Source: Anaerolineaceae bacterium UBA6073
GTDB taxonomy: Bacteria; Chloroflexota; Anaerolineae; Anaerolineales; Anaerolineaceae
Direction: 5' to 3'
Assembly: GCA_002436085.1 (NCBI GenBank)
Contig: DIXT01000021.1
Location: forward strand, 685-64,684
Length of the DNA stretch: 64,000 nucleotides
Translations under genes and position numbers: made by a program
The notes under the pieces: generated by a model
Databases searched by the model: none
The model's input: the letters and a program-made list of their open reading frames with translations, nothing else
Told to the model about the DNA's origin: nothing
Shown here: positions 1-64,000 of the stretch, one piece after another
How positions within the stretch are numbered: the stretch's first letter is position 1
Layout of the letters: the number at the start of each line of letters is the position of its first letter

Positions 1-351
1 TACCTGGAGCGGCACGAGAGCGGGAGACTGAATACACCCGGGGAATTTGACCTGAAAGCCGGAGAATGCCTGATAGGCAGTCGGGTGATTATTGAAATTG
101 GCGGGGAGATGGGGACGGGAACGGTTTCTGCGGTCGCGCGCGTGCCGGCGGAGGGGGTGCAGGAAGTTTCGGGGCACGTGATGGACCTGGTGCCGTACCT
201 GGCTGAGACTTACCCGGAGAGCGGTTTTGCCGGGCTTGAGGAAGGGGGGCTGGTACTGTATTTTTGCGGCCGGCAGTTGAGCACGGAGTCTGCGGATATG
301 ACGTCCGGGTATTACTCGCAGACCCGGATTATTGTGGGGATAAGTCCGTGA
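1..351 (+). CDS. hypothetical protein, 5' end lies outside the window
   Basis: Frame 1 is open from base 1 (YLERHESGRLNTPGEF...) to the TGA at 349-351. The listed 85..351 ORF is its internal part. No motif recognised. Confidence 0.35.
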   Translation, partial: YLERHESGRLNTPGEFDLKAGECLIGSRVIIEIGGEMGTGTVSAVARVPAEGVQEVSGHVMDLVPYLAETYPESGFAGLEEGGLVLYFCGRQLSTESADMTSGYYSQTRIIVGISP

Positions 352-644
352 GAAGCTAGTGAAGAATATGTCTGGGGAAAGTATTGATGGTGTAAGAGAT
401 TGCGTGGGCACGCTGGTAAGAAAATATGAGCACTTCCAGTTCAAAGGTAAAAAAACTGCTGAAAAAAATGCTGGTCAGGAGACCAGCAGGAACAAATACA
501 TGGGCGCGACAAGCCGCAAGCAGTGCGCAGCTGGGCTCGATCACCTGAAGGGGACTTGCCTCGAACCTTTATTACACCCTTACTGGGTGCATGGATGGGA
601 CAAAAGTTTTCGTGTTCAAACCCGGTGGAAAATTTGAATATCAC

Positions 645-673
645 AAAATAACTGCTGGTCAGTAGACCAGCAG
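645..673 (-). terminator. hairpin terminator downstream of tRNA-Val
   Basis: Perfect 9-bp stem ctgctggtc / gaccagcag (652-660, 665-673) with a 4-nt loop. On the minus strand it is followed by TTATTTTG. It lies 13 nt after the tRNA 3' end. Confidence 0.6.
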
Positions 674-685
674 AAATGAGTAGCA

Positions 686-760
<75 letters not shown>

Positions 761-884
761 GAAGTGCCAAGATTATAGCAAACACCCGCGCATTTGTCCA
801 CCCGGAAAAATTTCCAGCGCCGTCTTCTCCCCCGTCAGGTAAAATTAGCAAAGCTTACAGCACCGCCAATTCGAAAGGCCACCC

Positions 885-2267
885 ATGGCCATCTGGTGGA
901 TACGCCGGGATTTGAGACTGACTGACAACCTTGCCCTCCAAGCCGCGCTCTCTGGCGGCGGCGCCTTCGTTCCGGTTTTCGTCCTGGACCCGCACTTGCT
1001 GGCGAAGCCGGCCGAGCGCCGGCAGGCATTTCTGTTTGCCGGCTTGCGCGCGCTGGCGGAAGATCTGCGCGCTCTGGGCTCCGGGCTGCTCATCCGCAGC
1101 GGTGACCCGTCTGAAGAACTGCCGCGCCTGGCGCAGGAGCTGGGCGGACTGCCTGTCTTCGCGGAGGAGGACGCTTCCCCCTACGCCCGCGAACGCGACC
1201 GCTTGGTCGGCAGCCGCGCGAATCTGAAACTGCTCCCGGGCGTTGGTGGGCAAGCGCTCGGGGCTGTGCTCAAAGCAGACGGTACGCCCTACACCGTCTT
1301 CACGCCCTTCAGCCGCGCCTGGAAAGCCTTGCCGCCGCCAACCCTGCTCGCCCGCAGGCCTCTTTCCCTCCCAACGTTGCCCGCGCTTGCCTCCGACGAC
1401 CTGCCTGACCAACCCGCCCCTGCCGAATTCCCGGCGGGCGAGCAGGAAGCCCAGCGCCGGCTGGACGCTTTCCTGGACGGACCAATCTACGCCTACAAAG
1501 AGAACCGCGACCGGATGGACCTGGAGGGCACTTCGGCGCTCTCGCCGTACCTGCGTTTCGGCATGCTTTCCGCCCGGCAAGCCGCCCAGGCCGCGCGCGG
1601 GGCGTGGTTGAGCGCGCCAACGGAAAGCGCCCGCGCCGGAGCGGAGACCTGGCTGAACGAATTGATCTGGCGCGAGTTTTACCTGTCCATCCTGTATCAT
1701 TTTCCGCGCGTACTCACGGAGTCTTTCGTCCCGGCGGGAAAACTCATCCTTTGGCGCACGGCCCCTCTGGACCTGGCTGCCTGGCAATCCGGACGCACCG
1801 GCTATCCGGTGGTGGATGCCGGCATGCGCCAGCTGGCAAGCCTGGGTTGGATGCACAACCGCGCCCGCATGATCACCGCCTCTTTTCTGGTCAAGCACCT
1901 GCTTGTAAACTGGCAGGAAGGCGAGGCGTGGTTCATACGCCAGCTGGTGGACGGCGACCCGGCTTCCAATAACGGCGGCTGGCAGTGGACGGCGGGCACG
2001 GGCACGGACGCGGCGCCGTATTTCCGCGTGTTCAACCCCATTTTGCAGGGGCTAAAGTTTGACCCGCTTGGGGCGTACGTGCGCCGCTGGGTGCCGGAGC
2101 TGACGGGTGTGCCGGATCGCTACATCCACACTCCCTGGGAAATGCCCGCGGAGTTGGAGGGGGCTGCCAGCTGCCGGGTGGGGGTGGATTATCCGCTCCC
2201 AATTGTGGAGCATAACCTGGCGCGCGAGCGCGTGCTGGCGGTTTACCAGCAGGCCTTCCAGCGCTGA
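885..2267 (+). CDS. phr: deoxyribodipyrimidine photolyase (class I CPD photolyase/cryptochrome family)
   Basis: 460 aa. The N-terminal IWWIRRDLRLTDNLAL and the C-terminal FAD-binding block TGYPVVDAGMRQL..GWMHNRARMITASFL..DGDPASNNGGWQW are hallmark photolyase motifs. Confidence 0.92.
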   Translation: MAIWWIRRDLRLTDNLALQAALSGGGAFVPVFVLDPHLLAKPAERRQAFLFAGLRALAEDLRALGSGLLIRSGDPSEELPRLAQELGGLPVFAEEDASPYARERDRLVGSRANLKLLPGVGGQALGAVLKADGTPYTVFTPFSRAWKALPPPTLLARRPLSLPTLPALASDDLPDQPAPAEFPAGEQEAQRRLDAFLDGPIYAYKENRDRMDLEGTSALSPYLRFGMLSARQAAQAARGAWLSAPTESARAGAETWLNELIWREFYLSILYHFPRVLTESFVPAGKLILWRTAPLDLAAWQSGRTGYPVVDAGMRQLASLGWMHNRARMITASFLVKHLLVNWQEGEAWFIRQLVDGDPASNNGGWQWTAGTGTDAAPYFRVFNPILQGLKFDPLGAYVRRWVPELTGVPDRYIHTPWEMPAELEGAASCRVGVDYPLPIVEHNLARERVLAVYQQAFQR

Positions 2268-2330
2268 TACCTTGGCAGTCAGGCAAAAAGCAGCGTTTTG
2301 GTGTAATTTTCCCCCATCCTGATGCGAATA

Positions 2331-2362
2331 TGGTAAAATCCTGCTATTCATTTATTGAATAG
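2331..2362 (+). promoter_or_regulatory. putative extended -10 promoter plus inverted-repeat operator upstream of the PadR gene
   Basis: tggtaaaat (TGnTAAAAT) lies at 2331-2339. It is followed by the perfect 7-bp inverted repeat CTATTCA (2344-2350) N5 TGAATAG (2356-2362), 12 nt before the ATG at 2375. Confidence 0.3.
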
Positions 2363-2374
2363 AGAGTATCAGCC

Positions 2375-2911
2375 ATGTCGCCCAGAGCCGCCTTACCCCT
2401 TCACTTAGAATACACCCTGCTGGGCTTGCTCAGGCAAAAACCCCAGCATGGCTACGACATCCTGCAAAACTGGGATAAGAACCTGGGTATTATCTGGAAA
2501 GTCAAGCCGGGCAGGCTGTATGCCGCGCTGAATAAGCTCGAACAGGGCGGATTGGTTTCCGCGCGGCTTGAGAGCGGCGATAACGCGCCTGCCCGTAAGG
2601 TATTCGCGCTCACTACCCAAGGCGAGGCCGCTTTCTCGCGCTGGCTGCGCTCGCCCGTTCCATCCCCGCGCGAATTCCGGCAGGAATGGTTTGCCAAGCT
2701 CTTTTTCTTCCCGGAACTGAGCCCGGATGAACGCAGCGCGGTCTACGCAGAGCAGATCAAAGCCGCGCGGAGTTGGCTGAAGGCGCAAGACGAACTAAAC
2801 CTGACGGGTTCGGCTTTCGAAGGGCAGGTGCGGCGCTTCAGGCAAATGCAAATTCAGAACATTTTGAAATTTTTGACAGATACACAAAACACTCAGATTA
2901 CCAGGAGTTAA
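2375..2911 (+). CDS. PadR family transcriptional regulator
   Basis: N-terminal winged-helix pattern LEYTLLGLLRQKPQHGYDI...GRLYAALNKLEQGGLV typical of PadR. 178 aa. Confidence 0.8.
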   Translation: MSPRAALPLHLEYTLLGLLRQKPQHGYDILQNWDKNLGIIWKVKPGRLYAALNKLEQGGLVSARLESGDNAPARKVFALTTQGEAAFSRWLRSPVPSPREFRQEWFAKLFFFPELSPDERSAVYAEQIKAARSWLKAQDELNLTGSAFEGQVRRFRQMQIQNILKFLTDTQNTQITRS

Positions 2912-2913
2912 GT

Positions 2914-3996
2914 ATGAAACGATGTGCCACGCTATTCCTTCTCTTCGCATTGCTTTTATCGGCGTGCGCGCAAGTTGCTCAAACGCAAACACCGCAAGCT
3001 GCCGGGCCCATCGCAGTGATAGACGCGCTGGGTCGCGAAGTAAAACTGGATAAGCTTCCCCAGCAAATCGCAGTAAGCGGCAGAGCATCGCTGATGATCC
3101 TTGATGCGCTGTATATGTTCCCTGAGGCGAAAGAGCGCGTCGTCGCGTTTGAGGATGCTGTTCAGGGCGATGTGAACTTCATTAAACTGTTGGACACACA
3201 GTACGCAGAAAAGGCATTCCTGAAGCGCGACGCCGGCGTGGAACAGTTTGTCACTGCCGAACCCGACCTGGTGTTGATGAAGAGTTCACAAGCTGAAAAG
3301 TTTGGAGCCCCCATTGAGGCGTTGAACATTCCTGTGGTATATCTGGATTTTGAGACCCCCGAGCAATACACGCGCGACCTGGCGGTTTTGGGTCAGATTT
3401 TTGGTAATGACGCCCGCGCGCAGGAACTTATCCAACTTTACCAGGGCGCAGTAGACGAAATCAATCAAAAGGTGCCCGCGGCAGCCGCAAAGCCGAACGT
3501 GCTTGTGCTGCAATACTCCGATAAGGATGGCGCGGTGGCGTTTGACGTGCCGCCGACCAGTTGGATGCAAACCCGGATGGTGGAGCTTGCTGGCGCCAAC
3601 CCGGTCTGGAAAGAGGCTAACCTGGGCTCTGGTTGGGCTCAGGTCACTATCGAGCAGGTAGCGGCGTGGGACCCGGACGTGATTCTGATAATCTCTTATG
3701 ATCAGAACCCGAGTGATGTCACCGCGATGCTGAAGCAGGATCCCCAATGGCAGCTGCTGCGCGCGGTAAAGGACGGCAAACTCTATGGTTTCCCCAAGGA
3801 TATTTACAGCTGGGATCAACCCGACACGCGCTGGCTGCTGGGCCTCAAGTGGCTGGCAAGCCTGCTGCACCCTGACGAATTTGGTCAGGTGGACGCTCTG
3901 CAGTCCGCGCGCGAATTCTATCAGTTCGCCTATGGAGTAGACGCGGCCAGCTACGACGCGATCATCCTTCCGGTTACCCAGGGCGACATCGATTGA
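2914..3996 (+). CDS. ABC transporter substrate-binding lipoprotein (iron-siderophore/cobalamin, FecB/BtuF type)
   Basis: ATG at 2914 is preceded by AGGAG (2903-2907). Lipoprotein signal MKRCATLFLLFALLLSAC. Operon context with a FecCD permease and an ATPase. The listed ORF 2773.. starts at an upstream TTG that is probably not used. Confidence 0.75.
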   Translation: MKRCATLFLLFALLLSACAQVAQTQTPQAAGPIAVIDALGREVKLDKLPQQIAVSGRASLMILDALYMFPEAKERVVAFEDAVQGDVNFIKLLDTQYAEKAFLKRDAGVEQFVTAEPDLVLMKSSQAEKFGAPIEALNIPVVYLDFETPEQYTRDLAVLGQIFGNDARAQELIQLYQGAVDEINQKVPAAAAKPNVLVLQYSDKDGAVAFDVPPTSWMQTRMVELAGANPVWKEANLGSGWAQVTIEQVAAWDPDVILIISYDQNPSDVTAMLKQDPQWQLLRAVKDGKLYGFPKDIYSWDQPDTRWLLGLKWLASLLHPDEFGQVDALQSAREFYQFAYGVDAASYDAIILPVTQGDID

Positions 3997-5024
3997 ACGA
4001 CGACGCTTCCCTTCTGAAAGCCCAGCCGGAACGCACCCAAAAAAGTTGGGTGTGGGCTGTCCTTGCCGCTGTGCTCGTTCTGCTGCTGGTCTTGTCGGTC
4101 TTTCTGGGGCGCTATCCCCAGGCAGGCGTGCTGCGCATAGACCAGCTGCGCGATAACCTGCTGGCTCAGCGTTTGGTGGTCAACGTGCGCATTCCGCGTT
4201 TACTGACTTCCCTGCTGCTGGGTATGGTACTGGCAGCCTCCGGGACGGTATTTCAGATGATTTTCGCCAATCCCCTGGTGGAACCCGGCTTTTTAGGCGT
4301 TTCTCAGGGGGCGGCTTTTGGCGCCGCGCTAGCAATTGTGTTCTTTTCCGCATCCGCCGCGCTTGTGCAGGGTATGGCGGCGCTGTTCGCGTTCGCGGGC
4401 TTGGGTTTCTCGTACCTGCTCGCGCGGCGCATCCGCGTGGGGAGCTGGCTGCTGCGCCTGATTCTGGCGGGCATCGCGGTTTCGGCGCTGTTTTCCGCCG
4501 GGCTGGGAATCGTCAAGTATCTGGCTGATCCCCTGCGCCAGCTGCCTGAAATTACCTTCTGGATGCTGGGCGGGCTCGCGAGCATTACCTGGACGAAATT
4601 CCTGGCGGTTCTGCCTGCCTGCCTTTTGGGTTTGGCAGTCATTTTCGCTTTCCGCTGGCGCTTGAACCTGCTGGCTTTGGATGAGACAACGGCGTTTTCA
4701 CTCGGTGCGGCGCCCCGGCGCGAACGGCTGGTGATGATGATCGCGGCGGTTCTGGCGACATCGGCGATTATCTCTGTGGCGGGGATGGTCGGCTGGATTG
4801 GCCTGATCATTCCGCACATAGCCCGGCGCCTGGTCGGCTCGGATACGCGCCGCAACCTGCCGGCGGCAATCCTGTTGGGCGGGGCGTTTGGAGTGATTTG
4901 TGACGACCTGGCGCGCATGCTGATGGCTGGAGAAATCCCGCTGGGCATCCTCACCTCATTGCTGGGGGCGGCCATATTCATCATTTTGATGGCGCGGGGT
5001 TTGGGCAAGGGGGTGCGCGCATGA
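3993..5024 (+). CDS. FecCD-family ABC transporter permease
   Basis: 343 aa, polytopic and hydrophobic, with the FecCD/BtuC-like C-terminal pattern GEIPLGILTSLLGAAIFI. The start overlaps the upstream stop. Confidence 0.8.
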   Translation: MNDDASLLKAQPERTQKSWVWAVLAAVLVLLLVLSVFLGRYPQAGVLRIDQLRDNLLAQRLVVNVRIPRLLTSLLLGMVLAASGTVFQMIFANPLVEPGFLGVSQGAAFGAALAIVFFSASAALVQGMAALFAFAGLGFSYLLARRIRVGSWLLRLILAGIAVSALFSAGLGIVKYLADPLRQLPEITFWMLGGLASITWTKFLAVLPACLLGLAVIFAFRWRLNLLALDETTAFSLGAAPRRERLVMMIAAVLATSAIISVAGMVGWIGLIIPHIARRLVGSDTRRNLPAAILLGGAFGVICDDLARMLMAGEIPLGILTSLLGAAIFIILMARGLGKGVRA

Positions 5025-5803
5025 GCGCCAGCCTGCTGAGCTTTGAACACGCCGCGTTTGGGTATACACGCAGCAAGCCGATTTTCACTGACCTGAATTA
5101 CCAATTACGGCGCGGCACCCTGACGGTCATTCTTGGACCGAACGGGATTGGGAAGACGACCTTACTCTATTTAGCTTTGGGTTGGCTGCAGCCTTCCGCC
5201 GGGCAGGTGCTGTTGGAAAACCGACCGCTGCAGGATTATTCCCGGGCGGAAATAGGTCGGCGCGTTTCATTGGTGCCGCAAACTGAACGCCAACCTTACT
5301 CCTATACCGTGCTGGAGTACGTCCTGTTCGGGCGGGCGCCGCACCTTGCGCTGTTTGGCGCGCCGGGGGAAAAAGACGAACAAGCCGCGCGCCAGGCGCT
5401 TGCCAGGGCTGGCATCCCGGAACTGGCTGGCGCCTATGTAGATCAGCTCAGCGGCGGCGAGGGGCAGTTGGTACTTATCGCGCGCGCACTCGCGCAGGAA
5501 CCGCGCGTGCTCTTGCTGGACGAACCCAGCGCGCACCTGGACCTGGGCAATAAGTACCGCCTGATGCAAACTCTCTCCGACTTGCGGAAACACGGCACGA
5601 CTATCCTGATGACCACGCACGACCCGGAAATTGCCCTTTCCATCAGCGACGAAACTGTCCTGGTGGACGGCAGTGGTTCTGTGACCGTGGGGACGCCGGC
5701 CCAGCTGCTGACCGCGGAAAGCCTTTCCCGGCTTTACCATCTTCCGGAGGGCGCCCTGGAAATCAGACCTTCACATCCTGGCATCGTTTTACGCCGTCTG
5801 TAA
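5021..5803 (+). CDS. ABC transporter ATP-binding protein (FecE/BtuD type)
   Basis: Walker A GPNGIGKTT, signature LSGGEGQ, Walker B VLLLDEP, H-loop TTHD. There is an ATGA overlap with the permease. Confidence 0.88.
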   Translation: MSASLLSFEHAAFGYTRSKPIFTDLNYQLRRGTLTVILGPNGIGKTTLLYLALGWLQPSAGQVLLENRPLQDYSRAEIGRRVSLVPQTERQPYSYTVLEYVLFGRAPHLALFGAPGEKDEQAARQALARAGIPELAGAYVDQLSGGEGQLVLIARALAQEPRVLLLDEPSAHLDLGNKYRLMQTLSDLRKHGTTILMTTHDPEIALSISDETVLVDGSGSVTVGTPAQLLTAESLSRLYHLPEGALEIRPSHPGIVLRRL

Positions 5804-5819
5804 CTGTTCCTTCTGCATC

Positions 5820-5864
5820 AAAAAAACAGGCAGAGAGTACTGAAACCTCCGCCTGTTTTTTTTT
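5820..5864. terminator. bidirectional rho-independent terminator between convergent genes
   Basis: A-run (5820-5826), stem acaggcagag / ctccgcctgt (9 of 10 pairs), then a T-run (5856-5864). It sits between the + gene ending at 5803 and the - gene ending at 5875. Confidence 0.8.
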
Positions 5865-5874
5865 ATTGGGTTGG

Positions 5875-7209
5875 TCAGGCTTTCAGAGCCTCTTTGAACG
5901 CAGCGGCGCTGATGCCCTGACCTAGTTGAGCGCTGAAATCCTCTTGCGCCTCGACCGCGTTCTTCACCTTTGCCGCCAGTGAGGCATCCCCGAGCAGGAT
6001 GGACCCGATAAGTACGCCTTTGCGGAAAAGGAAGCTGGCGTAGTTACCGCCGCTCTCGTCCACGAGCAGCAAATCCCCGTTTTCAGTAGGGCTAATCTGC
6101 CCAATGCTGAACAGATCGATGCCCAGCACCTTCAGGCGCGCGGAAGGCGGATCCCCGGCAAATTTGGCGGGCTTACCTGCCGCGGAGAAGCCGGCGATGC
6201 TGCCCTGGCTCTTGGCGGGTATCCACAGACCGTACATACGGCCTTGATGTTCTGTGTCGTCTCCAGCGGCAAAAATCAGAGGGTCGGAGGTGCGCATCAT
6301 GTCATCAACCAATATTCCCCGGTTGATGGCGAGCCCGGCTTTGCGCGCGAGTTCCAGGTTGGCGCTCACCCCCGCGCTGATGATTACGAGATCCGCTGGC
6401 AGAAAAGAGCCGTCTTCCAGTTGTACGCTTTCAACGTGTTCCTCGCCAAGCAGCGCTTTGGTTTTCGCGCCTGTAAACACCTTGATCCCCATCGATTCAA
6501 TTTTCTGCTGCAAAATCCGGCTGGCGGCCTGGTCCAACTGGCGCGGAAGCAGCCAGGGCAGGCTTTCCACCACGCTCACCTGCGCGCCGCGCCGGGAAAT
6601 CGCGCCGGCAACCTCAAGACCCAACAAACCCCCGCCGATGCAGACGACATCCACAGGCCGGGCACAAACAGCCAGGATGGCGTTCGCGTCGCGCAGGGTG
6701 CGCAGGGTTTGCACGCCTGCCAGATCAACGCCCGGGAAGGGCGGCACAAAGGGCGACGCGCCGGTGGTCATGATGAGCGCGTCGTATGCGTAACTGCGCC
6801 CATCCGCGCTGAACACCTGCTGCGAGCGGGCGTCAATATCAACCACTTTGGTGTTCAGGTGCAGTTCAATGTGGTTTTCCAGGTACCAGGCTCGGGAATG
6901 GAGGTCAAGCTTGCTGCTGTCCAATTCTCCGGCGAGGTAGCGGGTGAGGTTCATGCGGAAATAAGGCAGTTCAGTTTCGTCGGAGAGCAGAACCACTTTC
7001 CCATACGGGTCCGCCTGATGGATCGCATCAGCAGCGCTGACGCCGGCTATCCCAGCGCCGATAATCAGGTAGCGCTTGCCAGCCGGGGGGATTTCTTCAA
7101 AGTGATTGCGGTCGGTGCCGCACTGCGGGCAGCCGTGCGGGGGTTCAGCGCCTGCGGAGGAGAAACCACACACATTACAAACCCATGTTTTCAAAGGTAA
7201 TTGGTTCAT
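5875..7209 (-). CDS. NAD(P)/FAD-dependent oxidoreductase with N-terminal rubredoxin-type zinc ribbon
   Basis: N-terminus CNVCG..(12)..CPQCG. Two dinucleotide-binding folds, IIGAGIAGVSAA and CIGGGLLGLEVAG. FAD motif AAGD. Resembles rubredoxin reductase / NirB N-terminal-type flavoproteins. Confidence 0.75.
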   Translation of the reverse strand: MNQLPLKTWVCNVCGFSSAGAEPPHGCPQCGTDRNHFEEIPPAGKRYLIIGAGIAGVSAADAIHQADPYGKVVLLSDETELPYFRMNLTRYLAGELDSSKLDLHSRAWYLENHIELHLNTKVVDIDARSQQVFSADGRSYAYDALIMTTGASPFVPPFPGVDLAGVQTLRTLRDANAILAVCARPVDVVCIGGGLLGLEVAGAISRRGAQVSVVESLPWLLPRQLDQAASRILQQKIESMGIKVFTGAKTKALLGEEHVESVQLEDGSFLPADLVIISAGVSANLELARKAGLAINRGILVDDMMRTSDPLIFAAGDDTEHQGRMYGLWIPAKSQGSIAGFSAAGKPAKFAGDPPSARLKVLGIDLFSIGQISPTENGDLLLVDESGGNYASFLFRKGVLIGSILLGDASLAAKVKNAVEAQEDFSAQLGQGISAAAFKEALKA

Positions 7210-7379
7210 TGGTCACCTCTTTGTGAGCAATCGCAAAACTTTAGATTAAATATTAAGTCAGTGTAGCACAATGCCATTCTGATTTCCGGTCCTTATATAA
7301 GCTTTATGTCTGGCGGCAGTAAAAGGCGAAAGCGGGTGTGGGTATAATTGATAGAGACGGAATTCCGGAGGAATTATTC

Positions 7380-7751
7380 ATGAGATCAGCATTGAGCGCG
7401 TTCTGGTTGTTGGCTGGCTGCCTGGCGATAATACTGCTGCTGGGCGTCTTTGTGGCTCGGCTGCGAAAAATGCACGGGATCAAAAGCGCGCCAGGTTATT
7501 TGGGCGGTATCATCTGGGTGATTGCCATGATCGGTTATGCCATCCTGGGCAGGAACGAGATGGCAGACCCGCTCATATTCATCCTGATCAGCAGCGTCAT
7601 TCCGCTGGTGTACCTGACAAATATCCTTGTGATCCTGCTTTCCAGGCGCTACCACTGGAAGGACGCGGAGGATAAACGCGCGGCAGGCCGCTTCGCGCTA
7701 ATCATTCTTTCGGTTATGCTGGTCTGGATCATCGGGCTCATGATTGTCTGA
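7380..7751 (+). CDS. small integral membrane protein, unknown function
   Basis: ATG at 7380 lies 8 nt after GGAGG (7367-7371). A tataat box lies at 7343-7348. Four hydrophobic segments. The listed ORF starts at an upstream GTG at 7338. Confidence 0.5.
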   Translation: MRSALSAFWLLAGCLAIILLLGVFVARLRKMHGIKSAPGYLGGIIWVIAMIGYAILGRNEMADPLIFILISSVIPLVYLTNILVILLSRRYHWKDAEDKRAAGRFALIILSVMLVWIIGLMIV

Positions 7752-7837
7752 AATCCGGCCCCTAAAACCCGAAAACACCAACTGAGCGCTTAGGGCTATA
7801 ATTAGGGCGCTTGAGTCATCACATATAGGAGCAACTT

Positions 7838-8698
7838 ATGACAAATGACACCACGACCCGACCTAAAACCACGCTTGCGGATTGGATTCTGCGGCTGCTG
7901 AAAGGCATTCTGGTCGGGATTGGGTTTATCACCCCCGGGCTTTCGGGCGGCGTGCTGGCAGTCGTGTTTGGGATTTACGAACCGCTCATGCGCTGGCTCG
8001 GGAATCTGCGCGAAAAGTTCCTCAAGAATCTGATTTACTTTCTGCCGGTGGGCATCGGCGGGATTCTCGGCGTGCTCGCCTTTTCCAAGGTTGTTGAATG
8101 GGCGTTCGGGCATCATCCGGCGCAGTTCACCTGGCTCTTCATCGGTTTCATCGCCGGCACCTTCCCCTCACTCCTTAAAACTGCTGGAAAACACGGGCGT
8201 AAAAGCTGGCATTGGGGCTTGCTGGCGGCGGTGGCAGTGGGAACACTCTTCCTGATGCGCTGGCTCGAGACGATTCGCAGCGTGCAAATGGCGCAAAACT
8301 TTGGCAGCTGGCTGCTGAGCGGCGCGATGATCGGGCTGGGTGTGGTTGTTCCTGGGATGAGTCCTTCCAACTTCCTGATTTATCTCGGTCTGTACGAACC
8401 CATGGCCAGCGGCATCAGCCGGCTGGACTTTGGGGTTATCATTCCTCTGGCGCTGGGCGGATTGGCTTGCGTGCTGTTGTTTGCCAGGTTGGTATCCTGG
8501 CTTTTCAAAAAGTATTACGCGCTGATGTACCACATCATCCTGGGCATCGTGGTCGGGTCCACCCTGGCTATCATCCCCTCGGGCGTGCGAGGTTTGGGTA
8601 TGATCGCAGCTTGCGCGCTGCTCTTTACGGCGGGTGGTCTCGTTTCCTTCCTGCTGGCTAAGCTGGATGAGAAATACTCCCGGGACGCAGAGGAATAA
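7838..8698 (+). CDS. DUF368 family membrane protein (polyprenyl-phosphate transporter family)
   Basis: The internal duplication GFITPGLSGGVLAVVFGIYE / VVVPGMSPSNFLIYLGLYE is characteristic of DUF368. Polytopic. Confidence 0.7.
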   Translation: MTNDTTTRPKTTLADWILRLLKGILVGIGFITPGLSGGVLAVVFGIYEPLMRWLGNLREKFLKNLIYFLPVGIGGILGVLAFSKVVEWAFGHHPAQFTWLFIGFIAGTFPSLLKTAGKHGRKSWHWGLLAAVAVGTLFLMRWLETIRSVQMAQNFGSWLLSGAMIGLGVVVPGMSPSNFLIYLGLYEPMASGISRLDFGVIIPLALGGLACVLLFARLVSWLFKKYYALMYHIILGIVVGSTLAIIPSGVRGLGMIAACALLFTAGGLVSFLLAKLDEKYSRDAEE

Positions 8699-8839
8699 GG
8701 CTTTCGCGATCGATTAATTCAGGAATTGACCGCATTAATGCGGAATCTTCATAGAAATTCAGGGCTGCAATTGTTATTGCTGCCCAAATAACTGCTTTTA
8801 TCCATTAAAATAGAGGAGTAAGAGCAGCGAGGTATAAGG

Positions 8840-9739
8840 ATGCAAAGAGATTTAGATAGAGCGGACTGGGCCGTCGGGTTGATGCAGGCGCGCCAATCCG
8901 TGCGCAATTATAAAGAGGAACCAATTCCTGAGGAAATCCTCTATGAAGTGCTTGCCGCTGGAGTCAACAGCGCCACCGGCGGCAATTTGCAGCCTTATTC
9001 CATCATCGTGGAAAAGAACCGGCTTAAGAACCAGCAGCTGGCGCAGCTCTGCGGCGGTCAAAGTTTCATCGCGCAAGCGCCCGTGAACCTGATCTTCCTG
9101 CTGGACTGGCACAAGCTGGCGGTTTACAGCCGCAAAAACAACGCGCCGTTCACCTGCAACAAAAGCTTTCGGCACTACACCATTGCTATGGACGATATTG
9201 TTTGCGCCGCGCAGAGCGTTGAAACCGCGGCCTGGCTTTACGGCATCGGCAGTTGCTACGTCGGCACTATCCTGGAATGCATTCCCGTCGTCGCCGAAAT
9301 GTACAAACTGCCCTTGCTGGCCGCGCCGGTGCTGCTCCTGAGCCTGGGCTACCCCAAGACCCTGGCTGTGCCGCGCAAAAAGCTGGACCAGGACCTGGTG
9401 GTGTTCCGCGGCGCGTACCCCGCACTCAGCGTTGAGAAGATTTGCGAGGCGTACGACCGCAAGTATTCCGGCATGCGCTTTTCTCTGCCCGCGGATCCGC
9501 ACAGAAGGCAAGCGCTCCTGGAGGAATTCCGCGCGGCGCTGCGCACAACTTATAACGAAAGCAAATGCGACGAAATCATCCAGGCGGCTGATAAAGCTGG
9601 TTCGATTTCCGAAATTCAACGGCGCTTTGGGCTGCACTACCATGCTGCTGAAATGCTCAGCCCTGACGTCATCGAAGGGCTGGCCAGCCAGGGCATTTAT
9701 CCTTTTTACGGGCTGCTGGAGCAGGACCCCGAACTGTAA
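8840..9739 (+). CDS. nitroreductase family protein
   Basis: N-terminal RQSVRNYKEEPIPEEILYEVLAAGVNSATGGNLQPY matches the nitroreductase FMN-binding fold signature. Confidence 0.7.
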   Translation: MQRDLDRADWAVGLMQARQSVRNYKEEPIPEEILYEVLAAGVNSATGGNLQPYSIIVEKNRLKNQQLAQLCGGQSFIAQAPVNLIFLLDWHKLAVYSRKNNAPFTCNKSFRHYTIAMDDIVCAAQSVETAAWLYGIGSCYVGTILECIPVVAEMYKLPLLAAPVLLLSLGYPKTLAVPRKKLDQDLVVFRGAYPALSVEKICEAYDRKYSGMRFSLPADPHRRQALLEEFRAALRTTYNESKCDEIIQAADKAGSISEIQRRFGLHYHAAEMLSPDVIEGLASQGIYPFYGLLEQDPEL

Positions 9740-9837
9740 AGCGTGCTTCAGATTTCGCTGACCAATCAACTCTTGAGAGCGTCAGCGCTTGCTTGGTGCT
9801 TACTGTTTTTGCTTATTGACAACATAAGAATTACATC

Positions 9838-10068
9838 CTGACCGCGCGCTCACTCTGAGGTCGACAAGGGCCGCGGGTAGGGGCGAAGCATCCCAAAATG
9901 GGCGGCGCGTCTCATCCAGGACGCTAATCGACGAGGCGTGCTCTGATCGCGCCGGTCTCCTGGCCGCGCGCACACTCTGAGGTCGACCAAGGGCCGTGGG
10001 TAGGGGCGAAGCATCCTAAAATGGGCGGCGCGTCTCATCCAGGACGCTAATCGAGGATGCTTCGCCCG
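9838..10068. repeat. tandem GC-rich repeat (2 units of about 113 bp) containing hairpin module GGGCGAAGCATC...GATGCTTCGCCC
   Basis: Unit ..ctctgaggtcgac(c)aagggccg(c/t)gggtaggggcgaagcatcc(c/t)aaaatgggcggcgcgtctcatccaggacgctaatcga.. occurs at about 9850-9950 and again at 9963-10063. A partial third copy lies at 10598-10680. Confidence 0.85.
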
Positions 10069-10396
10069 TACGACCGGATAACACGGTCTGGAGCGGCAGC
10101 TTGAAGAGTGGAAGCCGCTTTACGACCTTAGAAAAGAGGAGACCTGCGGTGTCAGGCCTTTCGCGCGGTCTGCCCACACGCACCTTCGGTGCTGGGGTGC
10201 TACGCAAGATCGGCGATATCAAAGGGGCTGTCCAAGTAAACAGGCAGATCGCACCCTCCCTTCGGGAGCAGGCGTCGCTGCGCTCCTCACGATGACGCCC
10301 GATTCGTCATTGCGAGCCGTTTTGCCATCGAATTCGGCGCAAACCAGCCCGGTCTGTCAGGCAAAACGGCGTGGCAATCTGCCTGTGTGCCTGACC

Positions 10397-10636
10397 GGGA
10401 GATCGCTTCGTGCCTCGCGGTGACGCCCGATTCGTCATTGCGAGCCCCCGCTGCAGGAATATTTCCGGTGCCAAAAATGCGGAAGGGGGTGCGGCAATCT
10501 GCCTGTGTGCCTGACCGGGAGAGCGCTTCGCAGGACCTGTACCCTTCAGGGTATCGCGATGACGGGTGATTCGGCAGGGAGATCGCTTCGTGCCTCACGA
10601 TGACGAGGCGTGCTCTGATCGCGCCGGTCTCCTGAC
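10397..10636. repeat. about 240-bp composite repeat, copy 1 (left flank of the methyltransferase/DUF262 cassette)
   Basis: Near-identical, in the same orientation, to 13439-13676. Runs gggagatcgcttcgtgcctcgcggtgacgcccgattcgtcattgcgagcccccgctgcagg...gatcgcgccggtctcctgac. Confidence 0.9.
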
Positions 10637-10731
10637 TGCGCGCACACTCTGAGGTCGACCAAGGGCCGCGGGTAGGGGTGAAGCAAAGAGGAAGAGGAAC
10701 AGGCGTTTTTTGTTCAGCTTCTCATTCAATG

Positions 10732-11814
10732 TCAGATACCGGCCTTCCTGCGGTTGCAGTCCTTACACAGCATCTGGCAGTTCTCTGGCAGGGTCTTTCC
10801 CCCCAGGTGCCAGGGGGTGATGTGGTCCCCTTCCATCTCGGAGAATTCAAAGTGCAGCCCGCAGCTTCGGCAATTGCCGTTTTGCCTTTCATAAGCTGCT
10901 CTCCTTTGGCTTTCAGAAAAAGAGCGGATATTCAATGTTTTCTCATTGCGGGTCAGCACATAGGCATACACACCCCGCTTGTTGGTAACATCATCATCCA
11001 TCATCAAACTTTTGATTTCCTGTTCCAATTTACCCGTGTCAAACAGCGTATCTTTATATTGGTCATACAGGCCGCCCCAATCCAAGCCCTTCATTTCCCG
11101 GCGGTATACGGGGAAAGTGAGTTCCACCCAGTCAATCACGTTGTGGAAGTACAGCCAGAGTTCATTGGCGTTCGGGTCGTGCTGGTGCGCGCCCATGTAG
11201 GCTTCAATGTTGCCTTTGGATATCCAATCCAGCGCGGTTTCCAGGATTTCCTGGCGGATGGGGGAGCCGTTCACATACTTATTCGCCAGCCCGTATGCCG
11301 CGCAGTTGCTCTTGCTGAAAATGGATTTGGCATGCGTGAGCCAGGGACCGGTGTAGACGGCGTTGCGCATTTCCTGCTCGGTCAGCTTCAGCCCGGCGAT
11401 GTTGATGATGCGGAACCAATCCAGCCTTTCTTTCTCGTCGCCCTCGCAGAAGTAAATCATGAGGGTGTAGTTGAGAATTAGCTCCTGCTCGGGTTTGGTG
11501 AGGTTGTGGAAGGCGCGGTTGTCGATGGAGAAGTCGTTATTGACGTACTGGCAGAAGCTGACGGTGCGCTGCTGTCCGTCCAGCATTTCGTAGCCGCCGT
11601 CAGCGTTGCGCATCCAGTACATCACGTTCAGAGGGAAGCCCTTGCGGATGGTATCCAGCACGGCGTCGCGCTTGGCGGGGTCGTAGACGAACTCGCGCTG
11701 ATACTTGGGGCGGATATTCAACCTGCCGCCGTAGCCGACCACGCCCTCTTCGGCGTTATCCACGTAGCCCTGGACGACCTCGCGGATGCTGATTTCGTGC
11801 AATTTGATAATCAT
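10732..11814 (-). CDS. DUF262 (ParB-like nuclease fold) protein with C-terminal HNH endonuclease domain
   Basis: N-terminal DUF262 hallmark LDGQQR (..YEMLDGQQRTVSF..). C-terminal HNH CRSCG..GDHITPWHLGG..NCQMLCKDCNRRK. ATGA overlap with the upstream methyltransferase gene. Confidence 0.8.
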   Translation of the reverse strand: MIIKLHEISIREVVQGYVDNAEEGVVGYGGRLNIRPKYQREFVYDPAKRDAVLDTIRKGFPLNVMYWMRNADGGYEMLDGQQRTVSFCQYVNNDFSIDNRAFHNLTKPEQELILNYTLMIYFCEGDEKERLDWFRIINIAGLKLTEQEMRNAVYTGPWLTHAKSIFSKSNCAAYGLANKYVNGSPIRQEILETALDWISKGNIEAYMGAHQHDPNANELWLYFHNVIDWVELTFPVYRREMKGLDWGGLYDQYKDTLFDTGKLEQEIKSLMMDDDVTNKRGVYAYVLTRNEKTLNIRSFSESQRRAAYERQNGNCRSCGLHFEFSEMEGDHITPWHLGGKTLPENCQMLCKDCNRRKAGI

Positions 11815-12836
11815 AATTTTCCATCCCTCCGCTTAATCAATATCCGGAAATACGGACATTTGCCATTTATTGATAAATCTTTGTCGTCATCGCCTTTGCG
11901 AAATTTGACAATTTCAAACTGGTCTGGATTATATTTATCAAGAAAGGTAATCGGGACGCCCATTGCTCCATCATAATCGCAGGGGATGTCTGTGTACCTA
12001 TCCACATTGATTGCGTCATAATTATCATAATGGGGGTAGACATCAGGCGTGTATCTCCGGTAGAGTGTGATTTTTTCCTTGTGTTTTTTTACTTCCAGAT
12101 TTGTAAACCAACAAGAGGATGCAACTCTGACAACTTTTCGGCCGTCCTCTACTTTATGATAGATTTCCCAGCTATCAGGAACATAAAAATGCATCCCGAC
12201 ATTAAAGTTTGTATATCCGGTACGGATGCTGTCGTCTTTAAACATACGAAATATTTCTTTATAGGTTAATGAGTTCGTATTACCGATGATAATGAACTTC
12301 TTGTCATACTCCACCAATTGCGCCACGTACTCGCGGAAGAGCGAGAAGGGCGGGTTGGTCACCACGATGTCGGCTTCTTTCAGCAGTTCCACGCACTCCG
12401 CCGAACGGAAGTCGCCGTCGCCCTCCAGGAACGAAAAAACATTCTTGCGGCTCTTCAGCAGGTTTTCCACGTCCGCCAGGTCCACCGCGCCGTCCGCGTT
12501 CTCATCCGGCACTTCCGTGATTTCAATCCGGCAGGCGGGTTTCTCCGCGCTCGGGCGGTTCTTGAGCGTCTGGATTTCAAAGAGCGGCAGCTGCCCGTAT
12601 GCCACCGGCGAATCGGAATAGCTGGTGGCGATGAGCTTTTTCAAGCCCAGGTAATTGAAGTTCATCGCGAAGTACTTGAAAAAATTGCTCTCGTAGGGGT
12701 CGTCGCAGTTGCACAGGACCACCTTGCCGCGGAAGTGCTCCTTGTAGTGGCGCAGTTCCACCTCAATATCCGGCATCTGCGTGTAAAACTCGTCGGCTTT
12801 GTTTCTCTTGGCTTTATCTAATAGTTCTGTCGCCAT
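11811..12836 (-). CDS. N6-adenine DNA methyltransferase (EcoRI-methylase-like family)
   Basis: Motif IV VTNPPFS. N-terminal block ADEFYTQMPDIE..VVLCNCDDPYESNFFKYF and C-terminal GVPITFLDKYNPDQFEI are typical of this family. ATG at 12836 is the probable start. The listed ORF begins at an upstream TTG (12917). Confidence 0.8.
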   Translation of the reverse strand: MATELLDKAKRNKADEFYTQMPDIEVELRHYKEHFRGKVVLCNCDDPYESNFFKYFAMNFNYLGLKKLIATSYSDSPVAYGQLPLFEIQTLKNRPSAEKPACRIEITEVPDENADGAVDLADVENLLKSRKNVFSFLEGDGDFRSAECVELLKEADIVVTNPPFSLFREYVAQLVEYDKKFIIIGNTNSLTYKEIFRMFKDDSIRTGYTNFNVGMHFYVPDSWEIYHKVEDGRKVVRVASSCWFTNLEVKKHKEKITLYRRYTPDVYPHYDNYDAINVDRYTDIPCDYDGAMGVPITFLDKYNPDQFEIVKFRKGDDDKDLSINGKCPYFRILIKRRDGKL

Positions 12837-12913
12837 AACACCCCGTGCTCCTGTCCCGCATCCGTTTTTTATAATGGTTCTATTGTAACCAATTCCCCCG
12901 CTTTTGGTCGAAA

Positions 12914-13174
12914 TCAATCTGGCATCGGATACAAGAAACCCAGCGTCTGTATTTTCGCTTTCTGGATGCTCAGACGTCGTTTAATACTTGCGAACTCAGC
13001 CGCTTGCTTATCTGTAAACACGTTAGGATTAAGACGCCTCAGCCTTCCAAGTGCTGTGTCCCAATCAAACCTAATGCTTACCCTTTCAAGCTCAGACCAA
13101 GGCAAATTTATTGTTTCAATGTCGGACAAAACACCAGATATATATTCAAGATCCCAATCTATTTTTTGTTCCAT
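12914..13174 (-). CDS. small hypothetical protein (86 aa), first gene of the cassette
   Basis: The ATG at 13174 is preceded by AGGAGA about 11 nt upstream. Its stop overlaps the methyltransferase long ORF. AT-rich. No motif recognised. Confidence 0.5.
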   Translation of the reverse strand: MEQKIDWDLEYISGVLSDIETINLPWSELERVSIRFDWDTALGRLRRLNPNVFTDKQAAEFASIKRRLSIQKAKIQTLGFLYPMPD

Positions 13175-13438
13175 TTCAAGGTCGCTCTCCTGGATGAAGT
13201 AATTATATGATCAATAGCATACAATAGGTCGGGCTGCGTTCTCCAACCCGACATTACCCCTCTGATCGCGTGCGATCTGACAAAAGGAAGACCCTTCGCG
13301 AGCTCAGGGTGACAAGCCCAATACTTTCAGGCAGGTCCCACAAGGGGTGCTTCGCTATGCCTCGCCCCCTTCCTGTAACAAATCGGCCTCGTGGATTAAA
13401 TACAACGGGGGCGCGACAACCTGCCTTTAATACCAGCC

Positions 13439-13676
13439 GGGAGACCGCTTCGTGCCTCGCGGTGACGCGCGATTCGTCATTGCGAGCCCCCGCTGCAGGA
13501 ATATTTCCGGTGCCAAAAATGCGGAAGGGGGTGCGGCAATCTGCCTGTGTGCCTGACCGGGAGATCGCTTCGCAGGACCTGTACCCTTCAGGGTATCGCG
13601 ATGACGGGTGATTCGGCAGGGAGTTCGCTTCGTGCCTCGATGACGAGACGTGCTCTGATCGCGCCGGTCTCCTGAC
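13439..13676. repeat. about 240-bp composite repeat, copy 2 (right flank of the cassette)
   Basis: Direct repeat of 10397-10636 with only a handful of substitutions and a 1-nt indel. Confidence 0.9.
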
Positions 13677-13753
13677 CATAAACAGAATGGCTGCTGATTT
13701 ATTATGATATATTTATATACTATTTCCAATTCCTTAGGTTATGGAGGCAATGA

Positions 13754-14698
13754 ATGAGCGCTGTGCTTGAAGTCCACAATCTTGTGAAAAAATACGGCGG
13801 TAAGTCAGCCGTGGACGATATTTCCTTTGACATTCAGGAAGGGGAAATATTCAGCCTGCTGGGTCCGAACGGCGCCGGAAAAACAACCACAATCTCCATC
13901 CTTTCCACGCTGTTCGCGCCCACCGAAGGCGACGCGTCCATCTTCGGATTTTCGGTAACTAAAAATCCGATGGAGGTTAAGCGCTTGATTGGGGTGGTTC
14001 CGCAGGAGATTGCGCTTTACGACGACATGACCGCGCTCGAGAACCTGAATTTCTGGGGCGAGATGTACGGCCTTTCCGGCAGTGCGCTGAAAACCCGCGT
14101 GAAGGAGCTGCTGGAGCAAATTGGGCTGGCAGACCGCGCCAAAGAGCGCATCAAGACCTACAGCGGCGGGATGAAGCGGCGGGTGAACATCGCCGTCGGG
14201 CTGCTGAACAAACCGCGCCTGCTGTTTATGGACGAACCGACCGTCGGCATCGACCCGCAGTCGCGCCGGGCAATCCTCGATTCGGTCAAGTCCCTGAACG
14301 ACGCCGGCATGACCATTCTTTACACCACGCACTACATGGAAGAAGCGCAGGAACTCTCGGACCGGGTCGGGATCATTGACCACGGCAAGCTGATTGCCCT
14401 GGGCACCCAGTCTGAACTGACCGCCCAGGTGGGGGAGATGGACACCCTGATCCTGCACCTCGGTGAAAATGAGGATCCTGAACACCTTGCTCAGGGGCTG
14501 AAAACGCTCAGTGGCGTTTTGCAGGCGGACCCGAGCGACCACAGCGTGGCGCTGGTCACGCCCTCCGCGGAAGAACTGCTGGCGCAGGTGGTTTCCCGCG
14601 CCAACGAGCTGGGGATCAAGATCCATTCAGTGGATATACGCGAACCGAACCTTGAAGCAGTGTTTCTGCACCTGACCGGACGCGCCTTAAGGGATTGA
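13754..14698 (+). CDS. ABC-2 type transporter ATP-binding protein
   Basis: Walker A GPNGAGKTT, signature YSGGMKRR, Walker B LLFMDEPTVGID, H-loop TTHY. Confidence 0.88.
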   Translation: MSAVLEVHNLVKKYGGKSAVDDISFDIQEGEIFSLLGPNGAGKTTTISILSTLFAPTEGDASIFGFSVTKNPMEVKRLIGVVPQEIALYDDMTALENLNFWGEMYGLSGSALKTRVKELLEQIGLADRAKERIKTYSGGMKRRVNIAVGLLNKPRLLFMDEPTVGIDPQSRRAILDSVKSLNDAGMTILYTTHYMEEAQELSDRVGIIDHGKLIALGTQSELTAQVGEMDTLILHLGENEDPEHLAQGLKTLSGVLQADPSDHSVALVTPSAEELLAQVVSRANELGIKIHSVDIREPNLEAVFLHLTGRALRD

Positions 14699-14702
14699 TG
14701 CC

Positions 14703-15953
14703 ATGAACCTGCGCAAATTTTTCCTCATCGCATTTAAAGACCTGCGTTTGATCTTTCGCGATCCAGCCGGCTTGGTCTTTATGCTGCTGGCGCCTTTCGC
14801 GCTCACGCTGGGCATGGGCGCGCTTACCGGCCGCTTCTCCGGTTCCACGCAGCTCGGCATCAGCCAGATACCTGTGGCGATTGTGAACCAGGACAGCGGA
14901 GAATTGGGACAGGCTTTGGAGGACGTTTTTACTTCCAAGGAACTCAGCGAGCTCATTGCCGCGCAAATTTTAGTTGACCCGGCTGAGGCGCGCGCGCTGG
15001 TGGACCAAGACAAACTGGCCGCGGCGATTGTTGTCCCGGACGGCTTTTCCGCGAGTATCTTCACCCCGGAAAGTGGTGGGGATGTGGTTGCGGTGGAGTT
15101 CTATGAAAATCCTACCCGACCGACGTCCACAGGCATCGCGCGCTCCATCCTGGAAAGCTTTTTGAAGCAGGTGGAAGTCGGGCGGGTCTCGGGCACCCTG
15201 ATTATCAAGCAGCTGCTCGCCTCGGGCGCCATCCAAGCGCAGCAGGCAGCCGCGCTGGGCGCGGAAGTGGGGTGGGAGGTGGTTGGGAGCAATTCCGACA
15301 GCGCTTCCATCCTGATTACTTCCAATACCGTGGAAGGCAGCGGAGCGAAATTTGACATTCTGGCATACCTCGCGCCGGGCATGGCGATGCTGTTTCTGAT
15401 GTACACCGTGACCTTCGGCGGGGCTTCACTGCTGGTGGAAAGCCGGGCCGGGACGCTGGCGCGCATGCTAATTTCGCCTACCAACCCGGGTTTTGTGCTG
15501 GGTGGGAAAGGTTTTGGCATTTTTCTCACGGCAGCGGCGCAGCTGATAATTTTAATCGGCGGCACTTCGCTTTTATTCCGGCTTTCGTGGGGGGACGGGC
15601 TGGCTGTCGCGCTGCTGATTCTGGCGGCCGCGTTTGGCGCTTCCGGATGGGGTATTCTGATGGCCTCCGTGCTGAAAACGCCCGGGCAGGTGGCAGTTAC
15701 CGGTTCCGCCATCGCGCTCCTGTTCGGGATCCTGGGCGGCAGCTTTTTTGACATGAGCTTGCTGCCAGAATGGGTGCGCACGGTGGGCAAGATTTCGCCT
15801 AACAGTTGGGCAATTGAGGGCTTCCGCATCCTCAGTATGGGCGGCAGGCTGTCCGCGATCCAACCCCACATAACCGCGCTAATCATCATGGGCGCGCTGC
15901 TCTATGCGCTCGGGACAATTCTGCTCAGCCGGCGCGGGCTGGTACGAAAGTGA
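14703..15953 (+). CDS. ABC-2 family transporter permease
   Basis: 416 aa. N-terminal TM helix, a large extracytoplasmic loop, then a C-terminal 5-6 TM bundle. Operon with the ATPase. Confidence 0.75.
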   Translation: MNLRKFFLIAFKDLRLIFRDPAGLVFMLLAPFALTLGMGALTGRFSGSTQLGISQIPVAIVNQDSGELGQALEDVFTSKELSELIAAQILVDPAEARALVDQDKLAAAIVVPDGFSASIFTPESGGDVVAVEFYENPTRPTSTGIARSILESFLKQVEVGRVSGTLIIKQLLASGAIQAQQAAALGAEVGWEVVGSNSDSASILITSNTVEGSGAKFDILAYLAPGMAMLFLMYTVTFGGASLLVESRAGTLARMLISPTNPGFVLGGKGFGIFLTAAAQLIILIGGTSLLFRLSWGDGLAVALLILAAAFGASGWGILMASVLKTPGQVAVTGSAIALLFGILGGSFFDMSLLPEWVRTVGKISPNSWAIEGFRILSMGGRLSAIQPHITALIIMGALLYALGTILLSRRGLVRK

Positions 15954-17155
15954 GGCGCATGATGAAAAAGCTGCTGGCTATCATCAAAAAAGATACCATT
16001 TTGCGTTTTACCAGTCCGATGGAGTGGATGTTCTTCATTATTTTGCCGTTGGTATTTATCTATCTCATCAGCGGCGGCACCACCCAGACCGGCGACCCCC
16101 GGCTGGTCTTAACTGTCGTGGACCAGGCTAACTCAGCGCTTTCGCAGGCGCTTTTGGACGAGCTGGCGAAGTCCAGCGCGGTAAATCCGGTGCTGACAGA
16201 GTACGACCAAGCTTTGCAGGAATTTGAACAGCTCAAAGTTTCAGCGGTTCTGATTATCCCTTCGGATTTTACGGCGGACGCTTTGACGCTGGAGAGTGCC
16301 TCGCTTGAACTGCGTAAACAGCCCAACACGCTCAACGGTCTCGCAGTGGAGCAAGCCGTACAGCTAGCTGCCAGCCGGATTGCCAGCCTGGCGGACGTGG
16401 CGCGGGTGAGCACCGCGCGCGCGGCGGAATTTCAACCTTTCGCGGACGAAACCGCGCGCCAGGCTTTCTACGACAGCGCTTTTGCGCAAGCCCAAACCAT
16501 GCTCGCGGAGGCGCCCGACAGGCTGCAAAGCGTAGTCGGCAGCACCGCGGACCCAATTGAGTACGATGCCAAAGCCAATTCCACCGCCGGGCAGATGATC
16601 ACCTGGGTCTTCATTCCGCTCATCGGGCTTTCGGGGATGCTGGCGTACGAACGCGCCAACGGCACGCTGCGGCGTTTGCTGGTCACGCCGACCAGCAAGG
16701 CGGCTTTCCTGGGAGGCACGATTCTTGGGCAGGGGCTGACCGCCCTGGTGCAGATGACGATTTTGATTGTGTTTGGGATCCTGGTGATGAAGATGAAGTG
16801 GGGGCAATCGCCGGCCGGTTTGGCGATGGTCATGGTGTCTTTCACGCTGGCGGCTGCCGCCCTGGGCACGATGCTGGGCACTTTTGTTAAGAGCGAATCC
16901 CAGGCAAATGGGCTTTCAGTTTTAATCGGGATGCTGATGGCAATGATGGGCGGATGCTGGTATCCGATTGAACTTTTCCCATCCGCGATCCGCAGCGCGG
17001 CGCAGGTGCTGCCGACTTATTGGGCGATGCAGGGTTTTCTGGATATCGCGGTGCGCGGGCAGGGGCCCGCCGGGGTGCTGCAGGAATGCGCAGTGCTGCT
17101 GGGCTTCGCGCTGCTGTTTTTCTCGGTTGGAATCGCGCGGTTTCGGTATGAGTAG
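15950..17155 (+). CDS. ABC-2 family transporter permease (second subunit)
   Basis: Same architecture as the preceding permease. The GTG at 15950 overlaps the upstream stop. Alternative ATG starts lie at 15959 and 15962. Confidence 0.75.
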   Translation: MRRMMKKLLAIIKKDTILRFTSPMEWMFFIILPLVFIYLISGGTTQTGDPRLVLTVVDQANSALSQALLDELAKSSAVNPVLTEYDQALQEFEQLKVSAVLIIPSDFTADALTLESASLELRKQPNTLNGLAVEQAVQLAASRIASLADVARVSTARAAEFQPFADETARQAFYDSAFAQAQTMLAEAPDRLQSVVGSTADPIEYDAKANSTAGQMITWVFIPLIGLSGMLAYERANGTLRRLLVTPTSKAAFLGGTILGQGLTALVQMTILIVFGILVMKMKWGQSPAGLAMVMVSFTLAAAALGTMLGTFVKSESQANGLSVLIGMLMAMMGGCWYPIELFPSAIRSAAQVLPTYWAMQGFLDIAVRGQGPAGVLQECAVLLGFALLFFSVGIARFRYE

Positions 17156-17180
17156 GGGGGACTGGCACGGAAAGTGTCAG

Positions 17181-17322
17181 TAGGTTGGGTGGAGCGACAG
17201 CGGGTCTTAATTAGCAAATTAATCTGCGGAGCGCAACCCAACAAAAAACGATTGGTAGGTGCGTGAAGTACGCTGGGTAGTGCCGTTGGGTTCCGCTCCT
17301 GTGTCGCTGCACCCAACCTACG
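17181..17322. repeat. 20-bp inverted repeats forming a long hairpin (MITE-like) in a convergent intergenic region
   Basis: gtaggttgggtggagcgaca (17181-17200) versus the reverse complement of tgtcgctgcacccaacctac (17303-17322), matching at 19 of 20 positions. A solo copy of the gattcgtcattgcgagcccccgctgcag module lies inverted at about 17505-17545. Confidence 0.6.
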
Positions 17323-17610
17323 CCCACTATTGAACAATATGCGACCACTATGTGGCAAAGGGTCGTGGCAGTCTGCCCTTAAATCATTCGAGAACCTATG
17401 ACACATAGGTTGTAAAAAGTATTTGAAATAAAGCTGAACTCTCAAGTGTGAGAGCTCTAAAAAAAGGCAGATTGCTGCACCCCCTTCTTGTGTTTCCAGA
17501 TTCCGTGATGGATCTGCAGCGGGGGCTCGCAATGACGAATCGTCAATAGAAGGCAACAAAACGAGGCTCCCATGCGGGAGTCTCGTTTATCAACACAAAA
17601 AGCCAGAACG

Positions 17611-20064
17611 CTATTTCACCGCAATCTGCGTGTACGCCGGCGTGATGGCTCCGTCCAAATCCGCCACCAAAAAGCCCACCAGGTACTGCCCGTCGGGGGC
17701 ATAAACCTGCTCCCAGGAGAACGCGCTTGTGCCAAAGGTGAGCGTATCGCCATCGGTGACGGTCTCGCCGCTTACTTTGCCGGCGCTGTCCAGGTTCAAC
17801 CAACGGTAGGCGATGGTGAACATATCCCCGGCGACCGGCGTAATCTGCGAGGGCTGCTGGGCTGCATCCTCACCCTTGAAGCCGAACACCTGGAAGAGCT
17901 GTCCGTCCTTGAAGTACAGTTCGGCCGTGCGCTGCTCGCCCGTATCGGCAAAGGTATAAGTCCCGCGCACGGCGTAAATCGCCTGTTCCGCACTGGCGCC
18001 GTACGAAACCGGGTTGAACATTGCCAGGGCGGATTGGCTGCCGTCGGTGATGGAGAAGAGCAGCGGCTCAAAGTCGAAGTTCATGCGGAAAGCGCCGCCT
18101 TCCGGCCAGACCGGGTAGTACACGCCGTTGAGCGAGTCCTGTTCGGGGCTCTCCAGGTAGTCGGTATCAGCCACAAAAATGCTATTGGAAGCCTCGTCGT
18201 ACAAGCCGGTAAACAGGTAGATGTAGCCGATGTTCGTGCCGGTGATATCGGCGCTGAGCTTGATAGAGCCGCCGGGTGTGACGCTGGTGGCGGAAGCCTG
18301 GATGGGCGAAACGCTAATCTGCCCGCCGCCGGGGGTGCGCGTGATAGCTGAGGAGGAGGGGGTCACTGCCTCAGCCGCGCTTTCCTTGAAGGAGCGGTTG
18401 CTGTAGTGGAAGACCAGGAAATCATCCCAGAGCGAAGCCCGCGCGAAGCGGTCGGCTACCATGGTGTAGGAGCGCATGCCGGTGGCGGCGTTGCTGTAAA
18501 GCTGGGAGTTCGGGAAGTAAATGGCGATGCCGGTGGCGCCTGGTTTGTTGGGGCCGTGTTTTTCGGCCACCAGCACGGCGTTCAGCGCGTTGATGACGTC
18601 GTTCGCGGATTGGCGAATGGCCGCATCCCCGCCGGATTTCTTATAGACCAACTGGATGAAGTGCCCCAGGTCAATGTACGAAGGCGGCACCTGGCTGCCA
18701 AAGATGCTGGTAAAGGACTGCGCGTAGCTGCGCGCGCTGGCTACCACCTGCTGGTTGAGGGACTGCATGTCGTAAACCAGACTGTTGAAAGCCTGGTTCA
18801 GCGCGGGCAGATTATCCAGGTTTACCGCCGTGAGGGTCACATTCTGTTCAAGCTGGCTGGCGAGCTGCTCAGCGCTCATGCGGTGGCTTGAGAAGAAACC
18901 GCCTGAGCTGGAGTTCTGCGCCAAAAAGTCATTGCGCGCCTGGTCGTCTGTCACACGTTCATCCTGCTGGATGTAGGTCTCCACGATGTTGGTCGCCAGG
19001 TCGGCGGTATCAATTCCGGGGTTGTCAATCAACAGGCTGATGAACGCGGAATACGCCCAACCCAGTCCGGGTTCCGTCTCTTCGGAAGCCACGGCGTAAT
19101 GCGCGTAGGGCTGCAGGGAAGTAAAGACTTCCAACTGGCTCATCAGGCAGGCGTCCATGCCGATCAGGTCAAACTTCTCGATGCCGGTATTCGCCTGAAT
19201 TTGAGCCAGCGCCTGGTCAAGCTCGTTCAGGTAGATGGAATCTTGCTGGAGGGCGCTAATGATTGGCGCGCTGCCCTGGTCAGGGGTGGCAGGCGCAGGG
19301 TCGCTCCAGCCGCCCGGCCAGCCCATGCCGTGGTCGGACATAATCAGCATGTAGCGGTCCGCCGGATAGTTCTGGACAGTCCAGGTCACAAAATCCACCA
19401 GGGTGCTGCCGTCCGCCATGTCTGCTTCGCCCAGGTCCATCAACAGGTCTGAGCTGATGGTGTAAAGGTCGTCGTCATAAAGCACCAGATAGCGCCTGGC
19501 GGAGACCCAGTTGTCCGTTCCCGAAAAGCCGCCCTTGAAGCGGTCCAACTGGGTGATGATACGCACGTTATCGGTGGAACCGATGCGTTCCATCTCGTTC
19601 ATATCGATGAAAATGTCCTGCTCAAGCGCCTGGTCGTCGGCGTCCTGGTAGACCATCACGGTCCAGGTGTCTCCGGAGGCGTTAGTTGCGCGCGGGGTGC
19701 GCGTGGCGGGCAGGGCGGTTGGCTGCTGGAAAGCTGCCTGGGGTTCCTCGGTAGGATATTCATAGCCCGGCTCGGTGATTTGGCTGCCGCTGCCGCGGAA
19801 AAAGAGAAAATAAACAATCATCGCGATGATAAATAGACCGACCGAGCCGCAGCCCGTCTTGCCGCCGCTTGTGCGCAGGATGTTAGCGCCGGGAATTCCA
19901 GTGCCGCCGGAATATCCACCAGTTCCGGCGGATGATGCGCCGCCCCCGCTTGGGTAAGAACTGCCGCTGCCTGGGCGGGTGGGGGCTTGCGCCTGGGTGG
20001 TGGGTTTCGCGCCTTTACGCCGGCGCTGGACATTGACCTCAGGATTGTTATCTGCCATTTTCAC
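17611..20064 (-). CDS. clostripain-like cysteine peptidase (family C11), membrane-anchored
   Basis: His/Cys dyad contexts YMLIMSDHGMGWPGG and DLIGMDACLMSQLE. Gly/Ser-rich N-terminus followed by a TM helix (VGLFIIAMIVYFLFF). 817 aa. Confidence 0.75.
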   Translation of the reverse strand: MKMADNNPEVNVQRRRKGAKPTTQAQAPTRPGSGSSYPSGGGASSAGTGGYSGGTGIPGANILRTSGGKTGCGSVGLFIIAMIVYFLFFRGSGSQITEPGYEYPTEEPQAAFQQPTALPATRTPRATNASGDTWTVMVYQDADDQALEQDIFIDMNEMERIGSTDNVRIITQLDRFKGGFSGTDNWVSARRYLVLYDDDLYTISSDLLMDLGEADMADGSTLVDFVTWTVQNYPADRYMLIMSDHGMGWPGGWSDPAPATPDQGSAPIISALQQDSIYLNELDQALAQIQANTGIEKFDLIGMDACLMSQLEVFTSLQPYAHYAVASEETEPGLGWAYSAFISLLIDNPGIDTADLATNIVETYIQQDERVTDDQARNDFLAQNSSSGGFFSSHRMSAEQLASQLEQNVTLTAVNLDNLPALNQAFNSLVYDMQSLNQQVVASARSYAQSFTSIFGSQVPPSYIDLGHFIQLVYKKSGGDAAIRQSANDVINALNAVLVAEKHGPNKPGATGIAIYFPNSQLYSNAATGMRSYTMVADRFARASLWDDFLVFHYSNRSFKESAAEAVTPSSSAITRTPGGGQISVSPIQASATSVTPGGSIKLSADITGTNIGYIYLFTGLYDEASNSIFVADTDYLESPEQDSLNGVYYPVWPEGGAFRMNFDFEPLLFSITDGSQSALAMFNPVSYGASAEQAIYAVRGTYTFADTGEQRTAELYFKDGQLFQVFGFKGEDAAQQPSQITPVAGDMFTIAYRWLNLDSAGKVSGETVTDGDTLTFGTSAFSWEQVYAPDGQYLVGFLVADLDGAITPAYTQIAVK

Positions 20065-20238
20065 CGTCCATTCTTTTGATCTCAGTTGTAATTTGATTAT
20101 ATTGCAGATTGAAAAGTCTGCTTTATTAAGGCAGTTGCTGCCGCCAGGCTGGGCGAAGTTATGCGCGCCGGTGCAAGGTTGATATAATCCTTGGTACAGA
20201 CCCAGATAACCACTGAATTAGGCGCATAAGGAGAAACG

Positions 20239-20595
20239 ATGAGCGTAAAACGTATCGAAAAAGTGGCCGCTGAAGCTGTCCCGGACGGTGTCGGCGTAAG
20301 CAAACAGGTATTGATTTCCGCGGAAGAAGCGCCAAATTTTGCCATGCGCTGCTTCACCATCCAGCCCGGCGGCAGCATGCCCCTGCATACCAACCTGGTG
20401 GAGCATGAGCAGTACGTGTTGAGCGGCAGCGCCAATGTGGTCATCGGTGAAGAGACCTATACGGTAGAACCGGGGAATGTGGTGTTCATCCCGGCCGGTG
20501 CGGCGCACACTTACGTGAACAATGGCAGCGAACCCTTCCGCTTTTTGTGCCTCGTCCCCAACCGCGCAGATAAAACCAGCATCATTTCAAGCTGA
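20239..20595 (+). CDS. cupin domain protein
   Basis: 118 aa. Cupin motifs GGSMPLHTNLVEHEQYVLSG and GNVVFIPAGAAHTYVN. Confidence 0.75.
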   Translation: MSVKRIEKVAAEAVPDGVGVSKQVLISAEEAPNFAMRCFTIQPGGSMPLHTNLVEHEQYVLSGSANVVIGEETYTVEPGNVVFIPAGAAHTYVNNGSEPFRFLCLVPNRADKTSIISS

Positions 20596-20694
20596 GCGAA
20601 CTGGACAGAATCTGGTTAAGGTATAAAATAATATGTTTTACTGTGCCCGGATATCAGGCGCAATACTTGCTGGAATAAGAGACCTGACAAAACT

Positions 20695-21555
20695 ATGATT
20701 TCACAACTGTCCCCACTGGTCAATGTGCTGCTTCTCAGCCTGATCGCCAGCCTGGGAACCGGCCTCGGCGGGCTGATTGCGATCATCCGCAGACCAGGCA
20801 AGCGTTCCTACGGCTTTTTGATGGGCATCACCGCGGGTGTGATGATCTGTCTCGCGTTTCTGGAACTTGTAAATAAGGCCTGGGAGCTTGGCGGTCCACT
20901 TACCGCTACCTTAGGTTTTGGCGTGGGTGCCTGTTTTATGTTTTTGCTGGATTATCTGGCCCCGCATATGCGTTTTGGTGAGGTGGAATACCACGGAGCG
21001 CATGCCACGGAAGGCGAGGCAGACGACTGCGAAGACCTCAGACCCCGCAGGCGCTGGCGTTTTGCCAGGCTGCGCGAGCAAGGTTTACACAAGCGCCCGA
21101 TGGACCAGAAGCTAATCAGTTCCGGCATCCTGCTGGCAATCGGCATCACGCTGCACAACCTGCCCGAAGGCATCGCGGTGGGCGCGGGCTACATGCACAA
21201 CCCGCAGTTCGGATTGTTTGTCGCGCTGGCAATCATGCTGCACAATATACCCGAAGGGCTGGCGACTGCGCTGCCGCTGTGCAAAGGCGGCGTGCGCCGG
21301 CGGGACGCGCTGCGCGTAGCCTTCTTATCCGGTTTCGCGGAGCCGGTCGGGGCGCTGCTGGCCAGTTTGTTCCTGGTGAACTTCACAGCGTTTGTCCCCG
21401 GTGCGTTAGCTTTTGCTGGCGGCGTAATGGTTTTCATCACGCTGGACGAGCTCATCCCTTCTGCGCGCGAGTACGGGCACGTGCACTGGACGTCCCTGGG
21501 CATTATCCTTGGGTCGCTGTTTGTGTTCGTGCTTTCCGCTCTGCTGGGCGTCTAA
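20695..21555 (+). CDS. ZIP family metal transporter (ZupT-like)
   Basis: Paired motifs HNLPEGIAVG and HNIPEGLA. His/Asp/Glu-rich cytoplasmic loop. Polytopic. Confidence 0.8.
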   Translation: MISQLSPLVNVLLLSLIASLGTGLGGLIAIIRRPGKRSYGFLMGITAGVMICLAFLELVNKAWELGGPLTATLGFGVGACFMFLLDYLAPHMRFGEVEYHGAHATEGEADDCEDLRPRRRWRFARLREQGLHKRPMDQKLISSGILLAIGITLHNLPEGIAVGAGYMHNPQFGLFVALAIMLHNIPEGLATALPLCKGGVRRRDALRVAFLSGFAEPVGALLASLFLVNFTAFVPGALAFAGGVMVFITLDELIPSAREYGHVHWTSLGIILGSLFVFVLSALLGV

Positions 21556-21572
21556 TTTTCCCCTTATTAAGC

Positions 21573-23648
21573 TTACCTGAACAGGAGCGGCAGATGCGTT
21601 ATCGCTGCGCTGCTCAGGTTTAATTGGTATTGCGCCGCGCTGCCTGCCAGCCCGTCCACCAGGGGTTCCAATTTCAGTAAGTAGGTGCCAGAGCTTGGCG
21701 CATAAAAATGGAACCGGGCGGACTCTCCAAAATCCGGGGATTCCGCGCTCAAGAGCAGCGTGCTTTCATCCGGCGCGTAGAGCGAAAGACGCACCGCCGC
21801 CCCGCCGCCCAGCGATTGGGCGGACACCAGGTAGTGTTCCCCCTCCACGAGCGGGAGCGCGAACCAGTCCGGGTTGGCTGCCGGGCAGAGGTTGCCGTTC
21901 AGGCTGCCGCCCGACGCGAGAAGATTTGCCTGCCCGGGGCTGTCATCCGGCTCCAGGCTGTCGGGCGCGCATCCGGCGGGTAACACCGCGCTGGTTTCCG
22001 GCAGCTCACCGGCCGGCCAGGCTTCCGGCTGACCGTTGCTGTCCAGCGCGCGCAAGCGAAAGTCATAACTCTTTCCAAACTCACCCAGGAACCAGGCTTG
22101 GCGCGCTTCGGGTGTGTAGGTAAAACTCTGCGCGGCAGACCAGGGCTGCAGGCTCTCGCGCCACTGCAGTTCAAACTGCCCGAGGGGCACGCCGCTTGTC
22201 TGGGCGGTCCAGCTCAGGCGCACGGCGGTGGAGTCAAAACTTTCGGCCGGTTCAAGCTGGCTTTCAGGCGGAGGGCAGGCATGGTCCACCTGAATAATGC
22301 GGACAGAAAGCGGCGCGCGGAAATTGCCTTCGTGGTCCCATACGGCCAGCCCGATTTGGAGCGGACCGTTGAATGCGCCGGTCTGGCACAGGTTCACGTC
22401 CCAATCAAAAACGCCGGGGCTGAGCGGCTGCGAGACTTTTGGTCCCAGAAAGCTCCATCCTCCGTCCAGGTAGGCCAGCAGTTGGGCGGCATCCACATGC
22501 ACATCATCGCTCACAGAGGCGGTAACGTCCATCAGCGGGTTCGCGCCGCCAGCCACAACTTGCCCGTCCACGGGGCGGGTCAGGCTGCCGTTAGGAGGGA
22601 AGGCGCCGATGTTTCCGGAGGTAAACCAGTCGTTATTCGGGTTCAGGGGGTCGTTCGGGTTGCCCAGGCATTGGGTGGCGCCGTCATAGATCGGGAAATG
22701 GGTCACTTCGTAGCAGGTGCGCGGGATGCCGTTGTTAATCGGAACGTCAGCGAAGCGAATATCGATTGAGGCTCCCCAGTAGTAACCGTCATCAACCAGC
22801 CAGACGCTGTTGGTGACCATGAAATGCACATGTTGGGAGGTGCTGTAGCCGGTGTCATCGGTATCACCCAGATACTGCCCGCGCTGGACAGTGGTGCCGG
22901 GGGTGAGCGCGTCTGGGATAGTTCCATGCGCCATGTGCAAGTAGATTTGATAGGTATTGTTGTTCGGGTCGCGCAGCACTATAAAATTCGTGCAGCTGGT
23001 CCCATTATCCGGGCAGCTGTCGCGTGAGGCAACTACTGTGCCGCCTTTGGAAGCCACCAGCGGAAAATGGACGTCATCGGTGAAGTCGTAGGCGTAGCGG
23101 CAGTAAACTTCCAGGCAGGATGGGTAGCCCAGCCAGGGGATATCCTGAAAATGACCGATTGAGCCTTCCAGCCAGCGCGTGGTGCCGGCGACGTAAGGCA
23201 GGTAGTAGTCCGTGATGACGGTGAGCGCTGGCTCCTCGACCCTTTCTGATGGCCTCTGTTCGGCGGGCAGCATGTTCAGGGGCAGGGCGGCCAAAGCCTC
23301 CTCCCAGCCTTCATCCCCGGGCAGGAATGCCTGCCATTCCCCACCGCTCAGGAGGGCCAACACCATGCCTGGTTCGGATGCCAGCCTTCTGCCGCTGTCA
23401 TCCCGCAGCGCCAGCCACAAAACCGCGGCCGTCCCATCGGGGCTGAGAAAAGCTTCGTCCAGTTCGGGGGTAAAAAGCTCAAAGGTAAGGGATTCGCCTG
23501 GTCTTAGTTCGGTGGCGCGGCGGGTAAACGCGTCCCACAAGGTAGACTTGACTTCGGGGCTGGCAGGCTGAGGAGGCTGCCAGGCGCTGGCTGACAGCAG
23601 AATAAGCGCAAGAATAATGATGAGATAGCGAAACCGGCCCATGCGCAC
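21573..23648 (-). CDS. secreted M23 family metallopeptidase with C-terminal beta-rich domains
   Basis: Signal peptide. M23 core YLHMAHGTIPD..VQRGQYLGDTDDTGYSTSQHVHFMV. The C-terminal part looks like FN3 and pre-peptidase C-terminal domains. Confidence 0.75.
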   Translation of the reverse strand: MRMGRFRYLIIILALILLSASAWQPPQPASPEVKSTLWDAFTRRATELRPGESLTFELFTPELDEAFLSPDGTAAVLWLALRDDSGRRLASEPGMVLALLSGGEWQAFLPGDEGWEEALAALPLNMLPAEQRPSERVEEPALTVITDYYLPYVAGTTRWLEGSIGHFQDIPWLGYPSCLEVYCRYAYDFTDDVHFPLVASKGGTVVASRDSCPDNGTSCTNFIVLRDPNNNTYQIYLHMAHGTIPDALTPGTTVQRGQYLGDTDDTGYSTSQHVHFMVTNSVWLVDDGYYWGASIDIRFADVPINNGIPRTCYEVTHFPIYDGATQCLGNPNDPLNPNNDWFTSGNIGAFPPNGSLTRPVDGQVVAGGANPLMDVTASVSDDVHVDAAQLLAYLDGGWSFLGPKVSQPLSPGVFDWDVNLCQTGAFNGPLQIGLAVWDHEGNFRAPLSVRIIQVDHACPPPESQLEPAESFDSTAVRLSWTAQTSGVPLGQFELQWRESLQPWSAAQSFTYTPEARQAWFLGEFGKSYDFRLRALDSNGQPEAWPAGELPETSAVLPAGCAPDSLEPDDSPGQANLLASGGSLNGNLCPAANPDWFALPLVEGEHYLVSAQSLGGGAAVRLSLYAPDESTLLLSAESPDFGESARFHFYAPSSGTYLLKLEPLVDGLAGSAAQYQLNLSSAAITHLPLLFR

Positions 23649-23752
23649 TCCGCTTTGAGAATTGGACAGATAGATGACACAAGTATAGTGGAATGTTGGG
23701 CAAAAACCAGCAACTTATGCAATCCCGGTTTATGCGCGTGCGGATTTCAGCG

Positions 23753-25174
23753 CTATTCCGTGCTGCGAATAGAATCAAGCTGGTAATAACTTGCTGCACA
23801 GCCGTTCACCCACTGGGAGGGGTCGGGCGAGAACCCCATCAACCCAGCCAGACTGTCCACCCCCGGAACAAGCACGGAACGGGCGCCGGCGTCCTTTTGC
23901 TGCAGGATGAGAGCCTCGCGTTCATCCCAGTCCGCGGCATGCCGGCGGTATTCGGCGAAATGAGCGGGCAGAGGGATTAACGCGAAGATAAGTGAGACCA
24001 GCGCGGCGATGTTCAAGAAGATAAGCAAAGCGCGCGAGCTTTTCCCGGGCAAGAGGGCGCGCAGCCAGCCGCCCGCCAAAAAGCCCGCCCCCAGCAGCGC
24101 CGCGCTGATGAGATAAACAGCGATAGTTTGCGAGCGTGCTTCCGGGTAGGCGGACTGCGCCAGCGCGCTGGGTGCGCAAAACGCGGCAATCAGCAAAAAG
24201 GCTCCCAGCGCGGTCAGCCCCAGTGCGGTGAGGAGCTCCTTGAGCGGGGAAATCTTTTGCCCGCGTGCAGACAGGCCGAATAGAAAGCCAATCAACAGCG
24301 CGGCGAGTCTGGCAGGCAGGAAATCGACCAGGCTGTGGTACACCAACGCGGCAGAATGGCGCAGAGTCAGGTAAACCAGCCTTCCCAGTCCCGGCATGGG
24401 CGGCATTTGCGCCAGCCGCAGGTGCGCGCCGGGCTGCAGCGCGAGCACGAGCAAGCCGAGCAGGCTGCCAGCCAGCGCGGCAACCCACAACCCGCGCTCC
24501 GCGGGGGCGAGGCGCTTGCGCCAGAGAAGAACGCAAAAAACGAAGCTGAGCGCGGTGAACTGCACGGCAGCGTTTGTGGTGGAGAACCCGGCTGCTACAA
24601 AAGCGCCCAGAGCAAAAGCGCTGAGTGTGTACCAGGCGGGTTTGCGAGTGTGCGCGTTCAGGAGCCCTGCCAGCAGCAGGTTCAGCGCGATGACTGGCAG
24701 CGTGTAGGCGATGCTGCCCGCGCGCCAGTAAACGGACTGGTACAGGTTGGGTAGGGCGGATAGTGTAAGCAAGGTGAGCGCCAGCGAGCAGGCCAACTGG
24801 CTGAGGCGCGGCAGTTCCATGTTTATGCGGCGGAAGAATTGCTTCAGCAGCAGGTAAGCGCTGGCTGCCATGCCAAGGATAAGGAGGACCGGAAGCACAC
24901 GCAGCCCCCACAGTCCGAACCAATCGAAAATGCCGGTAAAAAACATGGTGGCATAGCGGTTGGTCCAGCCGGTGTAAGCGTTTGCTTGCGCCTGCCAGAA
25001 GCCTAGCGAGCGGAACAGCGCCGAGGAACAGAAGTCATCCGCTTGCGGGCGAGCGAACACGCTCAGCGCGAGATAGGGCGCCAAACCGAGCCCCAGCAGC
25101 AGCACCCACAGGAAGCTTATGCTTCGTTCGGAGGCGATGGGTTGGGGAGATTCGTTTTGTGCTGCGTTCGTCAT
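23753..25174 (-). CDS. polytopic integral membrane protein, unknown function (possibly glycosyltransferase-C-like)
   Basis: 473 aa with more than 10 hydrophobic segments. No catalytic motif recognised. Confidence 0.5.
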   Translation of the reverse strand: MTNAAQNESPQPIASERSISFLWVLLLGLGLAPYLALSVFARPQADDFCSSALFRSLGFWQAQANAYTGWTNRYATMFFTGIFDWFGLWGLRVLPVLLILGMAASAYLLLKQFFRRINMELPRLSQLACSLALTLLTLSALPNLYQSVYWRAGSIAYTLPVIALNLLLAGLLNAHTRKPAWYTLSAFALGAFVAAGFSTTNAAVQFTALSFVFCVLLWRKRLAPAERGLWVAALAGSLLGLLVLALQPGAHLRLAQMPPMPGLGRLVYLTLRHSAALVYHSLVDFLPARLAALLIGFLFGLSARGQKISPLKELLTALGLTALGAFLLIAAFCAPSALAQSAYPEARSQTIAVYLISAALLGAGFLAGGWLRALLPGKSSRALLIFLNIAALVSLIFALIPLPAHFAEYRRHAADWDEREALILQQKDAGARSVLVPGVDSLAGLMGFSPDPSQWVNGCAASYYQLDSIRSTE

Positions 25175-25490
25175 TATCAGCCGCCCTGCCTGTTTTTATT
25201 GAATAGATTGATTATAGTGCTTTTCCGGGCTTTTTTAGTGAGCCTGCTTAAGGGAAATATATCAATCAGCTCCTATGCCGGACCACCATGTTATTGACCT
25301 AAAACCTCGGAAAGGGTAAATGAATCTAGCAATCTTTGCTGAGTCTATAGCGGTGGTATGAAGAACATATGTCAGCGAACCCAAAAACACAGATCGGGTT
25401 GCTCCCTTCAGCCCGACGACGCTTTCACAAGCGGCAGCTTGAAAGGCGCATGTGGCCTTGCGGTTAACTGCCCTCGAAAGATCATCGCTG

Positions 25491-25555
25491 GGGGCGAAGC
25501 ATCTTTTATTAGCGCAGCAGAGGACGGAGTGCCTTCCAGAGTGACGCTTCGCCCC
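25491..25555. repeat. 65-bp hairpin repeat, copy 1 (GGGGCGAAGCATC..loop..GACGCTTCGCCCC)
   Basis: ggggcgaagcatcttttattagcgcagcagaggacggagtgccttccagagtgacgcttcgcccc. Nearly identical to 25856-25919. Confidence 0.85.
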
Positions 25556-25855
25556 TGGGCCCGAAGGGCACGTTCATCGGAGCGGCAGCTTGAAAAGCAC
25601 AAGCAGCTCCACTGAAGGAAAGCTTCTCTTGTGACGGTTGGGGTGCCTTAGGCAAGCTGCCTGCGAGGTTACAGAAGTCTTTTACCTTCTCCAAGGGAGA
25701 AGGTGCCCGCAGGGCGGATGAGGGTCTTGTAGTGCCCCTCATCAGTCTCGCTGCGCTCGCCAGCTTTGCCTTCGGCACGCGAGCAGAGCCTTCGGCACGC
25801 AAGCAGTCCGGGGAGAAGCTTTTTCAAACCAGCTGCCCTACGATTTTCACCGGTA

Positions 25856-25919
25856 GGGGCGAAGCATCTTTTATTAGCGCAGCAGAGGACGGAGTGCCTT
25901 CCAGAGTGATGCTTCGCCC
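25856..25919. repeat. 65-bp hairpin repeat, copy 2
   Basis: Same sequence as 25491-25555 with one substitution in the 3' stem (gatgcttcgccc). Confidence 0.85.
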
Positions 25920-26196
25920 TTACGTCCAATGGCATTACCCACCGCTGTAGCGGCGTGAAAAACGCATACTGCCCTACAGCTCGCAAAAGAAACCATCGCA
26001 AACCTGTTTCATTCACCCGCGCGGCTTCAGGATATAATGAGGGCAGAGAAATTCAGGAGGAGCATGCTCACCCAACCCTGCGAATTTCAACTTAGAGGCG
26101 CGCAAGTTCAAACTGGCGCGGCAGAACTTCCCTTGCCCACAAAGCAACGCGATTTCATCCTGTCCTCACCCCACCATTTACCAAAAAGGAGATCCA

Positions 26197-27051
26197 ATGA
26201 CCGAACAGCGTAAAAAACTAACCCTGCCGGGATTGTTCAAGAAAGCGGCTGAAGGCAAGCCGATTACCTGGCTGACCTGCTATGACTATCCGACTGCCTA
26301 CCTTCAGGAGCAGGCTGGCGTGGACATGATTCTGGTAGGCGACAGCCTGGGAATGACCATGCTGGGTTACGACAGCACCCTGCCGGTGACGATGGACGAC
26401 ATGATCCGGCACAGCGCGGCCGTCCGGCGCGGCGCGCCAAACACCTGGGTGGTCGGGGACATGCCATACATGAGCTACCAACCCTCAAACGAAACCGCGG
26501 TGCGCAGCGCCGGGCGCTTCATGGCGGAGGCCGGCTGCGACTCCATCAAGCTGGAGGGCGGCGCGGCGGTGTGCGACCGCATCCGCGCGATTGTGGACGC
26601 GGGCATCCCCACCATCGGGCATCTGGGCCTCACCCCGCAGAGCGTCAGCTCATTGGGCGGATTTCGGCTGCAGGGCAAGAGCGCCGCGACCGCCAAGAAA
26701 ATCCTGGACGACGCCAAAGCGCTGGAAGAAGCCGGCGCGTTCATGATTCTGCTGGAACTGGTGCCGGACCGGCTGTGCAAACTGGTGACGGAGCGCGCGA
26801 AAAACTGCCTGATTATGTCGCTCGGCTCGGGTCTGGACGCGCACGGGCAGCTTCTGATTTACCACGATGCCTTCGCGCTCTACCCTAAGTTCAAGCCGCG
26901 CATGGCCAAAGTGTTCGCCGATGCCGGGTCAGTCATCCGTCAGGGTCTGGAGGCGTACGTAAAGGAAGTTACGGAAAAGACCTTCCCCGCGCCGGAAAAC
27001 TGGTTTGGGATGACCGATGACGAATACAACGAATTGCTGAGCATGCTTTAG
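26197..27051 (+). CDS. panB: 3-methyl-2-oxobutanoate hydroxymethyltransferase
   Basis: ITWLTCYDYPTAYL..VDMILVGDSLGMTMLGYDSTLPVTMDDMIRHSAAVRRGAP..VVGDMPYMSY..IKLEGG matches the PanB active-site blocks. GGAG ribosome-binding site before the ATG. Confidence 0.92.
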   Translation: MTEQRKKLTLPGLFKKAAEGKPITWLTCYDYPTAYLQEQAGVDMILVGDSLGMTMLGYDSTLPVTMDDMIRHSAAVRRGAPNTWVVGDMPYMSYQPSNETAVRSAGRFMAEAGCDSIKLEGGAAVCDRIRAIVDAGIPTIGHLGLTPQSVSSLGGFRLQGKSAATAKKILDDAKALEEAGAFMILLELVPDRLCKLVTERAKNCLIMSLGSGLDAHGQLLIYHDAFALYPKFKPRMAKVFADAGSVIRQGLEAYVKEVTEKTFPAPENWFGMTDDEYNELLSML

Positions 27052-27061
27052 GAGCACCGAC

Positions 27062-28324
27062 ATGAGCGAATTGCGCGAAACCCTGAAAATCCCTTCCAGC
27101 AACCTGGACGCGGTCAATAGCGTTTTGCTGGACCCCAACAGCCGCGTTGTCAACGCCTTTCTGGAAGTGGTGGCACGTTACGGTACCCCTGAGGAGATCA
27201 ACCGGAAGCATCGCGAATCCCGCCGGATGGAAGCGCTGTTTGAGAAAATCCGCCAGAAAGCGCCGCAGTATCTGGAGGACTTATACTGGCTGATCGACCA
27301 GCGCAGCCGCGGCGCCTTCGTCCGCCTGGCGGATTACCGCAAAGCCGTGCTGGGGGAGGACCTGGACCCGGACTGCATCAACGAGGAGTGCGCGGTCACG
27401 CTGGAAGTCTCCGCGCTGCAGTACTTCCCGTGGGTGCGTCCGATGCTGGAGCAAGCCATCGCCAACCAGACCCTGGTGCCCGGGCGTTTTATTGCCGTGC
27501 GGAAGATGAAGGAGTCTGAGATGGACGGCGACCTGCCGGCTATCGTGGCCGCGCTGGATATCATCGGAGCTTCTTTTGTCGAAACGCTGGATACCAAAGG
27601 CACCGACGGCTCCAACCCGCACCTGGGCGGCCCGGCCACCATCACCGGCTACTTCGGCGGCATCGGGCAGCCTAACGAGCACGCCCTGCGCTGGCTGGAT
27701 GAGTTCCTGTATTACTACACAAACTACGGCGTTCAGCACGTCCTGAACTTTAACGCCGGCACGATTTTGCTGGGATTCATGCTGTACAGGCTAGGCGTGG
27801 ATATTCAGTTCAAAATCTCGGTCTATTTTGGCGCGGATAATCCCTATTCAGCGCTGTGGATTATGACCATGGCCAAGCTTTTCAGCCGTCCCGACGGCAG
27901 TTCGCCGTTGATAGGCTTCAACTGGTCCAACTCCATCAACAACGAAACGCTGGAGCTGAGTTCCGAGTTCCGCAAGACGCTGGGCTTTGAGCGGGTCATC
28001 CGCTTTGAACACCACATTACCGAAACCCAGAAAAGCATTGTCATCCAGCCTTACAACCGCCGGCAGGAACTGCTGGAAGTGGCAGCGCGGGTGCCCAATA
28101 TTGCTGCCAAGCACGAAGGCGGCGACCCGGAAATTGACGCTGCGCGCGAACACCCGTCAGATATTCTGGATTACTTCCGGGAGAAAGCCGAAGTTATCGC
28201 CAGCGGAGATTGGGAGCACATGCAGCTGAATTTTATGGATAAGGTGGCGGCCTGCAATGCCACGGCCAGGGCGTTGACAGAGCGCAAGCTGGGCTTTGTC
28301 GCCGCGCGCAATTTGCATCTCTGA
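27062..28324 (+). CDS. conserved-looking hypothetical protein (420 aa), co-transcribed with panB
   Basis: Starts 10 nt after the panB stop. Protein-like composition. No motif recognised. Confidence 0.55.
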   Translation: MSELRETLKIPSSNLDAVNSVLLDPNSRVVNAFLEVVARYGTPEEINRKHRESRRMEALFEKIRQKAPQYLEDLYWLIDQRSRGAFVRLADYRKAVLGEDLDPDCINEECAVTLEVSALQYFPWVRPMLEQAIANQTLVPGRFIAVRKMKESEMDGDLPAIVAALDIIGASFVETLDTKGTDGSNPHLGGPATITGYFGGIGQPNEHALRWLDEFLYYYTNYGVQHVLNFNAGTILLGFMLYRLGVDIQFKISVYFGADNPYSALWIMTMAKLFSRPDGSSPLIGFNWSNSINNETLELSSEFRKTLGFERVIRFEHHITETQKSIVIQPYNRRQELLEVAARVPNIAAKHEGGDPEIDAAREHPSDILDYFREKAEVIASGDWEHMQLNFMDKVAACNATARALTERKLGFVAARNLHL

Positions 28325-28470
28325 GAGGTAGGCGCTGTTCGGACAGAATTGGCACTTAAACCAAACGCAGCAGGTCATCCCTGCTGCGTTTGGTTTATAT
28401 ACAGAAAACCTCATGCGCGAGAAACGAGCGGTTTAATGCCGCTAGTTAACGCGGAGAAGCTTTGAGCGGT

Positions 28471-28767
28471 TTACTTCTGTTTGCCTTTCCAGTAATCGTC
28501 CGCTTCTTTTTCAAGTTTGTCCAGGCGGGTGTAGTAATTCGGGAACTCAATCATGTGCGCGAGGGCAATTTTGGCTGTCGTCAGCGGGTCGTCATCGGTG
28601 ACGTTGGTGAGGGGGTCTCGGGTTCCGTATTCCAGCTCCACATTAACGCCCATCGTAAATTGCTCTACATCAAAATGCGCCCAATCCACACCCAGCTGCT
28701 CCGCCAGGGCTTTAGCTTCTTCCTGTGAAAATTGTTTCTTCTGTGACATAGCGTTTTGCTCCTTCAC
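28471..28767 (-). CDS. small hypothetical protein (possibly DUF5661-like)
   Basis: 98 aa. GVNVELEYG..TAKIALAHMIEFPNYYTRLDKLE resembles the DUF5661 pattern as I remember it. Confidence 0.4.
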   Translation of the reverse strand: MKEQNAMSQKKQFSQEEAKALAEQLGVDWAHFDVEQFTMGVNVELEYGTRDPLTNVTDDDPLTTAKIALAHMIEFPNYYTRLDKLEKEADDYWKGKQK

Positions 28768-29460
28768 GCTGTTGATGCTTGTATTGTAATCCTACACAGA
28801 TAAAAAAATCCCTGAAGGCTTCCGAGGTCAACGGCCAGCTTATTCCCTTATGTACAAAATATTGCTGCGGTTCTGCCAATTTCGACCTTGATCGCCATAG
28901 GCCTCAGCCGGGTACCCAAATGTCGGTGGGCGGCTGCCTGGATTTCAGGAGGGCTGACCAAGTTTACAATCTTCACCTGGGTTACCTCTTCGGCGCTGCC
29001 ATCAAGGCCGCCTCTGGTATGATGCAAGCTATCATCTGGTGCGTTACAGTGTGGGGGGGTCAGCACATGGTATACACTTTTTTGATAAGTCATACGAGTT
29101 GTACCGAGATCGATGTCTGGAGTGGATACCATCTGCTGGCTCAGTACCCTTTGGCTGGAAATGTTGAACAAACGATGCCGGCTTTTTGGGGGAAGGCGAG
29201 GCGCGGTCCGGATACAACTTTCTATCTTGGAGGCAGGCAATAAAGGATGGAAGCATAAGCAAAAGGTTCAGCCGCCCTGATTTTTCTGTCCCTGATTTTT
29301 CTGACAGAAACCCGGCTTGGATGTATAATTCTTTTCCTGAAACACCAAGCGCACGCTAGCGGACAGTCCGGGGATTTCTGTCCAAAAATTCAAGATCCCA
29401 CCACACCAGAATTCCAAGCCACCCCAAAATTACATCCCCCAGGAAGGCAGCCGATTACTT

Positions 29461-31563
29461 ATGCAGTCTATTGAGTCAATCAATCACAAAAATGACATTC
29501 AGAACGGCGGTGCAGCTATTCTCAAAAGCCGCTGGTTCTATCTCGGCATCACCGTCCTAATCACCAGCATTGTGCTCGTCTTCACGCTGGACATGCAGAT
29601 GTACGTGCTTTCATTGACTTCCGGCCTGCTTGGGATTGCCCTGGCAGCTTATTTCATCCTGCGAATTACGCTGCGCCCCATCACAACGCCTGAAATGGTG
29701 GAAGTGGCGGGGGATATCCGCAGCGGCGCGCGAACTTATTTACGCAGGCAGATAAAAACGATCCTGTTTGTAACCCCCTTCTTCGCCTTGCTGCTGTATT
29801 GGATCCTGGACTGGAAGGCAGCCATCACAGCGGTGTTCGGCGTGCTGACCTCGCTGCTGGCTTCGTACATCGGGATGAGCGTAAGCGTGCGCACCAACCT
29901 GCAGACCGCGGATATCGCCCGGGAAGGCAAAAAAGAACCTTTCCGCACCGCTTTGTTTGGCGGCTCCGTGATGGGTCTGTGCATCACCGGGCTGAGCTTG
30001 ATCGTGCTCTCGGTGCTCTTCAGCATCTTCCGGGACCCGAACGCGCTGATCGGCTTTGCCTTCGGGGGCGGGCTGGCGGCGCTCTTTGCCCAGATTGGCG
30101 GAGGCATCTTTACCAAATCCGCGGATATTGGCGCGGACCTGGTGGGCAAGATTGAGGAAAATATTCCCGAGGACGACCCCCGCAACGCGGCGGTCATCGC
30201 GGACCTGGTAGGCGATAACGTTGGAGACTGCGCTGGCCGCGGCGCGGACCTGTTCCAAACCTTCAGCGACGACCTGGTGACCGGGTCCATTGTGGCGGTG
30301 GCGGCGGCCTCGATTTACGGTCCTAAAGCCATCTTTTTCCCTTTTCTGCTGCAGAGCGTGGGCGTCTTTGCTTCCGCTGCCGGCATCTCTGCCAGCCGCG
30401 AATGGAAGCCGGGCATGAGCCCGTCCACCCAGTTCAACGTCGGCCTGTTTGTCAGCTCCGTGCTCAGCATCATCGGCGCGCTGGGCATGTCTCTGCTGCT
30501 GCTGAATGATTGGATCATTGGGATCGCTGCGACCATGGGCGTGCTGATTACCACCGTTGCCTCGGTTAGCACAAGATACTACGCCGGCATGGAAGGTAAA
30601 CCCGTGCGCAACATTGCCAAGGCTTCCAAGCGCGGCGCGGCGTTGAACCTCATCACCGGAATTTCCTATGGGCTGCAAAGCCCGGTGCTGCCGGTGATCG
30701 TCCTGATGGGCGTGGTTGTTGGGGTATACACGCTCTCCGGGAACAGCCTGCTGGCGCTGGTAGCCGTCAATATCGGCACCGATCTGCTGATCACGTTCAT
30801 TATGGCTGCCGACGCGTTTGGCCCGATTGTGGATAACGCGGCGGGCATTGCCAGCATGTCGCACGCGCCCCGGCACGTCATTGACAAGCTTTCCCGTTTG
30901 GACTCCGTTGGGAACACGATGAAAGCCATCACCAAAGCCTACGCCATGATTTCGGGCACCATCACCGCGTTTGTCATCTTCCTGACCTTTTACAAGCTGG
31001 CCGGCATTGAGGCGATTGACGTGACCACACCGTTCAACCTGAGCTTCCTTTTCATCGGCGTGTGTTTGCCTTTCCTGATTTCCTCGCTGGTCATCGGCTC
31101 CACCGCCAAAACCGCGGAATCTATGGTGGACGCCGTGCGCGACCAGTTCCAGCAGAACCCGGATATCCTGAAGGGGCTGGCGAAGCCGAATTATTCCCAG
31201 TGCATTGATATTGCCACCAGCAACGCGCTGCGCGAGATGATATTGCCCAGCGCCATCAGCATCCTGGTGCCGATTGGGATCGGGTTTGCTTTCGGGATGA
31301 ACGCGCTTGGGGCTGTACTGGTCGGCTCGGTGGCGTGCTCGGCGCTGCTGGGACCCTTCTTTAACAATACCGGCACCGCTTTTGACAATGCCAAGAAGAT
31401 GATTGAGAACCTGGAGTTTTCGCGCGGGACGCCGGAGCACATTGCCGCGGTGATCGGGGATACCGTTGGGGATTCGCTCAAGGATGTGGCGGGTCCGTCC
31501 ACACTGATCTTCATGAAGCTGATTGGCATGGCTTCGCTGCTGATTGTACCGCTGGTGAAGTAG
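29461..31563 (+). CDS. hppA: membrane-bound ion-translocating pyrophosphatase
   Basis: GGGIFTKSADIGADLVGKIEENIPEDDPRNAAVIADLVGDNVGDCAGRGADLFQTF and DNAKK..GDTVGDSLKD are canonical H+/Na+-PPase motifs. 700 aa, polytopic. Confidence 0.93.
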   Translation: MQSIESINHKNDIQNGGAAILKSRWFYLGITVLITSIVLVFTLDMQMYVLSLTSGLLGIALAAYFILRITLRPITTPEMVEVAGDIRSGARTYLRRQIKTILFVTPFFALLLYWILDWKAAITAVFGVLTSLLASYIGMSVSVRTNLQTADIAREGKKEPFRTALFGGSVMGLCITGLSLIVLSVLFSIFRDPNALIGFAFGGGLAALFAQIGGGIFTKSADIGADLVGKIEENIPEDDPRNAAVIADLVGDNVGDCAGRGADLFQTFSDDLVTGSIVAVAAASIYGPKAIFFPFLLQSVGVFASAAGISASREWKPGMSPSTQFNVGLFVSSVLSIIGALGMSLLLLNDWIIGIAATMGVLITTVASVSTRYYAGMEGKPVRNIAKASKRGAALNLITGISYGLQSPVLPVIVLMGVVVGVYTLSGNSLLALVAVNIGTDLLITFIMAADAFGPIVDNAAGIASMSHAPRHVIDKLSRLDSVGNTMKAITKAYAMISGTITAFVIFLTFYKLAGIEAIDVTTPFNLSFLFIGVCLPFLISSLVIGSTAKTAESMVDAVRDQFQQNPDILKGLAKPNYSQCIDIATSNALREMILPSAISILVPIGIGFAFGMNALGAVLVGSVACSALLGPFFNNTGTAFDNAKKMIENLEFSRGTPEHIAAVIGDTVGDSLKDVAGPSTLIFMKLIGMASLLIVPLVK

Positions 31564-31905
31564 GGGGATGGGCGCAAAGCTTCAAGATTTATCTCAAAAA
31601 CTCAGGATATTTCATCACTGTCACCTGAAAGCCGCGTTAGGTCAACTTCATAGCGTGGTAAGTCCCAGAATCCTGTCGCGAGCTTAATGCAATGTTTGCT
31701 GGAAGCATTCGGCTTCGTGTCCGGGGAAAAACATCCTCCCAATCAAGCTCTATATTTGCAAAAAAATTGAATCGGTAAAGTTGACTTGTGGTTTAAGTGC
31801 GTGTATACAAGCGGATTTGCGGATATGCCGGTGCAAATTGTAGTATTCTTATTGAAGCCGGTCACACGGGTGTGGTGTCTCAATAGATTAAACAAATATT
31901 CGGAG

Positions 31906-32652
31906 ATGAGAATGAAACCAACCAAAAAAGCAAGCGAAATGTCCATCCGGGAGCTGGCAGCCTATATCGATCAATCCGTGCTGAAACCCGAGTTCACCCA
32001 GGCGGAAATTCGCAAATACATCCAGGAAGGCATTGATTTTGGCTGCGCTACCGTGTGCGTGAACCCGGCTGCGCTGGACATTGCCTCCGAACTGACCCGC
32101 GGCACGGATACAAAAATCTGCGTGGTGTGCGACTTTCCTTTCGGGCTCTCCACCACACGCTCCAAGGTGATGCAGGCTGAGGAGTACTGCCGTAGGGGAG
32201 ACGTGGCTGAGCTGGACGTGGTTGCGAATTACGGTTGGATCCGCAGCGGAATGTTCGCCGAGGTGGAAACGGATATCCGGGCGGTCGTGGATGTGTGTCA
32301 CACCCACGACGTGCAGGTAAAGGTTATCTTTGAAACCGACCCGCTGACGCTCGACGAGGTCCGGCAGGCGTGTGAGGCGGGCATTGCCGCTGGCGCGGAC
32401 TTTCTTAAGACTTCCACGGGGTTTTTCACCGGCGGGAAGAGCGATGGGGCAACCCGCGAGGTGATCGCGCTGATGATGGAGACCGCGCGGGGGCGCTGCA
32501 AGATCAAAGGCTCCGGCGGCATCCGTAACCAGCAGCACTTCTTTGAACTGATTGACATGGGCATCGACCGCATGGGCATCGGCTACCGCTCCACGCCGGT
32601 GGTGTTGGGGGTGAGCGCGGAAGAGGCGAAGCGGCTGCGGAGCTTGGGGTAG
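31906..32652 (+). CDS. deoC: deoxyribose-phosphate aldolase
   Basis: DQSVLKPEFT..VCVNP..KVIFET..FLKTSTGF (Schiff-base lysine context)..IKGSGGIR. In-frame ATGs at 31906 and 31912 follow GGAG (31902-31905). The listed ORF start at 31786 is unlikely. Confidence 0.85.
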   Translation: MRMKPTKKASEMSIRELAAYIDQSVLKPEFTQAEIRKYIQEGIDFGCATVCVNPAALDIASELTRGTDTKICVVCDFPFGLSTTRSKVMQAEEYCRRGDVAELDVVANYGWIRSGMFAEVETDIRAVVDVCHTHDVQVKVIFETDPLTLDEVRQACEAGIAAGADFLKTSTGFFTGGKSDGATREVIALMMETARGRCKIKGSGGIRNQQHFFELIDMGIDRMGIGYRSTPVVLGVSAEEAKRLRSLG

Positions 32653-32855
32653 GACATCACCATTCTATTTCGCTTAAGCCACGCAAGATTAATTTCGCCC
32701 AAGGGGATATGGGAAGTCAGTATCAATGATTCCAAGGTAAACATGCAATTCTCAGTCTGCCGATATCTTCATATCTCAAGACGGAGAAAGGATTTTCAGC
32801 CAATGCAGGGGGATAAAGCACAGCCAGATATCGCTTGAGAATATCGAAGGAGGCG

Positions 32856-35465
32856 CTATTCTGCCGTCAATGCCAACCAGCGTTCATTGGTGTGGTAGTC
32901 CTCCCAATCCAGATCCTGGCGCACCCATTTCCGCTCGACCTCTCCAGAAGTTATCGCCTGCTGCAGCAAGTCCAAGGCAAGCCCGGCTTCTCCAGTCAAG
33001 GCGGCAATGCAAGCCTGATTGTAAAGAATTTCATTGGCGATTAAACTGCGCGCTGTGGCAAACTCAGCCTGTGCTTCCTCTGCGCACCCCAGTTTCTGGT
33101 AAACCGACCCCAGTTGGGCGTGGTAATCTACGCTATCGGGCATCAACATGACAAGCTGTTGAAGGACCAGCAGCGCGTCTGCAAACCGCTTTGTCATTCT
33201 CAGCAGCAGCCCCAGGTTGTTCCAGGCAGGAGCAAGTTTCTCATCGGCTGCCACAGCAGCTCGATATGCCTGTTCAGCGCCCCCCGGGTCGCCCTTGTTA
33301 TCCAGCAGCACTCCCAGGTTGTACCAGACAAGAGCAAGTTTCTCGTCGTCTGCCACGGCGGCACGATAAGCATGTTCAGCCCCCACCAGATCACCCTTAT
33401 TAGCCAACAGCACCCCCAGGTTGGACCAGGCAGGAGCATATTTCACATCGGCTGCCACGGCGGCACGATAAGCCTGTTCAGCCCCCACTAGATTACCCTT
33501 CTTATCCAGCAGCAGCCCCAGGTTGTACCAGGCAGGAGCATATTTCTCATCGGCTGCCACAGCTTTACGCCAGGCTTCCGCAGCTCCCACCAGAGCACCT
33601 TTATCCTTCAACAGCACCCCCAGGTTGTACAAGGCAGGAGCAAGTTTCTCATCGGCTGCCACGGCTTTACGCCAGGCTTGTTCAGCCCCCATCAGGTCAC
33701 CCTTATCCTTCAGCAGCAGCCCCAGGTTGGACCAGGCAGGAACAAATTTCTAATCGGCTGCCACGGCGGCACGATAAGCCTGTTCAGCCCCCTCCAGATC
33801 ACCTTTATGTTTCAGCAGCAGCCCCAGGTTGTTCCAGGCAGGAGCAAGTTTCTCATCAGCGGCTACGGCGGCACGATAAGCCTGTTCAGCCCCCACCAGA
33901 TCACCCTTTTCTTCCAGCAGCACCCCATAATTCCTCCAAATCCGAGCTGACGGTTGAGCAACCCTGGTTGCCTGTTTCATCAACTCCAAAGCTTTATCAA
34001 TTTGCCCTTTAAAATAATAATTACCCGCGAGATCAACAAGCAAGTCTTGTTGCGCGCCAGCTTGCGCATTAAAACGGCGCAGCCATGCATTGCGCAGCCA
34101 CCACCGATGCGCGAGGGCAAAGTTTTTCAATCGTGTTAAGGCCTCATTGGCCGATTTTTCTACTGTTTGATTTGGGTCGCCTGGGCACAATTTTCCCTTT
34201 TCGCATAGAACTTTAATTGCTGCTTCCGCTGCCGCATCCGGAAACTTAACGCGCTCCTCTTGGAAGTCGATAGCATACTTCTTTAGCATTTCAAGAACTT
34301 TTTCCCAACGCTGCTTGAAGCCCCATAACAGAGGCCATTTGTGATGCGCGAATACCAGGCTGCGGGCGTAAGCCTTGAAAATAGCAGGGTGGGCGGTGAT
34401 GTTGGCAGTGTAAAAAACCGCCAGCGCTTCGAAGAATTCTTCCGCCAGAGAATCAGCTTTTTTAATCTGCGTCTGGATGTCCAGCCAGATTGTTTGGGCG
34501 GATCCTTTAGATTCATCTTCTGCCAGTTCTTCTGTGATTACCTTGCTATCAGAGTTGGCCAGTTTGGTTTTTAGGTTTATGAAGGAAAGGATGGGATGGT
34601 AAGGCGTTCCGTCCATGTGTCCACACAGGGTTTGCTTCGCATTGGGTTCCCACTGGAACCCATGCAGGCTTGCCAGCTCCTCCACCAATTGCCCGGTCTG
34701 GCTTTCTGCCAGCAATGGCAGCTCTACGCTCTTTACCTGGTTTTTAACTAGCCAGGATTTCAAGGGGGCGTTAGCCGCCAAATGGTCACTGCGGGCTGTT
34801 GCCAGGAAGTATCCCGGGCTACAGCCCTTCAACTCTTTTAAGTACGCGTCTAAAACCTCCAATTGTTTTTCAGAGGCCTGACGAGGCAAATCGTTGACAT
34901 AAAAAACTACTCGCTGTCCGGGGTCCAGTTTATTTCGGACCGTTTCGGTAATCAGCTTTGGATCAAGAGCGCTTATTCCTCCGGTAATGTCATACACACA
35001 GGAAGAAACGAACGTGCCATCCTCCATTCGTTTACGAATGAACTCGGCAATTTCACGCGACTTGCCTGAATTCATTCTTCCCACCAGAAGGATTTTATGG
35101 TCAATGTGCAATTGATCCGCGGTTAAAGCTCCCCTGTCGATCCAAGTTATTTTTTGATCATATGCGGGCACATATTCCTTGATTAACTGCTCAGGGGACG
35201 TCTGGCGCAATATTCTATCAGTATTATCTACAACACTGCCAGAGGGGGGAGATGGCAAGATAGAATTTACAAGCGCATTGATGAATGTAGGTAAAGCAAT
35301 AATTGTTGTGATTAACCATTTAATAAAATCGCGGAAATTTTCGTCATATACATCTGGTGAAAGTAACTGTCCGCCCCATTTCCAAATAATGAAAATCGTA
35401 CCCGCTGCCAGGAATAAAAAAAGCAGGCTTCTATTCCTTCGAATACTTTGCTTTTTTTTCTCCAT
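32856..35465 (-). pseudogene. membrane-anchored P-loop NTPase with long C-terminal TPR array, interrupted by one in-frame TAG
   Basis: ORFs 33750..35465 and 32856..33692 are in the same frame. The TAG at 33750-33752 replaces the GAG found at the equivalent position of neighbouring TPR units (..AAVAAD*KFVPAW.. versus ..AAVAADEKLAPAW..). Walker A GRMNSGKS. Two N-terminal hydrophobic helices. Confidence 0.7.
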
Positions 35466-35738
35466 GTCGGATGCCTCGCTTACGAAAAAAGGTTTGGGTC
35501 TTCATTCCAGACACCTGAGCCCAAGTATTCAGCCCACTGCTTTAGCTTGACAGCGTTGAAATCATATTTTTTCAATGCTGTAAAGATTAATTTTCCCTGA
35601 TGAGATCATTTTACTCCAAAGGATTTCCAATTAGTGAGGAAACCAGGTGATAATCGTGATTATGGTTCTGGTTTGGAGCTGGATTGAACAACACAGGTGA
35701 CGTGGGCATCTGGAGCAAACCAGCCCTGTGGACAACTT

Positions 35739-36626
35739 TCAGCTAATTCCGCCGAGCTTCTCATCCAGAAACGCGGCGATTTTTTTCAGGCTGCGTCTTG
35801 ATTCCGGCAGGATGGGTACCATCTGGAACACGTGGAACATGCCCGGCCAGCAGGCCAGCCTGATTTCCACCCCCGCCTGGCGCGCTTTTTCCAGAAACTG
35901 CCTGCTTTGCTCCAACAGGATTTCGTGCTCACCCGCCTGAATGTTTATAGGCGGCAGCCCGCGCAAATCCGCCAATAAAGGTGAAATCAAAGGATTGGCG
36001 GGGTCATTTTCACCGGCATAAGCCTTTGCGTAGGTATCAAGAATTTCCTGATTTAGAACCGGGTCCTGCACGCCGGTTTTCACTGCCACAGCCGAAAGGT
36101 CCAGCCAGGGGGAAATACAAACCGCGCAGGCTGGCAGCTCTCTACGCAGGTCCCGCAGGGCAAGCAGGGCAGCCGCTGCCAGCCCGCCGCCAGCGGAATC
36201 CCCGGCAAGCGCGATTTCACTGGGGGCGAAGCCTCGCGAGAGCAGCCAATCGTAAGCGCTCAGGCAATCCTCAAGCGCTGCGGGGAAAGGATGCTCGGGG
36301 GCAAGGCGGTAATCGAGCGACAGGACTTGCCTTCGGCAGGTTTTTGCCAGCCTGCTGAGGAATTCCCGGTGCATTCGGGGCGAACCGAGCGCGTACGCGC
36401 CGCCGTGCAGGTAAAGAATAATGCCTCTCCTGGCGCCGCTGGGGACGATCAGTTCCGCCCGCACTCCGGCAGCATTAGCCGGCGTAATGCTGACATCCTT
36501 CGGGATCCGGGGGAGCGCGGTGAGCCTTTCAAGCCTTGCTCTCTGCTCTGGAATGGAACCCTTTGCCCAGCCGTATGCACTTAGTTGCAGAATCTTCAGG
36601 GTGACTTTTGCCTGGAGGCTGGACAC
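35739..36626 (-). CDS. alpha/beta hydrolase (esterase/lipase, hormone-sensitive-lipase family)
   Basis: Oxyanion motif LYLHGGAY, nucleophile elbow GDSAGG, C-terminal His context. Confidence 0.8.
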   Translation of the reverse strand: MSSLQAKVTLKILQLSAYGWAKGSIPEQRARLERLTALPRIPKDVSITPANAAGVRAELIVPSGARRGIILYLHGGAYALGSPRMHREFLSRLAKTCRRQVLSLDYRLAPEHPFPAALEDCLSAYDWLLSRGFAPSEIALAGDSAGGGLAAAALLALRDLRRELPACAVCISPWLDLSAVAVKTGVQDPVLNQEILDTYAKAYAGENDPANPLISPLLADLRGLPPINIQAGEHEILLEQSRQFLEKARQAGVEIRLACWPGMFHVFQMVPILPESRRSLKKIAAFLDEKLGGIS

Positions 36627-36633
36627 ATTTGCC

Positions 36634-37608
36634 TTAGGACCTACTGACGATCAAACGCTGCAGGTCGCCGACCACTTCCAGCCCGGCATTTTCCCCGGTG
36701 CTGTCAAAAAGCACTTCGCCTTGCAGGGTCTCGAGCGTCACGTGGATGGAGGCGTTCAGAGTTTCGATCACGCGCCTACCCATGTCCAGGTGGGTAGGCC
36801 CGCGCAGTGCCGAGCCTTCCGCGCGGTAGGCGTTCAGGCGCAGGCGGTGCGTGCGGTTGCGCAGCACCCAGTCAACCTGCGTGTCCGAGACGTCCAGCGC
36901 TTCGATTTTGCTGTTCAGGTAGGTGGTGAAGCGGTGGAGTTTGCCTTCCAGCCAGAAGCCCACGATGAAGCCCTTGAAGGTGTTCCCCATCCAGGGAATC
37001 AGCGCGACTGAAGCGGTGATACAGGCACGCTGGTTCTGAAAATGATTGCTCTGCAACCAAACCCATGCCGCGGGGAAGTTCTTTCCCCAATCTTTTTCCA
37101 TGTATCCCCGGCCGCCGCTAAAATCCATCTCTTTTCCGTTGAGAATCAGCTTGCCTTTCAGGCTGTGGTCGAAGCTGAGCACGCCGTTATAGCATTCCAT
37201 CCCCGGCACCCAAGCAAACCAGCCCATCACGCCCGGCAGGAGCCAGGTGACCGGCCAGGGGTTGAACGGCCCCAGTTGAATTTCGCCTGTGAGCTGGCAT
37301 TCGGGGTCATCCAGATTTACTTTCAGGTGCTGGCCGTCGAATTGGTTGGCGCCGATTTTTACAAAGAAACGCTCTGCGTCCCCGTGGAAATCCTGGAGGG
37401 GAAAAATAACATAGGCAGCCGTCCCATCCACACCGTCCAGAAACTGGACGAAGGCGTGGGCATCCTGTCCGAGGATCACGCCCGGGATGATCGCGAGCTT
37501 ATGCTCTTCGTCCGCGCTGACCAGTTTGTAGTACCAGCCTTCGAAAAAGGGCGGTTTCTTGTTTAAACCGTGGAAGATTCCGGGGTTCAGTGCGGCGGGT
37601 GGTGTCAT
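36634..37608 (-). CDS. tocopherol cyclase-like family protein
   Basis: The N-terminal PFFEGWYYK motif and the size (324 aa) resemble bacterial tocopherol-cyclase-family proteins. Recognised from memory only. Confidence 0.45.
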   Translation of the reverse strand: MTPPAALNPGIFHGLNKKPPFFEGWYYKLVSADEEHKLAIIPGVILGQDAHAFVQFLDGVDGTAAYVIFPLQDFHGDAERFFVKIGANQFDGQHLKVNLDDPECQLTGEIQLGPFNPWPVTWLLPGVMGWFAWVPGMECYNGVLSFDHSLKGKLILNGKEMDFSGGRGYMEKDWGKNFPAAWVWLQSNHFQNQRACITASVALIPWMGNTFKGFIVGFWLEGKLHRFTTYLNSKIEALDVSDTQVDWVLRNRTHRLRLNAYRAEGSALRGPTHLDMGRRVIETLNASIHVTLETLQGEVLFDSTGENAGLEVVGDLQRLIVSRS

Positions 37609-37796
37609 CCTGAGGTTCCTTGGCGCTCGTTTGTGGATGGCGCTTTGAGATGTTTATTGCTTGGATATTAACATAGTTTAACCAGGCGGAAGGCGTATTT
37701 TGAAAGTGGACCTGCACCCATCAGGATGTTTCCCGCCAGCTGCGCAGTAGCGTGCCCTGCCTGAGCTGTTTGTGTATGATGTTTCTGCAAGACCCG

Positions 37797-37829
37797 AAAA
37801 AAAGACACCTGCAGGATTGCAAGTGTCTT
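37797..37829 (-). terminator. rho-independent terminator immediately 3' of the tRNA fragment
   Basis: Stem aagacac / gtgtctt (37802-37808, 37823-37829). On the minus strand it is followed by a T7 run (37797-37803 are A on the plus strand). Confidence 0.65.
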
Positions 37830-37834
37830 GGTAG

Positions 37835-37876
37835 TAGCGGGGAGTGGATTCGAACCACTGACCTCCGGGTTATGAG
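37835..37876 (-). other. 3' fragment (anticodon loop to discriminator) of a tRNA-Met/fMet(CAT)-type gene; putative island attachment-site remnant
   Basis: Reverse complement reads CTCATAA CCCGG AGGTC AGTGG TTCGAAT CCACT CCCCGCT A. That is the anticodon loop, 3' anticodon stem, variable loop, complete T arm and 3' acceptor strand. The preceding sequence (..aaaatct) cannot pair with CCCGG, and no 5' acceptor strand (AGCGGGG) is present. Confidence 0.7.
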
Positions 37877-38400
37877 AGATTTTCCTGGTTTCGGAACGTT
37901 TTGAACTCAGGCTCTGCATTTTAGCCCGGCCTGAGGGACGCTCTTCTGAAGAGGCCGGAGGATCTTTGGTTACGAGTTATTAGACGTATGATAGCGACTT
38001 TTTATGACAGGGTCAAGTAGTAGTTTTTTCGCGACCCGGAGGACGATGGTTGAGTTTTGATGAATGAACGTCCTCTTTTCGAAAAACTTTTGTGAGATGG
38101 AAATATTCTTTAAGATTCGAGGGCGTTTGATTCTGTCAAAGTCTGAGGGATGATGGTTCTAAAACCTGGTTCCATCATCCTATACAGAATGATGATTTTC
38201 GTAATTCGTCGCTATGAAATGGGAAATAACGCATTACGAAAGATCACCAGCAGCCTTCACTCAAGCCTGGAGTGTGTGAATTTTTTTGAGTAATCAAAGC
38301 AATCATTTTGATTTCATTGTGCTATAATCAATAAGGAAATCATGATTATCATAATCTGGATTTCTTTATGTGTGACACGCCAGTGCTATAGGAGGTCCTT

Positions 38401-39789
38401 ATGTTCGTCAACCGCGTCTCTGAACTTGAATTATTGGAAAAACGTTTTCATTTGGGCAAAGCGGAATTCTTCGTTCTATACGGCCGCCGGCGGGTCGGGA
38501 AAACCGAATTGTTAGCACGTTTTTGTGAAGACAAACGGTCGATTTTCTTCGTCTCGGACCTGGGTTCGGAGATATCCCTCAGGACGGCTCTATCCGCTGC
38601 GGTCAATACGACTCTATTTGGCTCCAGCCAAATGAACGCGGTGTACTCCACCTGGGAAGACTTATTCCATGCCCTTGCTCAGGCAGCGCAAAACGAACGG
38701 TTAGTGGTCGTGCTGGATGAGTTCCCCTATCTGGTCACGGCGCACCCACCCTTGGCGACCATTCTTCAGCGTGCGTGGGACCAGACCCTGAAGAACAGTC
38801 AGATCATGCTCATTCTTTGCGGATCTTACATCGGCATGATGGAAGAAACTGTTTTAGGGTATCAGGCACCGCTGTACGGTAGAAGGACAGCGCAGTATCT
38901 TCTCGAGCCATTGCAGTTTAAAGATGCCCGGCTATTTTACCCATCTTTTAATTTAGAAGATCAGGTACGTGCCTATGCGGTTTATGGCGGCACACCAGCT
39001 TATCTGCATACCATCCAATCCCAACAGTCTCTAAACAAAAATATTGTGGATGGAATTCTCACTCGCGGTTCGTTTTTGTATGACGAAGTGCGTTTCGTGC
39101 TTCAACAGGAGCTGCGCGAGCCGCGCAATTACTTCGCGATTTTGCAAGCTATCGCAGCCGGCAAAACTCGTTTGAATGAGATCAAGCAGGCCACAGGGAT
39201 AGAAGGCGCGACTGCATATTTAGATACTCTACAGCAGCTTCACCTGGTTGAGCGCTTGGTCCCGGTGACGGAAACACAGCCTCAAAAGAGCCGCCGCGGC
39301 ATCTATCGTTTGAAAGACCATTATCTGCGCTTCTGGTTTCGGTATATCCATCCGAACCGCTCGCAGCTTGAACGTGGTGGAGCGCAAATAGTCCTGGAAA
39401 ACCAGGTGATACCTGAAATCGACCATTTCTCCAGTCTGACATTTGAGGAAGTCTGTCAGCAATTCTTCTGGCAATCAGGGCTAACCGGTAAATTACCTTT
39501 TGTTCCCACGAATATTGGCAATTGGTGGAATGCCAACGAAGAAATTGATCTCGTTGTATTGGGGGAGAACGATGCCATCCTGGTGGAATGCAAATGGACC
39601 AGTAAACCGGTGGGGATTGATATTCTGGCAGAGCTGGAGAGGAAGGAACAGATTGTTGGACCTGAGTTGGGAGATCGTCGCATCCATTTCGCTTTATGTT
39701 CCCGATCTGGTTTCACTTCTCAACTGACCGAGGACACAAAACACCGACAAGACTTAACTTTATTAAATTTACCGGAGATCGTGGGGTAA
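38401..39789 (+). CDS. AAA-type ATPase with C-terminal DUF234 (archaeal-ATPase family)
   Basis: FVNRVSELELLEK..FFVLYGRRRVGKTELL (Walker A), VVVLDEFPYL (Walker B). AGGAGG ribosome-binding site at 38388-38393. Confidence 0.75.
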   Translation: MFVNRVSELELLEKRFHLGKAEFFVLYGRRRVGKTELLARFCEDKRSIFFVSDLGSEISLRTALSAAVNTTLFGSSQMNAVYSTWEDLFHALAQAAQNERLVVVLDEFPYLVTAHPPLATILQRAWDQTLKNSQIMLILCGSYIGMMEETVLGYQAPLYGRRTAQYLLEPLQFKDARLFYPSFNLEDQVRAYAVYGGTPAYLHTIQSQQSLNKNIVDGILTRGSFLYDEVRFVLQQELREPRNYFAILQAIAAGKTRLNEIKQATGIEGATAYLDTLQQLHLVERLVPVTETQPQKSRRGIYRLKDHYLRFWFRYIHPNRSQLERGGAQIVLENQVIPEIDHFSSLTFEEVCQQFFWQSGLTGKLPFVPTNIGNWWNANEEIDLVVLGENDAILVECKWTSKPVGIDILAELERKEQIVGPELGDRRIHFALCSRSGFTSQLTEDTKHRQDLTLLNLPEIVG

Positions 39790-39942
39790 TCATCCGAAAA
39801 AAGGCATGGAGTTCTCTTCCCACAGATATCATCCCAGTTCTATCGGGACCTTGCCGCTGACGTTACCGCAGACGTTAATTACCAGGGAGATATTTTCGGT
39901 TTGTTCCCATATTGATCGATAGACTATTCTCAAATTTCAGTG

Positions 39943-41694
39943 TTAAAGCTTGCGCAATTCTGCTTGCAATGCAGGCCGGCGCGAATAGGTGCTTTTTAAC
40001 CCCTCCAGGTAAGATAACCATTCTTCTTTCCTGCCAGAGGCAAGGTAGGCTTGTTTCATCTTTGCCAGCCAGCGCGCTGCAGCGGCATAATATTTGCTCT
40101 GGGTTTTGGCGATTAACCCTTCTGCCTGTTTCCGGCTGGCCTGGATAACCCAATCCGGGCGTAAGGGGAAAACAGCATCCGCGACTTTTTCGATCAGGGA
40201 ATAATTCCATTCGCCGGCTTTTTTGGCAATGCTAATCGCCTTATCCCAATCTTCTTCAGAAAGATAAACATCGACAAGCACATCCATGTGGGGTGAGGCT
40301 TGAAGAATTTGCATAAGAACCGGTCGTAAATCCCCCCAATTCGCACCAGATAACTTCTTGAGTATACTGTACAGTTCCAATGAAGGCAGGCTGGTGAATG
40401 CTGCCTGGTAAGCTTTGATGGCCTTATCAATCTGTCCCTGGGTCTCTTCAATGGGTCCCAGCCAGGCGCCTAATTCATGTTTGTTGCCATCCAAGTCAAG
40501 CCCTTTCTCTGCCAGGCGCAGCGCATCAAGCAAATACCCGGCGTCTCGCAACGCTTTGGCTACCATTAAGGCATCACTGGCTTGAGTGATGGTTTTCCAT
40601 GCAACTTCTTTCGCCTTTTCAAAATTTCCCACCTCTATCTGTTTAAGAATATAGCGCCGGTATTCTCCAGCCTCAAAACATAACTGTAGAAATTCTTCTA
40701 CACAGTTATGACGTTCCAAGATATTCAATTTGGCTTCGGTCAGGATAGATTCGTCATAATCATAATCTTCCTGCTCATCCAACACTTCCTCCGACCAGCC
40801 AAGATTCAGGGCGGCCAGGATCACATCTAGATCATCAATCCCGTAGGCGCTTAATTCTTCAACCACAGGTTCCAACTCAATAAACAGGTTGTGACGTTCG
40901 GTTTTACTCAGATCGGCGCTCAGAATGGCTTCAACAAGAGGCAGGACCAATTCACTAAAAAAGACACCCAACTCGCCGTCGGAATCATCAAACTGTTCAA
41001 AACTTCCACTGACCTCGGTTAGAAGGGTGGTCAGGATGATCAACGCCCCATGCGCATCATCCGCTTCCAGAAAATCATAGGCTGTATCGCGAACATGATT
41101 CAGTTGATCGACCATTCCGCCCATCATCCAGTATGCTTCTGACATGCGATACCCTTGAAGACTGTGCAATATGCTTTGAATTTGTCGCTTGTATACCGTC
41201 TTTGATACTTCCGTTTTACGCTTATCTCGTTGTTGGGCTGGTTGGGACTTGGCTGACACGGCTGGAATGGCAGTTTGCAGCCATGAATACAAATCCGGAT
41301 TTTTATCTACCATTTTTGTGATCAGGTACACTAGTCCATCTTTATCCAGTTGCCCCAACAGCTCTTTGATGTTTTTTTGCTCGATAAAAGCATCCGGGCT
41401 ATGGACATAGGTGAGCATTAAGGCAATGATATGCTTGCAGTAACCGCCCCAGCCCCCTCCGGGGGTGTTCCGATCATATGGGCAGGTGCAAGAAGCCTCC
41501 TGGATACCGCCTTCATCCAATTGAACACGTATCTGATAAAACGGCGCACTGCTGCCTTTGCATTTTCCGGTCAAGAGGTCACCCTGCCGGAAGGTGTCAA
41601 AGACTGCGTCAGATTGGTACAGATCATGCCCGCGAGTGAAGCTTTCAGGGGAGGATAAGGATTTGAGGAGATTTTCGGTCATTTTATTTGTCAT
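39943..41694 (-). CDS. SWIM zinc-finger protein with helical-repeat C-terminal region
   Basis: SWIM signature CTCPYDRNTPGGGWGGYCKHIIAL (CxC..CxH) near the N-terminus. 583 aa. Confidence 0.75.
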   Translation of the reverse strand: MTNKMTENLLKSLSSPESFTRGHDLYQSDAVFDTFRQGDLLTGKCKGSSAPFYQIRVQLDEGGIQEASCTCPYDRNTPGGGWGGYCKHIIALMLTYVHSPDAFIEQKNIKELLGQLDKDGLVYLITKMVDKNPDLYSWLQTAIPAVSAKSQPAQQRDKRKTEVSKTVYKRQIQSILHSLQGYRMSEAYWMMGGMVDQLNHVRDTAYDFLEADDAHGALIILTTLLTEVSGSFEQFDDSDGELGVFFSELVLPLVEAILSADLSKTERHNLFIELEPVVEELSAYGIDDLDVILAALNLGWSEEVLDEQEDYDYDESILTEAKLNILERHNCVEEFLQLCFEAGEYRRYILKQIEVGNFEKAKEVAWKTITQASDALMVAKALRDAGYLLDALRLAEKGLDLDGNKHELGAWLGPIEETQGQIDKAIKAYQAAFTSLPSLELYSILKKLSGANWGDLRPVLMQILQASPHMDVLVDVYLSEEDWDKAISIAKKAGEWNYSLIEKVADAVFPLRPDWVIQASRKQAEGLIAKTQSKYYAAAARWLAKMKQAYLASGRKEEWLSYLEGLKSTYSRRPALQAELRKL

Positions 41695-41948
41695 GCGGAT
41701 AATCCCTTAAGCAATACTCCAGATGGTGATTCGTCTCTTCTTATTTTCAAGTAAAAGCAAATTCCATTAAATTGAACTTTTCGGTCAAAGTTCTTCAATC
41801 AAGAAAAATGAAACATGTATAAAAATGACCCACCTCGGTGCGCATGCAAAGCAGAGGCGTGGTGGGTACTGTTGGATTGATTATAACCAGGTTTACACAT
41901 AATAAGTCTTACCTGGCACACTTCCAGGCAATCAAAACCCAAATAAGG

Positions 41949-42221
41949 TCATTTTGTGTCGGGTATTAACTTGAATTCAATCTTTGCGCCTAACGCTTCA
42001 GCGATCTTCGCAAGGAAGGATAAACTAGGAGTGCTTGAGCCATTCTCTAATCTAGCGATGGAAGGTTGCCGAGTGCCAACCATCTTAGCAAGTTGAGCCT
42101 GAGTTAAACCCCTTAACATGCGGAGCCGGGCAACCTGGTAGCCGGGTTCCAATTCCTCGGCAGCAGCCAGGAAATCCGGGGCTTTAATCTTTTCAACTTC
42201 CCAATCTTCAAATTTTGGCAA
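41949..42221 (-). CDS. XRE family helix-turn-helix regulator (antitoxin-like)
   Basis: LRGLTQAQLAKMVGTRQPSIARLENG is a canonical XRE HTH. TTG start preceded by GAAGGAAG. Confidence 0.75.
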   Translation of the reverse strand: MPKFEDWEVEKIKAPDFLAAAEELEPGYQVARLRMLRGLTQAQLAKMVGTRQPSIARLENGSSTPSLSFLAKIAEALGAKIEFKLIPDTK

Positions 42222-42522
42222 TTTACTTCCTTCAATGCCAAATCCATTGAATCTTTCAGGTCTAGATGATCAATGCCCGCAAGAACTATTCCACCTGCAC
42301 TAATCAGATCTATCGCTAAAGAAACCTAAATTATCATAATCCAGATTTCTTTATTTCTTGCGTCAGTTCCAATCAAAGTAAGCACTTGTTATTATCAATT
42401 TCAGACTGAAATGATAATAACATTGGATGTGCTCTCATTTATGATAATAGCCACTACCTGAAGACAACATCAAAGGTATTCATCCGAAATATTTCCGGAC
42501 TAGTGTTTTATCCTTGGCTAAA

Positions 42523-42720
42523 TCATTTATCATCTTTGTGTTTGGTCTTGTCCACCAGGATAAATCCCTGGCCTGGTTTTGGCGTTGGCGGCAAGGTTTC
42601 GCCTTTGGTAACGGTGACTTCAGTCCCGGTTTTTCCGCCTTTTGGACCAACTACGCCATATTGTCCAGATTCCGGGGCCTTCTGACCCGGCTTGTGCATT
42701 GTACCTTTGGGTTTACTCAT
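42523..42720 (-). CDS. small YjzC-like protein
   Basis: MSKPKGTMHKPGQKAPESGQYGVVGPKGG..VTVTKGETLPPTPKPGQGF resembles the YjzC family pattern. The ATG at 42720 has an AAAGGA ribosome-binding site. The listed ORF start at 42750 overlaps the PIN gene. Confidence 0.45.
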   Translation of the reverse strand: MSKPKGTMHKPGQKAPESGQYGVVGPKGGKTGTEVTVTKGETLPPTPKPGQGFILVDKTKHKDDK

Positions 42721-42737
42721 TCGAATATCCTTTCTGG

Positions 42738-43232
42738 TCAAAATGACCAACGATCAAAACGTTTTTGACATTCACCATCTGGCAGTCTTGCCCCTTGATC
42801 GAGCATTTCCCGGAGGGCAATGGCTGCCTGATTTTCTGTAAGAACATGGTGGATCACCATTTCATCCAATATCCATAGCACCCCGTGAACCGGTACCCCC
42901 TGCGCTTTGGCAAGTTCATTAAGTCTTCGGTCGCCGGTCACCAAACTTGCATCCAATACCCTGGCAAGCAATAATGCAGCCAGGTCGATGGCTGATAATT
43001 GACGATGGATTTGCCTTAACCGGACTAATTCGAGCACATATTCAGGTTCAAGACCATGTGTTTGCAATCCCAGATCTTGCAGCGTTGCCCACCTGGGATG
43101 AATAAACTCTTCTACCGCAAAATCAGTGGTGAAAAATTGATATGGAAGATGGAAAACAGCGGCTAATATCTTGCCGTTCTCGAGGTCGATCCAAATATTC
43201 GTATCAGTTACCAGAACGGATGGCAAGGTCAT
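42738..43232 (-). CDS. PIN-domain nuclease
   Basis: N-terminal VLVTDTNIWIDL and C-terminal LVTGDRRL acidic motifs typical of the PIN fold. Overlaps the upstream XRE-ImmA gene by 29 nt. Confidence 0.7.
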   Translation of the reverse strand: MTLPSVLVTDTNIWIDLENGKILAAVFHLPYQFFTTDFAVEEFIHPRWATLQDLGLQTHGLEPEYVLELVRLRQIHRQLSAIDLAALLLARVLDASLVTGDRRLNELAKAQGVPVHGVLWILDEMVIHHVLTENQAAIALREMLDQGARLPDGECQKRFDRWSF

Positions 43233-44256
43233 TTAGCTGCAGTGCCTCCATCTCCCACCCTAGTTGTAATGGCTTGCCATACAATTCCTGCGCCCTGGAA
43301 CGCGAGATCAAATCCTCAGCCAAAGCGCGATAAATTAACCGTTCCATCCGCATGGGCGTTTCAGAAGGATAAGGTTTTCCTGGTTCCTGGCGATGCCAAT
43401 CATTGACGCGGAACTGCTGGAATAAACGCGCTGCGGTGTTTTCAGAAATAATGGAAAGATCCTTGGCGCGGTAAATCCAGGCTTGCATACTTAAGCCGTA
43501 TTTATGCTTAAGCATGTGCAACTCGTTGATATTAAGGTCCGTCCGGTTGGCACCGAGTTCAAAGCGAGCCGTTGCAGCCGGCACGAGGAAAGCCCCGACA
43601 AACCGATTGGCCGCCTGTTCTGGCTTGAGGTTGCCCTGAACATCCAGGATCAGGTGTCCCAGTTCATGCCCTAAATTGAATCGCTGCCGGTCGCCTGATA
43701 ATTCGCCTTTGGTTACAATGACCGGATCGCCATCGGCCTTGAAAGTGCAGGCGTCAAAATGCTCGAAACCAGAGATGATCCCCACCTTGATTCCCCGGTC
43801 CTCCAGCAACTGGACCAGATTTTCGATTGCATCATAGCCCAAGCTCCAGTGGTCACGTAATTCGAGAGCTGCGGTTTCAATTTCATCCAGTGAGGTCACT
43901 TTGCGCAGGGGGAGGTTTGCCGCATGTTGTTCTTCCGGGAAAAGGCTTTCGACCTCGAGATAACGCTCCACCCAATCCTGGATGCGCATCTGGATGGCTT
44001 CCTGTTCTTTGACGCCCAGTCCAGCGTGTTTTCGATATGCTTGAAGTTGTACAGAGACCGTGCTCGGGCGAAAGAAGAAATCCACTTTGACCTGCAAAGC
44101 CTGAGACAGCCGCAGCAATACGCCAGAGCTGGGCACATCCTGGTCGCGTTCATATTTTGAGATTGCCATGGCGCTGACCCCAATTTCATCCGCCAGTTTT
44201 CGCAAGGAAAAATTGCCCGCTTTCCGAGCCTGTTTGATACGCCCTCCGATGGTCAT
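43204..44256 (-). CDS. XRE HTH fused to ImmA/IrrE-family (COG2856) zinc metallopeptidase
   Basis: N-terminal HTH FSLRKLADEIGVSAMAISKYERD. Central HEXXH motif LGHELGHLIL. Confidence 0.8.
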   Translation of the reverse strand: MTIGGRIKQARKAGNFSLRKLADEIGVSAMAISKYERDQDVPSSGVLLRLSQALQVKVDFFFRPSTVSVQLQAYRKHAGLGVKEQEAIQMRIQDWVERYLEVESLFPEEQHAANLPLRKVTSLDEIETAALELRDHWSLGYDAIENLVQLLEDRGIKVGIISGFEHFDACTFKADGDPVIVTKGELSGDRQRFNLGHELGHLILDVQGNLKPEQAANRFVGAFLVPAATARFELGANRTDLNINELHMLKHKYGLSMQAWIYRAKDLSIISENTAARLFQQFRVNDWHRQEPGKPYPSETPMRMERLIYRALAEDLISRSRAQELYGKPLQLGWEMEALQLNDLAIRSGN

Positions 44257-44279
44257 GGCCTCCTCCTTTTCTCTTTCAG

Positions 44280-44313
44280 TTTACATAATAGCACTAAATA
44301 CATAATTTGTAAA
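44280..44313. promoter_or_regulatory. imperfect inverted repeat in the divergent promoter region (candidate operator)
   Basis: TTTACATAAT..(14 nt)..AATTTGTAAA matches at 8 of 10 positions, with an internal direct repeat ACATAAT x2. A gctataatc -10-like box lies downstream at about 44383. Confidence 0.3.
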
Positions 44314-44436
44314 CTGTTATCTACTCAAAAATGGATTGGGGAAAACTGCCCTCCTATTTGATTTTGCTTTTTCTTTCCTGATGCTATAATCATTAGAGCA
44401 ACTGTGATAATCTCAATTTTAACAGCGAGGTGAGTA

Positions 44437-44646
44437 ATGGCCGACACGGATGAGTTCTGGACGGCAGAAGAAGTCTCAAATTACCTACGAATTCCGCAAT
44501 CGACCATTTACAAGCTCGCCCAAGATAAAGTGTTACCCGGTTTTAAGGTGGGAAAGCACTGGAGATTTCGCCGAGAGGCTATTCTTAAATGGATTGATGA
44601 CAGCGAAAATAAAAAATCAACTCCAACATCCGGTAACCTAAAGTAA
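44437..44646 (+). CDS. excisionase-family / MerR-like helix-turn-helix DNA-binding protein
   Basis: FWTAEEVSNYLRIPQSTIYKLAQDKVLPGFKVGKHWRFRREAILKWI is the typical excisionase-type HTH pattern. 69 aa. It ends 8 nt before drmD. Confidence 0.75.
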   Translation: MADTDEFWTAEEVSNYLRIPQSTIYKLAQDKVLPGFKVGKHWRFRREAILKWIDDSENKKSTPTSGNLK

Positions 44647-44654
44647 AACCTTCG

Positions 44655-47600
44655 ATGATTACAAACACTACTACTTCCATCCCCGAAATCGGACAAATCG
44701 TCACCGTACGTCAACGTCGGTATGTTGTATCTGACATACAGCAGAGTACAATCCCGCTTGAAGTCCTTTCGAAAAATGGGGATAAACCACAGCACCTGAT
44801 TTTCCTAAGCTCAATTGAAGATGATGCACTGGGGGAGACCCTTCAGGTTATTTGGGAGATCGAACCGGACGCCAGAATAAATGATAAATCGGGATTACCC
44901 GACCCAGCAGGGTTTGATTCTCCAATAAAGTTCGACGCTTTTATAAATGCAGTTCGTTGGGGAGCGATCAGCTCAGCAGATATCCGCTCCCTTCAAGCCC
45001 CTTTCAGAAGCGGCATAACCATTGAAGATTATCAATTGGATCCGCTCGTGCGTGCGGTTCAGATGCCACGTGCGAATTTACTGGTAGCTGATGATGTGGG
45101 TCTGGGTAAAACTATCGAAGCCGGCCTCATCGTACAGGAATTACTGCTGCGCAACCGGGCCCGAACAGTGTTGATTGTCTGCCCCTCTTCCCTGCAGATC
45201 CAATGGCGCGATCAAATGCGGGATAAGTTTGGGCTTGAGTTTCGTATTGTGGATGCAGAGTTGATGCGCACTTTACGTCGCACTCGTGGATTACATACCA
45301 ATCCATGGTCGCACTTTCCACGTCTGATTACCTCGATCGATTTTCTAAAACGTGATCGCCCCATGCGATTATTCAAAGAAATCCTACCTGCCGAGGATGA
45401 GCCAAAATACCCACGCAAATTTGACATCCTCATCATTGACGAAGCCCACAATATTGCCCCGGTAGGACGCGGTAAATATGCTACGGATTCCCTTCGAACG
45501 TTGGCCATTCGCACGATTGCTCCAAATTTCGAACATAAATTATTCTTAACCGCCACGCCTCACAACGGTTACAAAGAATCTTTTACCGCCTTGCTAGAAT
45601 TACTGGACAATCAGCGCTTTGCTCGTGGCATTGAGCCAGATCGACAGCAACTCCAGTTGGTGATGGTCCGGCGCATGAAAAGCGAACTGCCTCCCCAGTT
45701 TGATGGCACCCCTCGCTTCCCGAAACGTTCCATTCAGGCGATTGAAGTTTCTTACTCGGATGAGGAAAAGAAAGCTCACGCCTGGCTGCAGGAGTACACT
45801 GAACTGCGCCAGCAGAACCCAAAAGATGCCGTTGAGCGTTATGCAACCGAATTTATGATGAAGATGCTCAAGAAGCGGTTGTTTTCTTCGCCAGCTGCGT
45901 TCTTGCTCACCCTTGAACAACATTTAAAGACGCTTGAGAAGACGAAGACCCTTTCTGATCAGCATAAACCAGTCTTTGGCATTTTACGCCAGCAGCTTGA
46001 AGCCGCGGAGGAAGATGATCCACAAGAGACCTCTGAAGAACCAGGTGAAGATGTGATCTTGACAGCCACCCGCCTTTTCCGCCCGGTTACCCCCCGCGAA
46101 AAGGAATTATTAGATAACCTGCTGGCCTGGGCGAAGCGCTCCGCAGCCCGTCCAGACAGCAAAATCCAGGAACTACTGAAATGGTTGAAGACCAACATCA
46201 AACCCAATGGGGTCTGGTCCAATGAACGGGTAGTCATTTTCACTGAATACCGTGCAACGTTAAATTCACTACAGGAATTGCTCGCCATGGAAGGCTTTAC
46301 AGGTGATAACCGCTTGATGACCCTTTATGGCGGAATGGATGATGAAAAACGCGAGAGCGTCAAAGCTGCATTCCAGGCCCGACCAGAGATCAGCCCGGTG
46401 CGGATTTTATTGGCCACCGATGCGGCTTCAGAGGGTATTGACCTGCAAAACCATTGCCACTGTATTATCCACACGGAAATACCCTGGAATCCGAACCGCC
46501 TGGAACAGCGCAATGGCCGCCTTGACCGTCATGGGCAAACAAAGGATGTGTTGGTTCACCATTTTGTAACCAAAGGATTCCGCGATCAGGAGCAGAATGC
46601 ATGGGATGTGCGCGGACAGGGACTGGAAGCCGATCTGGAATTCCTTTTTCGGGCAGTGAAGAAGGTTGAACAAATTCGTGAAGACCTGGGTAAGGTTGGT
46701 CCCGTAATTGCCCTGCAGGTGGAAGAAGCCATGCTGGGCAAACGCCGCCATCTGGATACTGCTCAGGCAGAACGCGATAATGAACCGGTAAGGCGGATGC
46801 TGAAATTCGAGCGCGACTTGCGCGCTCAAATTGCCCGTCATATGGAGCAGCTTCAAGAAACACGCCAGACCATGAACTTTTCACCGGAAAACACCGAGAT
46901 CATCGTGGAAACCGCTTTGGAACTGGCAGGTCAGCGTGGATTAATCCCGGCGAAACTGCCTAAACTTCCTGGTGAGCAGCATCCGATCAACGGCACACCA
47001 ATCTATGAACTTCCGGCATTGACCGGCAGTTGGGCGGCTTGCGCAGAGGGGTTGGCGCACCCGCATACGGGCAAGATCCGCCCGATTACTTTTGACCATA
47101 ATGTAGTCGATGGGCGCGATGACGTGGTGCTGGCGCATCTCAACCACCGTCTGGTGCAGATGTCCTTGCGCCTGCTGCGCGCCGAGGTTTGGTCGCCGGC
47201 CAGCAAGAAGGGTTTGCACCGCCTGACTGCGCGGTTGGTTGCGGATACTGCACTCACCGACCCGGCAGTCATTGCTTTTGCACGGTTGGTTGTGACCGGC
47301 GGCGACCAGAACCGGCTGCACGAAGAGATTATTTCAACCGGAGGGTTTTTAAAGGAAGGTAAGTTCAACCGGATGAACGTCGGCCAGGTGACAAATGCCC
47401 TACAGGCCGCCACCGACCAGGAACCCAATGCAGCCATGCAGCAGCGCTTATTGGATCTCTATGCTCGCATGATTCCTTCTCTATCTTCTGCATTGGAAGC
47501 GCGCTGCAAAGACCGTATGGATGGCATCCAGAAATTGCTGACAGAACGCTCTGAGTTTGAAGCCAGAAGTATCGAAAGCGTCCTCAATGAGCTGGCCAGT

Positions 47601-47834
47601 TCCATCCGCCAGGAACTGGATGAGCCTGAAGTACTGCAGCTGGAATTGTTTACCAGCGAGGAAAAGGAACAATTGAATCGCAACATGGACGCTCTACGGC
47701 GAAGGCTGGCAGCTATTCCGGGCGAAATTGAGCAGGAAAAAATGGTGATTCAAAAAAGGTTCTCGGACCCGCAGATACGTATGTTTCCGGTTGCAATCAT
47801 GTTTCTCGTTCCCGAGAAATATTCACGCGGATAA
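44655..47834 (+). CDS. drmD: SNF2-family helicase, DISARM class 1 DrmD-like
   Basis: Motif I LLVADDVGLGKTIEAG, motif II ILIIDEAHNIAP, C-terminal helicase LLATDAASEGIDLQ and NPNRLEQRNGRLDRHGQ. First large gene of the operon. Confidence 0.8.
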   Translation: MITNTTTSIPEIGQIVTVRQRRYVVSDIQQSTIPLEVLSKNGDKPQHLIFLSSIEDDALGETLQVIWEIEPDARINDKSGLPDPAGFDSPIKFDAFINAVRWGAISSADIRSLQAPFRSGITIEDYQLDPLVRAVQMPRANLLVADDVGLGKTIEAGLIVQELLLRNRARTVLIVCPSSLQIQWRDQMRDKFGLEFRIVDAELMRTLRRTRGLHTNPWSHFPRLITSIDFLKRDRPMRLFKEILPAEDEPKYPRKFDILIIDEAHNIAPVGRGKYATDSLRTLAIRTIAPNFEHKLFLTATPHNGYKESFTALLELLDNQRFARGIEPDRQQLQLVMVRRMKSELPPQFDGTPRFPKRSIQAIEVSYSDEEKKAHAWLQEYTELRQQNPKDAVERYATEFMMKMLKKRLFSSPAAFLLTLEQHLKTLEKTKTLSDQHKPVFGILRQQLEAAEEDDPQETSEEPGEDVILTATRLFRPVTPREKELLDNLLAWAKRSAARPDSKIQELLKWLKTNIKPNGVWSNERVVIFTEYRATLNSLQELLAMEGFTGDNRLMTLYGGMDDEKRESVKAAFQARPEISPVRILLATDAASEGIDLQNHCHCIIHTEIPWNPNRLEQRNGRLDRHGQTKDVLVHHFVTKGFRDQEQNAWDVRGQGLEADLEFLFRAVKKVEQIREDLGKVGPVIALQVEEAMLGKRRHLDTAQAERDNEPVRRMLKFERDLRAQIARHMEQLQETRQTMNFSPENTEIIVETALELAGQRGLIPAKLPKLPGEQHPINGTPIYELPALTGSWAACAEGLAHPHTGKIRPITFDHNVVDGRDDVVLAHLNHRLVQMSLRLLRAEVWSPASKKGLHRLTARLVADTALTDPAVIAFARLVVTGGDQNRLHEEIISTGGFLKEGKFNRMNVGQVTNALQAATDQEPNAAMQQRLLDLYARMIPSLSSALEARCKDRMDGIQKLLTERSEFEARSIESVLNELASSIRQELDEPEVLQLELFTSEEKEQLNRNMDALRRRLAAIPGEIEQEKMVIQKRFSDPQIRMFPVAIMFLVPEKYSRG

Positions 47835-47870
47835 TAACTTTCTGATTAGCAACTTTTCGAGGGAGTTTTT

Positions 47871-49409
47871 ATGGCCATTTCAAAAAAAGCAATCAACAAG
47901 GGAAATGCCGAAGAAGGTTCAGGAATTCGTCAATCTGATAATCGGATAAGCGTTAGTATTTATTTTTCTGATTATTTCAATGTCAGCCCAAGATTGCTTG
48001 AGGAGTATGGTGCCTTTAATATATCACTTGTTAATGATCTTCCATTGTTTATTGACCCATTTTTATTATTCACTTCTACGCGGGATGAATATCGTCAATT
48101 ACACGATGGCATTATTCGTTACCTCCGGTTTCTACGCGATAAATCAATTAGCGGAAAGATTACCCCCGGTTTATTATTGGCTTGGTTTATGTTCAAGGAG
48201 GTTAAGCAAACCTGGCTTGGTTTTTCGCGCTTCGGTAATAGTGGTAGTGGCTTAGGCATGGATTTCGGTCGAGCCCTAAATGAAAACCTCATTAGAGTGT
48301 TTTCAGATTTTGGAAATGAACGAATTACACATGGAAGTCACCTTGAAAAATTGTGTTTGATAAATGAGGGTGTAGGCAGAGACAACATTAGTGACTTTTC
48401 AACTAATTTAATAAAGGAATACTTGCTTAGTTACACTCAGAAGTTTGCCCAGGAAAATATTGCACCCGACCTGCTGGGGAAGTATCGAGTCCCCAAAGTA
48501 CGGTTCAATTATGAAACGGAAAAATGGGAGTCTGAATTATTTAATCTCCCTGTTTACAATGGTGATTATGTTATCTTGACCCCAGTGGATATGCTTACAA
48601 AGGATTCGATTTGGATCAACAGGGAGGACTTGGTCAAGAATTTTAGGGAAATAGCCGAGTCCGTTCCTGATGAGCAACTTAGGGCTGAACTTAACAATTA
48701 CCTCTCAGCCGAAATACCAAAAGATGCAAAGTCAAAAGAGATTAACACTGTTCACGCAAGCGCTTATAAAGTTTTTCCTAAACTCCTTGAATACTATATC
48801 AAATACAAAGAAGATCATGGCGAGGAAGCTAAAGCTTTAAGTGAAACAAATGTCGAGGAATCCAAGCTTCTTTTTATTGACCAGGTTGTTGATTTCATAA
48901 TTTCTCTGTCGAATAACACAGGCTTTTATCAAACCAGCGGTGACACTCTAAAAGACGCCTACGATCGCGTCATGTTTATGAAGCACGTGATAGAGCATCA
49001 AGACGGTTATAGACTTTTCTATATCAATGGTGAACCTGTTAAACGCGAAAGCGACGTCCAACTAATTTTTAAATTTACCTGGTTTGCATCGCCCTCTGAT
49101 ATTAATGCTGAGGTTAACAATGGGCGCGGTCCAGTTGATTTTAAAGCATCGCGGGGGGCTTATGACAAGTCACTCATTGAGTTTAAACTTGCGTTGAATA
49201 CCCAATTACGGCGCAATCTTCAAAACCAGGTCGAAATCTATAAAATGGCGAATGATACGGAAAAAGCTTTGAAAGTGATTGTTTATTTTTCTGAATTGGA
49301 ACTTCTTAAAGTACAGGCTATATTAGAAGAACTTGAATTGAAAGACGAAAGATCCATCATCCTTATTGACGCAAGAGCAGACAACAAACCATCTGCATCT
49401 AAGGCTTAA
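47871..49409 (+). CDS. hypothetical protein with C-terminal PD-(D/E)xK-like nuclease motif
   Basis: 512 aa, AT-rich gene. The C-terminal ..ESDVQLIF..GRGPVDFKASRGAYDKSLIEFKLA.. fits the E...PD...ExK arrangement. Ends 3 nt before drmMI. Confidence 0.6.
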   Translation: MAISKKAINKGNAEEGSGIRQSDNRISVSIYFSDYFNVSPRLLEEYGAFNISLVNDLPLFIDPFLLFTSTRDEYRQLHDGIIRYLRFLRDKSISGKITPGLLLAWFMFKEVKQTWLGFSRFGNSGSGLGMDFGRALNENLIRVFSDFGNERITHGSHLEKLCLINEGVGRDNISDFSTNLIKEYLLSYTQKFAQENIAPDLLGKYRVPKVRFNYETEKWESELFNLPVYNGDYVILTPVDMLTKDSIWINREDLVKNFREIAESVPDEQLRAELNNYLSAEIPKDAKSKEINTVHASAYKVFPKLLEYYIKYKEDHGEEAKALSETNVEESKLLFIDQVVDFIISLSNNTGFYQTSGDTLKDAYDRVMFMKHVIEHQDGYRLFYINGEPVKRESDVQLIFKFTWFASPSDINAEVNNGRGPVDFKASRGAYDKSLIEFKLALNTQLRRNLQNQVEIYKMANDTEKALKVIVYFSELELLKVQAILEELELKDERSIILIDARADNKPSASKA

Positions 49410-49412
49410 ACC

Positions 49413-52400
49413 ATGTCCATCGCCCGACACCACAACGAATGGCTTTCTCTGATTGAAATATCCGGCCCGTTTTTGAGCCTGCCGGTGCTGATGCGCACCT
49501 TCCCGCAGGGATTGGACGCGCTTGACCGCGATGGCCTGGCGGAACTGCGCCTGGCATATGAGGAATGGCTGGATGACCAAAACAGCCTGCGCCCCTCACC
49601 GGCTATTCATTCGGTGTGGGTACGTTATGTGCTCGAACACGTTCTCGGCTTTGAAAAAAGCCATCTGCTCGAGGGTCCGGCGATACCGGCGACCCTGCAA
49701 GCCTTTGTTGCCGAACAGGGCGAGACCCTGCGCCCCGACCTCGTTGTATCTAATTCCCCTCTCCTCCCAGGAGAGGGGTTAGGGGTGAGGTTACTGGTTC
49801 AGGTTTGCCCCATGACCCAGGGGCTGGAAGAATCCATGCTGAATCACCGCTGGAAAGCCTCGCCGGCCATGCGCATGCTCGAACTGCTGCGCGCTACTGG
49901 TGTTTCGTTGGGTCTGGTGACCAACGGCGAGCAGTGGATGCTGGTCAACGCGCCTAAGGGCGAGACCAGCGCGTTTGTCTCCTGGTATGCCGCCCTGTGG
50001 TTGGAAGAGCCGCTCACTTTGCGGGCTTTCTCTTCATTACTAGGTGCAACACGTTTCTTCTCGGTGGCGGACGAGGATACCCTGGAAGGCATGCTCAAGG
50101 ACAGCGTCAACGAGCAGCAGGAAGTCACCGACCAGTTGGGCTACCAGGTGCGCCGGGCGGTGGAGGTATTGATCCGCGCCATTGATAAGGCCGACCAGGA
50201 CTGCGGTCGAACGCTTTTGAAGGACATTCCGGAAAAAGACCTGTACGAGGCTGCCCTGACGGTGATGATGCGTCTTGTTTTCCTCTTTTCCGCCGAAGAG
50301 CGCGGACTGTTGCTGCTGGGCGACCCGCTTTACGATCAGAACTATGCGGTCTCTACCCTGCGCGCCCAGTTGCGTGAAACCGCCGATCAGCAGGGTGAAG
50401 AGGTGCTGGAGCGCCGCTTCGATGCCTGGTGCCGACTGCTGGCCACCTTCCGTGCCGTGCATGACGGCATTCACCACGACCGTCTGAACCTGCCGGCTTA
50501 CGGCGGCAGCCTGTTTGATCCTGATCGTTACCCATTTTTGGAAGGAAGAATTGCCCTCATCCCTAACCCTTATCCCGAGAGGGGAAGGGAATCCCCTCTC
50601 CCCGCCGCTTCGGCGCTCCGTAGGGAGCCGGGAGAGGGCAAGGGTGAGGGTCCGCTTCCCATCTCGAACCGCACGGTGCTGCATCTGTTGGAAGCGCTGC
50701 AGGTGCTGCGTGTCAAGGTTCCGGGCGGTGGACCCGCCGAAGCCCGTCGGCTCTCCTTCCGCGCGCTGGATGTGGAGCAGATCGGTCACGTCTATGAAGG
50801 CTTGCTGGATCATATTGCCGTGCGCGCCAGCGAACCCGTGCTGGGGCTGGCTGGCACACGCGAGAAAGAACCGGAGCTATCGCTGCCCACTCTGCGGGTG
50901 GAAGAAGCCAAAGGCGAGAAGAATTTTCTTGCCTATCTTAAAGAGCAAACCGGGCGGTCAGAAAACGCGCTGCGCAAAGCCCTGCAGGAAAGACCGGACG
51001 TGTTCACCAACCAGCACTTGCTCATTGCCTGTAACAACGATGCAAAGATGCTGGAGAGGGTGGCGCCGTACGCCGGTCTGCTGCGCGAGGATGACTTTGG
51101 CTACCCAGCGGTTTTCTTACCGGGCAGCGTGTACGTCACCGCCGGAGCCACGCGCCGCGCCACCGGCACACACTACACTCCACGCAGTCTGACCGAGCCG
51201 ATTGTGCAGCACACCCTCGAGCCGCTGGTTTATACCGGCCCAGCCGAGGGGCTGCCCAAAGAACAGTGGACGCTCAAATCTCCCGCGGAACTGCTGGATC
51301 TGAAGGTTTGCGACATGGCCATGGGTTCTGCCGGTTTCCTGGTGCAGGTGATCCGCTACCTCTCGGAGCGGTTGGTAGAAGCCTGGGATCAAATCTCCCC
51401 AGAACCATTTGCTAAATCTCAACCTTCGGAAATATCTGGAATTCCTGTAGAAGTCCCTCACCCCAGCCCTCTCCCAGCGGGAGGGGTGGTAGCTAAGGAA
51501 GCATTATCGCCTGAAATGCTGGAGCGGGTGCGGGAACTGCGTAAGAACGCAACGGAGGCGGAAGCTTTTCTATGGGAATTGTTGCGCGACCGCCAATTGG
51601 CTGGTTTCAAATTCCGCCGCCAGCATCCCCTGGGCGGAACCATTCTTGATTTTTACTGCCATGAAGTCCACCTGGCCGTTGAGATCGACGGCGCCGTCCA
51701 CAAGGAACCGGAACAGGCCCAGCACGACGCCGAACGCTCCGCCTATCTGAACGAACAGGGAATCCGGGTCATTCGCTTCTGGAACCACGAAGTCCTGAAT
51801 CAAACAGATGCCGTTCTAAAGAAAATTCTGAAAGAGTTTCAGTCGTCTGCTTCTCCAGTGCTCCCTTCTCCCAGTGGGAGAAGGGCTGGGGATGAGGGCC
51901 GCTTCCTCCGCATCACCCCCGAAGGCCAGCCCGCCAGCGGCAAACCCAATGAGATCATTATTCCCAAGGACGATGAAGAGCGCCTGGTGCTGGCCCGCCG
52001 CCTGGTGGCCGATCGCTGCATCTACGGGGTGGACAAGAACCCTCTGGCGGTGGAGATTGCCAAGCTGTCGATCTGGTTAACCACCATGGACAAGGGCCGG
52101 CCCTTCACCTTTCTGGATCACGCCCTCAAATGCGGCGATTCGCTGGTGGGTGCGGATGAAGACATGTACCGCAAATGGGCCTACAGCCTGAAAGGCGCCC
52201 AATTCACACTTTACCTGACCACGCTGGAGGAATTTACCGCAGCCGCCCGGCAGAAACGCAGGGAACTGGAAAGCTTCACCGTGCTGGACGTGCGCGATGC
52301 CGAACACAAAGCCGAACTGTTGAAAGAAGCCGACGCCGCCATGGCGCGCGTGAAACTGGGCTGCGACCTGCTGGTGGGTGTGCGTCTGCTGGGATTGAAA

Positions 52401-54200
52401 CCCGCCGAACAGGAAACCCTGCTCTCACATTTATTGTGGGATTACGTAGCCGGCCTGCCCATGGATACCCCCGACGCCCAGCGCGCCTTGCACGCCGCGC
52501 GCAAAGAGCACGCTTTTCACTGGCCGTTTGAATTTCCTGAGGTGTTCGAAAAGAAAGGATTTAACGCTTTTGTTGGAAATCCCCCATTTATGGGTGGAAC
52601 AAAAATCTCAACTTTTTTTGGAAGTCTATATGCTGATTATCTAAAAAGTTTCTACCTAAGTTTTACAGGTAATGCAGATCTCTGTGCTTTATTTTTCCTC
52701 CGCACATTTCATAATATATCAAAAAAAGGAACGTTAGGATTAATTGCCACTAAAACTATTTCTCAAGGTAATACGTCAGAAACCGGCCTAGGAGAAATTT
52801 TACTGAATGGCGGGATAATTTTCAACGCGAATTCATCAACTTCTTGGCCAGGTAGTGCAGCCGTGATCGTTAGCATAATTTTCATTACAGATAATTCGTA
52901 TTCTGGTGAAATAGTATTAAACGAGAAAAAAGTAGGAAAGATCTCGCATTTACTCTCTGAGGTTGTATTTGATTGGGAGCCGAAGGAATTAAGTGCTAAT
53001 CAAGGAATTAGCTTTAATGGTTCGAAATTAGATGGAATCGGATTTGTTATTGAACCTAATGAGGCAATCGATTTATTGTCTAAATCACCAAAAAACAAAG
53101 ATATCCTTTATCCCTTTTTAGGTGGAGCTGACCTCAATAATCAACCCGATCAAAAATCTACGAGATGGGTAATCAATTTCTCCGAATTACCATATGAAAA
53201 GGCGAAAGAATATCCGGATTGTTTACAAATAGTTCAAGAAAGAGTTTTTCCTTCTCGTCAAAACCATGGAGAAAAGAGAACTAGAGAAAATTGGTGGCAA
53301 TTTACTCGGGTTCGTAATGAACTTTATCAGTCATTACATGGTTTACAAAAAACAATAGTAATATCCCAGGCAACAAAGTACATTCAACCAAGCTTGGTTG
53401 ATACGGGAATTATTTTTGATCAAGCTTTAGTTATATTTGCCAGTCAATCATATGGTTTATTTGCAATACTTAATTCTACAATACACTCATCGTGGGCATT
53501 GGAATACCAGACCTCTTTGGGAACTACTCCTTACTATATTCCCACTAAAGCTTTTTTGCCTTTCTGTTTTCCTCAGACACTCGTTACTCTAGATAAAATT
53601 GGTAAAGAATATCATGAGTTTCGATGCCAGATAATGCTTTCTCATGTGGAGGGTCTAACCGCCTCCTACAACCGTTTTCACAACCCCAAAGAAAAATCTA
53701 CCAACATTGCCCATCTGCGCGAGCTGCATGTGGAAATGGACAATGCCGTGGCTGCCGCCTACGGCTGGAGCGATCTCGATCTGGGGCACGGTTTTCACGA
53801 GACGCCGCAGGGGGTGCGCTACACCATCTCTGAAGCCGCCCGCAGGGAGGTGCTGGCGCGCCTCTTGCAGTTGAACCATGAACGTTATGAGGAAGAAGTC
53901 CGCCAGGGGCTGCACGAAAAAGATAAAAAGAAAGCCCAAAAAGAAGAGAAATCTGCCCGGCAAAAGCCCAAAAAACTCACCCAGCCTGAAGGGCAGATGA
54001 ACCTGCTGGCTGAGCCGGAGGTTGCCGATGTAGGGGAGACCGCCGAAGCTCTGCCCCCTACGCCCACGTCCGAGATCGGCAGCTGGGACCGCTGCAAGTG
54101 CCTGGCTTGCGACAAGACCGTGATGGGCTTTTCCATCGCGGAGCACACCCAGTCCGAGCATGGGGGCAAGGATCCAGGGTATAGGAAGATGGGGGGATAA
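49413..54200 (+). CDS. drmMI: giant N6-adenine DNA methyltransferase (type IIG / Eco57I-like), DISARM DrmMI-like, with nested DUF559 domain
   Basis: 1595-aa uninterrupted ORF. Motif IV FVGNPPFMGG (about 52570-52600). N-terminal helical region typical of large defence methylases. Internal DUF559 block at about 51500-51840. Confidence 0.8.
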   Translation: MSIARHHNEWLSLIEISGPFLSLPVLMRTFPQGLDALDRDGLAELRLAYEEWLDDQNSLRPSPAIHSVWVRYVLEHVLGFEKSHLLEGPAIPATLQAFVAEQGETLRPDLVVSNSPLLPGEGLGVRLLVQVCPMTQGLEESMLNHRWKASPAMRMLELLRATGVSLGLVTNGEQWMLVNAPKGETSAFVSWYAALWLEEPLTLRAFSSLLGATRFFSVADEDTLEGMLKDSVNEQQEVTDQLGYQVRRAVEVLIRAIDKADQDCGRTLLKDIPEKDLYEAALTVMMRLVFLFSAEERGLLLLGDPLYDQNYAVSTLRAQLRETADQQGEEVLERRFDAWCRLLATFRAVHDGIHHDRLNLPAYGGSLFDPDRYPFLEGRIALIPNPYPERGRESPLPAASALRREPGEGKGEGPLPISNRTVLHLLEALQVLRVKVPGGGPAEARRLSFRALDVEQIGHVYEGLLDHIAVRASEPVLGLAGTREKEPELSLPTLRVEEAKGEKNFLAYLKEQTGRSENALRKALQERPDVFTNQHLLIACNNDAKMLERVAPYAGLLREDDFGYPAVFLPGSVYVTAGATRRATGTHYTPRSLTEPIVQHTLEPLVYTGPAEGLPKEQWTLKSPAELLDLKVCDMAMGSAGFLVQVIRYLSERLVEAWDQISPEPFAKSQPSEISGIPVEVPHPSPLPAGGVVAKEALSPEMLERVRELRKNATEAEAFLWELLRDRQLAGFKFRRQHPLGGTILDFYCHEVHLAVEIDGAVHKEPEQAQHDAERSAYLNEQGIRVIRFWNHEVLNQTDAVLKKILKEFQSSASPVLPSPSGRRAGDEGRFLRITPEGQPASGKPNEIIIPKDDEERLVLARRLVADRCIYGVDKNPLAVEIAKLSIWLTTMDKGRPFTFLDHALKCGDSLVGADEDMYRKWAYSLKGAQFTLYLTTLEEFTAAARQKRRELESFTVLDVRDAEHKAELLKEADAAMARVKLGCDLLVGVRLLGLKPAEQETLLSHLLWDYVAGLPMDTPDAQRALHAARKEHAFHWPFEFPEVFEKKGFNAFVGNPPFMGGTKISTFFGSLYADYLKSFYLSFTGNADLCALFFLRTFHNISKKGTLGLIATKTISQGNTSETGLGEILLNGGIIFNANSSTSWPGSAAVIVSIIFITDNSYSGEIVLNEKKVGKISHLLSEVVFDWEPKELSANQGISFNGSKLDGIGFVIEPNEAIDLLSKSPKNKDILYPFLGGADLNNQPDQKSTRWVINFSELPYEKAKEYPDCLQIVQERVFPSRQNHGEKRTRENWWQFTRVRNELYQSLHGLQKTIVISQATKYIQPSLVDTGIIFDQALVIFASQSYGLFAILNSTIHSSWALEYQTSLGTTPYYIPTKAFLPFCFPQTLVTLDKIGKEYHEFRCQIMLSHVEGLTASYNRFHNPKEKSTNIAHLRELHVEMDNAVAAAYGWSDLDLGHGFHETPQGVRYTISEAARREVLARLLQLNHERYEEEVRQGLHEKDKKKAQKEEKSARQKPKKLTQPEGQMNLLAEPEVADVGETAEALPPTPTSEIGSWDRCKCLACDKTVMGFSIAEHTQSEHGGKDPGYRKMGG
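51455..51900 (+). other. in-frame insertion inside drmMI: DUF559 (Vsr-like endonuclease) domain bracketed by palindromic GC-rich elements
   Basis: Translation EAEAFLWELLRDRQLAGFKFRRQHPLGGTILDFYCHEVHLAVEIDGAVHKEPEQAQHDAERSAYLNEQGIRVIRFWNHEV matches the DUF559 consensus. It is flanked by hairpins ccctctccc-agc-gggagggg (51467-51486) and cccttctccc-agt-gggagaaggg (51863-51885). Confidence 0.75.
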
Positions 54201-55288
54201 TCGTGTTCAACTGAAATTGGCAACTACTTAATTATCCAAGTCAATGAGATAATTTACCTAAAGCGATCAAGGAGTTCGAGATGAGAATAAAAATGATTTC
54301 AGTGAAAAAACTTTTCGGTATGTTTGACTACACCATACCGTTAAATCTTGAAAAACGCGCAACAATAATCATTGGACCTAATGGATATGGAAAAACAACG
54401 ATATTAAAAATGGTCAATGGAATATTTAATGGGAATCTTTCAATTCTTTTCAGAGTTCCGTTTAATGAATTCACTATTGATTTTGAGGATAATTCCAAAA
54501 TTCAGTTGTTGAAAAAGAAAAGTAGCAAGAAAAATACGCGAGGCATTTTGGATATATTTCTAACTTTCTCCAAACCCGGAGAAGAAAATAAATCCATAAA
54601 TCTCACTGATATTGGTTCAGAGAAAAATCGAGAATTTATTTATTACGCTTCAGATATGCTCCGTGATGAATACATTGATCGTTCGACTCTCCGATTACTT
54701 CGTGCTGGAGGAGATTTCCAGAATATTGAGAATATTTTTAGTATTTATGAAAAACTGTATGATATGTTTTCAAGAGAAATGAATTATGGCGAAAAAAGAT
54801 CTTCTCGGCTTCACTTTCCAGCATTTCTGCAATCTGAATTTGGTGAAAAATTGCAAGCGATTATGCAGATTACGCGAACTTTGAATGTACATTTTATCCA
54901 AACACAAAGATTAATATCCTATACAACACAAGAAAAAGCTGAAAGATCAGAGAAGGAAACCCCTGTTGTCAATATGTACTCAAATGCGCTCGCGAAAGAT
55001 ATCGAAACTACTCTTGCGCAGTCATCCCAACAGGCACAAAAGCTGGACAGTACGTTCCCCAGACGTGTTATCACCAATCTGCCCCCAAAGGGGACAAAGG
55101 ATGCTTATCAAAAGCTTCTGAAGGAACTCGAAGATCTAAGAAATAAAAGAATTCACCTGAGAGACACCGGCATTCTAGTTGACCTTGGTGATGACTTGGA
55201 AATTACTGAGTCAATCGATGATATCAATCGCCTAAATTATCTCAACGGAGTTCTTACTGAGTATATAAACGATACTCGTATTAAACTA

Positions 55289-56476
55289 GTAGTCAGTCTT
55301 AATGGATAAGATGGAATAATCCTTGCAACCAATGGGGCGAGGAGACCTCCAAAATGCCAAAGAAACTGTACCATATAAACTTAAATGATGAAGAACAACA
55401 GACATTGTTCGAAATGACTCGAAAAGGCAAAATCAAAGCACGCCAGATGAAACGGGCAATGATTTTACTGAAAGCAAACGAGGGTTTGTCAGATCCACAG
55501 ATCATGGCGGCATTGAATGTAAGCCGACCTTGTGTTGAACGAATCCGCAAGCGGTTTGTGTTGGGTGGCTTGCAAAAAGCGTTGAATGAAGATCCTCGAC
55601 CTGGGCAAAGACGGAAATTGGATGGTCGAGGCGAAGCCACCTTAATAGCAACAGCTTGCAGCCAGGTTCCAGAAGGGCATGAGCATTGGACTCTGCGTTT
55701 ACTGGCAGGAAAGATGGTTGAACTGGAAGTGGTGGACTCGATCTCACATGAAACTATCCGCCGAACGCTAAAAAAAATGAGATAAAGCCCTGGCAGAAAG
55801 AAATGTGGTGCATTCCAGAAGCCAGTGCGGAATATGTGGCTTGCATGGAAGATGTTCTGGATCAATATGAACGGCCCTACGATGGCAGCTCCCCCCAGGT
55901 TTGTTTTGATGAAGGGCAGAAACAGTTGATTGAAGAAACTCGGAAGGGATATCCGTGCAAAGCAGGGTACAAAAGACGCTACGATTATGAGTACAAACGC
56001 AATGGTGTTCGCAACTTGAACATGCTTTATGAACCTTTGTCTGGGAAACGATATGTAAGAATCACAGAACGGCATACCATGGTTGATTTTGCACAATGTA
56101 TGAAATGGCTGGTGGATGAGCTCTATCCGGATGCCATCCTGATCCGCGTTGTTATGGACAACCTCGGCACACATAAGCCAGCTTCTCTGTACGAAGCATT
56201 TCCACCACAAGAAGCCCGCCGGATTCTCAAAAAGTTGGAATTTCATTACACCCCAAAACATGGCAGTTGGCTGGATATGGCAGAAATTGAGTTGAGTGTA
56301 TTTAGCCGAAAGCTGAAACAGCACATACCCGACGAAACCCTTCTCAAAACGGAGGTGCAAGCCATTGTGGAGGAGCGAAACAGCGTCCATTCGATTATTA
56401 AATGGCAATTCCGAACTGAAGACGCTCGCATCAAGTTGAAGCAGCTTTATCCATCTGTTTCTGCCTGACCGACTAC
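55289..56476 (+). mobile_element. IS630-family insertion sequence (1188 bp) with TA target duplication
   Basis: Terminal inverted repeats GTAGTCAGTC (55289-55298) and GACCGACTAC (56467-56476) match at 9 of 10 positions. TA lies on both sides (55287-55288 and 56477-56478). Encodes a two-ORF IS630-type transposase. Confidence 0.85.
55354..56468 (+). CDS. IS630-family transposase (orfA HTH + orfB DDE, joined by a -1 frameshift in an A8 run)
   Basis: orfA 55354-55785 carries HTH domains. orfB (frame -1) carries DDE-domain blocks (VCFDEGQKQL, VVMDNLGTHK, YTPKHGSWLDMAEIE). Slipping -1 in AAAAAAAA (55770-55777) yields ..TLKKNEIKPWQKEMWCIPE.., the junction typical of IS630 transposases. Confidence 0.85.
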
Positions 56477-56867
56477 TAGCAATATTCGATGAATTAGCAG
56501 GAAAAATCGAATTATTAAAAAAGATAATCAATGAAAGGTTTTCCTATAAGAAACTAGAAATTAGCAAAGACAAAGGTTTCATATTTATGACCACACAAGG
56601 GGAAGAACTCCCGCCAGACGCTTTATCGTCAGGTGAGCAGCATGAATTGGTCATGTTTTATGAATTCCTGTTTAAAGTACCCAAAGGATCTCTGCTTTTG
56701 ATCGATGAACCTGAACTTTCTTTGCACATAGATTGGCAGCAAAGGTTCTTAAAGGATTTAATTGAAATTGCTGAATTAGCGGGGTTTGATGTCGTGATAG
56801 CGACCCATGCACCATCGATCATCAATAACTTTTGGTCACTAGCAGTAGATTTAGGGGAATTGGATAA

Positions 56868-57809
56868 ATGACCATTGCAGCAAACAGTATTACCAAGCAT
56901 TTGAAACCAAGTGATATTGCCAATGAAGCAAGGATGAAGCGAGGCCCGACTGAAAGACGAACTGGTAAGAAGTTGGCATTAGTCATAGTTGAAGGTTGTG
57001 CAGATCAACTCTTGTACACCACAATTTTGGATATATCCAAGTGTTTGGTCATAACGGCCTATGGAAAAAACAATGCAATCCAAGCTCTTCAAATCTTATT
57101 AACTGAAAATACACCAGGCGTAATGGGTCTCGTTGATGATGATTTTGATTCTTTGGAAGAAAGAAATTTACGAAGTGTAAACCTTGCTGTTTCTGACACC
57201 CATGATCTCGAGACATTGTTGTTTGTAGCAAGTTCACTGGATAAACTTTTAAACACATTACTGCTACCTGAAAAAAGGGAATATCTGGTTGTGTTATGTG
57301 AGAATGTAAGGAAAAAAATAATTGAATTAGGAAGCCCAATTGGTTTTATTCGGTGGTTATTTCAAAAGGAAAATGTATTGATTGATTTCCGAAATGTGTC
57401 ATTCAGGGCATTTATCGATCCTAGGCGATTGACGGTTGATGTAGATGCTTGTGTTGGGGAAATTCTTTCAAGGAACGGGGGATTCAGAATGTCGAAGCAG
57501 GATATTCAAAAAAGATTACCTGAACTCATGAAAACGTCTCCTAATCCGTGGTCGCTCTGCCAGGGACATGATCTTGTGAAAATTCTTTTGTTAATCATGC
57601 CCCAATTATTATCAGGTTATGCACCTTCAAATAAAGATGAGGCTCGTTTGTATTTTGAGCAAATTCAACAAAAAGTTCCTACTGAGGCTCGTTTAACAGA
57701 GCAGTTGATAATGTGTTATGAACAAGATGAATTTAGAAAGACCAATATCTATAAAGATATTAAGCAATGGGAAAATCGGAATTCGCCTTACCAAATAGCG
57801 CGATCATAA
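56868..57809 (+). CDS. DUF4435 / TOPRIM-like protein (PARIS AriB-like)
   Basis: LALVIVEGCADQLLY (TOPRIM Glu) and VMGLVDDDFDSL (DxD) as in DUF4435 proteins. ATGA overlap with the ATPase C-terminal fragment. Confidence 0.65.
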   Translation: MTIAANSITKHLKPSDIANEARMKRGPTERRTGKKLALVIVEGCADQLLYTTILDISKCLVITAYGKNNAIQALQILLTENTPGVMGLVDDDFDSLEERNLRSVNLAVSDTHDLETLLFVASSLDKLLNTLLLPEKREYLVVLCENVRKKIIELGSPIGFIRWLFQKENVLIDFRNVSFRAFIDPRRLTVDVDACVGEILSRNGGFRMSKQDIQKRLPELMKTSPNPWSLCQGHDLVKILLLIMPQLLSGYAPSNKDEARLYFEQIQQKVPTEARLTEQLIMCYEQDEFRKTNIYKDIKQWENRNSPYQIARS

Positions 57810-57841
57810 GCGGGAAAATATCATGAAGGGCAAAGAAGTAT

Positions 57842-60800
57842 ATGTCAGATGAATTAATACCACCTTCCGCAAATCAAATTCGTTCAGAACTTCAAGATCT
57901 CATCCTGCGCGACCTGCTCGGCCCAGCCGGCGGGGAAGAAGAAATTATCGATGAGTCCTACGTGCGCGACCGCTACATCCTCGGCCTGCTGGCGCCGCGC
58001 GGACAGAGCGTCATCCCCGAAGAGGAAGAAGATCTGGCTTTTACCGATGGAGATGGTGAAGAAGGCACGGTAGAACCCACCACCATCCGCAATTCCACCC
58101 TACTGCCCTCCTCCATGGGGTTGACCTTTACCGTGGATGCCTCTGCCACTGCTATCCAGATCAAAGCCCGTTGGGGCCGCTATGAACGCATTGCAAGCGA
58201 GGAACTGGGTCTTGAGCTGGAGAAACCCCATCCGGTGTGGAAGCGCATGCCGGTGGAAATGCTCTCCCCTGCCATAGTGCTCACACCCGGACGGATGAAG
58301 CGCTGGGTTCCAAACCCGAATTACCCCGACGTCTATGTGGATGGCTTATTTCGTCAACGCAATGGCGAATGGGTGATCACCCTCTTTTTGGTGAACGCCC
58401 AGGAAGAACCCAAAAAGCTGCGCGATACGGCCTGGCTGTTCCAACCCGAGCTGACGGTTAGTGCACCGGATGGGGCAGCTATCTTCCGCCAGCGGCGTAC
58501 TTTGCGTAACTGCCATGCGGATGAAGAAGAGGCCGCCATGGCAATGCTCTACCGTGAGCAGGTGGAATTCGCCGTCGGCCACGGCGTGGCCGTGCATGCT
58601 GAGCTGGCGCCCGGTGCGGTTGACCGGGCTGTCTCGTTGAAAACCATCATTGCTCCGGCATTTGAATTGCCGCGTGTCACTCCGCCCACCAGCGCGGAGA
58701 TTCCCGGCCTGCAGGGGCTGGTGCTGGATATGAAAACGCTTTCCGGATTGGCAGACAGCGAATTGGCCAAAGCACTGAGTCCCCTGACTGCCGCCTATGC
58801 AGACTGGATTGAGGGACTGGAAAAACAGTTGGCGCATAGTTCGGCCGATCTGGAGCCGTATCACACCACCGCCCTGCAAACCATCGATACCTGCAAACAA
58901 AATCTAAAGCGCATTCAGGCTGGCATTGATCTCCTTGCAGTCAGCCCGCAGGCAGCCGAAGCCTTCCGTTTTGCCAACAACGCCATGGCGCTGCAGCGCA
59001 TTCACACCCTGCACTCCGAATCGATCCGCCGTGAAGAGAGCACAACACTGGAAGAACTGGATATTGAAAAGAACCGCACCTGGTATCCTTTCCAGTTGGC
59101 CTTCATCCTGCTAAATCTGCCTGGACTTACCGATCCGCACTCTGCGGAGCGCAGCCATCCTACTCAGGCTATTGCGGATGTACTCTGGTTCCCCACCGGC
59201 GGCGGAAAAACTGAAGCCTATCTGGGCTTGACCGCCTATACCCTGGCCATGCGCCGTTTGCAGGGCATGATTGGCGGCTATGACGGCAGCGCCGGCGTAG
59301 CGGTGCTAATGCGTTACACCCTGCGCCTGCTCACCTTGCAGCAGTTTCAACGTGCCGCTGCTCTGATATGCGCCTGCGAAAGCATCCGCCGGGAGGATGT
59401 GGCAAAATGGGGCGCTGAACCCTTCCGCATTGGATTGTGGGTGGGTCAGCGCAGCACCCCCAACTGGAATGCCGACAGCGATGAAATCGTTAAAGAATAC
59501 CGCAAAACCGGCTATTTCCGCTCCACCGCCACCGGCGGCTCGGGATCACCGCATCAATTAACCAACTGCCCCTGGTGCGGCGCGCCGATCAACCCGGGCA
59601 CTGACATTGTTGTCGAGACCTACAAACACGGTTCCTGCCGCACAATCGTTTATTGCCCATCCAACGCCTGCATTTTTAATCAAAAGAATGCCAAACGGGA
59701 GGGCTTACCGATTTTGGTGGTGGATGAAGAAGTTTACCGCCGCCTGCCCTCGCTGCTGATTGCCACCGTGGATAAATTTGCCCAGATGCCCTGGAAGGGC
59801 GAAGTGCAGATGCTGTTTGGCCGGGTGAATGGTTATTGCAGCCGGCACGGCTACCGTTCTCCCGATATCGAGGATAAGAACACTCACCCGGCGGATAAAG
59901 TTTTCGGACTGCCGGCAGCAGAAACCGAAGAGAAGAGTTGTCTGCGTCCCCCGGATCTGATCATTCAGGACGAATTGCACCTCATCAATGGCCCCCTGGG
60001 TACCCTGGTCGGGTTGTATGAAACCGCGGTCGATAACCTGTGCAATTGGGAATTGGATGGCAAGACCGTGCGGCCGAAAGTGATTGCTTCCTCTGCAACG
60101 ATCCGCAAAGCGCCGGCGCAAATCAACAGCCTTTATTTGCGCCAGATCAACATCTTCCCGCCGAATGGCTTGCTGATCAAAGATAATTTCTTCTCCCGCC
60201 AACGCACACCGGATGAGACTAATCCCGGAAGGGTTTATTTGGGTATTTGTGCACCAGGCTCGCGCCTGAAAGTGGTGATGATCCGCTCCTATGTCGCAGT
60301 GCTATCCGCTGCGCAGAAGTTATATGAAAAATATGGCGGGCTGGTGGATCCTTATATGACCCTGGTTGGTTATTTTAACGCCATGCGTGACCTGGGCGGT
60401 TTGCGCAGGGTATTGGATGATGCCATTCGCACCCGTTTGCGACACATGGAAAAGCGGGGATTGTCCAACCGTAATCTGGATACATACAGCATCGCCGAAT
60501 TAACTTCGCGCATCGGTGCGACGGATATTCCGGAAATTCTGGATCGGCTGGGCGCGGCCTTTGACCCCCAGCGGGATGACGAACGCAAGAAAAAGCGCAA
60601 AGCCGGCGAGAAAGTTGCTTCTTCCAGTTACCCCATCGATACCTTGCTGGCGACGAACATGATTTCGGTTGGTGTGGATGTGCCCCGCCTGGGACTAATG
60701 GTGGTAGCCGGACAGCCCAAGTACACCAGTGAATATATTCAGGCAACCAGCCGTATTGGTCGTCGTTTCCCAGGTCTGGTGGTAACGGTTTATAACTGGG

Positions 60801-61354
60801 CTCGTCCCAGGGATTTGAGCCATTACGAGCGGTTTGAGCATTACCATTCAACCCTATACCAGCAGGTTGAAGCATTATCCGTGACGCCGTTCTCACCGCG
60901 TGCCATCGATCGAGGATTGACTGCACTGTTGGTTTCTTTCCTGCGCCTTTATGGATTTGATTTCAATAGTAATGAAAGCGCTGAAAAACTGACCCGAGAT
61001 CACCCGACAGTGAAATTAGCCATCGATGAGATTTGCCGGAGAGCAGGATTGGTAACAGGCAGCATACAAGTCGAGCAAGACGTGCGATCTGAACTGAACA
61101 GCCGCATTGATCTCTGGCTTGCACGGGCTGCCAAGCTGGCAGCAGGCGGCTCCAAATTGGGCTATAAAGGCAAAGGTGATGGACGAACATTGGCATTACT
61201 GGGAACGCCCAACAAACAAGATCGGGATGTTTTCACTTGCCTGACCTCTTTACGGGATGTCGAACCTTCTGTAAATCTTGTGTTGAATAATTATGAAATC
61301 GAGACTCCTGCCAACAGTGTTGGAGTAGATCAAGAACAGGAGGCCGCCCAATGA
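57842..61354 (+). CDS. drmA: DExH superfamily-2 helicase, DISARM DrmA-like
   Basis: Motif I WFPTGGGKTEAYLGL, motif II LIIQDELHLINGPLGT, motif VI YIQATSRIGRRFPG. 1170 aa. Overlaps the following DUF1998 gene by 4 nt. Confidence 0.8.
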   Translation: MSDELIPPSANQIRSELQDLILRDLLGPAGGEEEIIDESYVRDRYILGLLAPRGQSVIPEEEEDLAFTDGDGEEGTVEPTTIRNSTLLPSSMGLTFTVDASATAIQIKARWGRYERIASEELGLELEKPHPVWKRMPVEMLSPAIVLTPGRMKRWVPNPNYPDVYVDGLFRQRNGEWVITLFLVNAQEEPKKLRDTAWLFQPELTVSAPDGAAIFRQRRTLRNCHADEEEAAMAMLYREQVEFAVGHGVAVHAELAPGAVDRAVSLKTIIAPAFELPRVTPPTSAEIPGLQGLVLDMKTLSGLADSELAKALSPLTAAYADWIEGLEKQLAHSSADLEPYHTTALQTIDTCKQNLKRIQAGIDLLAVSPQAAEAFRFANNAMALQRIHTLHSESIRREESTTLEELDIEKNRTWYPFQLAFILLNLPGLTDPHSAERSHPTQAIADVLWFPTGGGKTEAYLGLTAYTLAMRRLQGMIGGYDGSAGVAVLMRYTLRLLTLQQFQRAAALICACESIRREDVAKWGAEPFRIGLWVGQRSTPNWNADSDEIVKEYRKTGYFRSTATGGSGSPHQLTNCPWCGAPINPGTDIVVETYKHGSCRTIVYCPSNACIFNQKNAKREGLPILVVDEEVYRRLPSLLIATVDKFAQMPWKGEVQMLFGRVNGYCSRHGYRSPDIEDKNTHPADKVFGLPAAETEEKSCLRPPDLIIQDELHLINGPLGTLVGLYETAVDNLCNWELDGKTVRPKVIASSATIRKAPAQINSLYLRQINIFPPNGLLIKDNFFSRQRTPDETNPGRVYLGICAPGSRLKVVMIRSYVAVLSAAQKLYEKYGGLVDPYMTLVGYFNAMRDLGGLRRVLDDAIRTRLRHMEKRGLSNRNLDTYSIAELTSRIGATDIPEILDRLGAAFDPQRDDERKKKRKAGEKVASSSYPIDTLLATNMISVGVDVPRLGLMVVAGQPKYTSEYIQATSRIGRRFPGLVVTVYNWARPRDLSHYERFEHYHSTLYQQVEALSVTPFSPRAIDRGLTALLVSFLRLYGFDFNSNESAEKLTRDHPTVKLAIDEICRRAGLVTGSIQVEQDVRSELNSRIDLWLARAAKLAAGGSKLGYKGKGDGRTLALLGTPNKQDRDVFTCLTSLRDVEPSVNLVLNNYEIETPANSVGVDQEQEAAQ

Positions 61355-63222
61355 CCAGACCCAATAATATTAAAGTGGGAGAACTTAATCCATCCCAACT
61401 GCTCTATACCTATGGAGTCGGGGCAATTGTCGATTTGCCACATTTATCCGCCATCGTTTCCGGATTGGATGATTGGCCGGTAGATCCCGAATATGTTCGT
61501 GAAATCCAGGAAGAACGCCTGCTTTTTGCCCTGAAAGGTGAATTGGGGAATCAAGTGCAGCGACTGCTATCCCTGCCCAGCGTTCCAGATGTAGGCGGAA
61601 AACCTAATCCCTTTGATAAAGAAGCACATATCGGCGTGCCAGTCAGTACCTTCCCACAGTGGATGGTTTGCCCCTCATGTCAGGTGCTCGCTCCCACCCA
61701 GTCCGAGTTATTTGAACTGAAGGTGGATTATTATCATCCTGACCGAACGCATTATGAACATGTCAATTGTCAACGCGCAACCAAGCCAACAGCGTTGCCG
61801 GCGCGTTTCCTCGTGTGCTGTGAAAACGGCCATCTGGATGACTTCCCCTGGGTGGAATATGTTCATCATTTTGACCCGACCAAATATGATCACAAAAGCC
61901 TGACTTTGTCAGAATTTGGGCCATCTGGTGAGGCTCGTGATCTCTATGTGGAGTGCAATATTTGCGGTGCAAAACGGCAACTGGCTGAAGCTTTCGGACG
62001 TGAGAACCGTGAGAAAATGCCCATTTGCAAGGGTCGCCGGCCGCATCTCCATGATTACGATCCGGATGGTTGTGAACTCTATGTGCGTGCTATCTTGCTG
62101 GGTGCCAGTAACCTCTGGTTTCCATTTGTCCTCAACACAATTTCCATCCCTACCACCGCAGATAAGTTGGCCAATTTGGTTGCGGAAAATTGGGGCGAGT
62201 TAAGCCGCGTAGAAAAGGTTGATGAATTGGCATACATGGAGAAATGGGGGAAACTGAAAGCATTTGCAGAGTATGCTTTGTCTGATTTATGGGATGCCAT
62301 TAGTAAAAGAAAATCGCGCGAGACATCAAGCGAGAATGATGAACACCCTAATTTGCTAACCCCAGAATGGGCTGCGTTTACGACCCCTGCATCACAAAGC
62401 CAAACCCCTGATTTCAGATTGAAATCTGTAAATCCTCCCTCAAAGTATAAGGATGTATTTTCACAGGTCGTTCTGGTTGAGCGGTTGAGGGAAGTCAGAG
62501 CATTGGCTGGATTCACCCGGATCGACTCTCCTGGAGAAATGGCGGAAAGCGACGAGGAAGAAATTCAGGCTGTTTCACCCATCTCAAGAAAAAAGCCAAA
62601 TTGGATTCCAGCGATTGAAGTGCGAGGTGAAGGGATTTTCCTCCAATTTAGGGAATCAGAAATTCTCAAGTGGTTGGCTCAACCTGCGGTAAAAAACTGG
62701 GAAGCGATGTTCTTCCAGGCACATATCGAATGGCGCAAGAACCGCATGATCGAAAATCCAGAAGCAAATTTTCCTGGTTTGCGGTATGTTTTGTTGCACT
62801 CTTTTAGCCATGCGCTCATGCGCCAATTTGCCATGGAATGCGGATACACCCAGGCCAGTATTCGAGAACGGATCTATTCAAATAATCCAGGCCAGCCGGG
62901 TGATCCGATGGCTGGAATCCTTCTTTATACATCCGCTCCAGATTCGGAAGGTACACTGGGTGGTCTGGTAAGTTTGGGAGAACCCCATAATTTAGAGAGA
63001 CACATTGATTCCGCTCTTGAAGCGTGTGGTTTATGTGCATCTGACCCTACTTGTGCAGAACACATGCCCGGTTATGGTGCTTCAACGGTTCATGCGGCCG
63101 CCTGTCATTCTTGTCTCTTCTCGCCCGAAACTTCTTGCGAAAGAGGTAATCGCTATCTTGACCGTTCAGTACTGGTTTCAACCGTCAGCCATGATAATCA
63201 CCGGTTTTTCAGCCATGAATGA
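61351..63222 (+). CDS. drmB: DUF1998 domain protein, DISARM DrmB-like
   Basis: LLHSFSHALMRQ block, GTLGGLVSLG, and the terminal Cys cluster CGLCASDPTCAEH..AACHSCLF are typical of DUF1998. 623 aa. Confidence 0.8.
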   Translation: MTRPNNIKVGELNPSQLLYTYGVGAIVDLPHLSAIVSGLDDWPVDPEYVREIQEERLLFALKGELGNQVQRLLSLPSVPDVGGKPNPFDKEAHIGVPVSTFPQWMVCPSCQVLAPTQSELFELKVDYYHPDRTHYEHVNCQRATKPTALPARFLVCCENGHLDDFPWVEYVHHFDPTKYDHKSLTLSEFGPSGEARDLYVECNICGAKRQLAEAFGRENREKMPICKGRRPHLHDYDPDGCELYVRAILLGASNLWFPFVLNTISIPTTADKLANLVAENWGELSRVEKVDELAYMEKWGKLKAFAEYALSDLWDAISKRKSRETSSENDEHPNLLTPEWAAFTTPASQSQTPDFRLKSVNPPSKYKDVFSQVVLVERLREVRALAGFTRIDSPGEMAESDEEEIQAVSPISRKKPNWIPAIEVRGEGIFLQFRESEILKWLAQPAVKNWEAMFFQAHIEWRKNRMIENPEANFPGLRYVLLHSFSHALMRQFAMECGYTQASIRERIYSNNPGQPGDPMAGILLYTSAPDSEGTLGGLVSLGEPHNLERHIDSALEACGLCASDPTCAEHMPGYGASTVHAAACHSCLFSPETSCERGNRYLDRSVLVSTVSHDNHRFFSHE

Positions 63223-64000
63223 AAACTCGTTAGTCCTTCTTATATCTGATTTCGTTCAAAGTACACCTTCTGAAATTATTTACGAAGTACTGAAAATAAT
63301 TCGTGAATGGCATTCAACTCCATCAGATTTTCAGAAGACAAAATTGTTGTCATCCATCCAGAGCCCTCACAGTAAAGACAAACTCAAAAAGATAATTGAT
63401 TGCTGGGTAAAGGATTTTCCGCAATTAACATCCGACGGAGTTTGCTTATCCATTCAATCCTCTTTAGCGACTTTTAGAACATTACTTACTCCGTTATTGG
63501 AATTGATTTGGACTGGACCTGAGGATTTGACAACTAACTTACGCCGGACGGATCAGGCTTTATTAGAACTAATTCAAGGAGCAAATAAGCACCTTTTAAT
63601 GGTTAGCTTTGCAGTGTATAAAGCCCAGCCAATACTAGATGCGATTGAAGCTGCGATTCTCAGGAACGTGAAGGTGATCATTTGCCTGGAAGATTTGGAT
63701 GGGAGCCAAGGAAAATTATCATTCTCAGGTCTAAACGCCTTTTCAGAAAGTGTTTTCAAGCTCGCCTCGTTTTACACGTGGCCAATTGAGAATCGCCCAC
63801 TTACAGCTGATGGGAAATTTGGCTCTTTGCATGCCAAAATTGCCGTTGCTGACCGAGAAAAAGTATTTATTTCCAGTGCCAATCTAACGGATTACGCCAT
63901 GGATTTAAATATAGAAATGGGAGTGCTTCTAAAAGATAAAGCAATTGGGGAACAAATCAACAACCTATTTAATAATATGATTTTGAATTCTGTTTTTCGG
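63215..64000 (+). CDS. drmC: phospholipase-D-family (HKD) nuclease, DISARM DrmC-like; 3' end outside the window
   Basis: The ATG at 63215 overlaps the drmB stop by 8 nt. The frame is open for 262 codons to the window edge (MNENSLVLLISDF...). HKD motif SLHAKIAVADREKVFISSANLTDYA. Absent from the ORF track because no stop is reached. Confidence 0.75.
   Translation, partial: MNENSLVLLISDFVQSTPSEIIYEVLKIIREWHSTPSDFQKTKLLSSIQSPHSKDKLKKIIDCWVKDFPQLTSDGVCLSIQSSLATFRTLLTPLLELIWTGPEDLTTNLRRTDQALLELIQGANKHLLMVSFAVYKAQPILDAIEAAILRNVKVIICLEDLDGSQGKLSFSGLNAFSESVFKLASFYTWPIENRPLTADGKFGSLHAKIAVADREKVFISSANLTDYAMDLNIEMGVLLKDKAIGEQINNLFNNMILNSVFR

Follow-up and report, generated by a model that had tools for sequence, protein, structure and literature searches.

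A BanLI-like methylase and DUF262-HNH nuclease pair within a foreign fragment among dispersed repeats of an Anaerolineaceae genome

BanLI of Bifidobacterium animalis subsp. lactis is likely the prototype of the restriction-modification (R-M) family to which the locus described here is assigned, as judged by architecture, protein sizes, the 'DUF262' annotation and a PADLOC model; no B. animalis names were among the matches listed when a Bifidobacterium choerinum fragment served as seed. In this system (REBASE names M.BanLI/R.BanLI and Ban8145ORF124P) the gene of an EcoRI-like methylase, M.BanLI, is followed by that of the 43.5-kDa R.BanLI, next to a phage integrase; M.BanLI modifies a single strand, giving RTC(m6A)GG, and restriction is weak, the efficiency of plating of P1vir in E. 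coli being about 0.1 (PMC3990576). [quoted passage not shown] A further pair, found in Sulfitobacter indolifex, goes with a strain-specific candidate GGCATC m6A motif seen by PacBio sequencing, GAATTC being unmethylated (PMC9025767).

The window, that is, the whole stretch of 64,000 nucleotides of Anaerolineaceae bacterium UBA6073 that was analysed, carries a pair which resembles BanLI in having an EcoRI-like methylase gene followed by a DUF262-annotated restriction gene for a protein of about 43 kDa, a GC content below that of the host, phage-derived DNA alongside and a Type II entry in the catalogues; the neighbourhood is different, an integrase in BanLI and a repeat field with truncated genes in the window. 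The S. indolifex pair (DSM14862_04460 and its neighbour on pDSM14862_g) consists of the same two genes with the same kind of stop/start overlap, its nuclease being 55% and its methylase 47% identical to those of the window, but it is plasmid-borne, unlike the window copy. As part of the explanation preferred for the whole locus, to which a probability of about 0.7 is given, positions 12907-10688 would be a horizontally acquired two-gene R-M module of this BanLI-like family. The features on which this reading rests are collected in Table 1.

Table 1. Features of the cassette, its repeats and its host flanks (window coordinates; repeat-unit limits are approximate)
Feature	Coordinates	Strand	Basis or remark
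Nitroreductase family gene, left host flank	8840-9739	+	Pfam Nitroreductase on called gene; its 3' end bounds the insertion site on one side
Left GC-rich repeat field, 62% GC	9826-10687	.	Repeat families D2-D8, self-BLAST, sequence
Unit A1	9836-9957		
Unit A2	9958-10079		
Unit C	10061-10274		
Unit B1	10275-10402		
Unit B2	10403-10522		
Unit B3	10523-10597		
Unit A3	10598-10685		
Left 242-bp composite direct repeat copy (end of B1, B2, B3, start of A3)	10395-10636	+	
CPBP/Rce1-like gene stump, first ~15 codons, severed by unit A3	10688-10731	-	DNA homology to L008
DUF262 (ParB/Srx-like NTP-binding fold, DGQQR), helical linker, HNH zinc-finger nuclease, 360 aa	10732-11814	-	Pfam, PADLOC, AF2
EcoRI-family N6-adenine DNA methyltransferase, 341 aa (gamma-class, NPPF)	11811-12836	-	Pfam PF13651, PADLOC MTase_II, start/RBS/overlap
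5' region of the module: TACAAT -10 box and GGAG RBS, each with a conserved counterpart in L008	12837-12907	-	Sequence comparison
86-aa ORF, passenger from a tailed-phage head-morphogenesis module	12914-13174	-	Gene context of homologues
3'-terminal ~40 bp of a MuF-like minor head protein gene, truncated remnant	13175-13214	-	DNA homology to phage contigs
Unique GC-rich spacer X	13215-13436	.	Terminator-like hairpin 13252-13228, - strand
Right composite direct repeat copy	13437-13676	+	Ends ...GGTCTCCTGAC, abutting the unique ABC promoter region
ABC transporter ATPase gene, right host flank	13754-14698	+	Pfam ABC_tran; adjoins the nitroreductase gene in sister MAGs

The three leftward open reading frames listed in the initial annotation (an 86-aa ORF, a methylase with NPPF and a DUF262-HNH protein with DGQQR) were all recovered with their motifs, enclosed by the two same-orientation repeat copies. 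The 360-aa DUF262-HNH protein is, by analogy with its relatives, the predicted restriction subunit: GmrSD_N/DUF262 (PF03235) is matched at residues 34-154 (E=3.5e-17) and an HNH domain at residues 315-357 (E=1.4e-13), the C-terminus, with two CxxC pairs, matching PF01844/PF14279, while the Pfam search returned no match to DUF1524 (PF07510) in this part of the protein. Nearly the entire chain (residues 3-357 of 360) aligns to positions 3-369 of the 372 of the PADLOC model REase_II PDLC03418 (E=2.7e-136). The catalytic residues, whose loss had been named as a point against the R-M reading, are intact on alignment: the motif CxxC..DH..N..CxxCN is present, and the invariant positions comprise D79-G80-Q81-Q82-R83, C315, C318, D330-H331, N345, C350 and N354. 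In the AF2 model (pLDDT 92.7) the N-terminal domain resembles ParB-CTP structures and the C-terminal one the Gme HNH nuclease; with the protein compared as a whole, the best matches are BrxU and SspE, with weak similarity, and the PADLOC matches to NsnA and PD-T4-2_A are likewise weak. GmrSD, BrxU and SspE are built like the window nuclease, with a ParB/Srx-like DUF262 domain bearing the invariant DGQQR at the N-terminus, then a helical stretch and, at the C-terminus, a His-Me finger nuclease, whereas the window protein is some 200 residues shorter, ends in a zinc-finger HNH of the PF01844 type instead of DUF1524 and belongs to a family that is always coupled to a methylase.

The methylase matches Pfam EcoRI_methylase (PF13651) with E=1e-134 (449 bits; cutoff 26.4) and the PADLOC model MTase_II PDLC03297 with E=4.2e-124 (model positions 7-328 of 332), and motif IV can be read in it as VVTNPPFSLF. 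It has in common with M.EcoRI, the prototype of PF13651, the Pfam family, the NPPF catalytic motif and the N6-adenine chemistry, and differs in that its partner is not an EcoRI-type PD-(D/E)XK nuclease; moreover, asymmetric motifs are methylated by its relatives on one strand, and in the one that has been tested GAATTC is not the target (PMC9025767). Overlapping stops and starts had been proposed along the whole cassette; this is true of the methylase/nuclease junction, a genuine ATGA (11814-11811), while the overlap of the methylase with the 86-aa ORF needs an upstream TTG start (12917-11811, 368 aa). The ATG at 12836 is favoured by the gene callers, by a Pfam match from residue 33 and by homology to relatives, so that the methylase has 341 aa and is separated from the 86-aa ORF by a 77-bp gap which holds the conserved -10 box and RBS of the module. 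The promoter-like match reads TCGACC-18-TACAAT, and homology to the module copy in locus L008 starts at 12907, which marks where the shared R-M module begins on its upstream side. The two genes are predicted to be co-transcribed from a promoter of their own and translationally coupled by the ATGA.

The family is large, with more than 8000 close matches and 505 clusters at 50% identity (E<1e-30), and both proteins have already been modelled at full length in PADLOC as a Type II REase and MTase. A methylase gene lies near that of the nuclease in all 82 informative phage and plasmid loci, directly upstream in 70 of them; a cultured Flavobacterium phage carries the pair, as do plasmids of Staphylococcaceae, Aeromonas, Sulfitobacter and Enterococcus, and fused methylase-DUF262-HNH proteins exist. 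By gene neighbourhood the two form an obligate unit, spread through phages, plasmids and chromosomes of many phyla. The suggestion of an atypical R-M pair stands as regards the pairing itself, which is strictly linked across phyla and has intact catalytic residues, but not as regards its singularity, the family being large and catalogued; the window copy, one member of a common and already catalogued family, adds little to the field.

By analogy with M.BanLI at RTCAGG, the methylase would mark a short asymmetric motif with m6A on a single strand, and the nuclease, to judge from the relatives, would cut DNA that lacks the mark. Comparison within the family bears on which subunit chooses the target. 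The nuclease is free of indels, and in 90% of pairs its conservation exceeds that of the methylase, the identities of the two being correlated overall (r=0.64); the variable parts of the methylase are a block resembling a recognition domain (aa 194-250), with at least 25 types among 72 systems, and the C-terminus. In 21 of the 44 pairs with nucleases 75-99% identical the block is at most 45% identical, and, conversely, 39 pairs combine nucleases no more than 62% identical with blocks at least 65% identical; nucleases as close as 91% identity go with blocks only 32% identical. Given such a uniform nuclease and an independently swapped block, target choice most likely resides in the methylase, with the nuclease as a generic effector; the blocks might, on the other hand, be surface loops and not recognition domains. 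As the window methylase has its own type of block, its motif is probably not RTCAGG. The conserved nuclease and the shuffled block are hints of methylase-directed restriction, and the nuclease is probably gated by nucleotide binding. It is conceivable, and put forward here only tentatively, that the BanLI-like family is a distinct class in which the methylase recognises DNA through exchangeable blocks and recruits or licenses a constant, ParB-like, NTP-gated HNH nuclease; if so, one-strand methylation of asymmetric sites would be tolerated as it is in Type III systems, by way of a switch of the ParB/CTPase type and not of the helicase type. The analogy with Type III (Mod/Res) extends to the modification of a short asymmetric site by one methylase on a single strand, to the swapped recognition domains and to the constant nuclease with a nucleotide-binding switch, and it is functional only: the window nuclease, made of DUF262 and HNH, lacks helicase motifs and has a ParB/Srx-like nucleotide-binding domain and an HNH nuclease in place of an SF2 helicase-like Res, so that assignment to Type III was rejected.

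Two more conventional readings of the pair have to be weighed. An orthodox Type II system (IIP or IIS), in which the nuclease reads its own DNA sequence independently and the family has one or a few co-evolving specificities, agrees with the Type II label in PADLOC and REBASE (PMC13091528), with the description of BanLI by its authors as an (incomplete) Type IIS enzyme (PMC3990576) and with the overall correlation of nuclease and methylase identities; it is nevertheless unlikely, in view of a nuclease with neither variable region nor indels beside swapped methylase blocks (including the 91%/32% case), of the differences among the three motifs associated with the family (RTCAGG, the candidate GGCATC, and GAATTC excluded; PMC3990576, PMC9025767), and of asymmetric motifs served by one methylase, a condition that would be intolerable after replication for a Type II nuclease acting independently (PMC3990576, PMC9025767). 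The invariant nuclease, the shuffled blocks and the asymmetric motifs (methylated on a single strand where this is reported, in BanLI) provide a testable reason to re-examine BanLI-type systems, which may be methylase-directed, nucleotide-gated restriction enzymes and not defective Type IIS ones. Far less probable still is a GmrSD-like Type IV nuclease attacking modified phage DNA, with a separate role for the methylase, for instance as an orphan or in phage anti-restriction. Every biochemically studied DUF262 nuclease (GmrSD, BrxU, SspE) does sense modified DNA (PMC4619093, PMC12707154), and the structural and PADLOC similarities mentioned above, weak as they are, point the same way; a place in the GmrSD family was rejected all the same, despite the DGQQR-bearing DUF262 domain, since the protein ends in a classic HNH domain (PF01844) and linkage to one EcoRI-type methylase family is obligate (82/82 loci, ATGA coupling, occasional fusions). 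Furthermore, data on relatives indicate restriction of unmethylated DNA, unlike the modified targets of GmrSD, BrxU and SspE: transformation improves when the DNA has been methylated beforehand by M.BanLI, and P1 lacking the modification is restricted by RM.BanLI (PMC3990576).

Upstream of the module, the 86-aa ORF has homologues in only six clusters (86-89 aa, 67-74% identical), which sit between the gene of a Phage_Mu_F minor head protein and that of the scaffold, downstream of the portal; it is missing from all 84 other R-M loci, and the proposed three-gene operon is consequently not upheld, its first gene being a hitch-hiking phage head gene present in no other copy of the module. DNA homology to phage contigs covers 13214-12936 (76%), the MuF-like remnant ending in ...ATLKWNKK* where the phage has ...SDLKWIKK*; searches of the window with the related phage's portal, MuF and scaffold proteins gave no further match. 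A prophage was rejected, as only this ORF and 40 bp of the MuF-like gene are phage-derived and the window has neither an integrase nor an att site, nor any more phage genes. At the other end, DNA homology to L008 continues for 44 bp beyond the nuclease stop, into what is in L008 the start of a 327-aa PF02517 gene (window LNEKLNKKRLFLFL, L008 LIEKANKQRLWIFL). The R-M module is contained in a 2.5-kb foreign fragment with truncated genes at both ends, dMuF-orf86 on one side and dCPBP on the other. Around this fragment the dispersed GC-rich repeats form a lineage-specific field, which fills the gap from the nitroreductase gene to an ABC-transporter operon, both flanking genes being of the housekeeping kind.

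The composite repeat copies agree at 235 of 242 positions (five mismatches and one 2-bp gap by self-BLAST), an identity that cannot arise by chance, with weaker similarity reaching back to 10368/13410; the claims that the cassette lies between nearly identical same-orientation repeats and inside a larger repeat field (on the right, 13215-13676) are borne out. The A units contain a hairpin, GGGCGAAGCATCC...GGATGCTTCGCCC, and the unit types of the left field recur in the window at 17465-17542 and ~25400-25950 as well as in L134 and L008; spacer X is unique, both within the window and among the loci fetched. The repeats, composed of dispersed units of variable copy number, belong to the host and are most likely not the ends of a mobile element. 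That they might instead serve as att-like or IS/MITE-like ends for a discrete cassette inserting and excising as a unit is quite improbable, even though two direct copies, 97% identical, enclose the cassette exactly, the short-read unitigs L006 and L007 stop at the repeat edges and an A-type hairpin is also found 22 bp upstream of the module copy in L008: none of the three ORFs encodes a transposase or recombinase, the copies are direct and made up of units that occur elsewhere without a cassette, truncated genes abut them on both sides, and the pattern of repeat and cassette was not found in viral contigs. Besides, the module common to L008, L137, L139 and L141 stops at 12907/10688 with unrelated DNA beyond, and the cassette-free haplotype differs from the product expected of recombination between the two copies. 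A composite transposon or IS- or MITE-bounded cassette was rejected on the same grounds (no recombinase, direct repeats, other module copies with unrelated flanks). Nor is the layout an assembly artefact: the repeat field does break many short-read contigs, but a single 33-kb JGI contig (L003/L016) covers 9700-13800 at 99.98% identity, other assemblies concur, and, with independent assemblies from different samples and assemblers (L003/L016, L005, L004/L023) spanning the whole structure at 99.98-100%, such an origin is hardly credible.

In five sister MAGs, of sister species, the ABC ATPase gene comes immediately after the nitroreductase gene and the site, of 170-335 bp, is empty and repeat-free, as compared with 163 bp (86+77) of unique intergenic DNA in the window; the cassette is foreign because this site is empty in the relatives, a check that had been suggested, and the fragment has 49.7% GC against 57-60% in the flanking genes. 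The other part of that check, a single repeat copy in relatives, failed, the sister species having no repeats at all and a cassette-free strain having another arrangement, lacking the 242-bp composite. This strain, co-occurring in the same sample, has repeats at the site and no cassette (contig L017, which could be chimeric on its left side via identical A units, its own SNPs being confined to a ~1-kb path into the ABC gene). The direct repeats flanking the cassette might mediate its deletion, but no deletion product was seen. In the preferred reconstruction, the fragment would be the leftover of a larger, phage-derived element trimmed by recombination among host repeats, the two 242-bp copies being a by-product of this recombination or of a duplication, not functional mobile-element ends, and the R-M pair would have been retained because its loss is penalised by post-segregational killing. 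For this genome, such a history would mean a recent horizontal acquisition in an intergenic region shaped by a selfish R-M pair together with repeats dispersed in the host genome; the presence/absence polymorphism of the cassette at the population level could be tracked in digester metagenomes. In three assemblies the methylase is frameshifted (A7 to A6) beside an intact nuclease, a state that, if real, is hard to square with a lethal restriction enzyme.

The methylase and the DUF262-HNH nuclease of the cassette form a restriction-modification (R-M) pair which belongs to a common, already catalogued family; the initial annotation, which took their coupling for an atypical R-M pair, is thus borne out as to the pairing, but not as to its being a one-off. 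The 368-aa ORF corresponds to Pfam EcoRI_methylase (E=1e-134), the 360-aa ORF joins GmrSD_N/DUF262 (residues 34-154) to an HNH domain (315-357), and the PADLOC profiles Type II REase and Type II MTase match the nuclease and the methylase, respectively, over their full length (E=2.7e-136 and E=4.2e-124). More than 8000 close matches to the nuclease were found, the best of them 74-89% identical and nearly all 360 aa long, and the family comprises 505 clusters at 50% identity (E<1e-30); full-length copies are borne by plasmids of Bacillota, Actinomycetota, Pseudomonadota and Bacteroidota (n=44), IMG/VR holds 123 confirmed matches, and the cultured Flavobacterium phage vB_FspS_laban6-1 carries a copy as a reverse-strand moron adjoining its tape-measure gene. 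Linkage was assessed in 84 fetched loci, with DNA upstream of the nuclease gene present in 82: an EcoRI-family methylase is co-oriented with the nuclease in every one of these and lies directly upstream in 70. Fusions of methylase, DUF262 and HNH also exist; in P0159 (688 aa) and P0260 (515 aa), EcoRI_methylase and DUF262 share one polypeptide, together with HNH in P0159, and these two proteins could be real fusions or the read-through of an ATGA junction caused by a 1-bp error. In the Mycobacterium phages Hami1, Marchy and Norz (PQ362672, PQ362668, ON970624) the nuclease is represented by no more than its N-terminal 43 residues (56% identical), adjoining an annotated DNA methyltransferase, which looks like a nuclease remnant next to a methylase that was kept and is now an orphan.

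Throughout the nuclease family the HNH residues for catalysis and zinc binding (D330-H331, N345, N354, C315, C318 and C350) are invariant, as is the DGQQR motif. The AlphaFold model of the nuclease, built on 82 diverse sequences (pLDDT 92.7; an alignment of 32 sequences gave only 56), predicts a ParB-CTP/sulfiredoxin-like N-domain, a helical middle and the HNH domain, the last of which, as modelled, resembles that of the Gme nicking endonuclease; BrxU and SspE give only weak whole-chain matches, and no solved structure close to the whole nuclease was found. In a sequence search of the PDB only the HNH part of the nuclease was matched, and nothing for the methylase.

The likely prototype of the family, on the basis of architecture, protein sizes, annotation and PADLOC models, is BanLI of Bifidobacterium animalis subsp. 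lactis, in which an EcoRI-like methylase (41.7 kDa) is followed by a 43.5-kDa restriction gene, both low in GC and adjoining a phage integrase; M.BanLI places m6A at the asymmetric RTCAGG on one strand only, plating of P1vir drops roughly tenfold with the cloned system, pre-methylation lifts transformation 1.8-fold, and its authors labelled it an incomplete Type IIS system (PMC3990576). According to a 2026 paper, the Type II REase listed in REBASE for RTCAGG is a gene annotated 'DUF262 domain-containing protein' (PMC13091528). The same gene pair is carried by plasmid pDSM14862_g of Sulfitobacter indolifex, for which a strain-specific GGCATC m6A motif, with GAATTC unmethylated, has been reported and a novel R-M system proposed (PMC9025767); a literature search on 'GGCATC' returned unrelated papers only. 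Other leads were set aside: PcaRCII (PMC8989522) and the C. jejuni CGCGA motif (PMC7785942) fall outside the family, no Campylobacter plasmid carrying a full-length homolog, and neither the Menshen/NsnA system (PMC12065111) nor the DUF262 genes of Acinetobacter BREX (PMC10117892) concern it.

The main interest of the locus lies in the mechanism of this family. Across 69-72 paired systems the nuclease is free of indels and exceeds its own methylase in conservation in 90% of comparisons; the catalytic core of the methylase has a mean identity of 66%, while a block at aa 194-250 falls to a mean of 37% and the C-terminus is variable, both lying downstream of NPPF, where gamma-class methylases have their target recognition domain. 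The block occurs in at least 25 types, shuffled relative to the nuclease: in the loci L139 and L141 nucleases 91% identical accompany blocks 32% identical, between the window and L141 the values are 78% and 66-68%, and the block is at most 45% identical in 21 of 44 pairs whose nucleases are 75-99% identical. Such swaps could not be tolerated by an independent sequence-specific nuclease; moreover, the motifs so far linked to the family are asymmetric, and the BanLI mark is found on one strand only. On these grounds it is tentatively proposed, with a probability of roughly 0.3-0.5, that the methylase gives the specificity and that the DUF262-HNH protein may be a generic, probably nucleotide-gated, effector; the variable blocks could also be loops without effect on specificity.

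All three leftward ORFs lie where they had been placed, but the three-gene operon does not stand: the module consists of two genes, and the 86-aa ORF (orf86) is a passenger, absent from each of the other 84 R-M loci. Pfam, PADLOC, NCBIfam and PHROGs gave no match for it; its homologues, only six clusters, are found in the head modules of tailed phages, where the genes run portal, unknown, MuF-like minor head protein, orf86, scaffold. This context is taken from metagenome contigs, and a scan of viral contigs gave no confirmed match. Since DNA homology to these phage contigs reaches 13214, the window also retains the final ~40 bp of that MuF-like gene. Overlapping stop and start codons, claimed for the whole operon, are present as an ATGA at the methylase/nuclease junction, with a GGAGGG RBS in front, but at no other junction. 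The most likely start of the methylase is ATG 12836 (341 aa), the one chosen by gene callers, the Pfam match opening just downstream and homology to relatives 70 bp upstream. The A7 tract in the methylase gene is A6 in three other assemblies of the locus (L003/L016, L005 and L007), which shifts the methylase reading frame near residue 250 (341-aa numbering; ~277-282 in the 368-aa TTG ORF) and leaves the nuclease intact, and the T6 tract is T5 in L007; the A6/A7 difference could be a sequencing error in a homopolymer or a true variant with the methylase switched off.

Features of the window by position
Feature	Positions	Strand
Nitroreductase gene	8840-9739	+
Left repeat field (A1, A2, C, B1, B2, B3, A3)	9826-10687	
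242-bp composite repeat, left copy	10395-10636	
DUF262-HNH nuclease	10732-11814	-
Methylase	11811-12836	-
A7 tract in methylase	12084-12090	
T6 tract in methylase	12434-12439	
DNA homology to L008	12907 to 10688	
orf86	13174-12914	-
DNA homology to orf86 phage contigs	13214 to 12936	
242-bp composite repeat, right copy	13437-13676	
ABC ATPase gene	13754-14698	+
Repeat unit types again	17465-17542	
Repeat unit types again	about 25400-25950	
Tandem array, 102-bp period	33201-33926	
ORFs containing the array	32856-33692; 33750-35465	-

The cassette is foreign to its site. In five sister MAGs, whose flanking proteins are 87-93% identical, the nitroreductase gene is followed directly by the ABC ATPase gene at 170-335 bp; of the empty site with a single repeat copy that relatives were to be checked for, the emptiness is confirmed, but no repeat is present there. 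The unique intergenic DNA of the window (86+77 bp) matches this spacing, which indicates that the whole block 9826-13676 is extra. Nearest to the nuclease (89% identical) is one from another Anaerolineaceae MAG (L008), where it is encoded elsewhere in the genome, flanked by a ParE/HicB pair on one side and a CPBP/Rce1-like gene on the other. The DNA homology between L008 and the window holds at its upstream end a common TACAAT -10 box and RBS, and ends 44 bp past the nuclease stop; this short tail corresponds to the start of the CPBP gene (~15 codons), which repeat unit A3 truncates in the window. Judging from these limits and from the phage homology of the orf86 end, the foreign fragment is about 2.5 kb of truncated MuF gene and orf86, methylase and nuclease, and truncated CPBP gene; its GC content is 49.7%, against 57-60% in the adjoining host genes. 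At L008 6077-6626 and L139 1-406, toxin-antitoxin pairs (ParE/HicB and HicA/HicB, respectively) are neighbours of two further chromosomal copies of the module, an arrangement like that of small defence islets. A second copy, with a nuclease 82% identical and a different methylase block, is present in two contigs of another Anaerolineaceae lineage (JGI 3300057060; ENA ERZ27315036 k141_33971), one of which shares its sample with the window's strain. This copy lies ~1.8 kb downstream of the ortholog of the window's ABC2b gene, on the opposite flank of the ABC-transporter operon that borders the cassette in the window.

The same-orientation repeats around the cassette are real (235 of 242 positions identical) and both sit within GC-rich repeat fields; an assembly artefact is ruled out as the source of the layout by a JGI contig of 33 kb, together with several further assemblies, which span the whole structure at 99.98-100% identity. 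Both copies have the same composite B2-B3-A junction and are accordingly a segmental duplication rather than two independent insertions. A cassette-free haplotype (L017), from the same metagenome as a cassette-bearing contig, has an identical left flank, then A1, A2, C and an extra A-C unit, and runs straight into A-start, the ABC promoter and an ABC gene 96% identical to that of the window; its repeat field is present, with neither B units nor cassette. An origin by simple recombination of one 242-bp copy with the other was rejected, as L017 is without B2-B3 units and has the extra A-C unit; its left part could be chimeric via identical A units, and the ~1-kb path into the ABC gene has SNPs of its own.

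The repeats are best read as a lineage-specific dispersed family expanding in tandem. The related contig L134 (MTKZ01044097.1, 3013-3474) has a ~460-bp B-type array at the locus of window 17326-17542, where the window holds only a ~80-bp piece, so that copy number varies among close relatives; in L008 an A-type hairpin adjoins the module. No RNA family was found by Rfam in the repeat fields, and the 242-bp repeat folded as single-stranded DNA is no better than shuffles (z=-0.16), the composite as a whole thus being no structured element, while single A units do hold a hairpin. That the repeats are part of a phage or mobile element is spoken against by the exact 23-nt core, which in metagenome and viral collections returned one related contig (L134) and no viral match. 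At either end of the fragment a truncated gene abuts repeats, which suggests that a larger phage-derived insertion was cut down by recombination among the repeats; Type II R-M systems are known for post-segregational killing, which would counter-select loss of the pair and could explain its retention through the trimming. As to the flanking repeats, proposed as a route of deletion or acquisition, the cassette is repeat-flanked and foreign, but the repeats belong to the host and do not form mobile-element ends.

The long intergenic region at about 25400-25950 is taken up by hairpin repeats rich in GC (GGGGCGAAGCATC...GCTTCGCCCC, in two 100-nt copies 365 bp apart) and has GCGGCAGCTTGAA motifs in common with unit C of the left repeat field. 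The tandem array at 33201-33926 (7.1 copies, 83% matches) lies within coding sequence and probably encodes a 34-residue protein repeat.

Follow-up and report, generated by a model that had tools for sequence, protein, structure and literature searches.

An orphan 3' portion of the initiator tRNA gene as the probable far junction of a tyrosine-integrase island in an uncultured Anaerolineaceae bacterium

Integrative elements at small-RNA genes

Genomic islands and prophages are integrated into tRNA genes by tyrosine integrases, and one sublocation class of these elements uses the anticodon loop (Williams 2002, Nucleic Acids Res 30:866, as cited in PMC9897764). The tRNA fragments that result from tyrosine-integrase insertions are described in the same article (PMC9897764). 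Here we analyse an orphan tRNA fragment within a 64,000-nt stretch of Anaerolineaceae DNA (hereafter the window), where it marks the left edge of an island carrying DISARM and PARIS genes. Elements of this kind in Anaerolineae, as judged largely from relatives, share several features with islands of the anticodon-loop class: a direct repeat that runs from the anticodon loop to the 3' end of the tRNA, an integrase that adjoins the rebuilt tRNA, a far-end orphan 3' fragment with its native downstream context, variable cargo, and tandem arrays. They differ in their target, the tRNA-fMet gene of Anaerolineae, in having a short XerC/D-like integrase that lacks an arm-binding domain, and in the far-end module, which consists of a promoter plus leader. 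In addition, the rebuilt tRNA obtains its terminator from the P' arm of the element.

The far-end module invites comparison with Pcirc of ICEclc, an outward promoter at the integrase-distal end that comes to lie upstream of the integrase gene once the element is excised (Sentchilo et al. 2003, summarised in PMC5812530). As far as that summary describes Pcirc, the promoter of the Anaerolineae element is similar in being constitutive-looking, integrase-distal and outward-facing in the integrated state, and excision would likewise set it before the integrase gene. In contrast to the system summarised there, the Anaerolineae element has an intrinsic terminator between the att core and int as well as a conserved leader of about 110 nt.

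Two further systems are relevant. The P arm of phage lambda attP relies on arm-type sites for Int, IHF and Xis, and an arm-binding domain is part of lambda Int. Like this arm, the Anaerolineae module spans about 150 conserved nt next to the core, away from the integrase, and meets P'-int only in the circular form, but here the integrase has no arm-binding domain and the arm carries a promoter. The second system comes from Dehalococcoides, where islands targeting ssrA reportedly lie in tandem, their borders marked by repeated copies of the 3' end of the tmRNA gene. These are also Chloroflexota elements that insert serially and site-specifically at a small-RNA gene, with short 3'-end repeats and adaptive cargo, whereas the target gene, the integrase family and the cargo are different. 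We know of no report of a promoter-bearing end module for the Dehalococcoides islands.

We propose that a tyrosine-integrase integrative element entered the tRNA-fMet gene of an uncultured Anaerolineaceae bacterium and that the fragment represents its distal (attR-type) junction, and assign this reading a probability of about 0.87.

The fragment, its parent gene and the junction

In reverse complement, the window corresponds to JGI contig TOLCLC_10000364 (65,334 nt), and the source sample is the metagenome of a hydrocarbon-degrading culture, a toluene-degrading enrichment. On the minus strand, positions 37876-37835 read CTCATAA, CCCGG, AGGTC, AGTGG, TTCGAAT, CCACT, CCCCGCT and A, forming the 42-mer CTCATAACCCGGAGGTCAGTGGTTCGAATCCACTCCCCGCTA. 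This 42-mer is found once in the 64-kb window even when 3 mismatches are allowed, the chance expectation being 0. No tRNA was called at the fragment by ARAGORN, or by Rfam at gathering and permissive thresholds; the sole tRNA that ARAGORN reports in the window is a tRNA-Val at 686-760. The bases 5' of the fragment show no kinship to a tRNA 5' half. Directly 3' of it there is a terminator with a 12-bp hairpin and a run of seven T (Table 1), and GC content drops from 0.567 in window positions 1-37831 to 0.480 in 37877-64000. These results bear out the first-pass annotation, which had described the 3' part of a tRNA gene from the anticodon loop to the discriminator without its 5' half, a hairpin and T7 terminator immediately behind it, and a change of composition to its right. 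The 42-nt shared segment of that annotation holds as an exact copy, but the true repeat is 45 nt long and extends through CTA, since it forms a separate unitig in the source assembly graph.

Public contigs were scanned for exact matches to the 42-mer. At least 245 occurrences were found, and nearly all named matches belong to Anaerolineae (Bellilinea, Leptolinea, Levilinea, Longilinea, Anaerolinea and many MAGs). In at least 132 of these at least 245 copies the 42-mer is preceded by (T/C)GCGGGGTAGAGCAG..GCTCGTCGGG, giving a 73-nt tRNA with the anticodon CAT. The intact tRNA of relatives reads (U/C)GCGGGGUAGAGCAG..GCUCGUCGGG followed by the 42-mer; it has a CAU anticodon, three G:C pairs (GGG/CCC) adjoining the anticodon loop, and U1 or C1 opposite U72, and its gene does not encode CCA. 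The three G:C stem pairs and the U or C opposite U72 identify the parent as a bacterial initiator tRNA-fMet and not an elongator, so that the earlier assignment to tRNA-Met(CAT) was right in its anticodon and is here corrected to the initiator. Of this gene, the fragment retains the CAU loop and CCC at positions 39-41. About 100 of the at least 245 copies are orphan fragments, most of them situated behind one of a few conserved end modules (classes A, B and rarer families, described below), and many sit in tandem arrays carrying defence, metal-resistance and other cargo.

The source sample also contains an archaeal-type initiator tRNA (AGCGGGGTAGGGTAGC..., A1:U72), which has the anticodon-loop region in common with the bacterial gene and forms a separate branch of the assembly graph. 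It presumably derives from the methanogens of the culture.

Table 1. Features at the island edge and within the island (positions in the window)
Feature	Position	Strand	Evidence
Tocopherol-cyclase-like gene, first chromosomal gene past the junction	36634..37608	-	Lies in flank 100% identical to contig L006, which lacks this island
Native intrinsic terminator of the displaced tRNA 3' end	37795..37829	-	12-bp stem 37829-37802 plus T7; identical in contig L006, which bears a different element
Orphan 3' part of tRNA-fMet, 45 nt, from the anticodon loop through the discriminator and CTA	37832..37876	-	Exact 42-mer match to at least 132 intact tRNA-fMet genes; no tRNA called; own 45-nt unitig at about 4x depth
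Class B leader, about 110 nt	37877..37987	-	Alignments; kept across about 20 islands with unrelated neighbouring cargo (among matches listed)
Outward sigma70-type promoter	37988..38016	-	TTGACC 38016-38011, 17-nt spacer, TATCAT 37993-37988; 10/12 consensus
Class B upstream conserved block	38017..38055	-	Includes CCTCCGGGT; the tRNA fragment has its reverse complement, ACCCGGAGG
Island DNA in the window	37877..64000		Pfam; GC 0.480; 90-95% nt homologues beside class B units or integrase in L190, L093, L215, L031
Excisionase-type HTH_17 gene	44437..44646	+	Divergent from XRE-ImmA-like gene 43204-44256 (-)

The position of the junction is defined by a contig from another sample (L006). Starting with the first base of the 42-mer, this contig and the window agree at all 11,243 nt compared. 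At the very next base upstream of CTCATAA the two diverge, and L006 carries a different element end, a class A unit. The same chromosome therefore exists with two different neighbours and the breakpoint is the anticodon loop, a presence/absence polymorphism that breaks at the repeat. It had been proposed to compare close relatives in which an uninterrupted tRNA-Met is followed by the gene at 36634..37608; L006 supplies that flank without this island, broken at CTCATAA and with a class A unit as its neighbour. Several independent assemblies of the chromosomal flank also end within the fragment.

In the assembly graph of the source sample, 37832-37876 is a separate 45-nt unitig with a depth of 630-650. 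The chromosomal flank has a depth of 164-171 and the island flank 167-224, and the paths leading into the unitig have depths of 170 (class B) and 163 (a class A-like unit). At about four times the surrounding depth, the segment is therefore present some four times at the organism's abundance; on the window's own contig there is neither a second copy of the 45-mer nor an integrase. The first-pass annotation had explained the fragment by a tyrosine integrase acting at the anticodon loop. This explanation is upheld by the exact L006 junction, the fourfold depth of the 45-mer, the integrase family found at this site and a copy of the island in a relative (L031), and the 45-nt segment is supported as the copy of the direct repeat or att core at the distal (attR-type) junction.

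The integrase family and the far end of the island

The integrase of this family is a 337-aa protein (Phage_integrase plus SAM-like domain) without an arm-binding domain, encoded on the tRNA strand and starting about 90 nt after the tRNA. Among the matches listed that have enough downstream sequence, it occupies this position (about +90) at 57 loci: 31 of the 73 intact tRNA-fMet genes have it behind them, as do 26 of the 67 orphan fragments. Three main integrase types occur among the relatives. Behind the integrase there is a backbone that encodes a second recombinase-like protein, an HTH/DUF5679 zinc-ribbon (Xis-like) protein, a DnaB-like helicase, a ParM-like actin and HTH_17, followed by cargo. 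In the relatives' loci, the 3.5 kb preceding a class A or B end module never contained an integrase. The integrases behind fragments indicate that tandem arrays are made by repeated insertion; the unit-45-mer-P'-int junctions seen in 26 loci are equally compatible with tandem arrays and with an attP circle.

Repeats at both ends of an island have been found in several relatives. Bellilinea DAISHK010000002.1 has an intact tRNA with a type-2 integrase and, at a distance of 26.7 kb, a class B unit and fragment, and in MKUW01000021.1 a 37-kb island with a type-2 integrase is located between a class A-like fragment and a class B fragment. Both ends are also seen in L048, and in L093 and L031 taken together.

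The islet in L048 (394-7818) is 7.4 kb long, lies between an intact tRNA-fMet gene and a class A unit with its fragment, and contains no integrase. Its cargo consists of copper resistance genes (P-type ATPase, CueP, two-component system). Next to the tRNA lies a 255-aa ORF for which Pfam gives no match. Here the direct repeat runs through the 40-nt terminator and is at least 82 nt long. The order of units within arrays (loci L013-L251) is not random: class A units are mostly followed by a type-2 integrase (8 of 12) and class B units by type 1 (7 of 8). The two complete islands, unlike the order in arrays, have a type-2 integrase at one end and a class B unit at the other. Another type of element also uses the 42-mer: in L029 and L068 (class C flanks), the integrase gene sits on the fragment side and its 3' end (...LGHETLDMVRRYLAIAQTD...) reads straight into the fragment.

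Comparison with these relatives shows that the attP of the element contains 45 nt of tRNA sequence, which begin at the anticodon loop and end 3 nt beyond the discriminator. When recombination takes place in this stretch, a whole tRNA is restored at the integrase end, and the original 3' piece is moved to the far end together with the terminator that belongs to it. The resulting order in relatives is the rebuilt tRNA, about 90 nt, the 337-aa XerC/D-like integrase, the Xis-like HTH/zinc-ribbon protein, the DnaB-like helicase, the ParM-like actin, cargo and the end module. Repeated integrations give rise to tandem arrays.

Island genes within the window include a DUF234 ATPase, a SWIM protein, XRE/PIN/ImmA-like genes, an Xis-like HTH_17 gene and a class 1 DISARM system, nested within which is an IS630-interrupted PARIS pair. 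At 54281-57809 the PARIS AAA_15 ATPase gene (ariA) is split by the IS630-type insertion (HTH 55354-55785, DDE_3 55803-56468) into parts of 342 aa and 94 aa; the DUF4435 partner gene is intact. Related DNA is found in L190 (Bellilinea sp.), which has 92% identity over window positions 41821-45685 and adjoins a class B unit, and in L093, with about 90% identity over 44341-52487 (the Xis-like gene, and drmD to drmMI), where a class B unit with its fragment forms the end. In L031, identity is 95% over 62637-64000 and 93% over the continuation of the window (drmC and a 162-aa metallophosphoesterase-like gene), the homologous stretch taking in drmB as well. The shift in GC content, the mobile-element switch genes inside the island and these homologues beside class B units or an integrase support the view that everything from 37877 to the window end, including DISARM and PARIS, is island cargo, as the initial annotation had predicted.

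In L031 the sequence continues with HTH_17, ParM-like, DnaB-like and Xis-like genes, a type-2 integrase, an intact tRNA-fMet gene and the core gene engA (EngA), the integrase/tRNA-fMet end lying about 7.5 kb past drmC. Exact-protein look-ups extend the window itself by about 11 kb past base 64000, to window-equivalent 75.4 kb, and the island is at least 37 kb long in the source strain. Past the 162-aa gene there is an IS encoding a 313-aa DDE transposase (DDE_Tnp_1), then a 9.5-kb insert and a second copy of that IS in the same orientation. The genes of the insert specify a two-component system (response regulator plus histidine kinase), TetR and an ABC/FtsX/MFP exporter, and the arrangement is composite-transposon-like. 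One of the two IS4/5-type copies occupies L252 8952-9893 (window-equivalent about 64.7 kb), and the other begins at 10397 in L260 (about 75.4 kb) and reaches the end of that contig. Homology to L031 ends exactly at the start of the first IS, and in the roughly 11 kb beyond the window end neither the 45-mer nor an integrase was found. Because all assemblies break at the two IS copies, the far end is reconstructed from a relative and from equal depth.

Contigs of the source sample aligned to L031 cover the whole backbone and the integrase at about 90-93% identity and a depth of 167-185, the depth of the DISARM contig being 171. Equal metagenome depth and the 93-95% identity of L031 suggest that this backbone and integrase belong to the genome of the window. 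A 208-nt contig of the same sample links the N-terminus of this type-2-like integrase and the P' arm to the 45-mer. The intact tRNA and integrase that had been predicted beyond base 64000 are thus present in the predicted arrangement in L031, with backbone and integrase at the organism's depth in the source sample, but neither lies in the 11 kb walked. The integrase adjoins an intact tRNA in L031, but in the source strain, where a class A-like path leads into the 45-mer, it is probably set against another orphan fragment. A class A end module would precede this orphan 45-mer, and the intact tRNA would lie beyond it. The most economical layout, read along the tRNA strand, would begin with tRNA-fMet and, further on, a class A unit and a 45-mer; then would follow the integrase, the backbone, the IS-flanked 9.5-kb insert, the metallophosphoesterase-like gene, DISARM/PARIS, the Xis/ImmA switch genes, the SWIM protein, the DUF234 ATPase and the class B module, and finally the second 45-mer, the terminator and the chromosome.

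The IS insertions (IS630 in ariA and the two IS4/5-type copies) suggest decay. They raise the question of whether the fragment is a true scar of an island that is now an immobile relic, stuck since IS activity separated or damaged its integrase end. Two IS copies do flank the 9.5-kb insert between DISARM and the predicted backbone, the PARIS ATPase gene is split, and the native flank and the class B path have depths of 171 and 170, so that nearly every cell carries the island. However, the integrase and full backbone occur at equal depth and with few indels relative to L031, and a 100% identical flank joined to another element end elsewhere points to recent gain or loss at this exact point. 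Immobility is therefore possible, but we regard it as rather unlikely.

The promoter-bearing end module

On the island side of the fragment, 140-180 nt form a conserved module consisting of a promoter (CTTGAC-17-TAnnAT) and a leader of about 110 nt, directed into the fragment. Class B units (about 20 loci) agree with one another at about 90-95% over the 180-190 nt preceding the 42-mer, and DNA farther out is often unrelated; class A (about 45 loci, including L006) and several rarer families have the same layout. The distance from the -10 box to the end of the 45-mer is constant at 155-156 nt. In 21 non-redundant units both hexamers are kept, the 17-nt spacer varies and the DNA upstream is only A-rich. 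Conservation of hexamers with a variable spacer is the signature that a working promoter would leave, and the native tRNA-fMet promoters in the relatives' genomes use identical hexamers. As far as sequence can tell, the promoter lies at the integrase-distal end and faces out of the element.

In the integrated state this promoter would transcribe the leader into the displaced tRNA piece and its terminator. In the excised circle the order would be unit, 45-mer, about 90 nt and int, placing the promoter upstream of the P' terminator and int. The relatives have a strong hairpin and T-run terminator between the 45-mer and int, and simple read-through from the end promoter into int is therefore doubtful. 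Nor are the conserved 140-180 nt explained by classic arm sites, since the integrase has no arm-binding domain. Candidate roles of the end promoter would be Pcirc-like control of int or production of a small chimeric RNA.

The leader itself shows little sign of structure. For all classes, RNAalifold recovered only the T arm, almost no double-sided change was seen when compensatory changes were sought within class A, averaged pair probabilities of the module are weak, and there is no Rfam match for it. Pairing of the leader against the tRNA was rejected, the 17-bp class B duplex with the fragment being no better than shuffled controls, as in every other class. A conserved small ORF in the leader was likewise rejected: the class B ORF passes through the fragment and the class A frame stops at the TAA of the anticodon loop. 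tmRNA, Y-RNA-like, SRP-like and CRISPR/omega-RNA-type guides are without Rfam support, and the junction evidence contradicts an element-internal guide.

Contigs of four metatranscriptomes contain the unit; they reach past the promoter, may include DNA, and for that reason define neither a transcript nor its start. If these contigs are nevertheless taken together with the kept hexamers and variable spacer, the constant length of 155-156 nt, and the L048 repeat that includes the terminator with no integrase between tRNA and unit, it could be argued that promoter, leader, tRNA-fMet 3' half and terminator are a conserved stand-alone ncRNA gene and no scar at all. We consider this highly improbable, because class A and class B units abut the same 100% identical flank with a break at CTCATAA and units always lie at the integrase-distal end of variable DNA; moreover, there is neither significant covariation nor leader-fragment pairing, and contigs that pass the promoter leave the transcription start undefined. 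Least probable of all is the exchange of islands as cassettes by homologous recombination between the tRNA or 45-mer and the end modules, which would suit the repeats of at least 85 nt where the terminator is in common (L048), the class A/class B chimera in L242 and the islets without integrase, but not the dedicated integrase at a constant +90 nt or so in 57 loci, an identity block that begins precisely at the anticodon loop as is typical of anticodon-loop integrases, or a repeat of only 45 nt in the window's strain.

With the fragment read as an integration junction, the module might be an element-encoded small-RNA gene that is completed by integration. Its product would be a chimeric RNA of about 190 nt (promoter, leader, tRNA-fMet 3' half with the T arm, terminator) that signals or governs whether the element is integrated or excised, or acts on factors handling initiator tRNA. 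This idea is speculative, and we think it more probably wrong than right by some distance.

Some further features of the end modules were observed. An inverted repeat, TTCGTAATTCGTCAC...GTGACGAATTACGAA, lies in non-coding DNA just inside several class B ends (window 38196-38240, near the ends of L258 and L260, and in L124 and L229); it reappears before the second IS copy and may be an operator. The class B module contains two copies of TCCTCCGG(G/C), at 38017-38055 and 37944-37955. Their reverse complement, CCGGAGGA / CCCGGAGG, occurs in the tRNA fragment, and they could be accessory core-type sites for an integrase without an arm-binding domain. The chimera in L242 (5836-5991) has the promoter and first half of class A and the second half of class B, which suggests that it arose by recombination between neighbouring array units.

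The scar is of a classical, well-known kind, that of a tRNA-targeting tyrosine-integrase element. What is new is the initiator tRNA as the target in Anaerolineae, the size of the family and its tandem arrays, and the promoter-bearing end module. One boundary of the DISARM/PARIS island is now fixed, and the island appears to be mobile DNA and not part of the core genome. Elements frequently insert into the initiator tRNA gene in Anaerolineae, and the end module together with the 45-mer provides a simple sequence tag by which islands can be delimited in a poorly studied, mostly uncultured phylum. The outward promoter and its leader of constant length may reveal how short XerC/D-like integrases without arm-binding domains are regulated.

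Follow-up and report, generated by a model that had tools for sequence, protein, structure and literature searches.

Nested defence genes in a probable class 1 DISARM operon of an uncultured Anaerolineaceae bacterium

Positions 44437-64000 of the window, by which we mean the whole stretch of 64,000 nucleotides that was analysed, very probably hold a single operon of class 1 DISARM, which belongs to an uncultured Anaerolineaceae bacterium (Chloroflexota), carries nested defence cargo and lies in an island, 26 kb or more in length, that was inserted into a tRNA-Met gene. ORF calling placed all the plus-strand ORFs of this region where an earlier note on the same DNA had put them; they are co-directional, and their intergenic gaps range from -8 to 80 nt if an insertion sequence (IS) is excepted. 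The five tight junctions listed in that note are all found again: gaps of 8 nt (44646/44655), 36 nt (47834/47871) and 3 nt (49409/49413), and overlaps of 4 nt between drmA and drmB (61354/61351) and of 8 nt between drmB and drmC (63222/63215). The locus is a natural example of defence nested in defence in Chloroflexota, and three layers of turnover meet in the one operon, namely the replacement of cassettes in the drmMI-drmA gap, the exchange of the specificity domain, and an IS knock-out of the PARIS sensor. As it stands, it is a documented example and not a discovery, adding an instance and no new principle; both class 1 DISARM and such nesting are already known.

The DISARM Core

The class 1 assignment had been proposed from motifs, each of which was found in the translation of its named ORF, and profile HMMs support it with a core of DrmA, DrmB and DrmC joined by the SNF2 helicase DrmD and the adenine methylase DrmMI. 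In PADLOC, three proteins (DrmD, DrmMI and DrmA) matched their models with E=0, DrmB reached 3e-86 and DrmC 1.4e-59, and the curated cut-offs of NCBIfam were passed for three equivalogs (DrmD, DrmA and DrmC) and for the DrmB subfamily model. The first DISARM gene, drmD (44655..47834, plus strand, as are all features of the operon), encodes an SNF2-family helicase of 1059 aa, which scores 1391.6 bits in PADLOC and 1315.6 bits with NCBIfam DISARM_DrmD (cut-off 610). Pfam finds SNF2-rel_dom (E=7.9e-14) and Helicase_C in it, that is, the SNF2-like helicase (pfam00176) by which class 1 is defined, and the motifs DDVGLGKT and DEAHN stand at aa 146 and 262. The helicase encoded by drmA (57842..61354) is a DExH protein of 1170 aa in the short form, matching DISARM_DrmAS with 1373.1 bits (cut-off 950) over profile positions 1-1165 of 1165; it has the Helicase_C domain of the DISARM core (pfam00271, E=6.8e-6) and the motifs PTGGGKTEAY (aa 451, Walker A), QDELHL (aa 709, DELH) and QATSRIGRR (aa 967, QxxGRxGR). 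Adjoining it is drmB (61351..63222), whose product of 623 aa scores 686.2 bits with DrmB_fam (cut-off 240) and, as had been predicted for this ORF, contains the core domain PF09369 (now MZB, equal to DUF1998; E=2.7e-10), with LLHSFSHALMR at aa 481 and a C-terminal Cys cluster.

The operon had been called complete, and all five genes are indeed there, but drmC (63215..64000), for a PLD/HKD nuclease-family protein, runs past the window edge, with 261 of its 269 codons inside and the last eight codons and the stop outside. The predicted PLD match is present in this part as PLDc_2 (E=2.6e-17), the PLD domain of the core (pfam13091), together with HAKIAVAD (aa 206, HxK(x)4D) and SSANLT (aa 220). 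The missing 3' end was recovered, as the note had expected, in a 100%-identical contig (L001), which has the full 269-aa gene with its stop; this protein scores 185.9 bits with DISARM_DrmC_I (cut-off 133). If drmC is judged with this contig, all five DISARM reading frames are intact. It had also been said that a gene-by-gene annotation would report only unrelated helicases and a methylase, which is not the case because NCBIfam has DISARM models; near-identical NCBI proteins already bear the name 'DISARM system ... DrmD/DrmA'.

A class 1 DISARM of Serratia sp. SCBI was reportedly described by Ofir et al. in 2018. The Serratia system shares all five components and their order, drmD-drmMI-drmA-drmB-drmC, with our locus (10.1101/2021.12.28.474362; PMC9142583, from which the definitions and the mechanism of DISARM are taken here), and a contiguous DrmA-DrmB-DrmC with overlapping stops and starts is a further likeness. 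Unlike it, our locus has no drmMII cytosine methylase and has gained a head gene of the HTH_17 family, a DUF8370/8371 gene between drmD and drmMI, a DUF559 domain in DrmMI, and a PARIS cassette with an IS630 element between drmMI and drmA. The host also differs, being a member of Chloroflexota and not of Enterobacterales, and the system in it is known from sequence alone.

A Putative PARIS Module, Split, between drmMI and drmA

What does the cassette between drmMI and drmA encode? The gene ariA, for the ABC ATPase of PARIS, is interrupted: its 5' portion (54281..55288) continues as an ORF to 55309 via IS-derived codons, and its 3' portion (56479..56871) is left as an ORF of 94 aa starting at 56587, so that ariA as encoded consists of 342-aa and 94-aa ORFs with a break at codon 337. 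The N-terminal part matches PADLOC AriA/PtuA and Pfam AAA_15, and the 3' portion matches Pfam AAA_21 (E=1.8e-13, C-terminal end of the profile) and PADLOC AriA (E=2.5e-17). In-silico excision of the IS gives an AriA ORF of 466 aa, which shows 95.9% full-length identity to an AriA that is intact at another locus (L012) and matches PADLOC AriA PDLC02979 end to end (E=6.8e-22), with Septu PtuA models scoring nearly equal. Directly downstream, overlapping the stop of ariA by 4 nt, is ariB (56868..57809, 313 aa), the DUF4435/TOPRIM effector gene; its product has PADLOC AriB as its sole family match (E=2.2e-19), contains Pfam DUF4435 (E=2.5e-10), and shares 92% identity with the AriB adjoining intact AriA in L012-L014. 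PARIS consists of AriA, an ABC ATPase of 55 kDa, and AriB, a TOPRIM nuclease of 35 kDa (PMC11464382), and the module here resembles it in its two genes, the length of restored AriA, the DUF4435 domain of AriB and the 4-nt overlap. It differs in the split of ariA, in the moderate similarity to the PADLOC AriA and AriB models, and in its position inside a DISARM operon instead of a P4-like satellite or a prophage hotspot. As the E-values are moderate (about 1e-19 to 1e-25) and the ATPase is nearly as PtuA-like, the pair is a putative PARIS.

The interrupting element (55289..56476, 1,188 bp) belongs to the IS630 family, as indicated by a transposase with Pfam HTH_32 and DDE_3 domains, a TA duplication (55287-88 / 56477-78) and the terminal inverted repeats CTAGTAGTC / GACTACTAG; short repeats and a size of about 1.2 kb are likewise typical of the family. 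Unlike in the family, the transposase is in two frames, as ORFs at 55354-55785 and 55803-56468 that meet across an A8 run (55769-55776) and cover positions 1-108 and 120-299, respectively, of NCBIfam transpos_IS630 (NF033545). The frame of the second ORF is open through the A8 run and reads ...LKKNEIKPWQKEMWCIP, and the arrangement may come either from -1 translational frameshifting or from a one-base error or mutation. It is to be noted that L012 has the empty site, where the junction peptide is identical to that of the IS-excised AriA; at the level of sequence, the insertion in ariA is proven. The ariA sensor would have been split recently by this element, and because of the split PARIS is probably inactive.

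Such embedding is not peculiar to this operon. The earlier note took the layout as a departure from the canonical five genes, and the inserts are real, but they are not unusual, since the accessible text of Payne et al. 2024 (10.1101/2024.01.29.577857) already reports defence genes embedded in BREX, DISARM, type I RM and Hma, and discusses, for BREX, how a PARIS embedded there may serve as a back-up that anti-restriction proteins set off. As in the systems covered by that text, the cargo here is co-oriented and nested, and it combines known systems, PDC-family candidates and mobile elements; compared with the embedded PARIS treated there, the host system here is DISARM, PARIS is probably inactivated by an IS, and one operon has two slots.

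The position of the IS raises the question of whether DISARM itself still works. In this compact operon the element precedes the three core genes and could be polar on drmA, drmB and drmC, and it is found in every contig of the locus that was recovered (whole in L001; L002 begins inside its right end). A scan with the sigma-70 consensus, whose relevance in Chloroflexota is doubtful, found no convincing internal promoter ahead of drmA, and promoter and terminator scans of the locus gave nothing better than shuffled sequence. If transcription of the three genes were blocked, the operon would be a decaying remnant with only its methylase. We regard this as unlikely: the five DISARM ORFs are of full length with intact catalytic motifs, the transposase is co-oriented with the operon so that read-through is allowed, and DrmA, DrmB and DrmC are 97-99% identical in protein sequence to their counterparts in the closest relatives (L009 and L010), thus showing no sign of decay.

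Cargo Slots and the Extra Genes

The reading as one class 1 DISARM operon with exchangeable cargo gains from comparison with related loci, which shows that the drmD-drmMI and drmMI-drmA junctions serve as cargo slots. Among 45 related loci, the gap between drmMI and drmA varies in length between 18 nt and 9.7 kb; its varied defence cargo includes UvrD-like, GmrSD, ABC-ATPase, HEPN, TIR and transposase genes, and of the 153 ORFs in this slot 98 are singletons. L009 and L010 each have HTH, DrmD, DUF8370/8371, DrmMI with DUF559, DrmA, DrmB and DrmC; the HTH_17 gene, the DUF8370/8371 gene and the DUF559 domain are common to them and our locus, and only the PARIS-plus-IS cargo differs, its place being taken by a 318-aa gene and a HamB-like helicase. 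In our locus the drmMI-drmA slot is occupied by the PARIS pair and the drmD-drmMI slot by the DUF8370/8371 gene. Intact PARIS is found outside DISARM in L012-L014, and this free cassette retains DISARM 'scars', which hints at cassette exchange at operon junctions. Conserved sequence on either side of the slot, ~126 nt at the 3' end of drmMI and ~87 nt at the 5' end of drmA, may allow homologous recombination to swap whole defence systems.

The DUF8370/8371 gene (47871..49409, 512 aa) is a candidate embedded defence gene. Homologues of its product bear PF28123 and PF28130, number more than 6,000 and are in part found outside DISARM, and its N-terminal half matches PADLOC PDC-M36A (E=1.3e-20). 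D423 and E437-F-K439 are invariant or near-invariant over 29 sequences, and the C-terminus is possibly PD-(D/E)xK-like; a Foldseek search of the AlphaFold model (pLDDT 73) against the PDB returned no significant match. At the operon head, the HTH_17 gene (44437..44646) encodes an excisionase-family, MAD1-like DNA-binding protein of 69 aa, which matches Pfam HTH_17 (E=4.2e-15) and the NCBIfam excisionase domain (53.3 bits; cut-off 28.8) and scores 64.4 bits, under the cut-off of 80, with the NCBIfam MADS1 model. The gene is found at the same position with 96% identity in L009 and L010, and its product is probably a transcriptional regulator.

Are these extra genes cargo, or have they become part of the machine? 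The HTH_17 gene, the DUF8370/8371 gene and the DUF559-bearing DrmMI are kept together in L009 and L010, and the extra genes are all co-oriented with minimal spacing, as would be expected if they, with AriA and AriB, were obligate subunits of an enlarged, lineage-specific DISARM. This is distinctly improbable, since DUF8370/8371 homologues are also found by themselves or next to systems of other kinds (L007, L008) and are absent from equally close DISARM loci, such as L015 (DrmA 96% identical), which holds something else there; PARIS is intact without DISARM and replaced by another module in L009 and L010; and the DISARM ORFs here are intact despite the broken ariA.

The DrmMI Methylase

The product of drmMI (49413..54200) is an MmeI/Eco57I-type N6-adenine methyltransferase of 1595 aa, which scores 1645 bits with PADLOC DrmMI and matches the Pfam families Eco57I, MmeI_TRD, MmeI_Mtase, MmeI_N and N6_Mtase; its motif I reads DMAMGSAGFLV, and motif IV (NPPF) stands at aa 1056, within GNPPFMGG (aa 1055). 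PF13659, the Pfam family with which DrmMI is defined in the literature, was not found in the Pfam scan at E<=0.01, and no NCBIfam DrmMI model matched the protein. The predicted N6-adenine methylase of class 1 is identified here by the PADLOC DrmMI model, the Eco57I and MmeI_Mtase families and the NPPF motif.

An in-frame DUF559 domain with a Vsr-like endonuclease fold (51405..51905, aa 665-831; Pfam E=5e-36) separates methylase motif I from motif II and is bounded by Pro-rich linkers. It is missing from L005, whose DNA is 74% identical, and from most DrmMI homologues, being found in ~10 of the best 120, and the motif ILDF...EIDG..H...RFWN.EV is kept in nine of the ten aligned carriers (P0123 has EIDD). 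DrmMI would thereby have gained a Vsr-like nuclease domain within its methylase domain. The second change is in the specificity (target recognition) region (52560..53612), which appears to have been swapped: over aa ~1050-1400 the protein has 20-47% identity to alleles with which it shares 95-100% over the rest, and GC in this region is 0.35-0.43 compared with ~0.58-0.63 nearer the 5' end of drmMI.

If the DUF559 domain is an active nuclease, it bears on what destroys DNA in DISARM, in which DrmC is dispensable (PMC9142583). Provided that the catalytic residues are intact, the domain may answer the 'missing nuclease' of DISARM in this Anaerolineae DISARM lineage, and a PD-(D/E)xK-like DUF8370/8371 protein might add to cutting by DrmMI and DrmAB. 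A reading in which the Vsr-type domain turns DrmMI into a type IIG/ISP-like cutter acting with DrmAB, and in which the junctions are true cassette-exchange sites, is doubtful.

The DUF559 domain also recalls another system. ARMADA II of E. coli O157:H7 (ArmA-D) has ArmC, a fusion of YprA helicase, DUF1998 and vsr, requires the UvrD-like ArmD, and has no PLD protein (PMC13463889). Our locus shares with it an SNF2 helicase, an MmeI-like adenine methylase, a YprA-type DExH helicase with DUF1998 and a vsr-type nuclease domain, and differs in having separate DrmA and DrmB proteins, a DrmC, and the vsr-type domain in the methylase. ARMADA II was rejected as the identity of the locus, as it has a PLD gene and separate ORFs for the helicase and the DUF1998 protein, and as 44437-64000 contains no UvrD-like ORF. 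That the locus is a relative of ARMADA or Druantia III, or a type IIG/ISP RM enzyme beside helicases, is most improbable even though DrmMI matches PADLOC 'REase_MTase_IIG' (E=0), its DUF559 resembles the nuclease domains of ArmC, and DrmD has weaker likeness to the PADLOC DpdE and BrxH models, because separate helicase and DUF1998 genes followed by a PLD gene are the arrangement of DISARM (ArmC and DruE are fusions), ArmD is absent, and four NCBIfam DISARM models are passed by wide margins with the DpdE, DrmD_b and DrmAL models all below cut-offs.

As a class 1 DISARM, the operon would work by analogy with the systems of Serratia and Bacillus. DrmMI would mark host DNA as self by N6-methylation of adenine within a short motif, which its swappable specificity region determines, and a DrmA-DrmB complex of helicase and DUF1998 protein, restrained by a trigger loop, would load onto single-stranded 5' ends of incoming DNA, more readily if this is unmethylated; DrmD and DrmC would be auxiliary or effector components.

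The Island and Its tRNA Boundary

The earlier note placed the operon on a tRNA-linked island, and the link holds for a tRNA at the boundary, which is the 3' half of a tRNA-Met(CAU) gene, but not for the tRNA-Val gene (686-760), the only intact tRNA gene in the window, which is 43 kb off beyond housekeeping genes. Neither an integrase gene nor an intact tRNA with a repeated att was found in 37.9-64 kb, the source contig (65,377 nt) ending ~1.4 kb past the window, and a pattern search of the window gave a single copy of the tRNA-Met segment. This segment (37835..37876, minus strand) extends from the anticodon loop, with anticodon CAU, to the acceptor end and matches the Rfam tRNA model as a 5'-truncated hit (positions 31-71 of 71, 27.2 bits, E=5.4e-4). 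Directly to its right GC falls from ~0.58 to ~0.46; a tRNA 3' segment at the boundary together with a shift in composition is the mark of a tRNA-integrated island. The sequence of contig L096 is the same as far as 37876 and divergent beyond, and three other contigs stop at 37844-37876. Thus, the half gene is probably the left attachment-site scar of the defence island, which would have been inserted into the anticodon loop of the tRNA-Met gene. The native hairpin and T-run that follow the 3' half are still in place at ~37797-37828.

A class 1 DISARM operon with a recoverable end

From 44437 to the window end, ORF calling gives an unbroken series of co-directional genes on the + strand, among which drmD, drmMI, drmA, drmB and drmC stand in this order. 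The ORF coordinates given in the earlier note are all exact on this strand from 44437, and the tight junctions it described are present: the first three are gaps of 8, 36 and 3 nt, the last two overlaps of 4 nt and 8 nt. Each motif that it had read from the translations was found in the ORF named for it: DDVGLGKT (aa 146) and DEAHN (aa 262) in the SNF2 ORF, DrmD; GNPPFMGG (aa 1055) in the methylase, DrmMI; PTGGGKTEAY (aa 451), QDELHL (aa 709) and QATSRIGRR (aa 967) in the helicase, DrmA; LLHSFSHALMR (aa 481) plus a terminal Cys cluster in DrmB; and HAKIAVAD (aa 206) and SSANLT (aa 220) in DrmC.

Class membership was tested against the definition as restated by Aparicio-Maldonado et al. (10.1101/2021.12.28.474362), in which the DISARM core is formed by drmA (pfam00271), drmB (pfam09369) and drmC (pfam13091), and in class 1 this core is preceded by drmD (SNF2) and drmMI (an adenine methylase). 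The Pfam domains of the published definition are present, namely SNF2-rel_dom, Helicase_C, Eco57I, MmeI_Mtase, MmeI_TRD, MZB (PF09369, formerly DUF1998) and PLDc_2. DrmD matches its PADLOC model with E=0 and 1391.6 bits and NCBIfam DISARM_DrmD with 1315.6 bits (curated cut-off 610); DrmMI matches its PADLOC model with E=0 and 1645 bits, and no NCBIfam DISARM model; DrmA gives E=0 in PADLOC and 1373.1 bits with DISARM_DrmAS (cut-off 950); DrmB gives 3e-86 and 686.2 bits with DrmB_fam (cut-off 240); and DrmC gives 1.4e-59 and 185.9 bits with DISARM_DrmC_I (cut-off 133). The locus is a class 1 DISARM system; the finding is real and had been correctly interpreted.

The window edge cuts drmC after 261 codons. 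Its 3′ end, which was to be sought by extension, was recovered in L001, a metagenome contig with 100% identity over 12,650 nt, where the drmC product has 269 aa followed by a stop; therefore, the operon is complete in its source. Directly 3′ of drmC there is a 162-aa ORF (L001:12833-13321, about 64183-64671 in window coordinates), which is kept in four contigs and has no PADLOC match and no Pfam family on record.

By current standards the locus is ordinary: a known system, nameable by current NCBI models, with a known kind of embedding. The supposition that the system would escape annotation done gene by gene no longer holds, since the 90% clusters of the window proteins include proteins that NCBI names 'DISARM system SNF2-like helicase DrmD' and 'DISARM system helicase DrmA'. 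What is notable is a probable PARIS pair split by an insertion sequence with a recoverable empty site, a linker-flanked Vsr-like domain within the methylase domain of DrmMI, and a free PARIS cassette that still bears scars of DISARM flanks. No near-identical DNA was found in E. coli genome or plasmid collections, so that the locus does not come from a well-annotated replicon. Housekeeping proteins of the source contig, a pyrophosphatase and a photolyase, fall into clusters with proteins named from Anaerolineaceae MAGs. A scan of the operon for promoters and terminators was uninformative because shuffled sequence gave as many hits or more.

Cargo at two junctions of the operon

The series opens with an HTH_17 gene (44437-44646, +), which by family match encodes a 69-aa excisionase-family DNA-binding protein and is found in the same place with 96% identity in L009 and L010, the closest related DISARM loci. 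Between drmD and drmMI lies a DUF8370/DUF8371 gene (47871-49409, +), whose 512-aa product is similar in its N-terminal half to PDC-M36A, a PADLOC candidate; more than 6,000 homologues of the family can be detected. The close ones, with 66-94% identity, occupy the same junction in L005, L009, L010 and one Smithella contig, and those of about 60% identity are solitary or have GmrSD and type I RM genes as neighbours. L015, a relative whose DrmA is 96% identical, nevertheless has other content in this slot, and drmD abuts drmMI in the more distant DISARM loci L059, L063, L068, L074, L079, L086, L088 and L091. Because equally close loci do without it and distant ones have no such slot content, the DUF8370/1 gene is, on this comparison of sequences, cargo of the first slot and not a universal subunit. 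In its C-terminus, D423 is near-invariant and E437-F-K439 invariant, which at the motif level suggests a PD-(D/E)xK nuclease; the protein has no sequence match in the PDB, and its predicted structure (pLDDT 73) has no significant Foldseek match there (best E=0.15).

The second junction, drmMI/drmA, serves in general as a cargo slot. The whole architecture of the window recurs in L009 and L010, with DrmA, DrmB and DrmC 97-99% identical, and where the window has PARIS they carry a 318-aa gene and a HamB-like helicase. The 318-aa partner in L009 was considered as HamA and rejected, having no match in PADLOC or Pfam. In L011 and L005, further relatives, the slot holds GmrSD, CHAT, DUF5677 or transposase genes. 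A DrmA scan of species-representative genomes gave 80 loci in Chloroflexota, Cyanobacteria, Planctomycetota, Acidobacteriota and other phyla; in the 45 with both genes visible, the drmMI-drmA gap ranges from 18 nt to 9.7 kb, and 98 of the 153 ORFs in these gaps are singletons. Recurrent occupants are a UvrD/GajB-like helicase (12 loci), GmrSD (five) and AAA_15/21 ATPases (four), besides single HEPN, TIR and DUF559 genes and two transposases.

The UvrD/GajB-like helicase, about 700 aa long, lies directly 5′ of drmA in its 12 class 1 loci, which are mostly cyanobacterial (L033, L034, L037, L040, L045, L046, L047, L055, L066, L083, L085 and L091). It resembles ArmD of ARMADA II, and may be a lineage-specific component rather than cargo. 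Payne et al. (10.1101/2024.01.29.577857) describe embedded genes in BREX, DISARM, type I RM and Hma systems, a pattern that the cargo in drmMI/drmA slots matches; they argue that an embedded PARIS could serve as a back-up to a methylation-based system against phages with Ocr-type inhibitors.

A probable PARIS pair interrupted by an IS630-family element

The cargo of the second slot in the window is a probable PARIS pair on the + strand. Two ends of an ABC ATPase gene, ariA, are recognized by PADLOC and Pfam at 54281-55309 and 56587-56871, and are followed by a DUF4435 protein gene (56868-57809), for which AriB is the sole PADLOC match. Between the ATPase pieces sits an IS630-family element of 1,188 bp (55289-56476) with a TA duplication and the terminal repeats CTAGTAGTC/GACTACTAG. 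In-silico excision of this element together with one TA restores an ORF of 466 aa, which aligns end to end with the PADLOC AriA model. The exact sequence of the restored AriA is absent from the collection, and a 96%-identical intact allele was reached via AriB: the intact AriA in the contigs L012-L014 has 95.9% identity to the restored protein and an identical junction peptide, and the adjoining AriB is 92% identical. The restored frame and a near-identical intact protein with the same junction thus show the insertion to be real and evolutionarily recent, and PARIS in the window is probably dead.

The element's transposase (HTH+DDE_3) is divided between two frames that meet at an A8 run (55769-55776), where a -1 shift yields the family-typical ...LKKNEIKPWQKEMWCIP. 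This join may reflect programmed frameshifting, mutation or assembly error; the 90% cluster of the 221-aa ORF2 counts 62 members, and the split form is therefore common. A 410-aa ORF at 55299-56531 was treated as spurious because it is antisense to the transposase and has no family match.

In L012, and also in L013 and L014, the PARIS cassette is intact and lies outside any DISARM operon, flanked by two DISARM remnants. Upstream (L012:8312-8521), the last 70 codons of drmMI are fused to a 177-aa ORF ending ...GKDPGYRKMGG, and downstream (L012:10975-11061) the first 29 codons of drmA are followed by a stop. DNA homology of these contigs to the window extends over 54075-57928 at about 93% identity. 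This arrangement suggests one of two histories: either cassettes travel along with the DISARM sequence on both sides, or the cassette stayed in place while the DISARM operon around it was deleted.

Insert, specificity region and tail of DrmMI

DrmMI reaches 1595 aa because a DUF559 (Vsr-like) domain (Pfam E=5e-36) is inserted in frame. Together with its Pro-rich linkers it occupies aa 665-831 and separates methylase motif I (DMAMGSAGFLV) from motif II (IYGVDKNPLAVEIAK). About 10 of the 120 best DrmMI homologues carry it, and the remainder have 1340-1410 aa. The signature ILDF...EIDG..H...RFWN.EV is retained in nine of the ten aligned carriers, the homologue P0123 having EIDD, even though overall identity among them is only 53-83%, and this retention argues for a working domain. 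That it gives DrmMI a cutting activity is speculative, and the idea is made reasonable by ARMADA II, a DISARM relative with vsr-type nuclease domains on its helicase (PMC13463889). For another homologue, P0168 (1535 aa), the protein-phosphatase families PF00102, PF00782 and PF22784/5 are listed where others list DUF559, a hint that DrmMI may tolerate accessory domains of different kinds.

At aa ~1050-1400 (window 52560-53612), DrmMI has 20-47% identity to alleles that are 95-100% identical elsewhere, and low GC (0.35-0.43) coincides with this specificity region. The pattern indicates that methylation specificity has been swapped by recombination. A programmed-inversion shufflon has been reported for some class 1 DISARM loci (PMC9881135), and such an inversion of the drmMI specificity domain was rejected here for lack of long inverted repeats in 37.8-64 kb. 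The last ~40 residues of DrmMI (window 54110-54200) read WDRCKCLACDKTVMGFSIAEHTQSEH; their pattern, C-x-C-x2-C...H-x5-H, resembles a small zinc finger, and it is this tail that the 177-aa ORF of L012 retains.

Proposed working of the system

Gene content, reading-frame integrity, motif conservation, cassette variability and the IS insertion are established here, and the mechanism is drawn from the Serratia and Bacillus systems (10.1101/2021.12.28.474362, PMC9142583). By this analogy, DrmMI would methylate adenine, its target being a short motif that is not palindromic. A trigger loop would keep DrmAB auto-inhibited, and DrmAB would load on 5′ single-stranded ends of incoming DNA, with unmethylated DNA expected to enhance its activity, and DrmC would be a dispensable PLD nuclease. 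In a restored PARIS, AriA would sense anti-restriction proteins and set free AriB, a TOPRIM nuclease directed at host tRNA (PMC11464382).

The island and its tRNA boundary

Is the operon on a tRNA-linked island, as had been proposed? The only intact tRNA of the window, tRNA-Val (686-760), was rejected as the anchor, being 43 kb away behind about 37 kb of housekeeping genes, among them those for photolyase, H+-PPase and aldolase. The linkage itself stands with another tRNA at the left edge of the island: a 3′ half of tRNA-Met(CAU) at 37835-37876 on the - strand, matching Rfam tRNA positions 31-71 (E=5.4e-4) and followed by its own hairpin and T-run, the native terminator (37797-37876 in all). 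In the Rfam scan of 37-45 kb, it was matched only once the stretch was cut at the junction, allowing a truncated match. GC falls there from ~0.58 to ~0.46; L096, a contig of the same metagenome, is identical to 37876 and has different DNA beyond, and three other contigs stop at 37844-37876. The tRNA half, the drop in GC and the divergence at the same base together bear the mark of a site-specific integration event within the anticodon loop of tRNA-Met, and the different DNA of the second contig makes it seem that more than one integrating element has used the site. An integrase and an intact tRNA would be expected past the end of the source contig, which is 65,377 nt long; L001 reaches 809 nt past the window edge.

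To the right of this scar follow a PDC-S27-like ATPase, a SWIM protein and a RosmerTA-like pair, and then the DISARM operon. The first, an ATPase_2 + DUF234 protein (38401-39789, +; PADLOC PDC-S27, E=3.4e-55), and the second, a SWIM/TPR protein (39943-41694, -; PDC-S62, E=1.9e-21), are candidate defence genes. In L095, the JGI copy of the contig, the former is split into ORFs of 315 and 127 aa. The RosmerTA-like toxin-antitoxin pair (42738-44256, -) is divergent, upstream of DISARM; one member, an HTH + M78 peptidase protein, matches RmrA models (E=1.7e-49) and shares an overlap with a PIN-like (DUF3368) ORF of 164 aa. In the interval from the SWIM gene to an HTH_3 gene there is a weak abiF RNA match (41828-41866, -); its 25.8 bits (E=0.34) fall short of the gathering score of 37, and it is probably due to chance. 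Two intergenic copies of a 43-nt direct repeat, 79% identical and with the core ATTATCATAATC.(A/G)GATTTCTTTAT, lie in the island at 38327-38369 and 42312-42354, and this repeat may be an operator or promoter element common to the two places.
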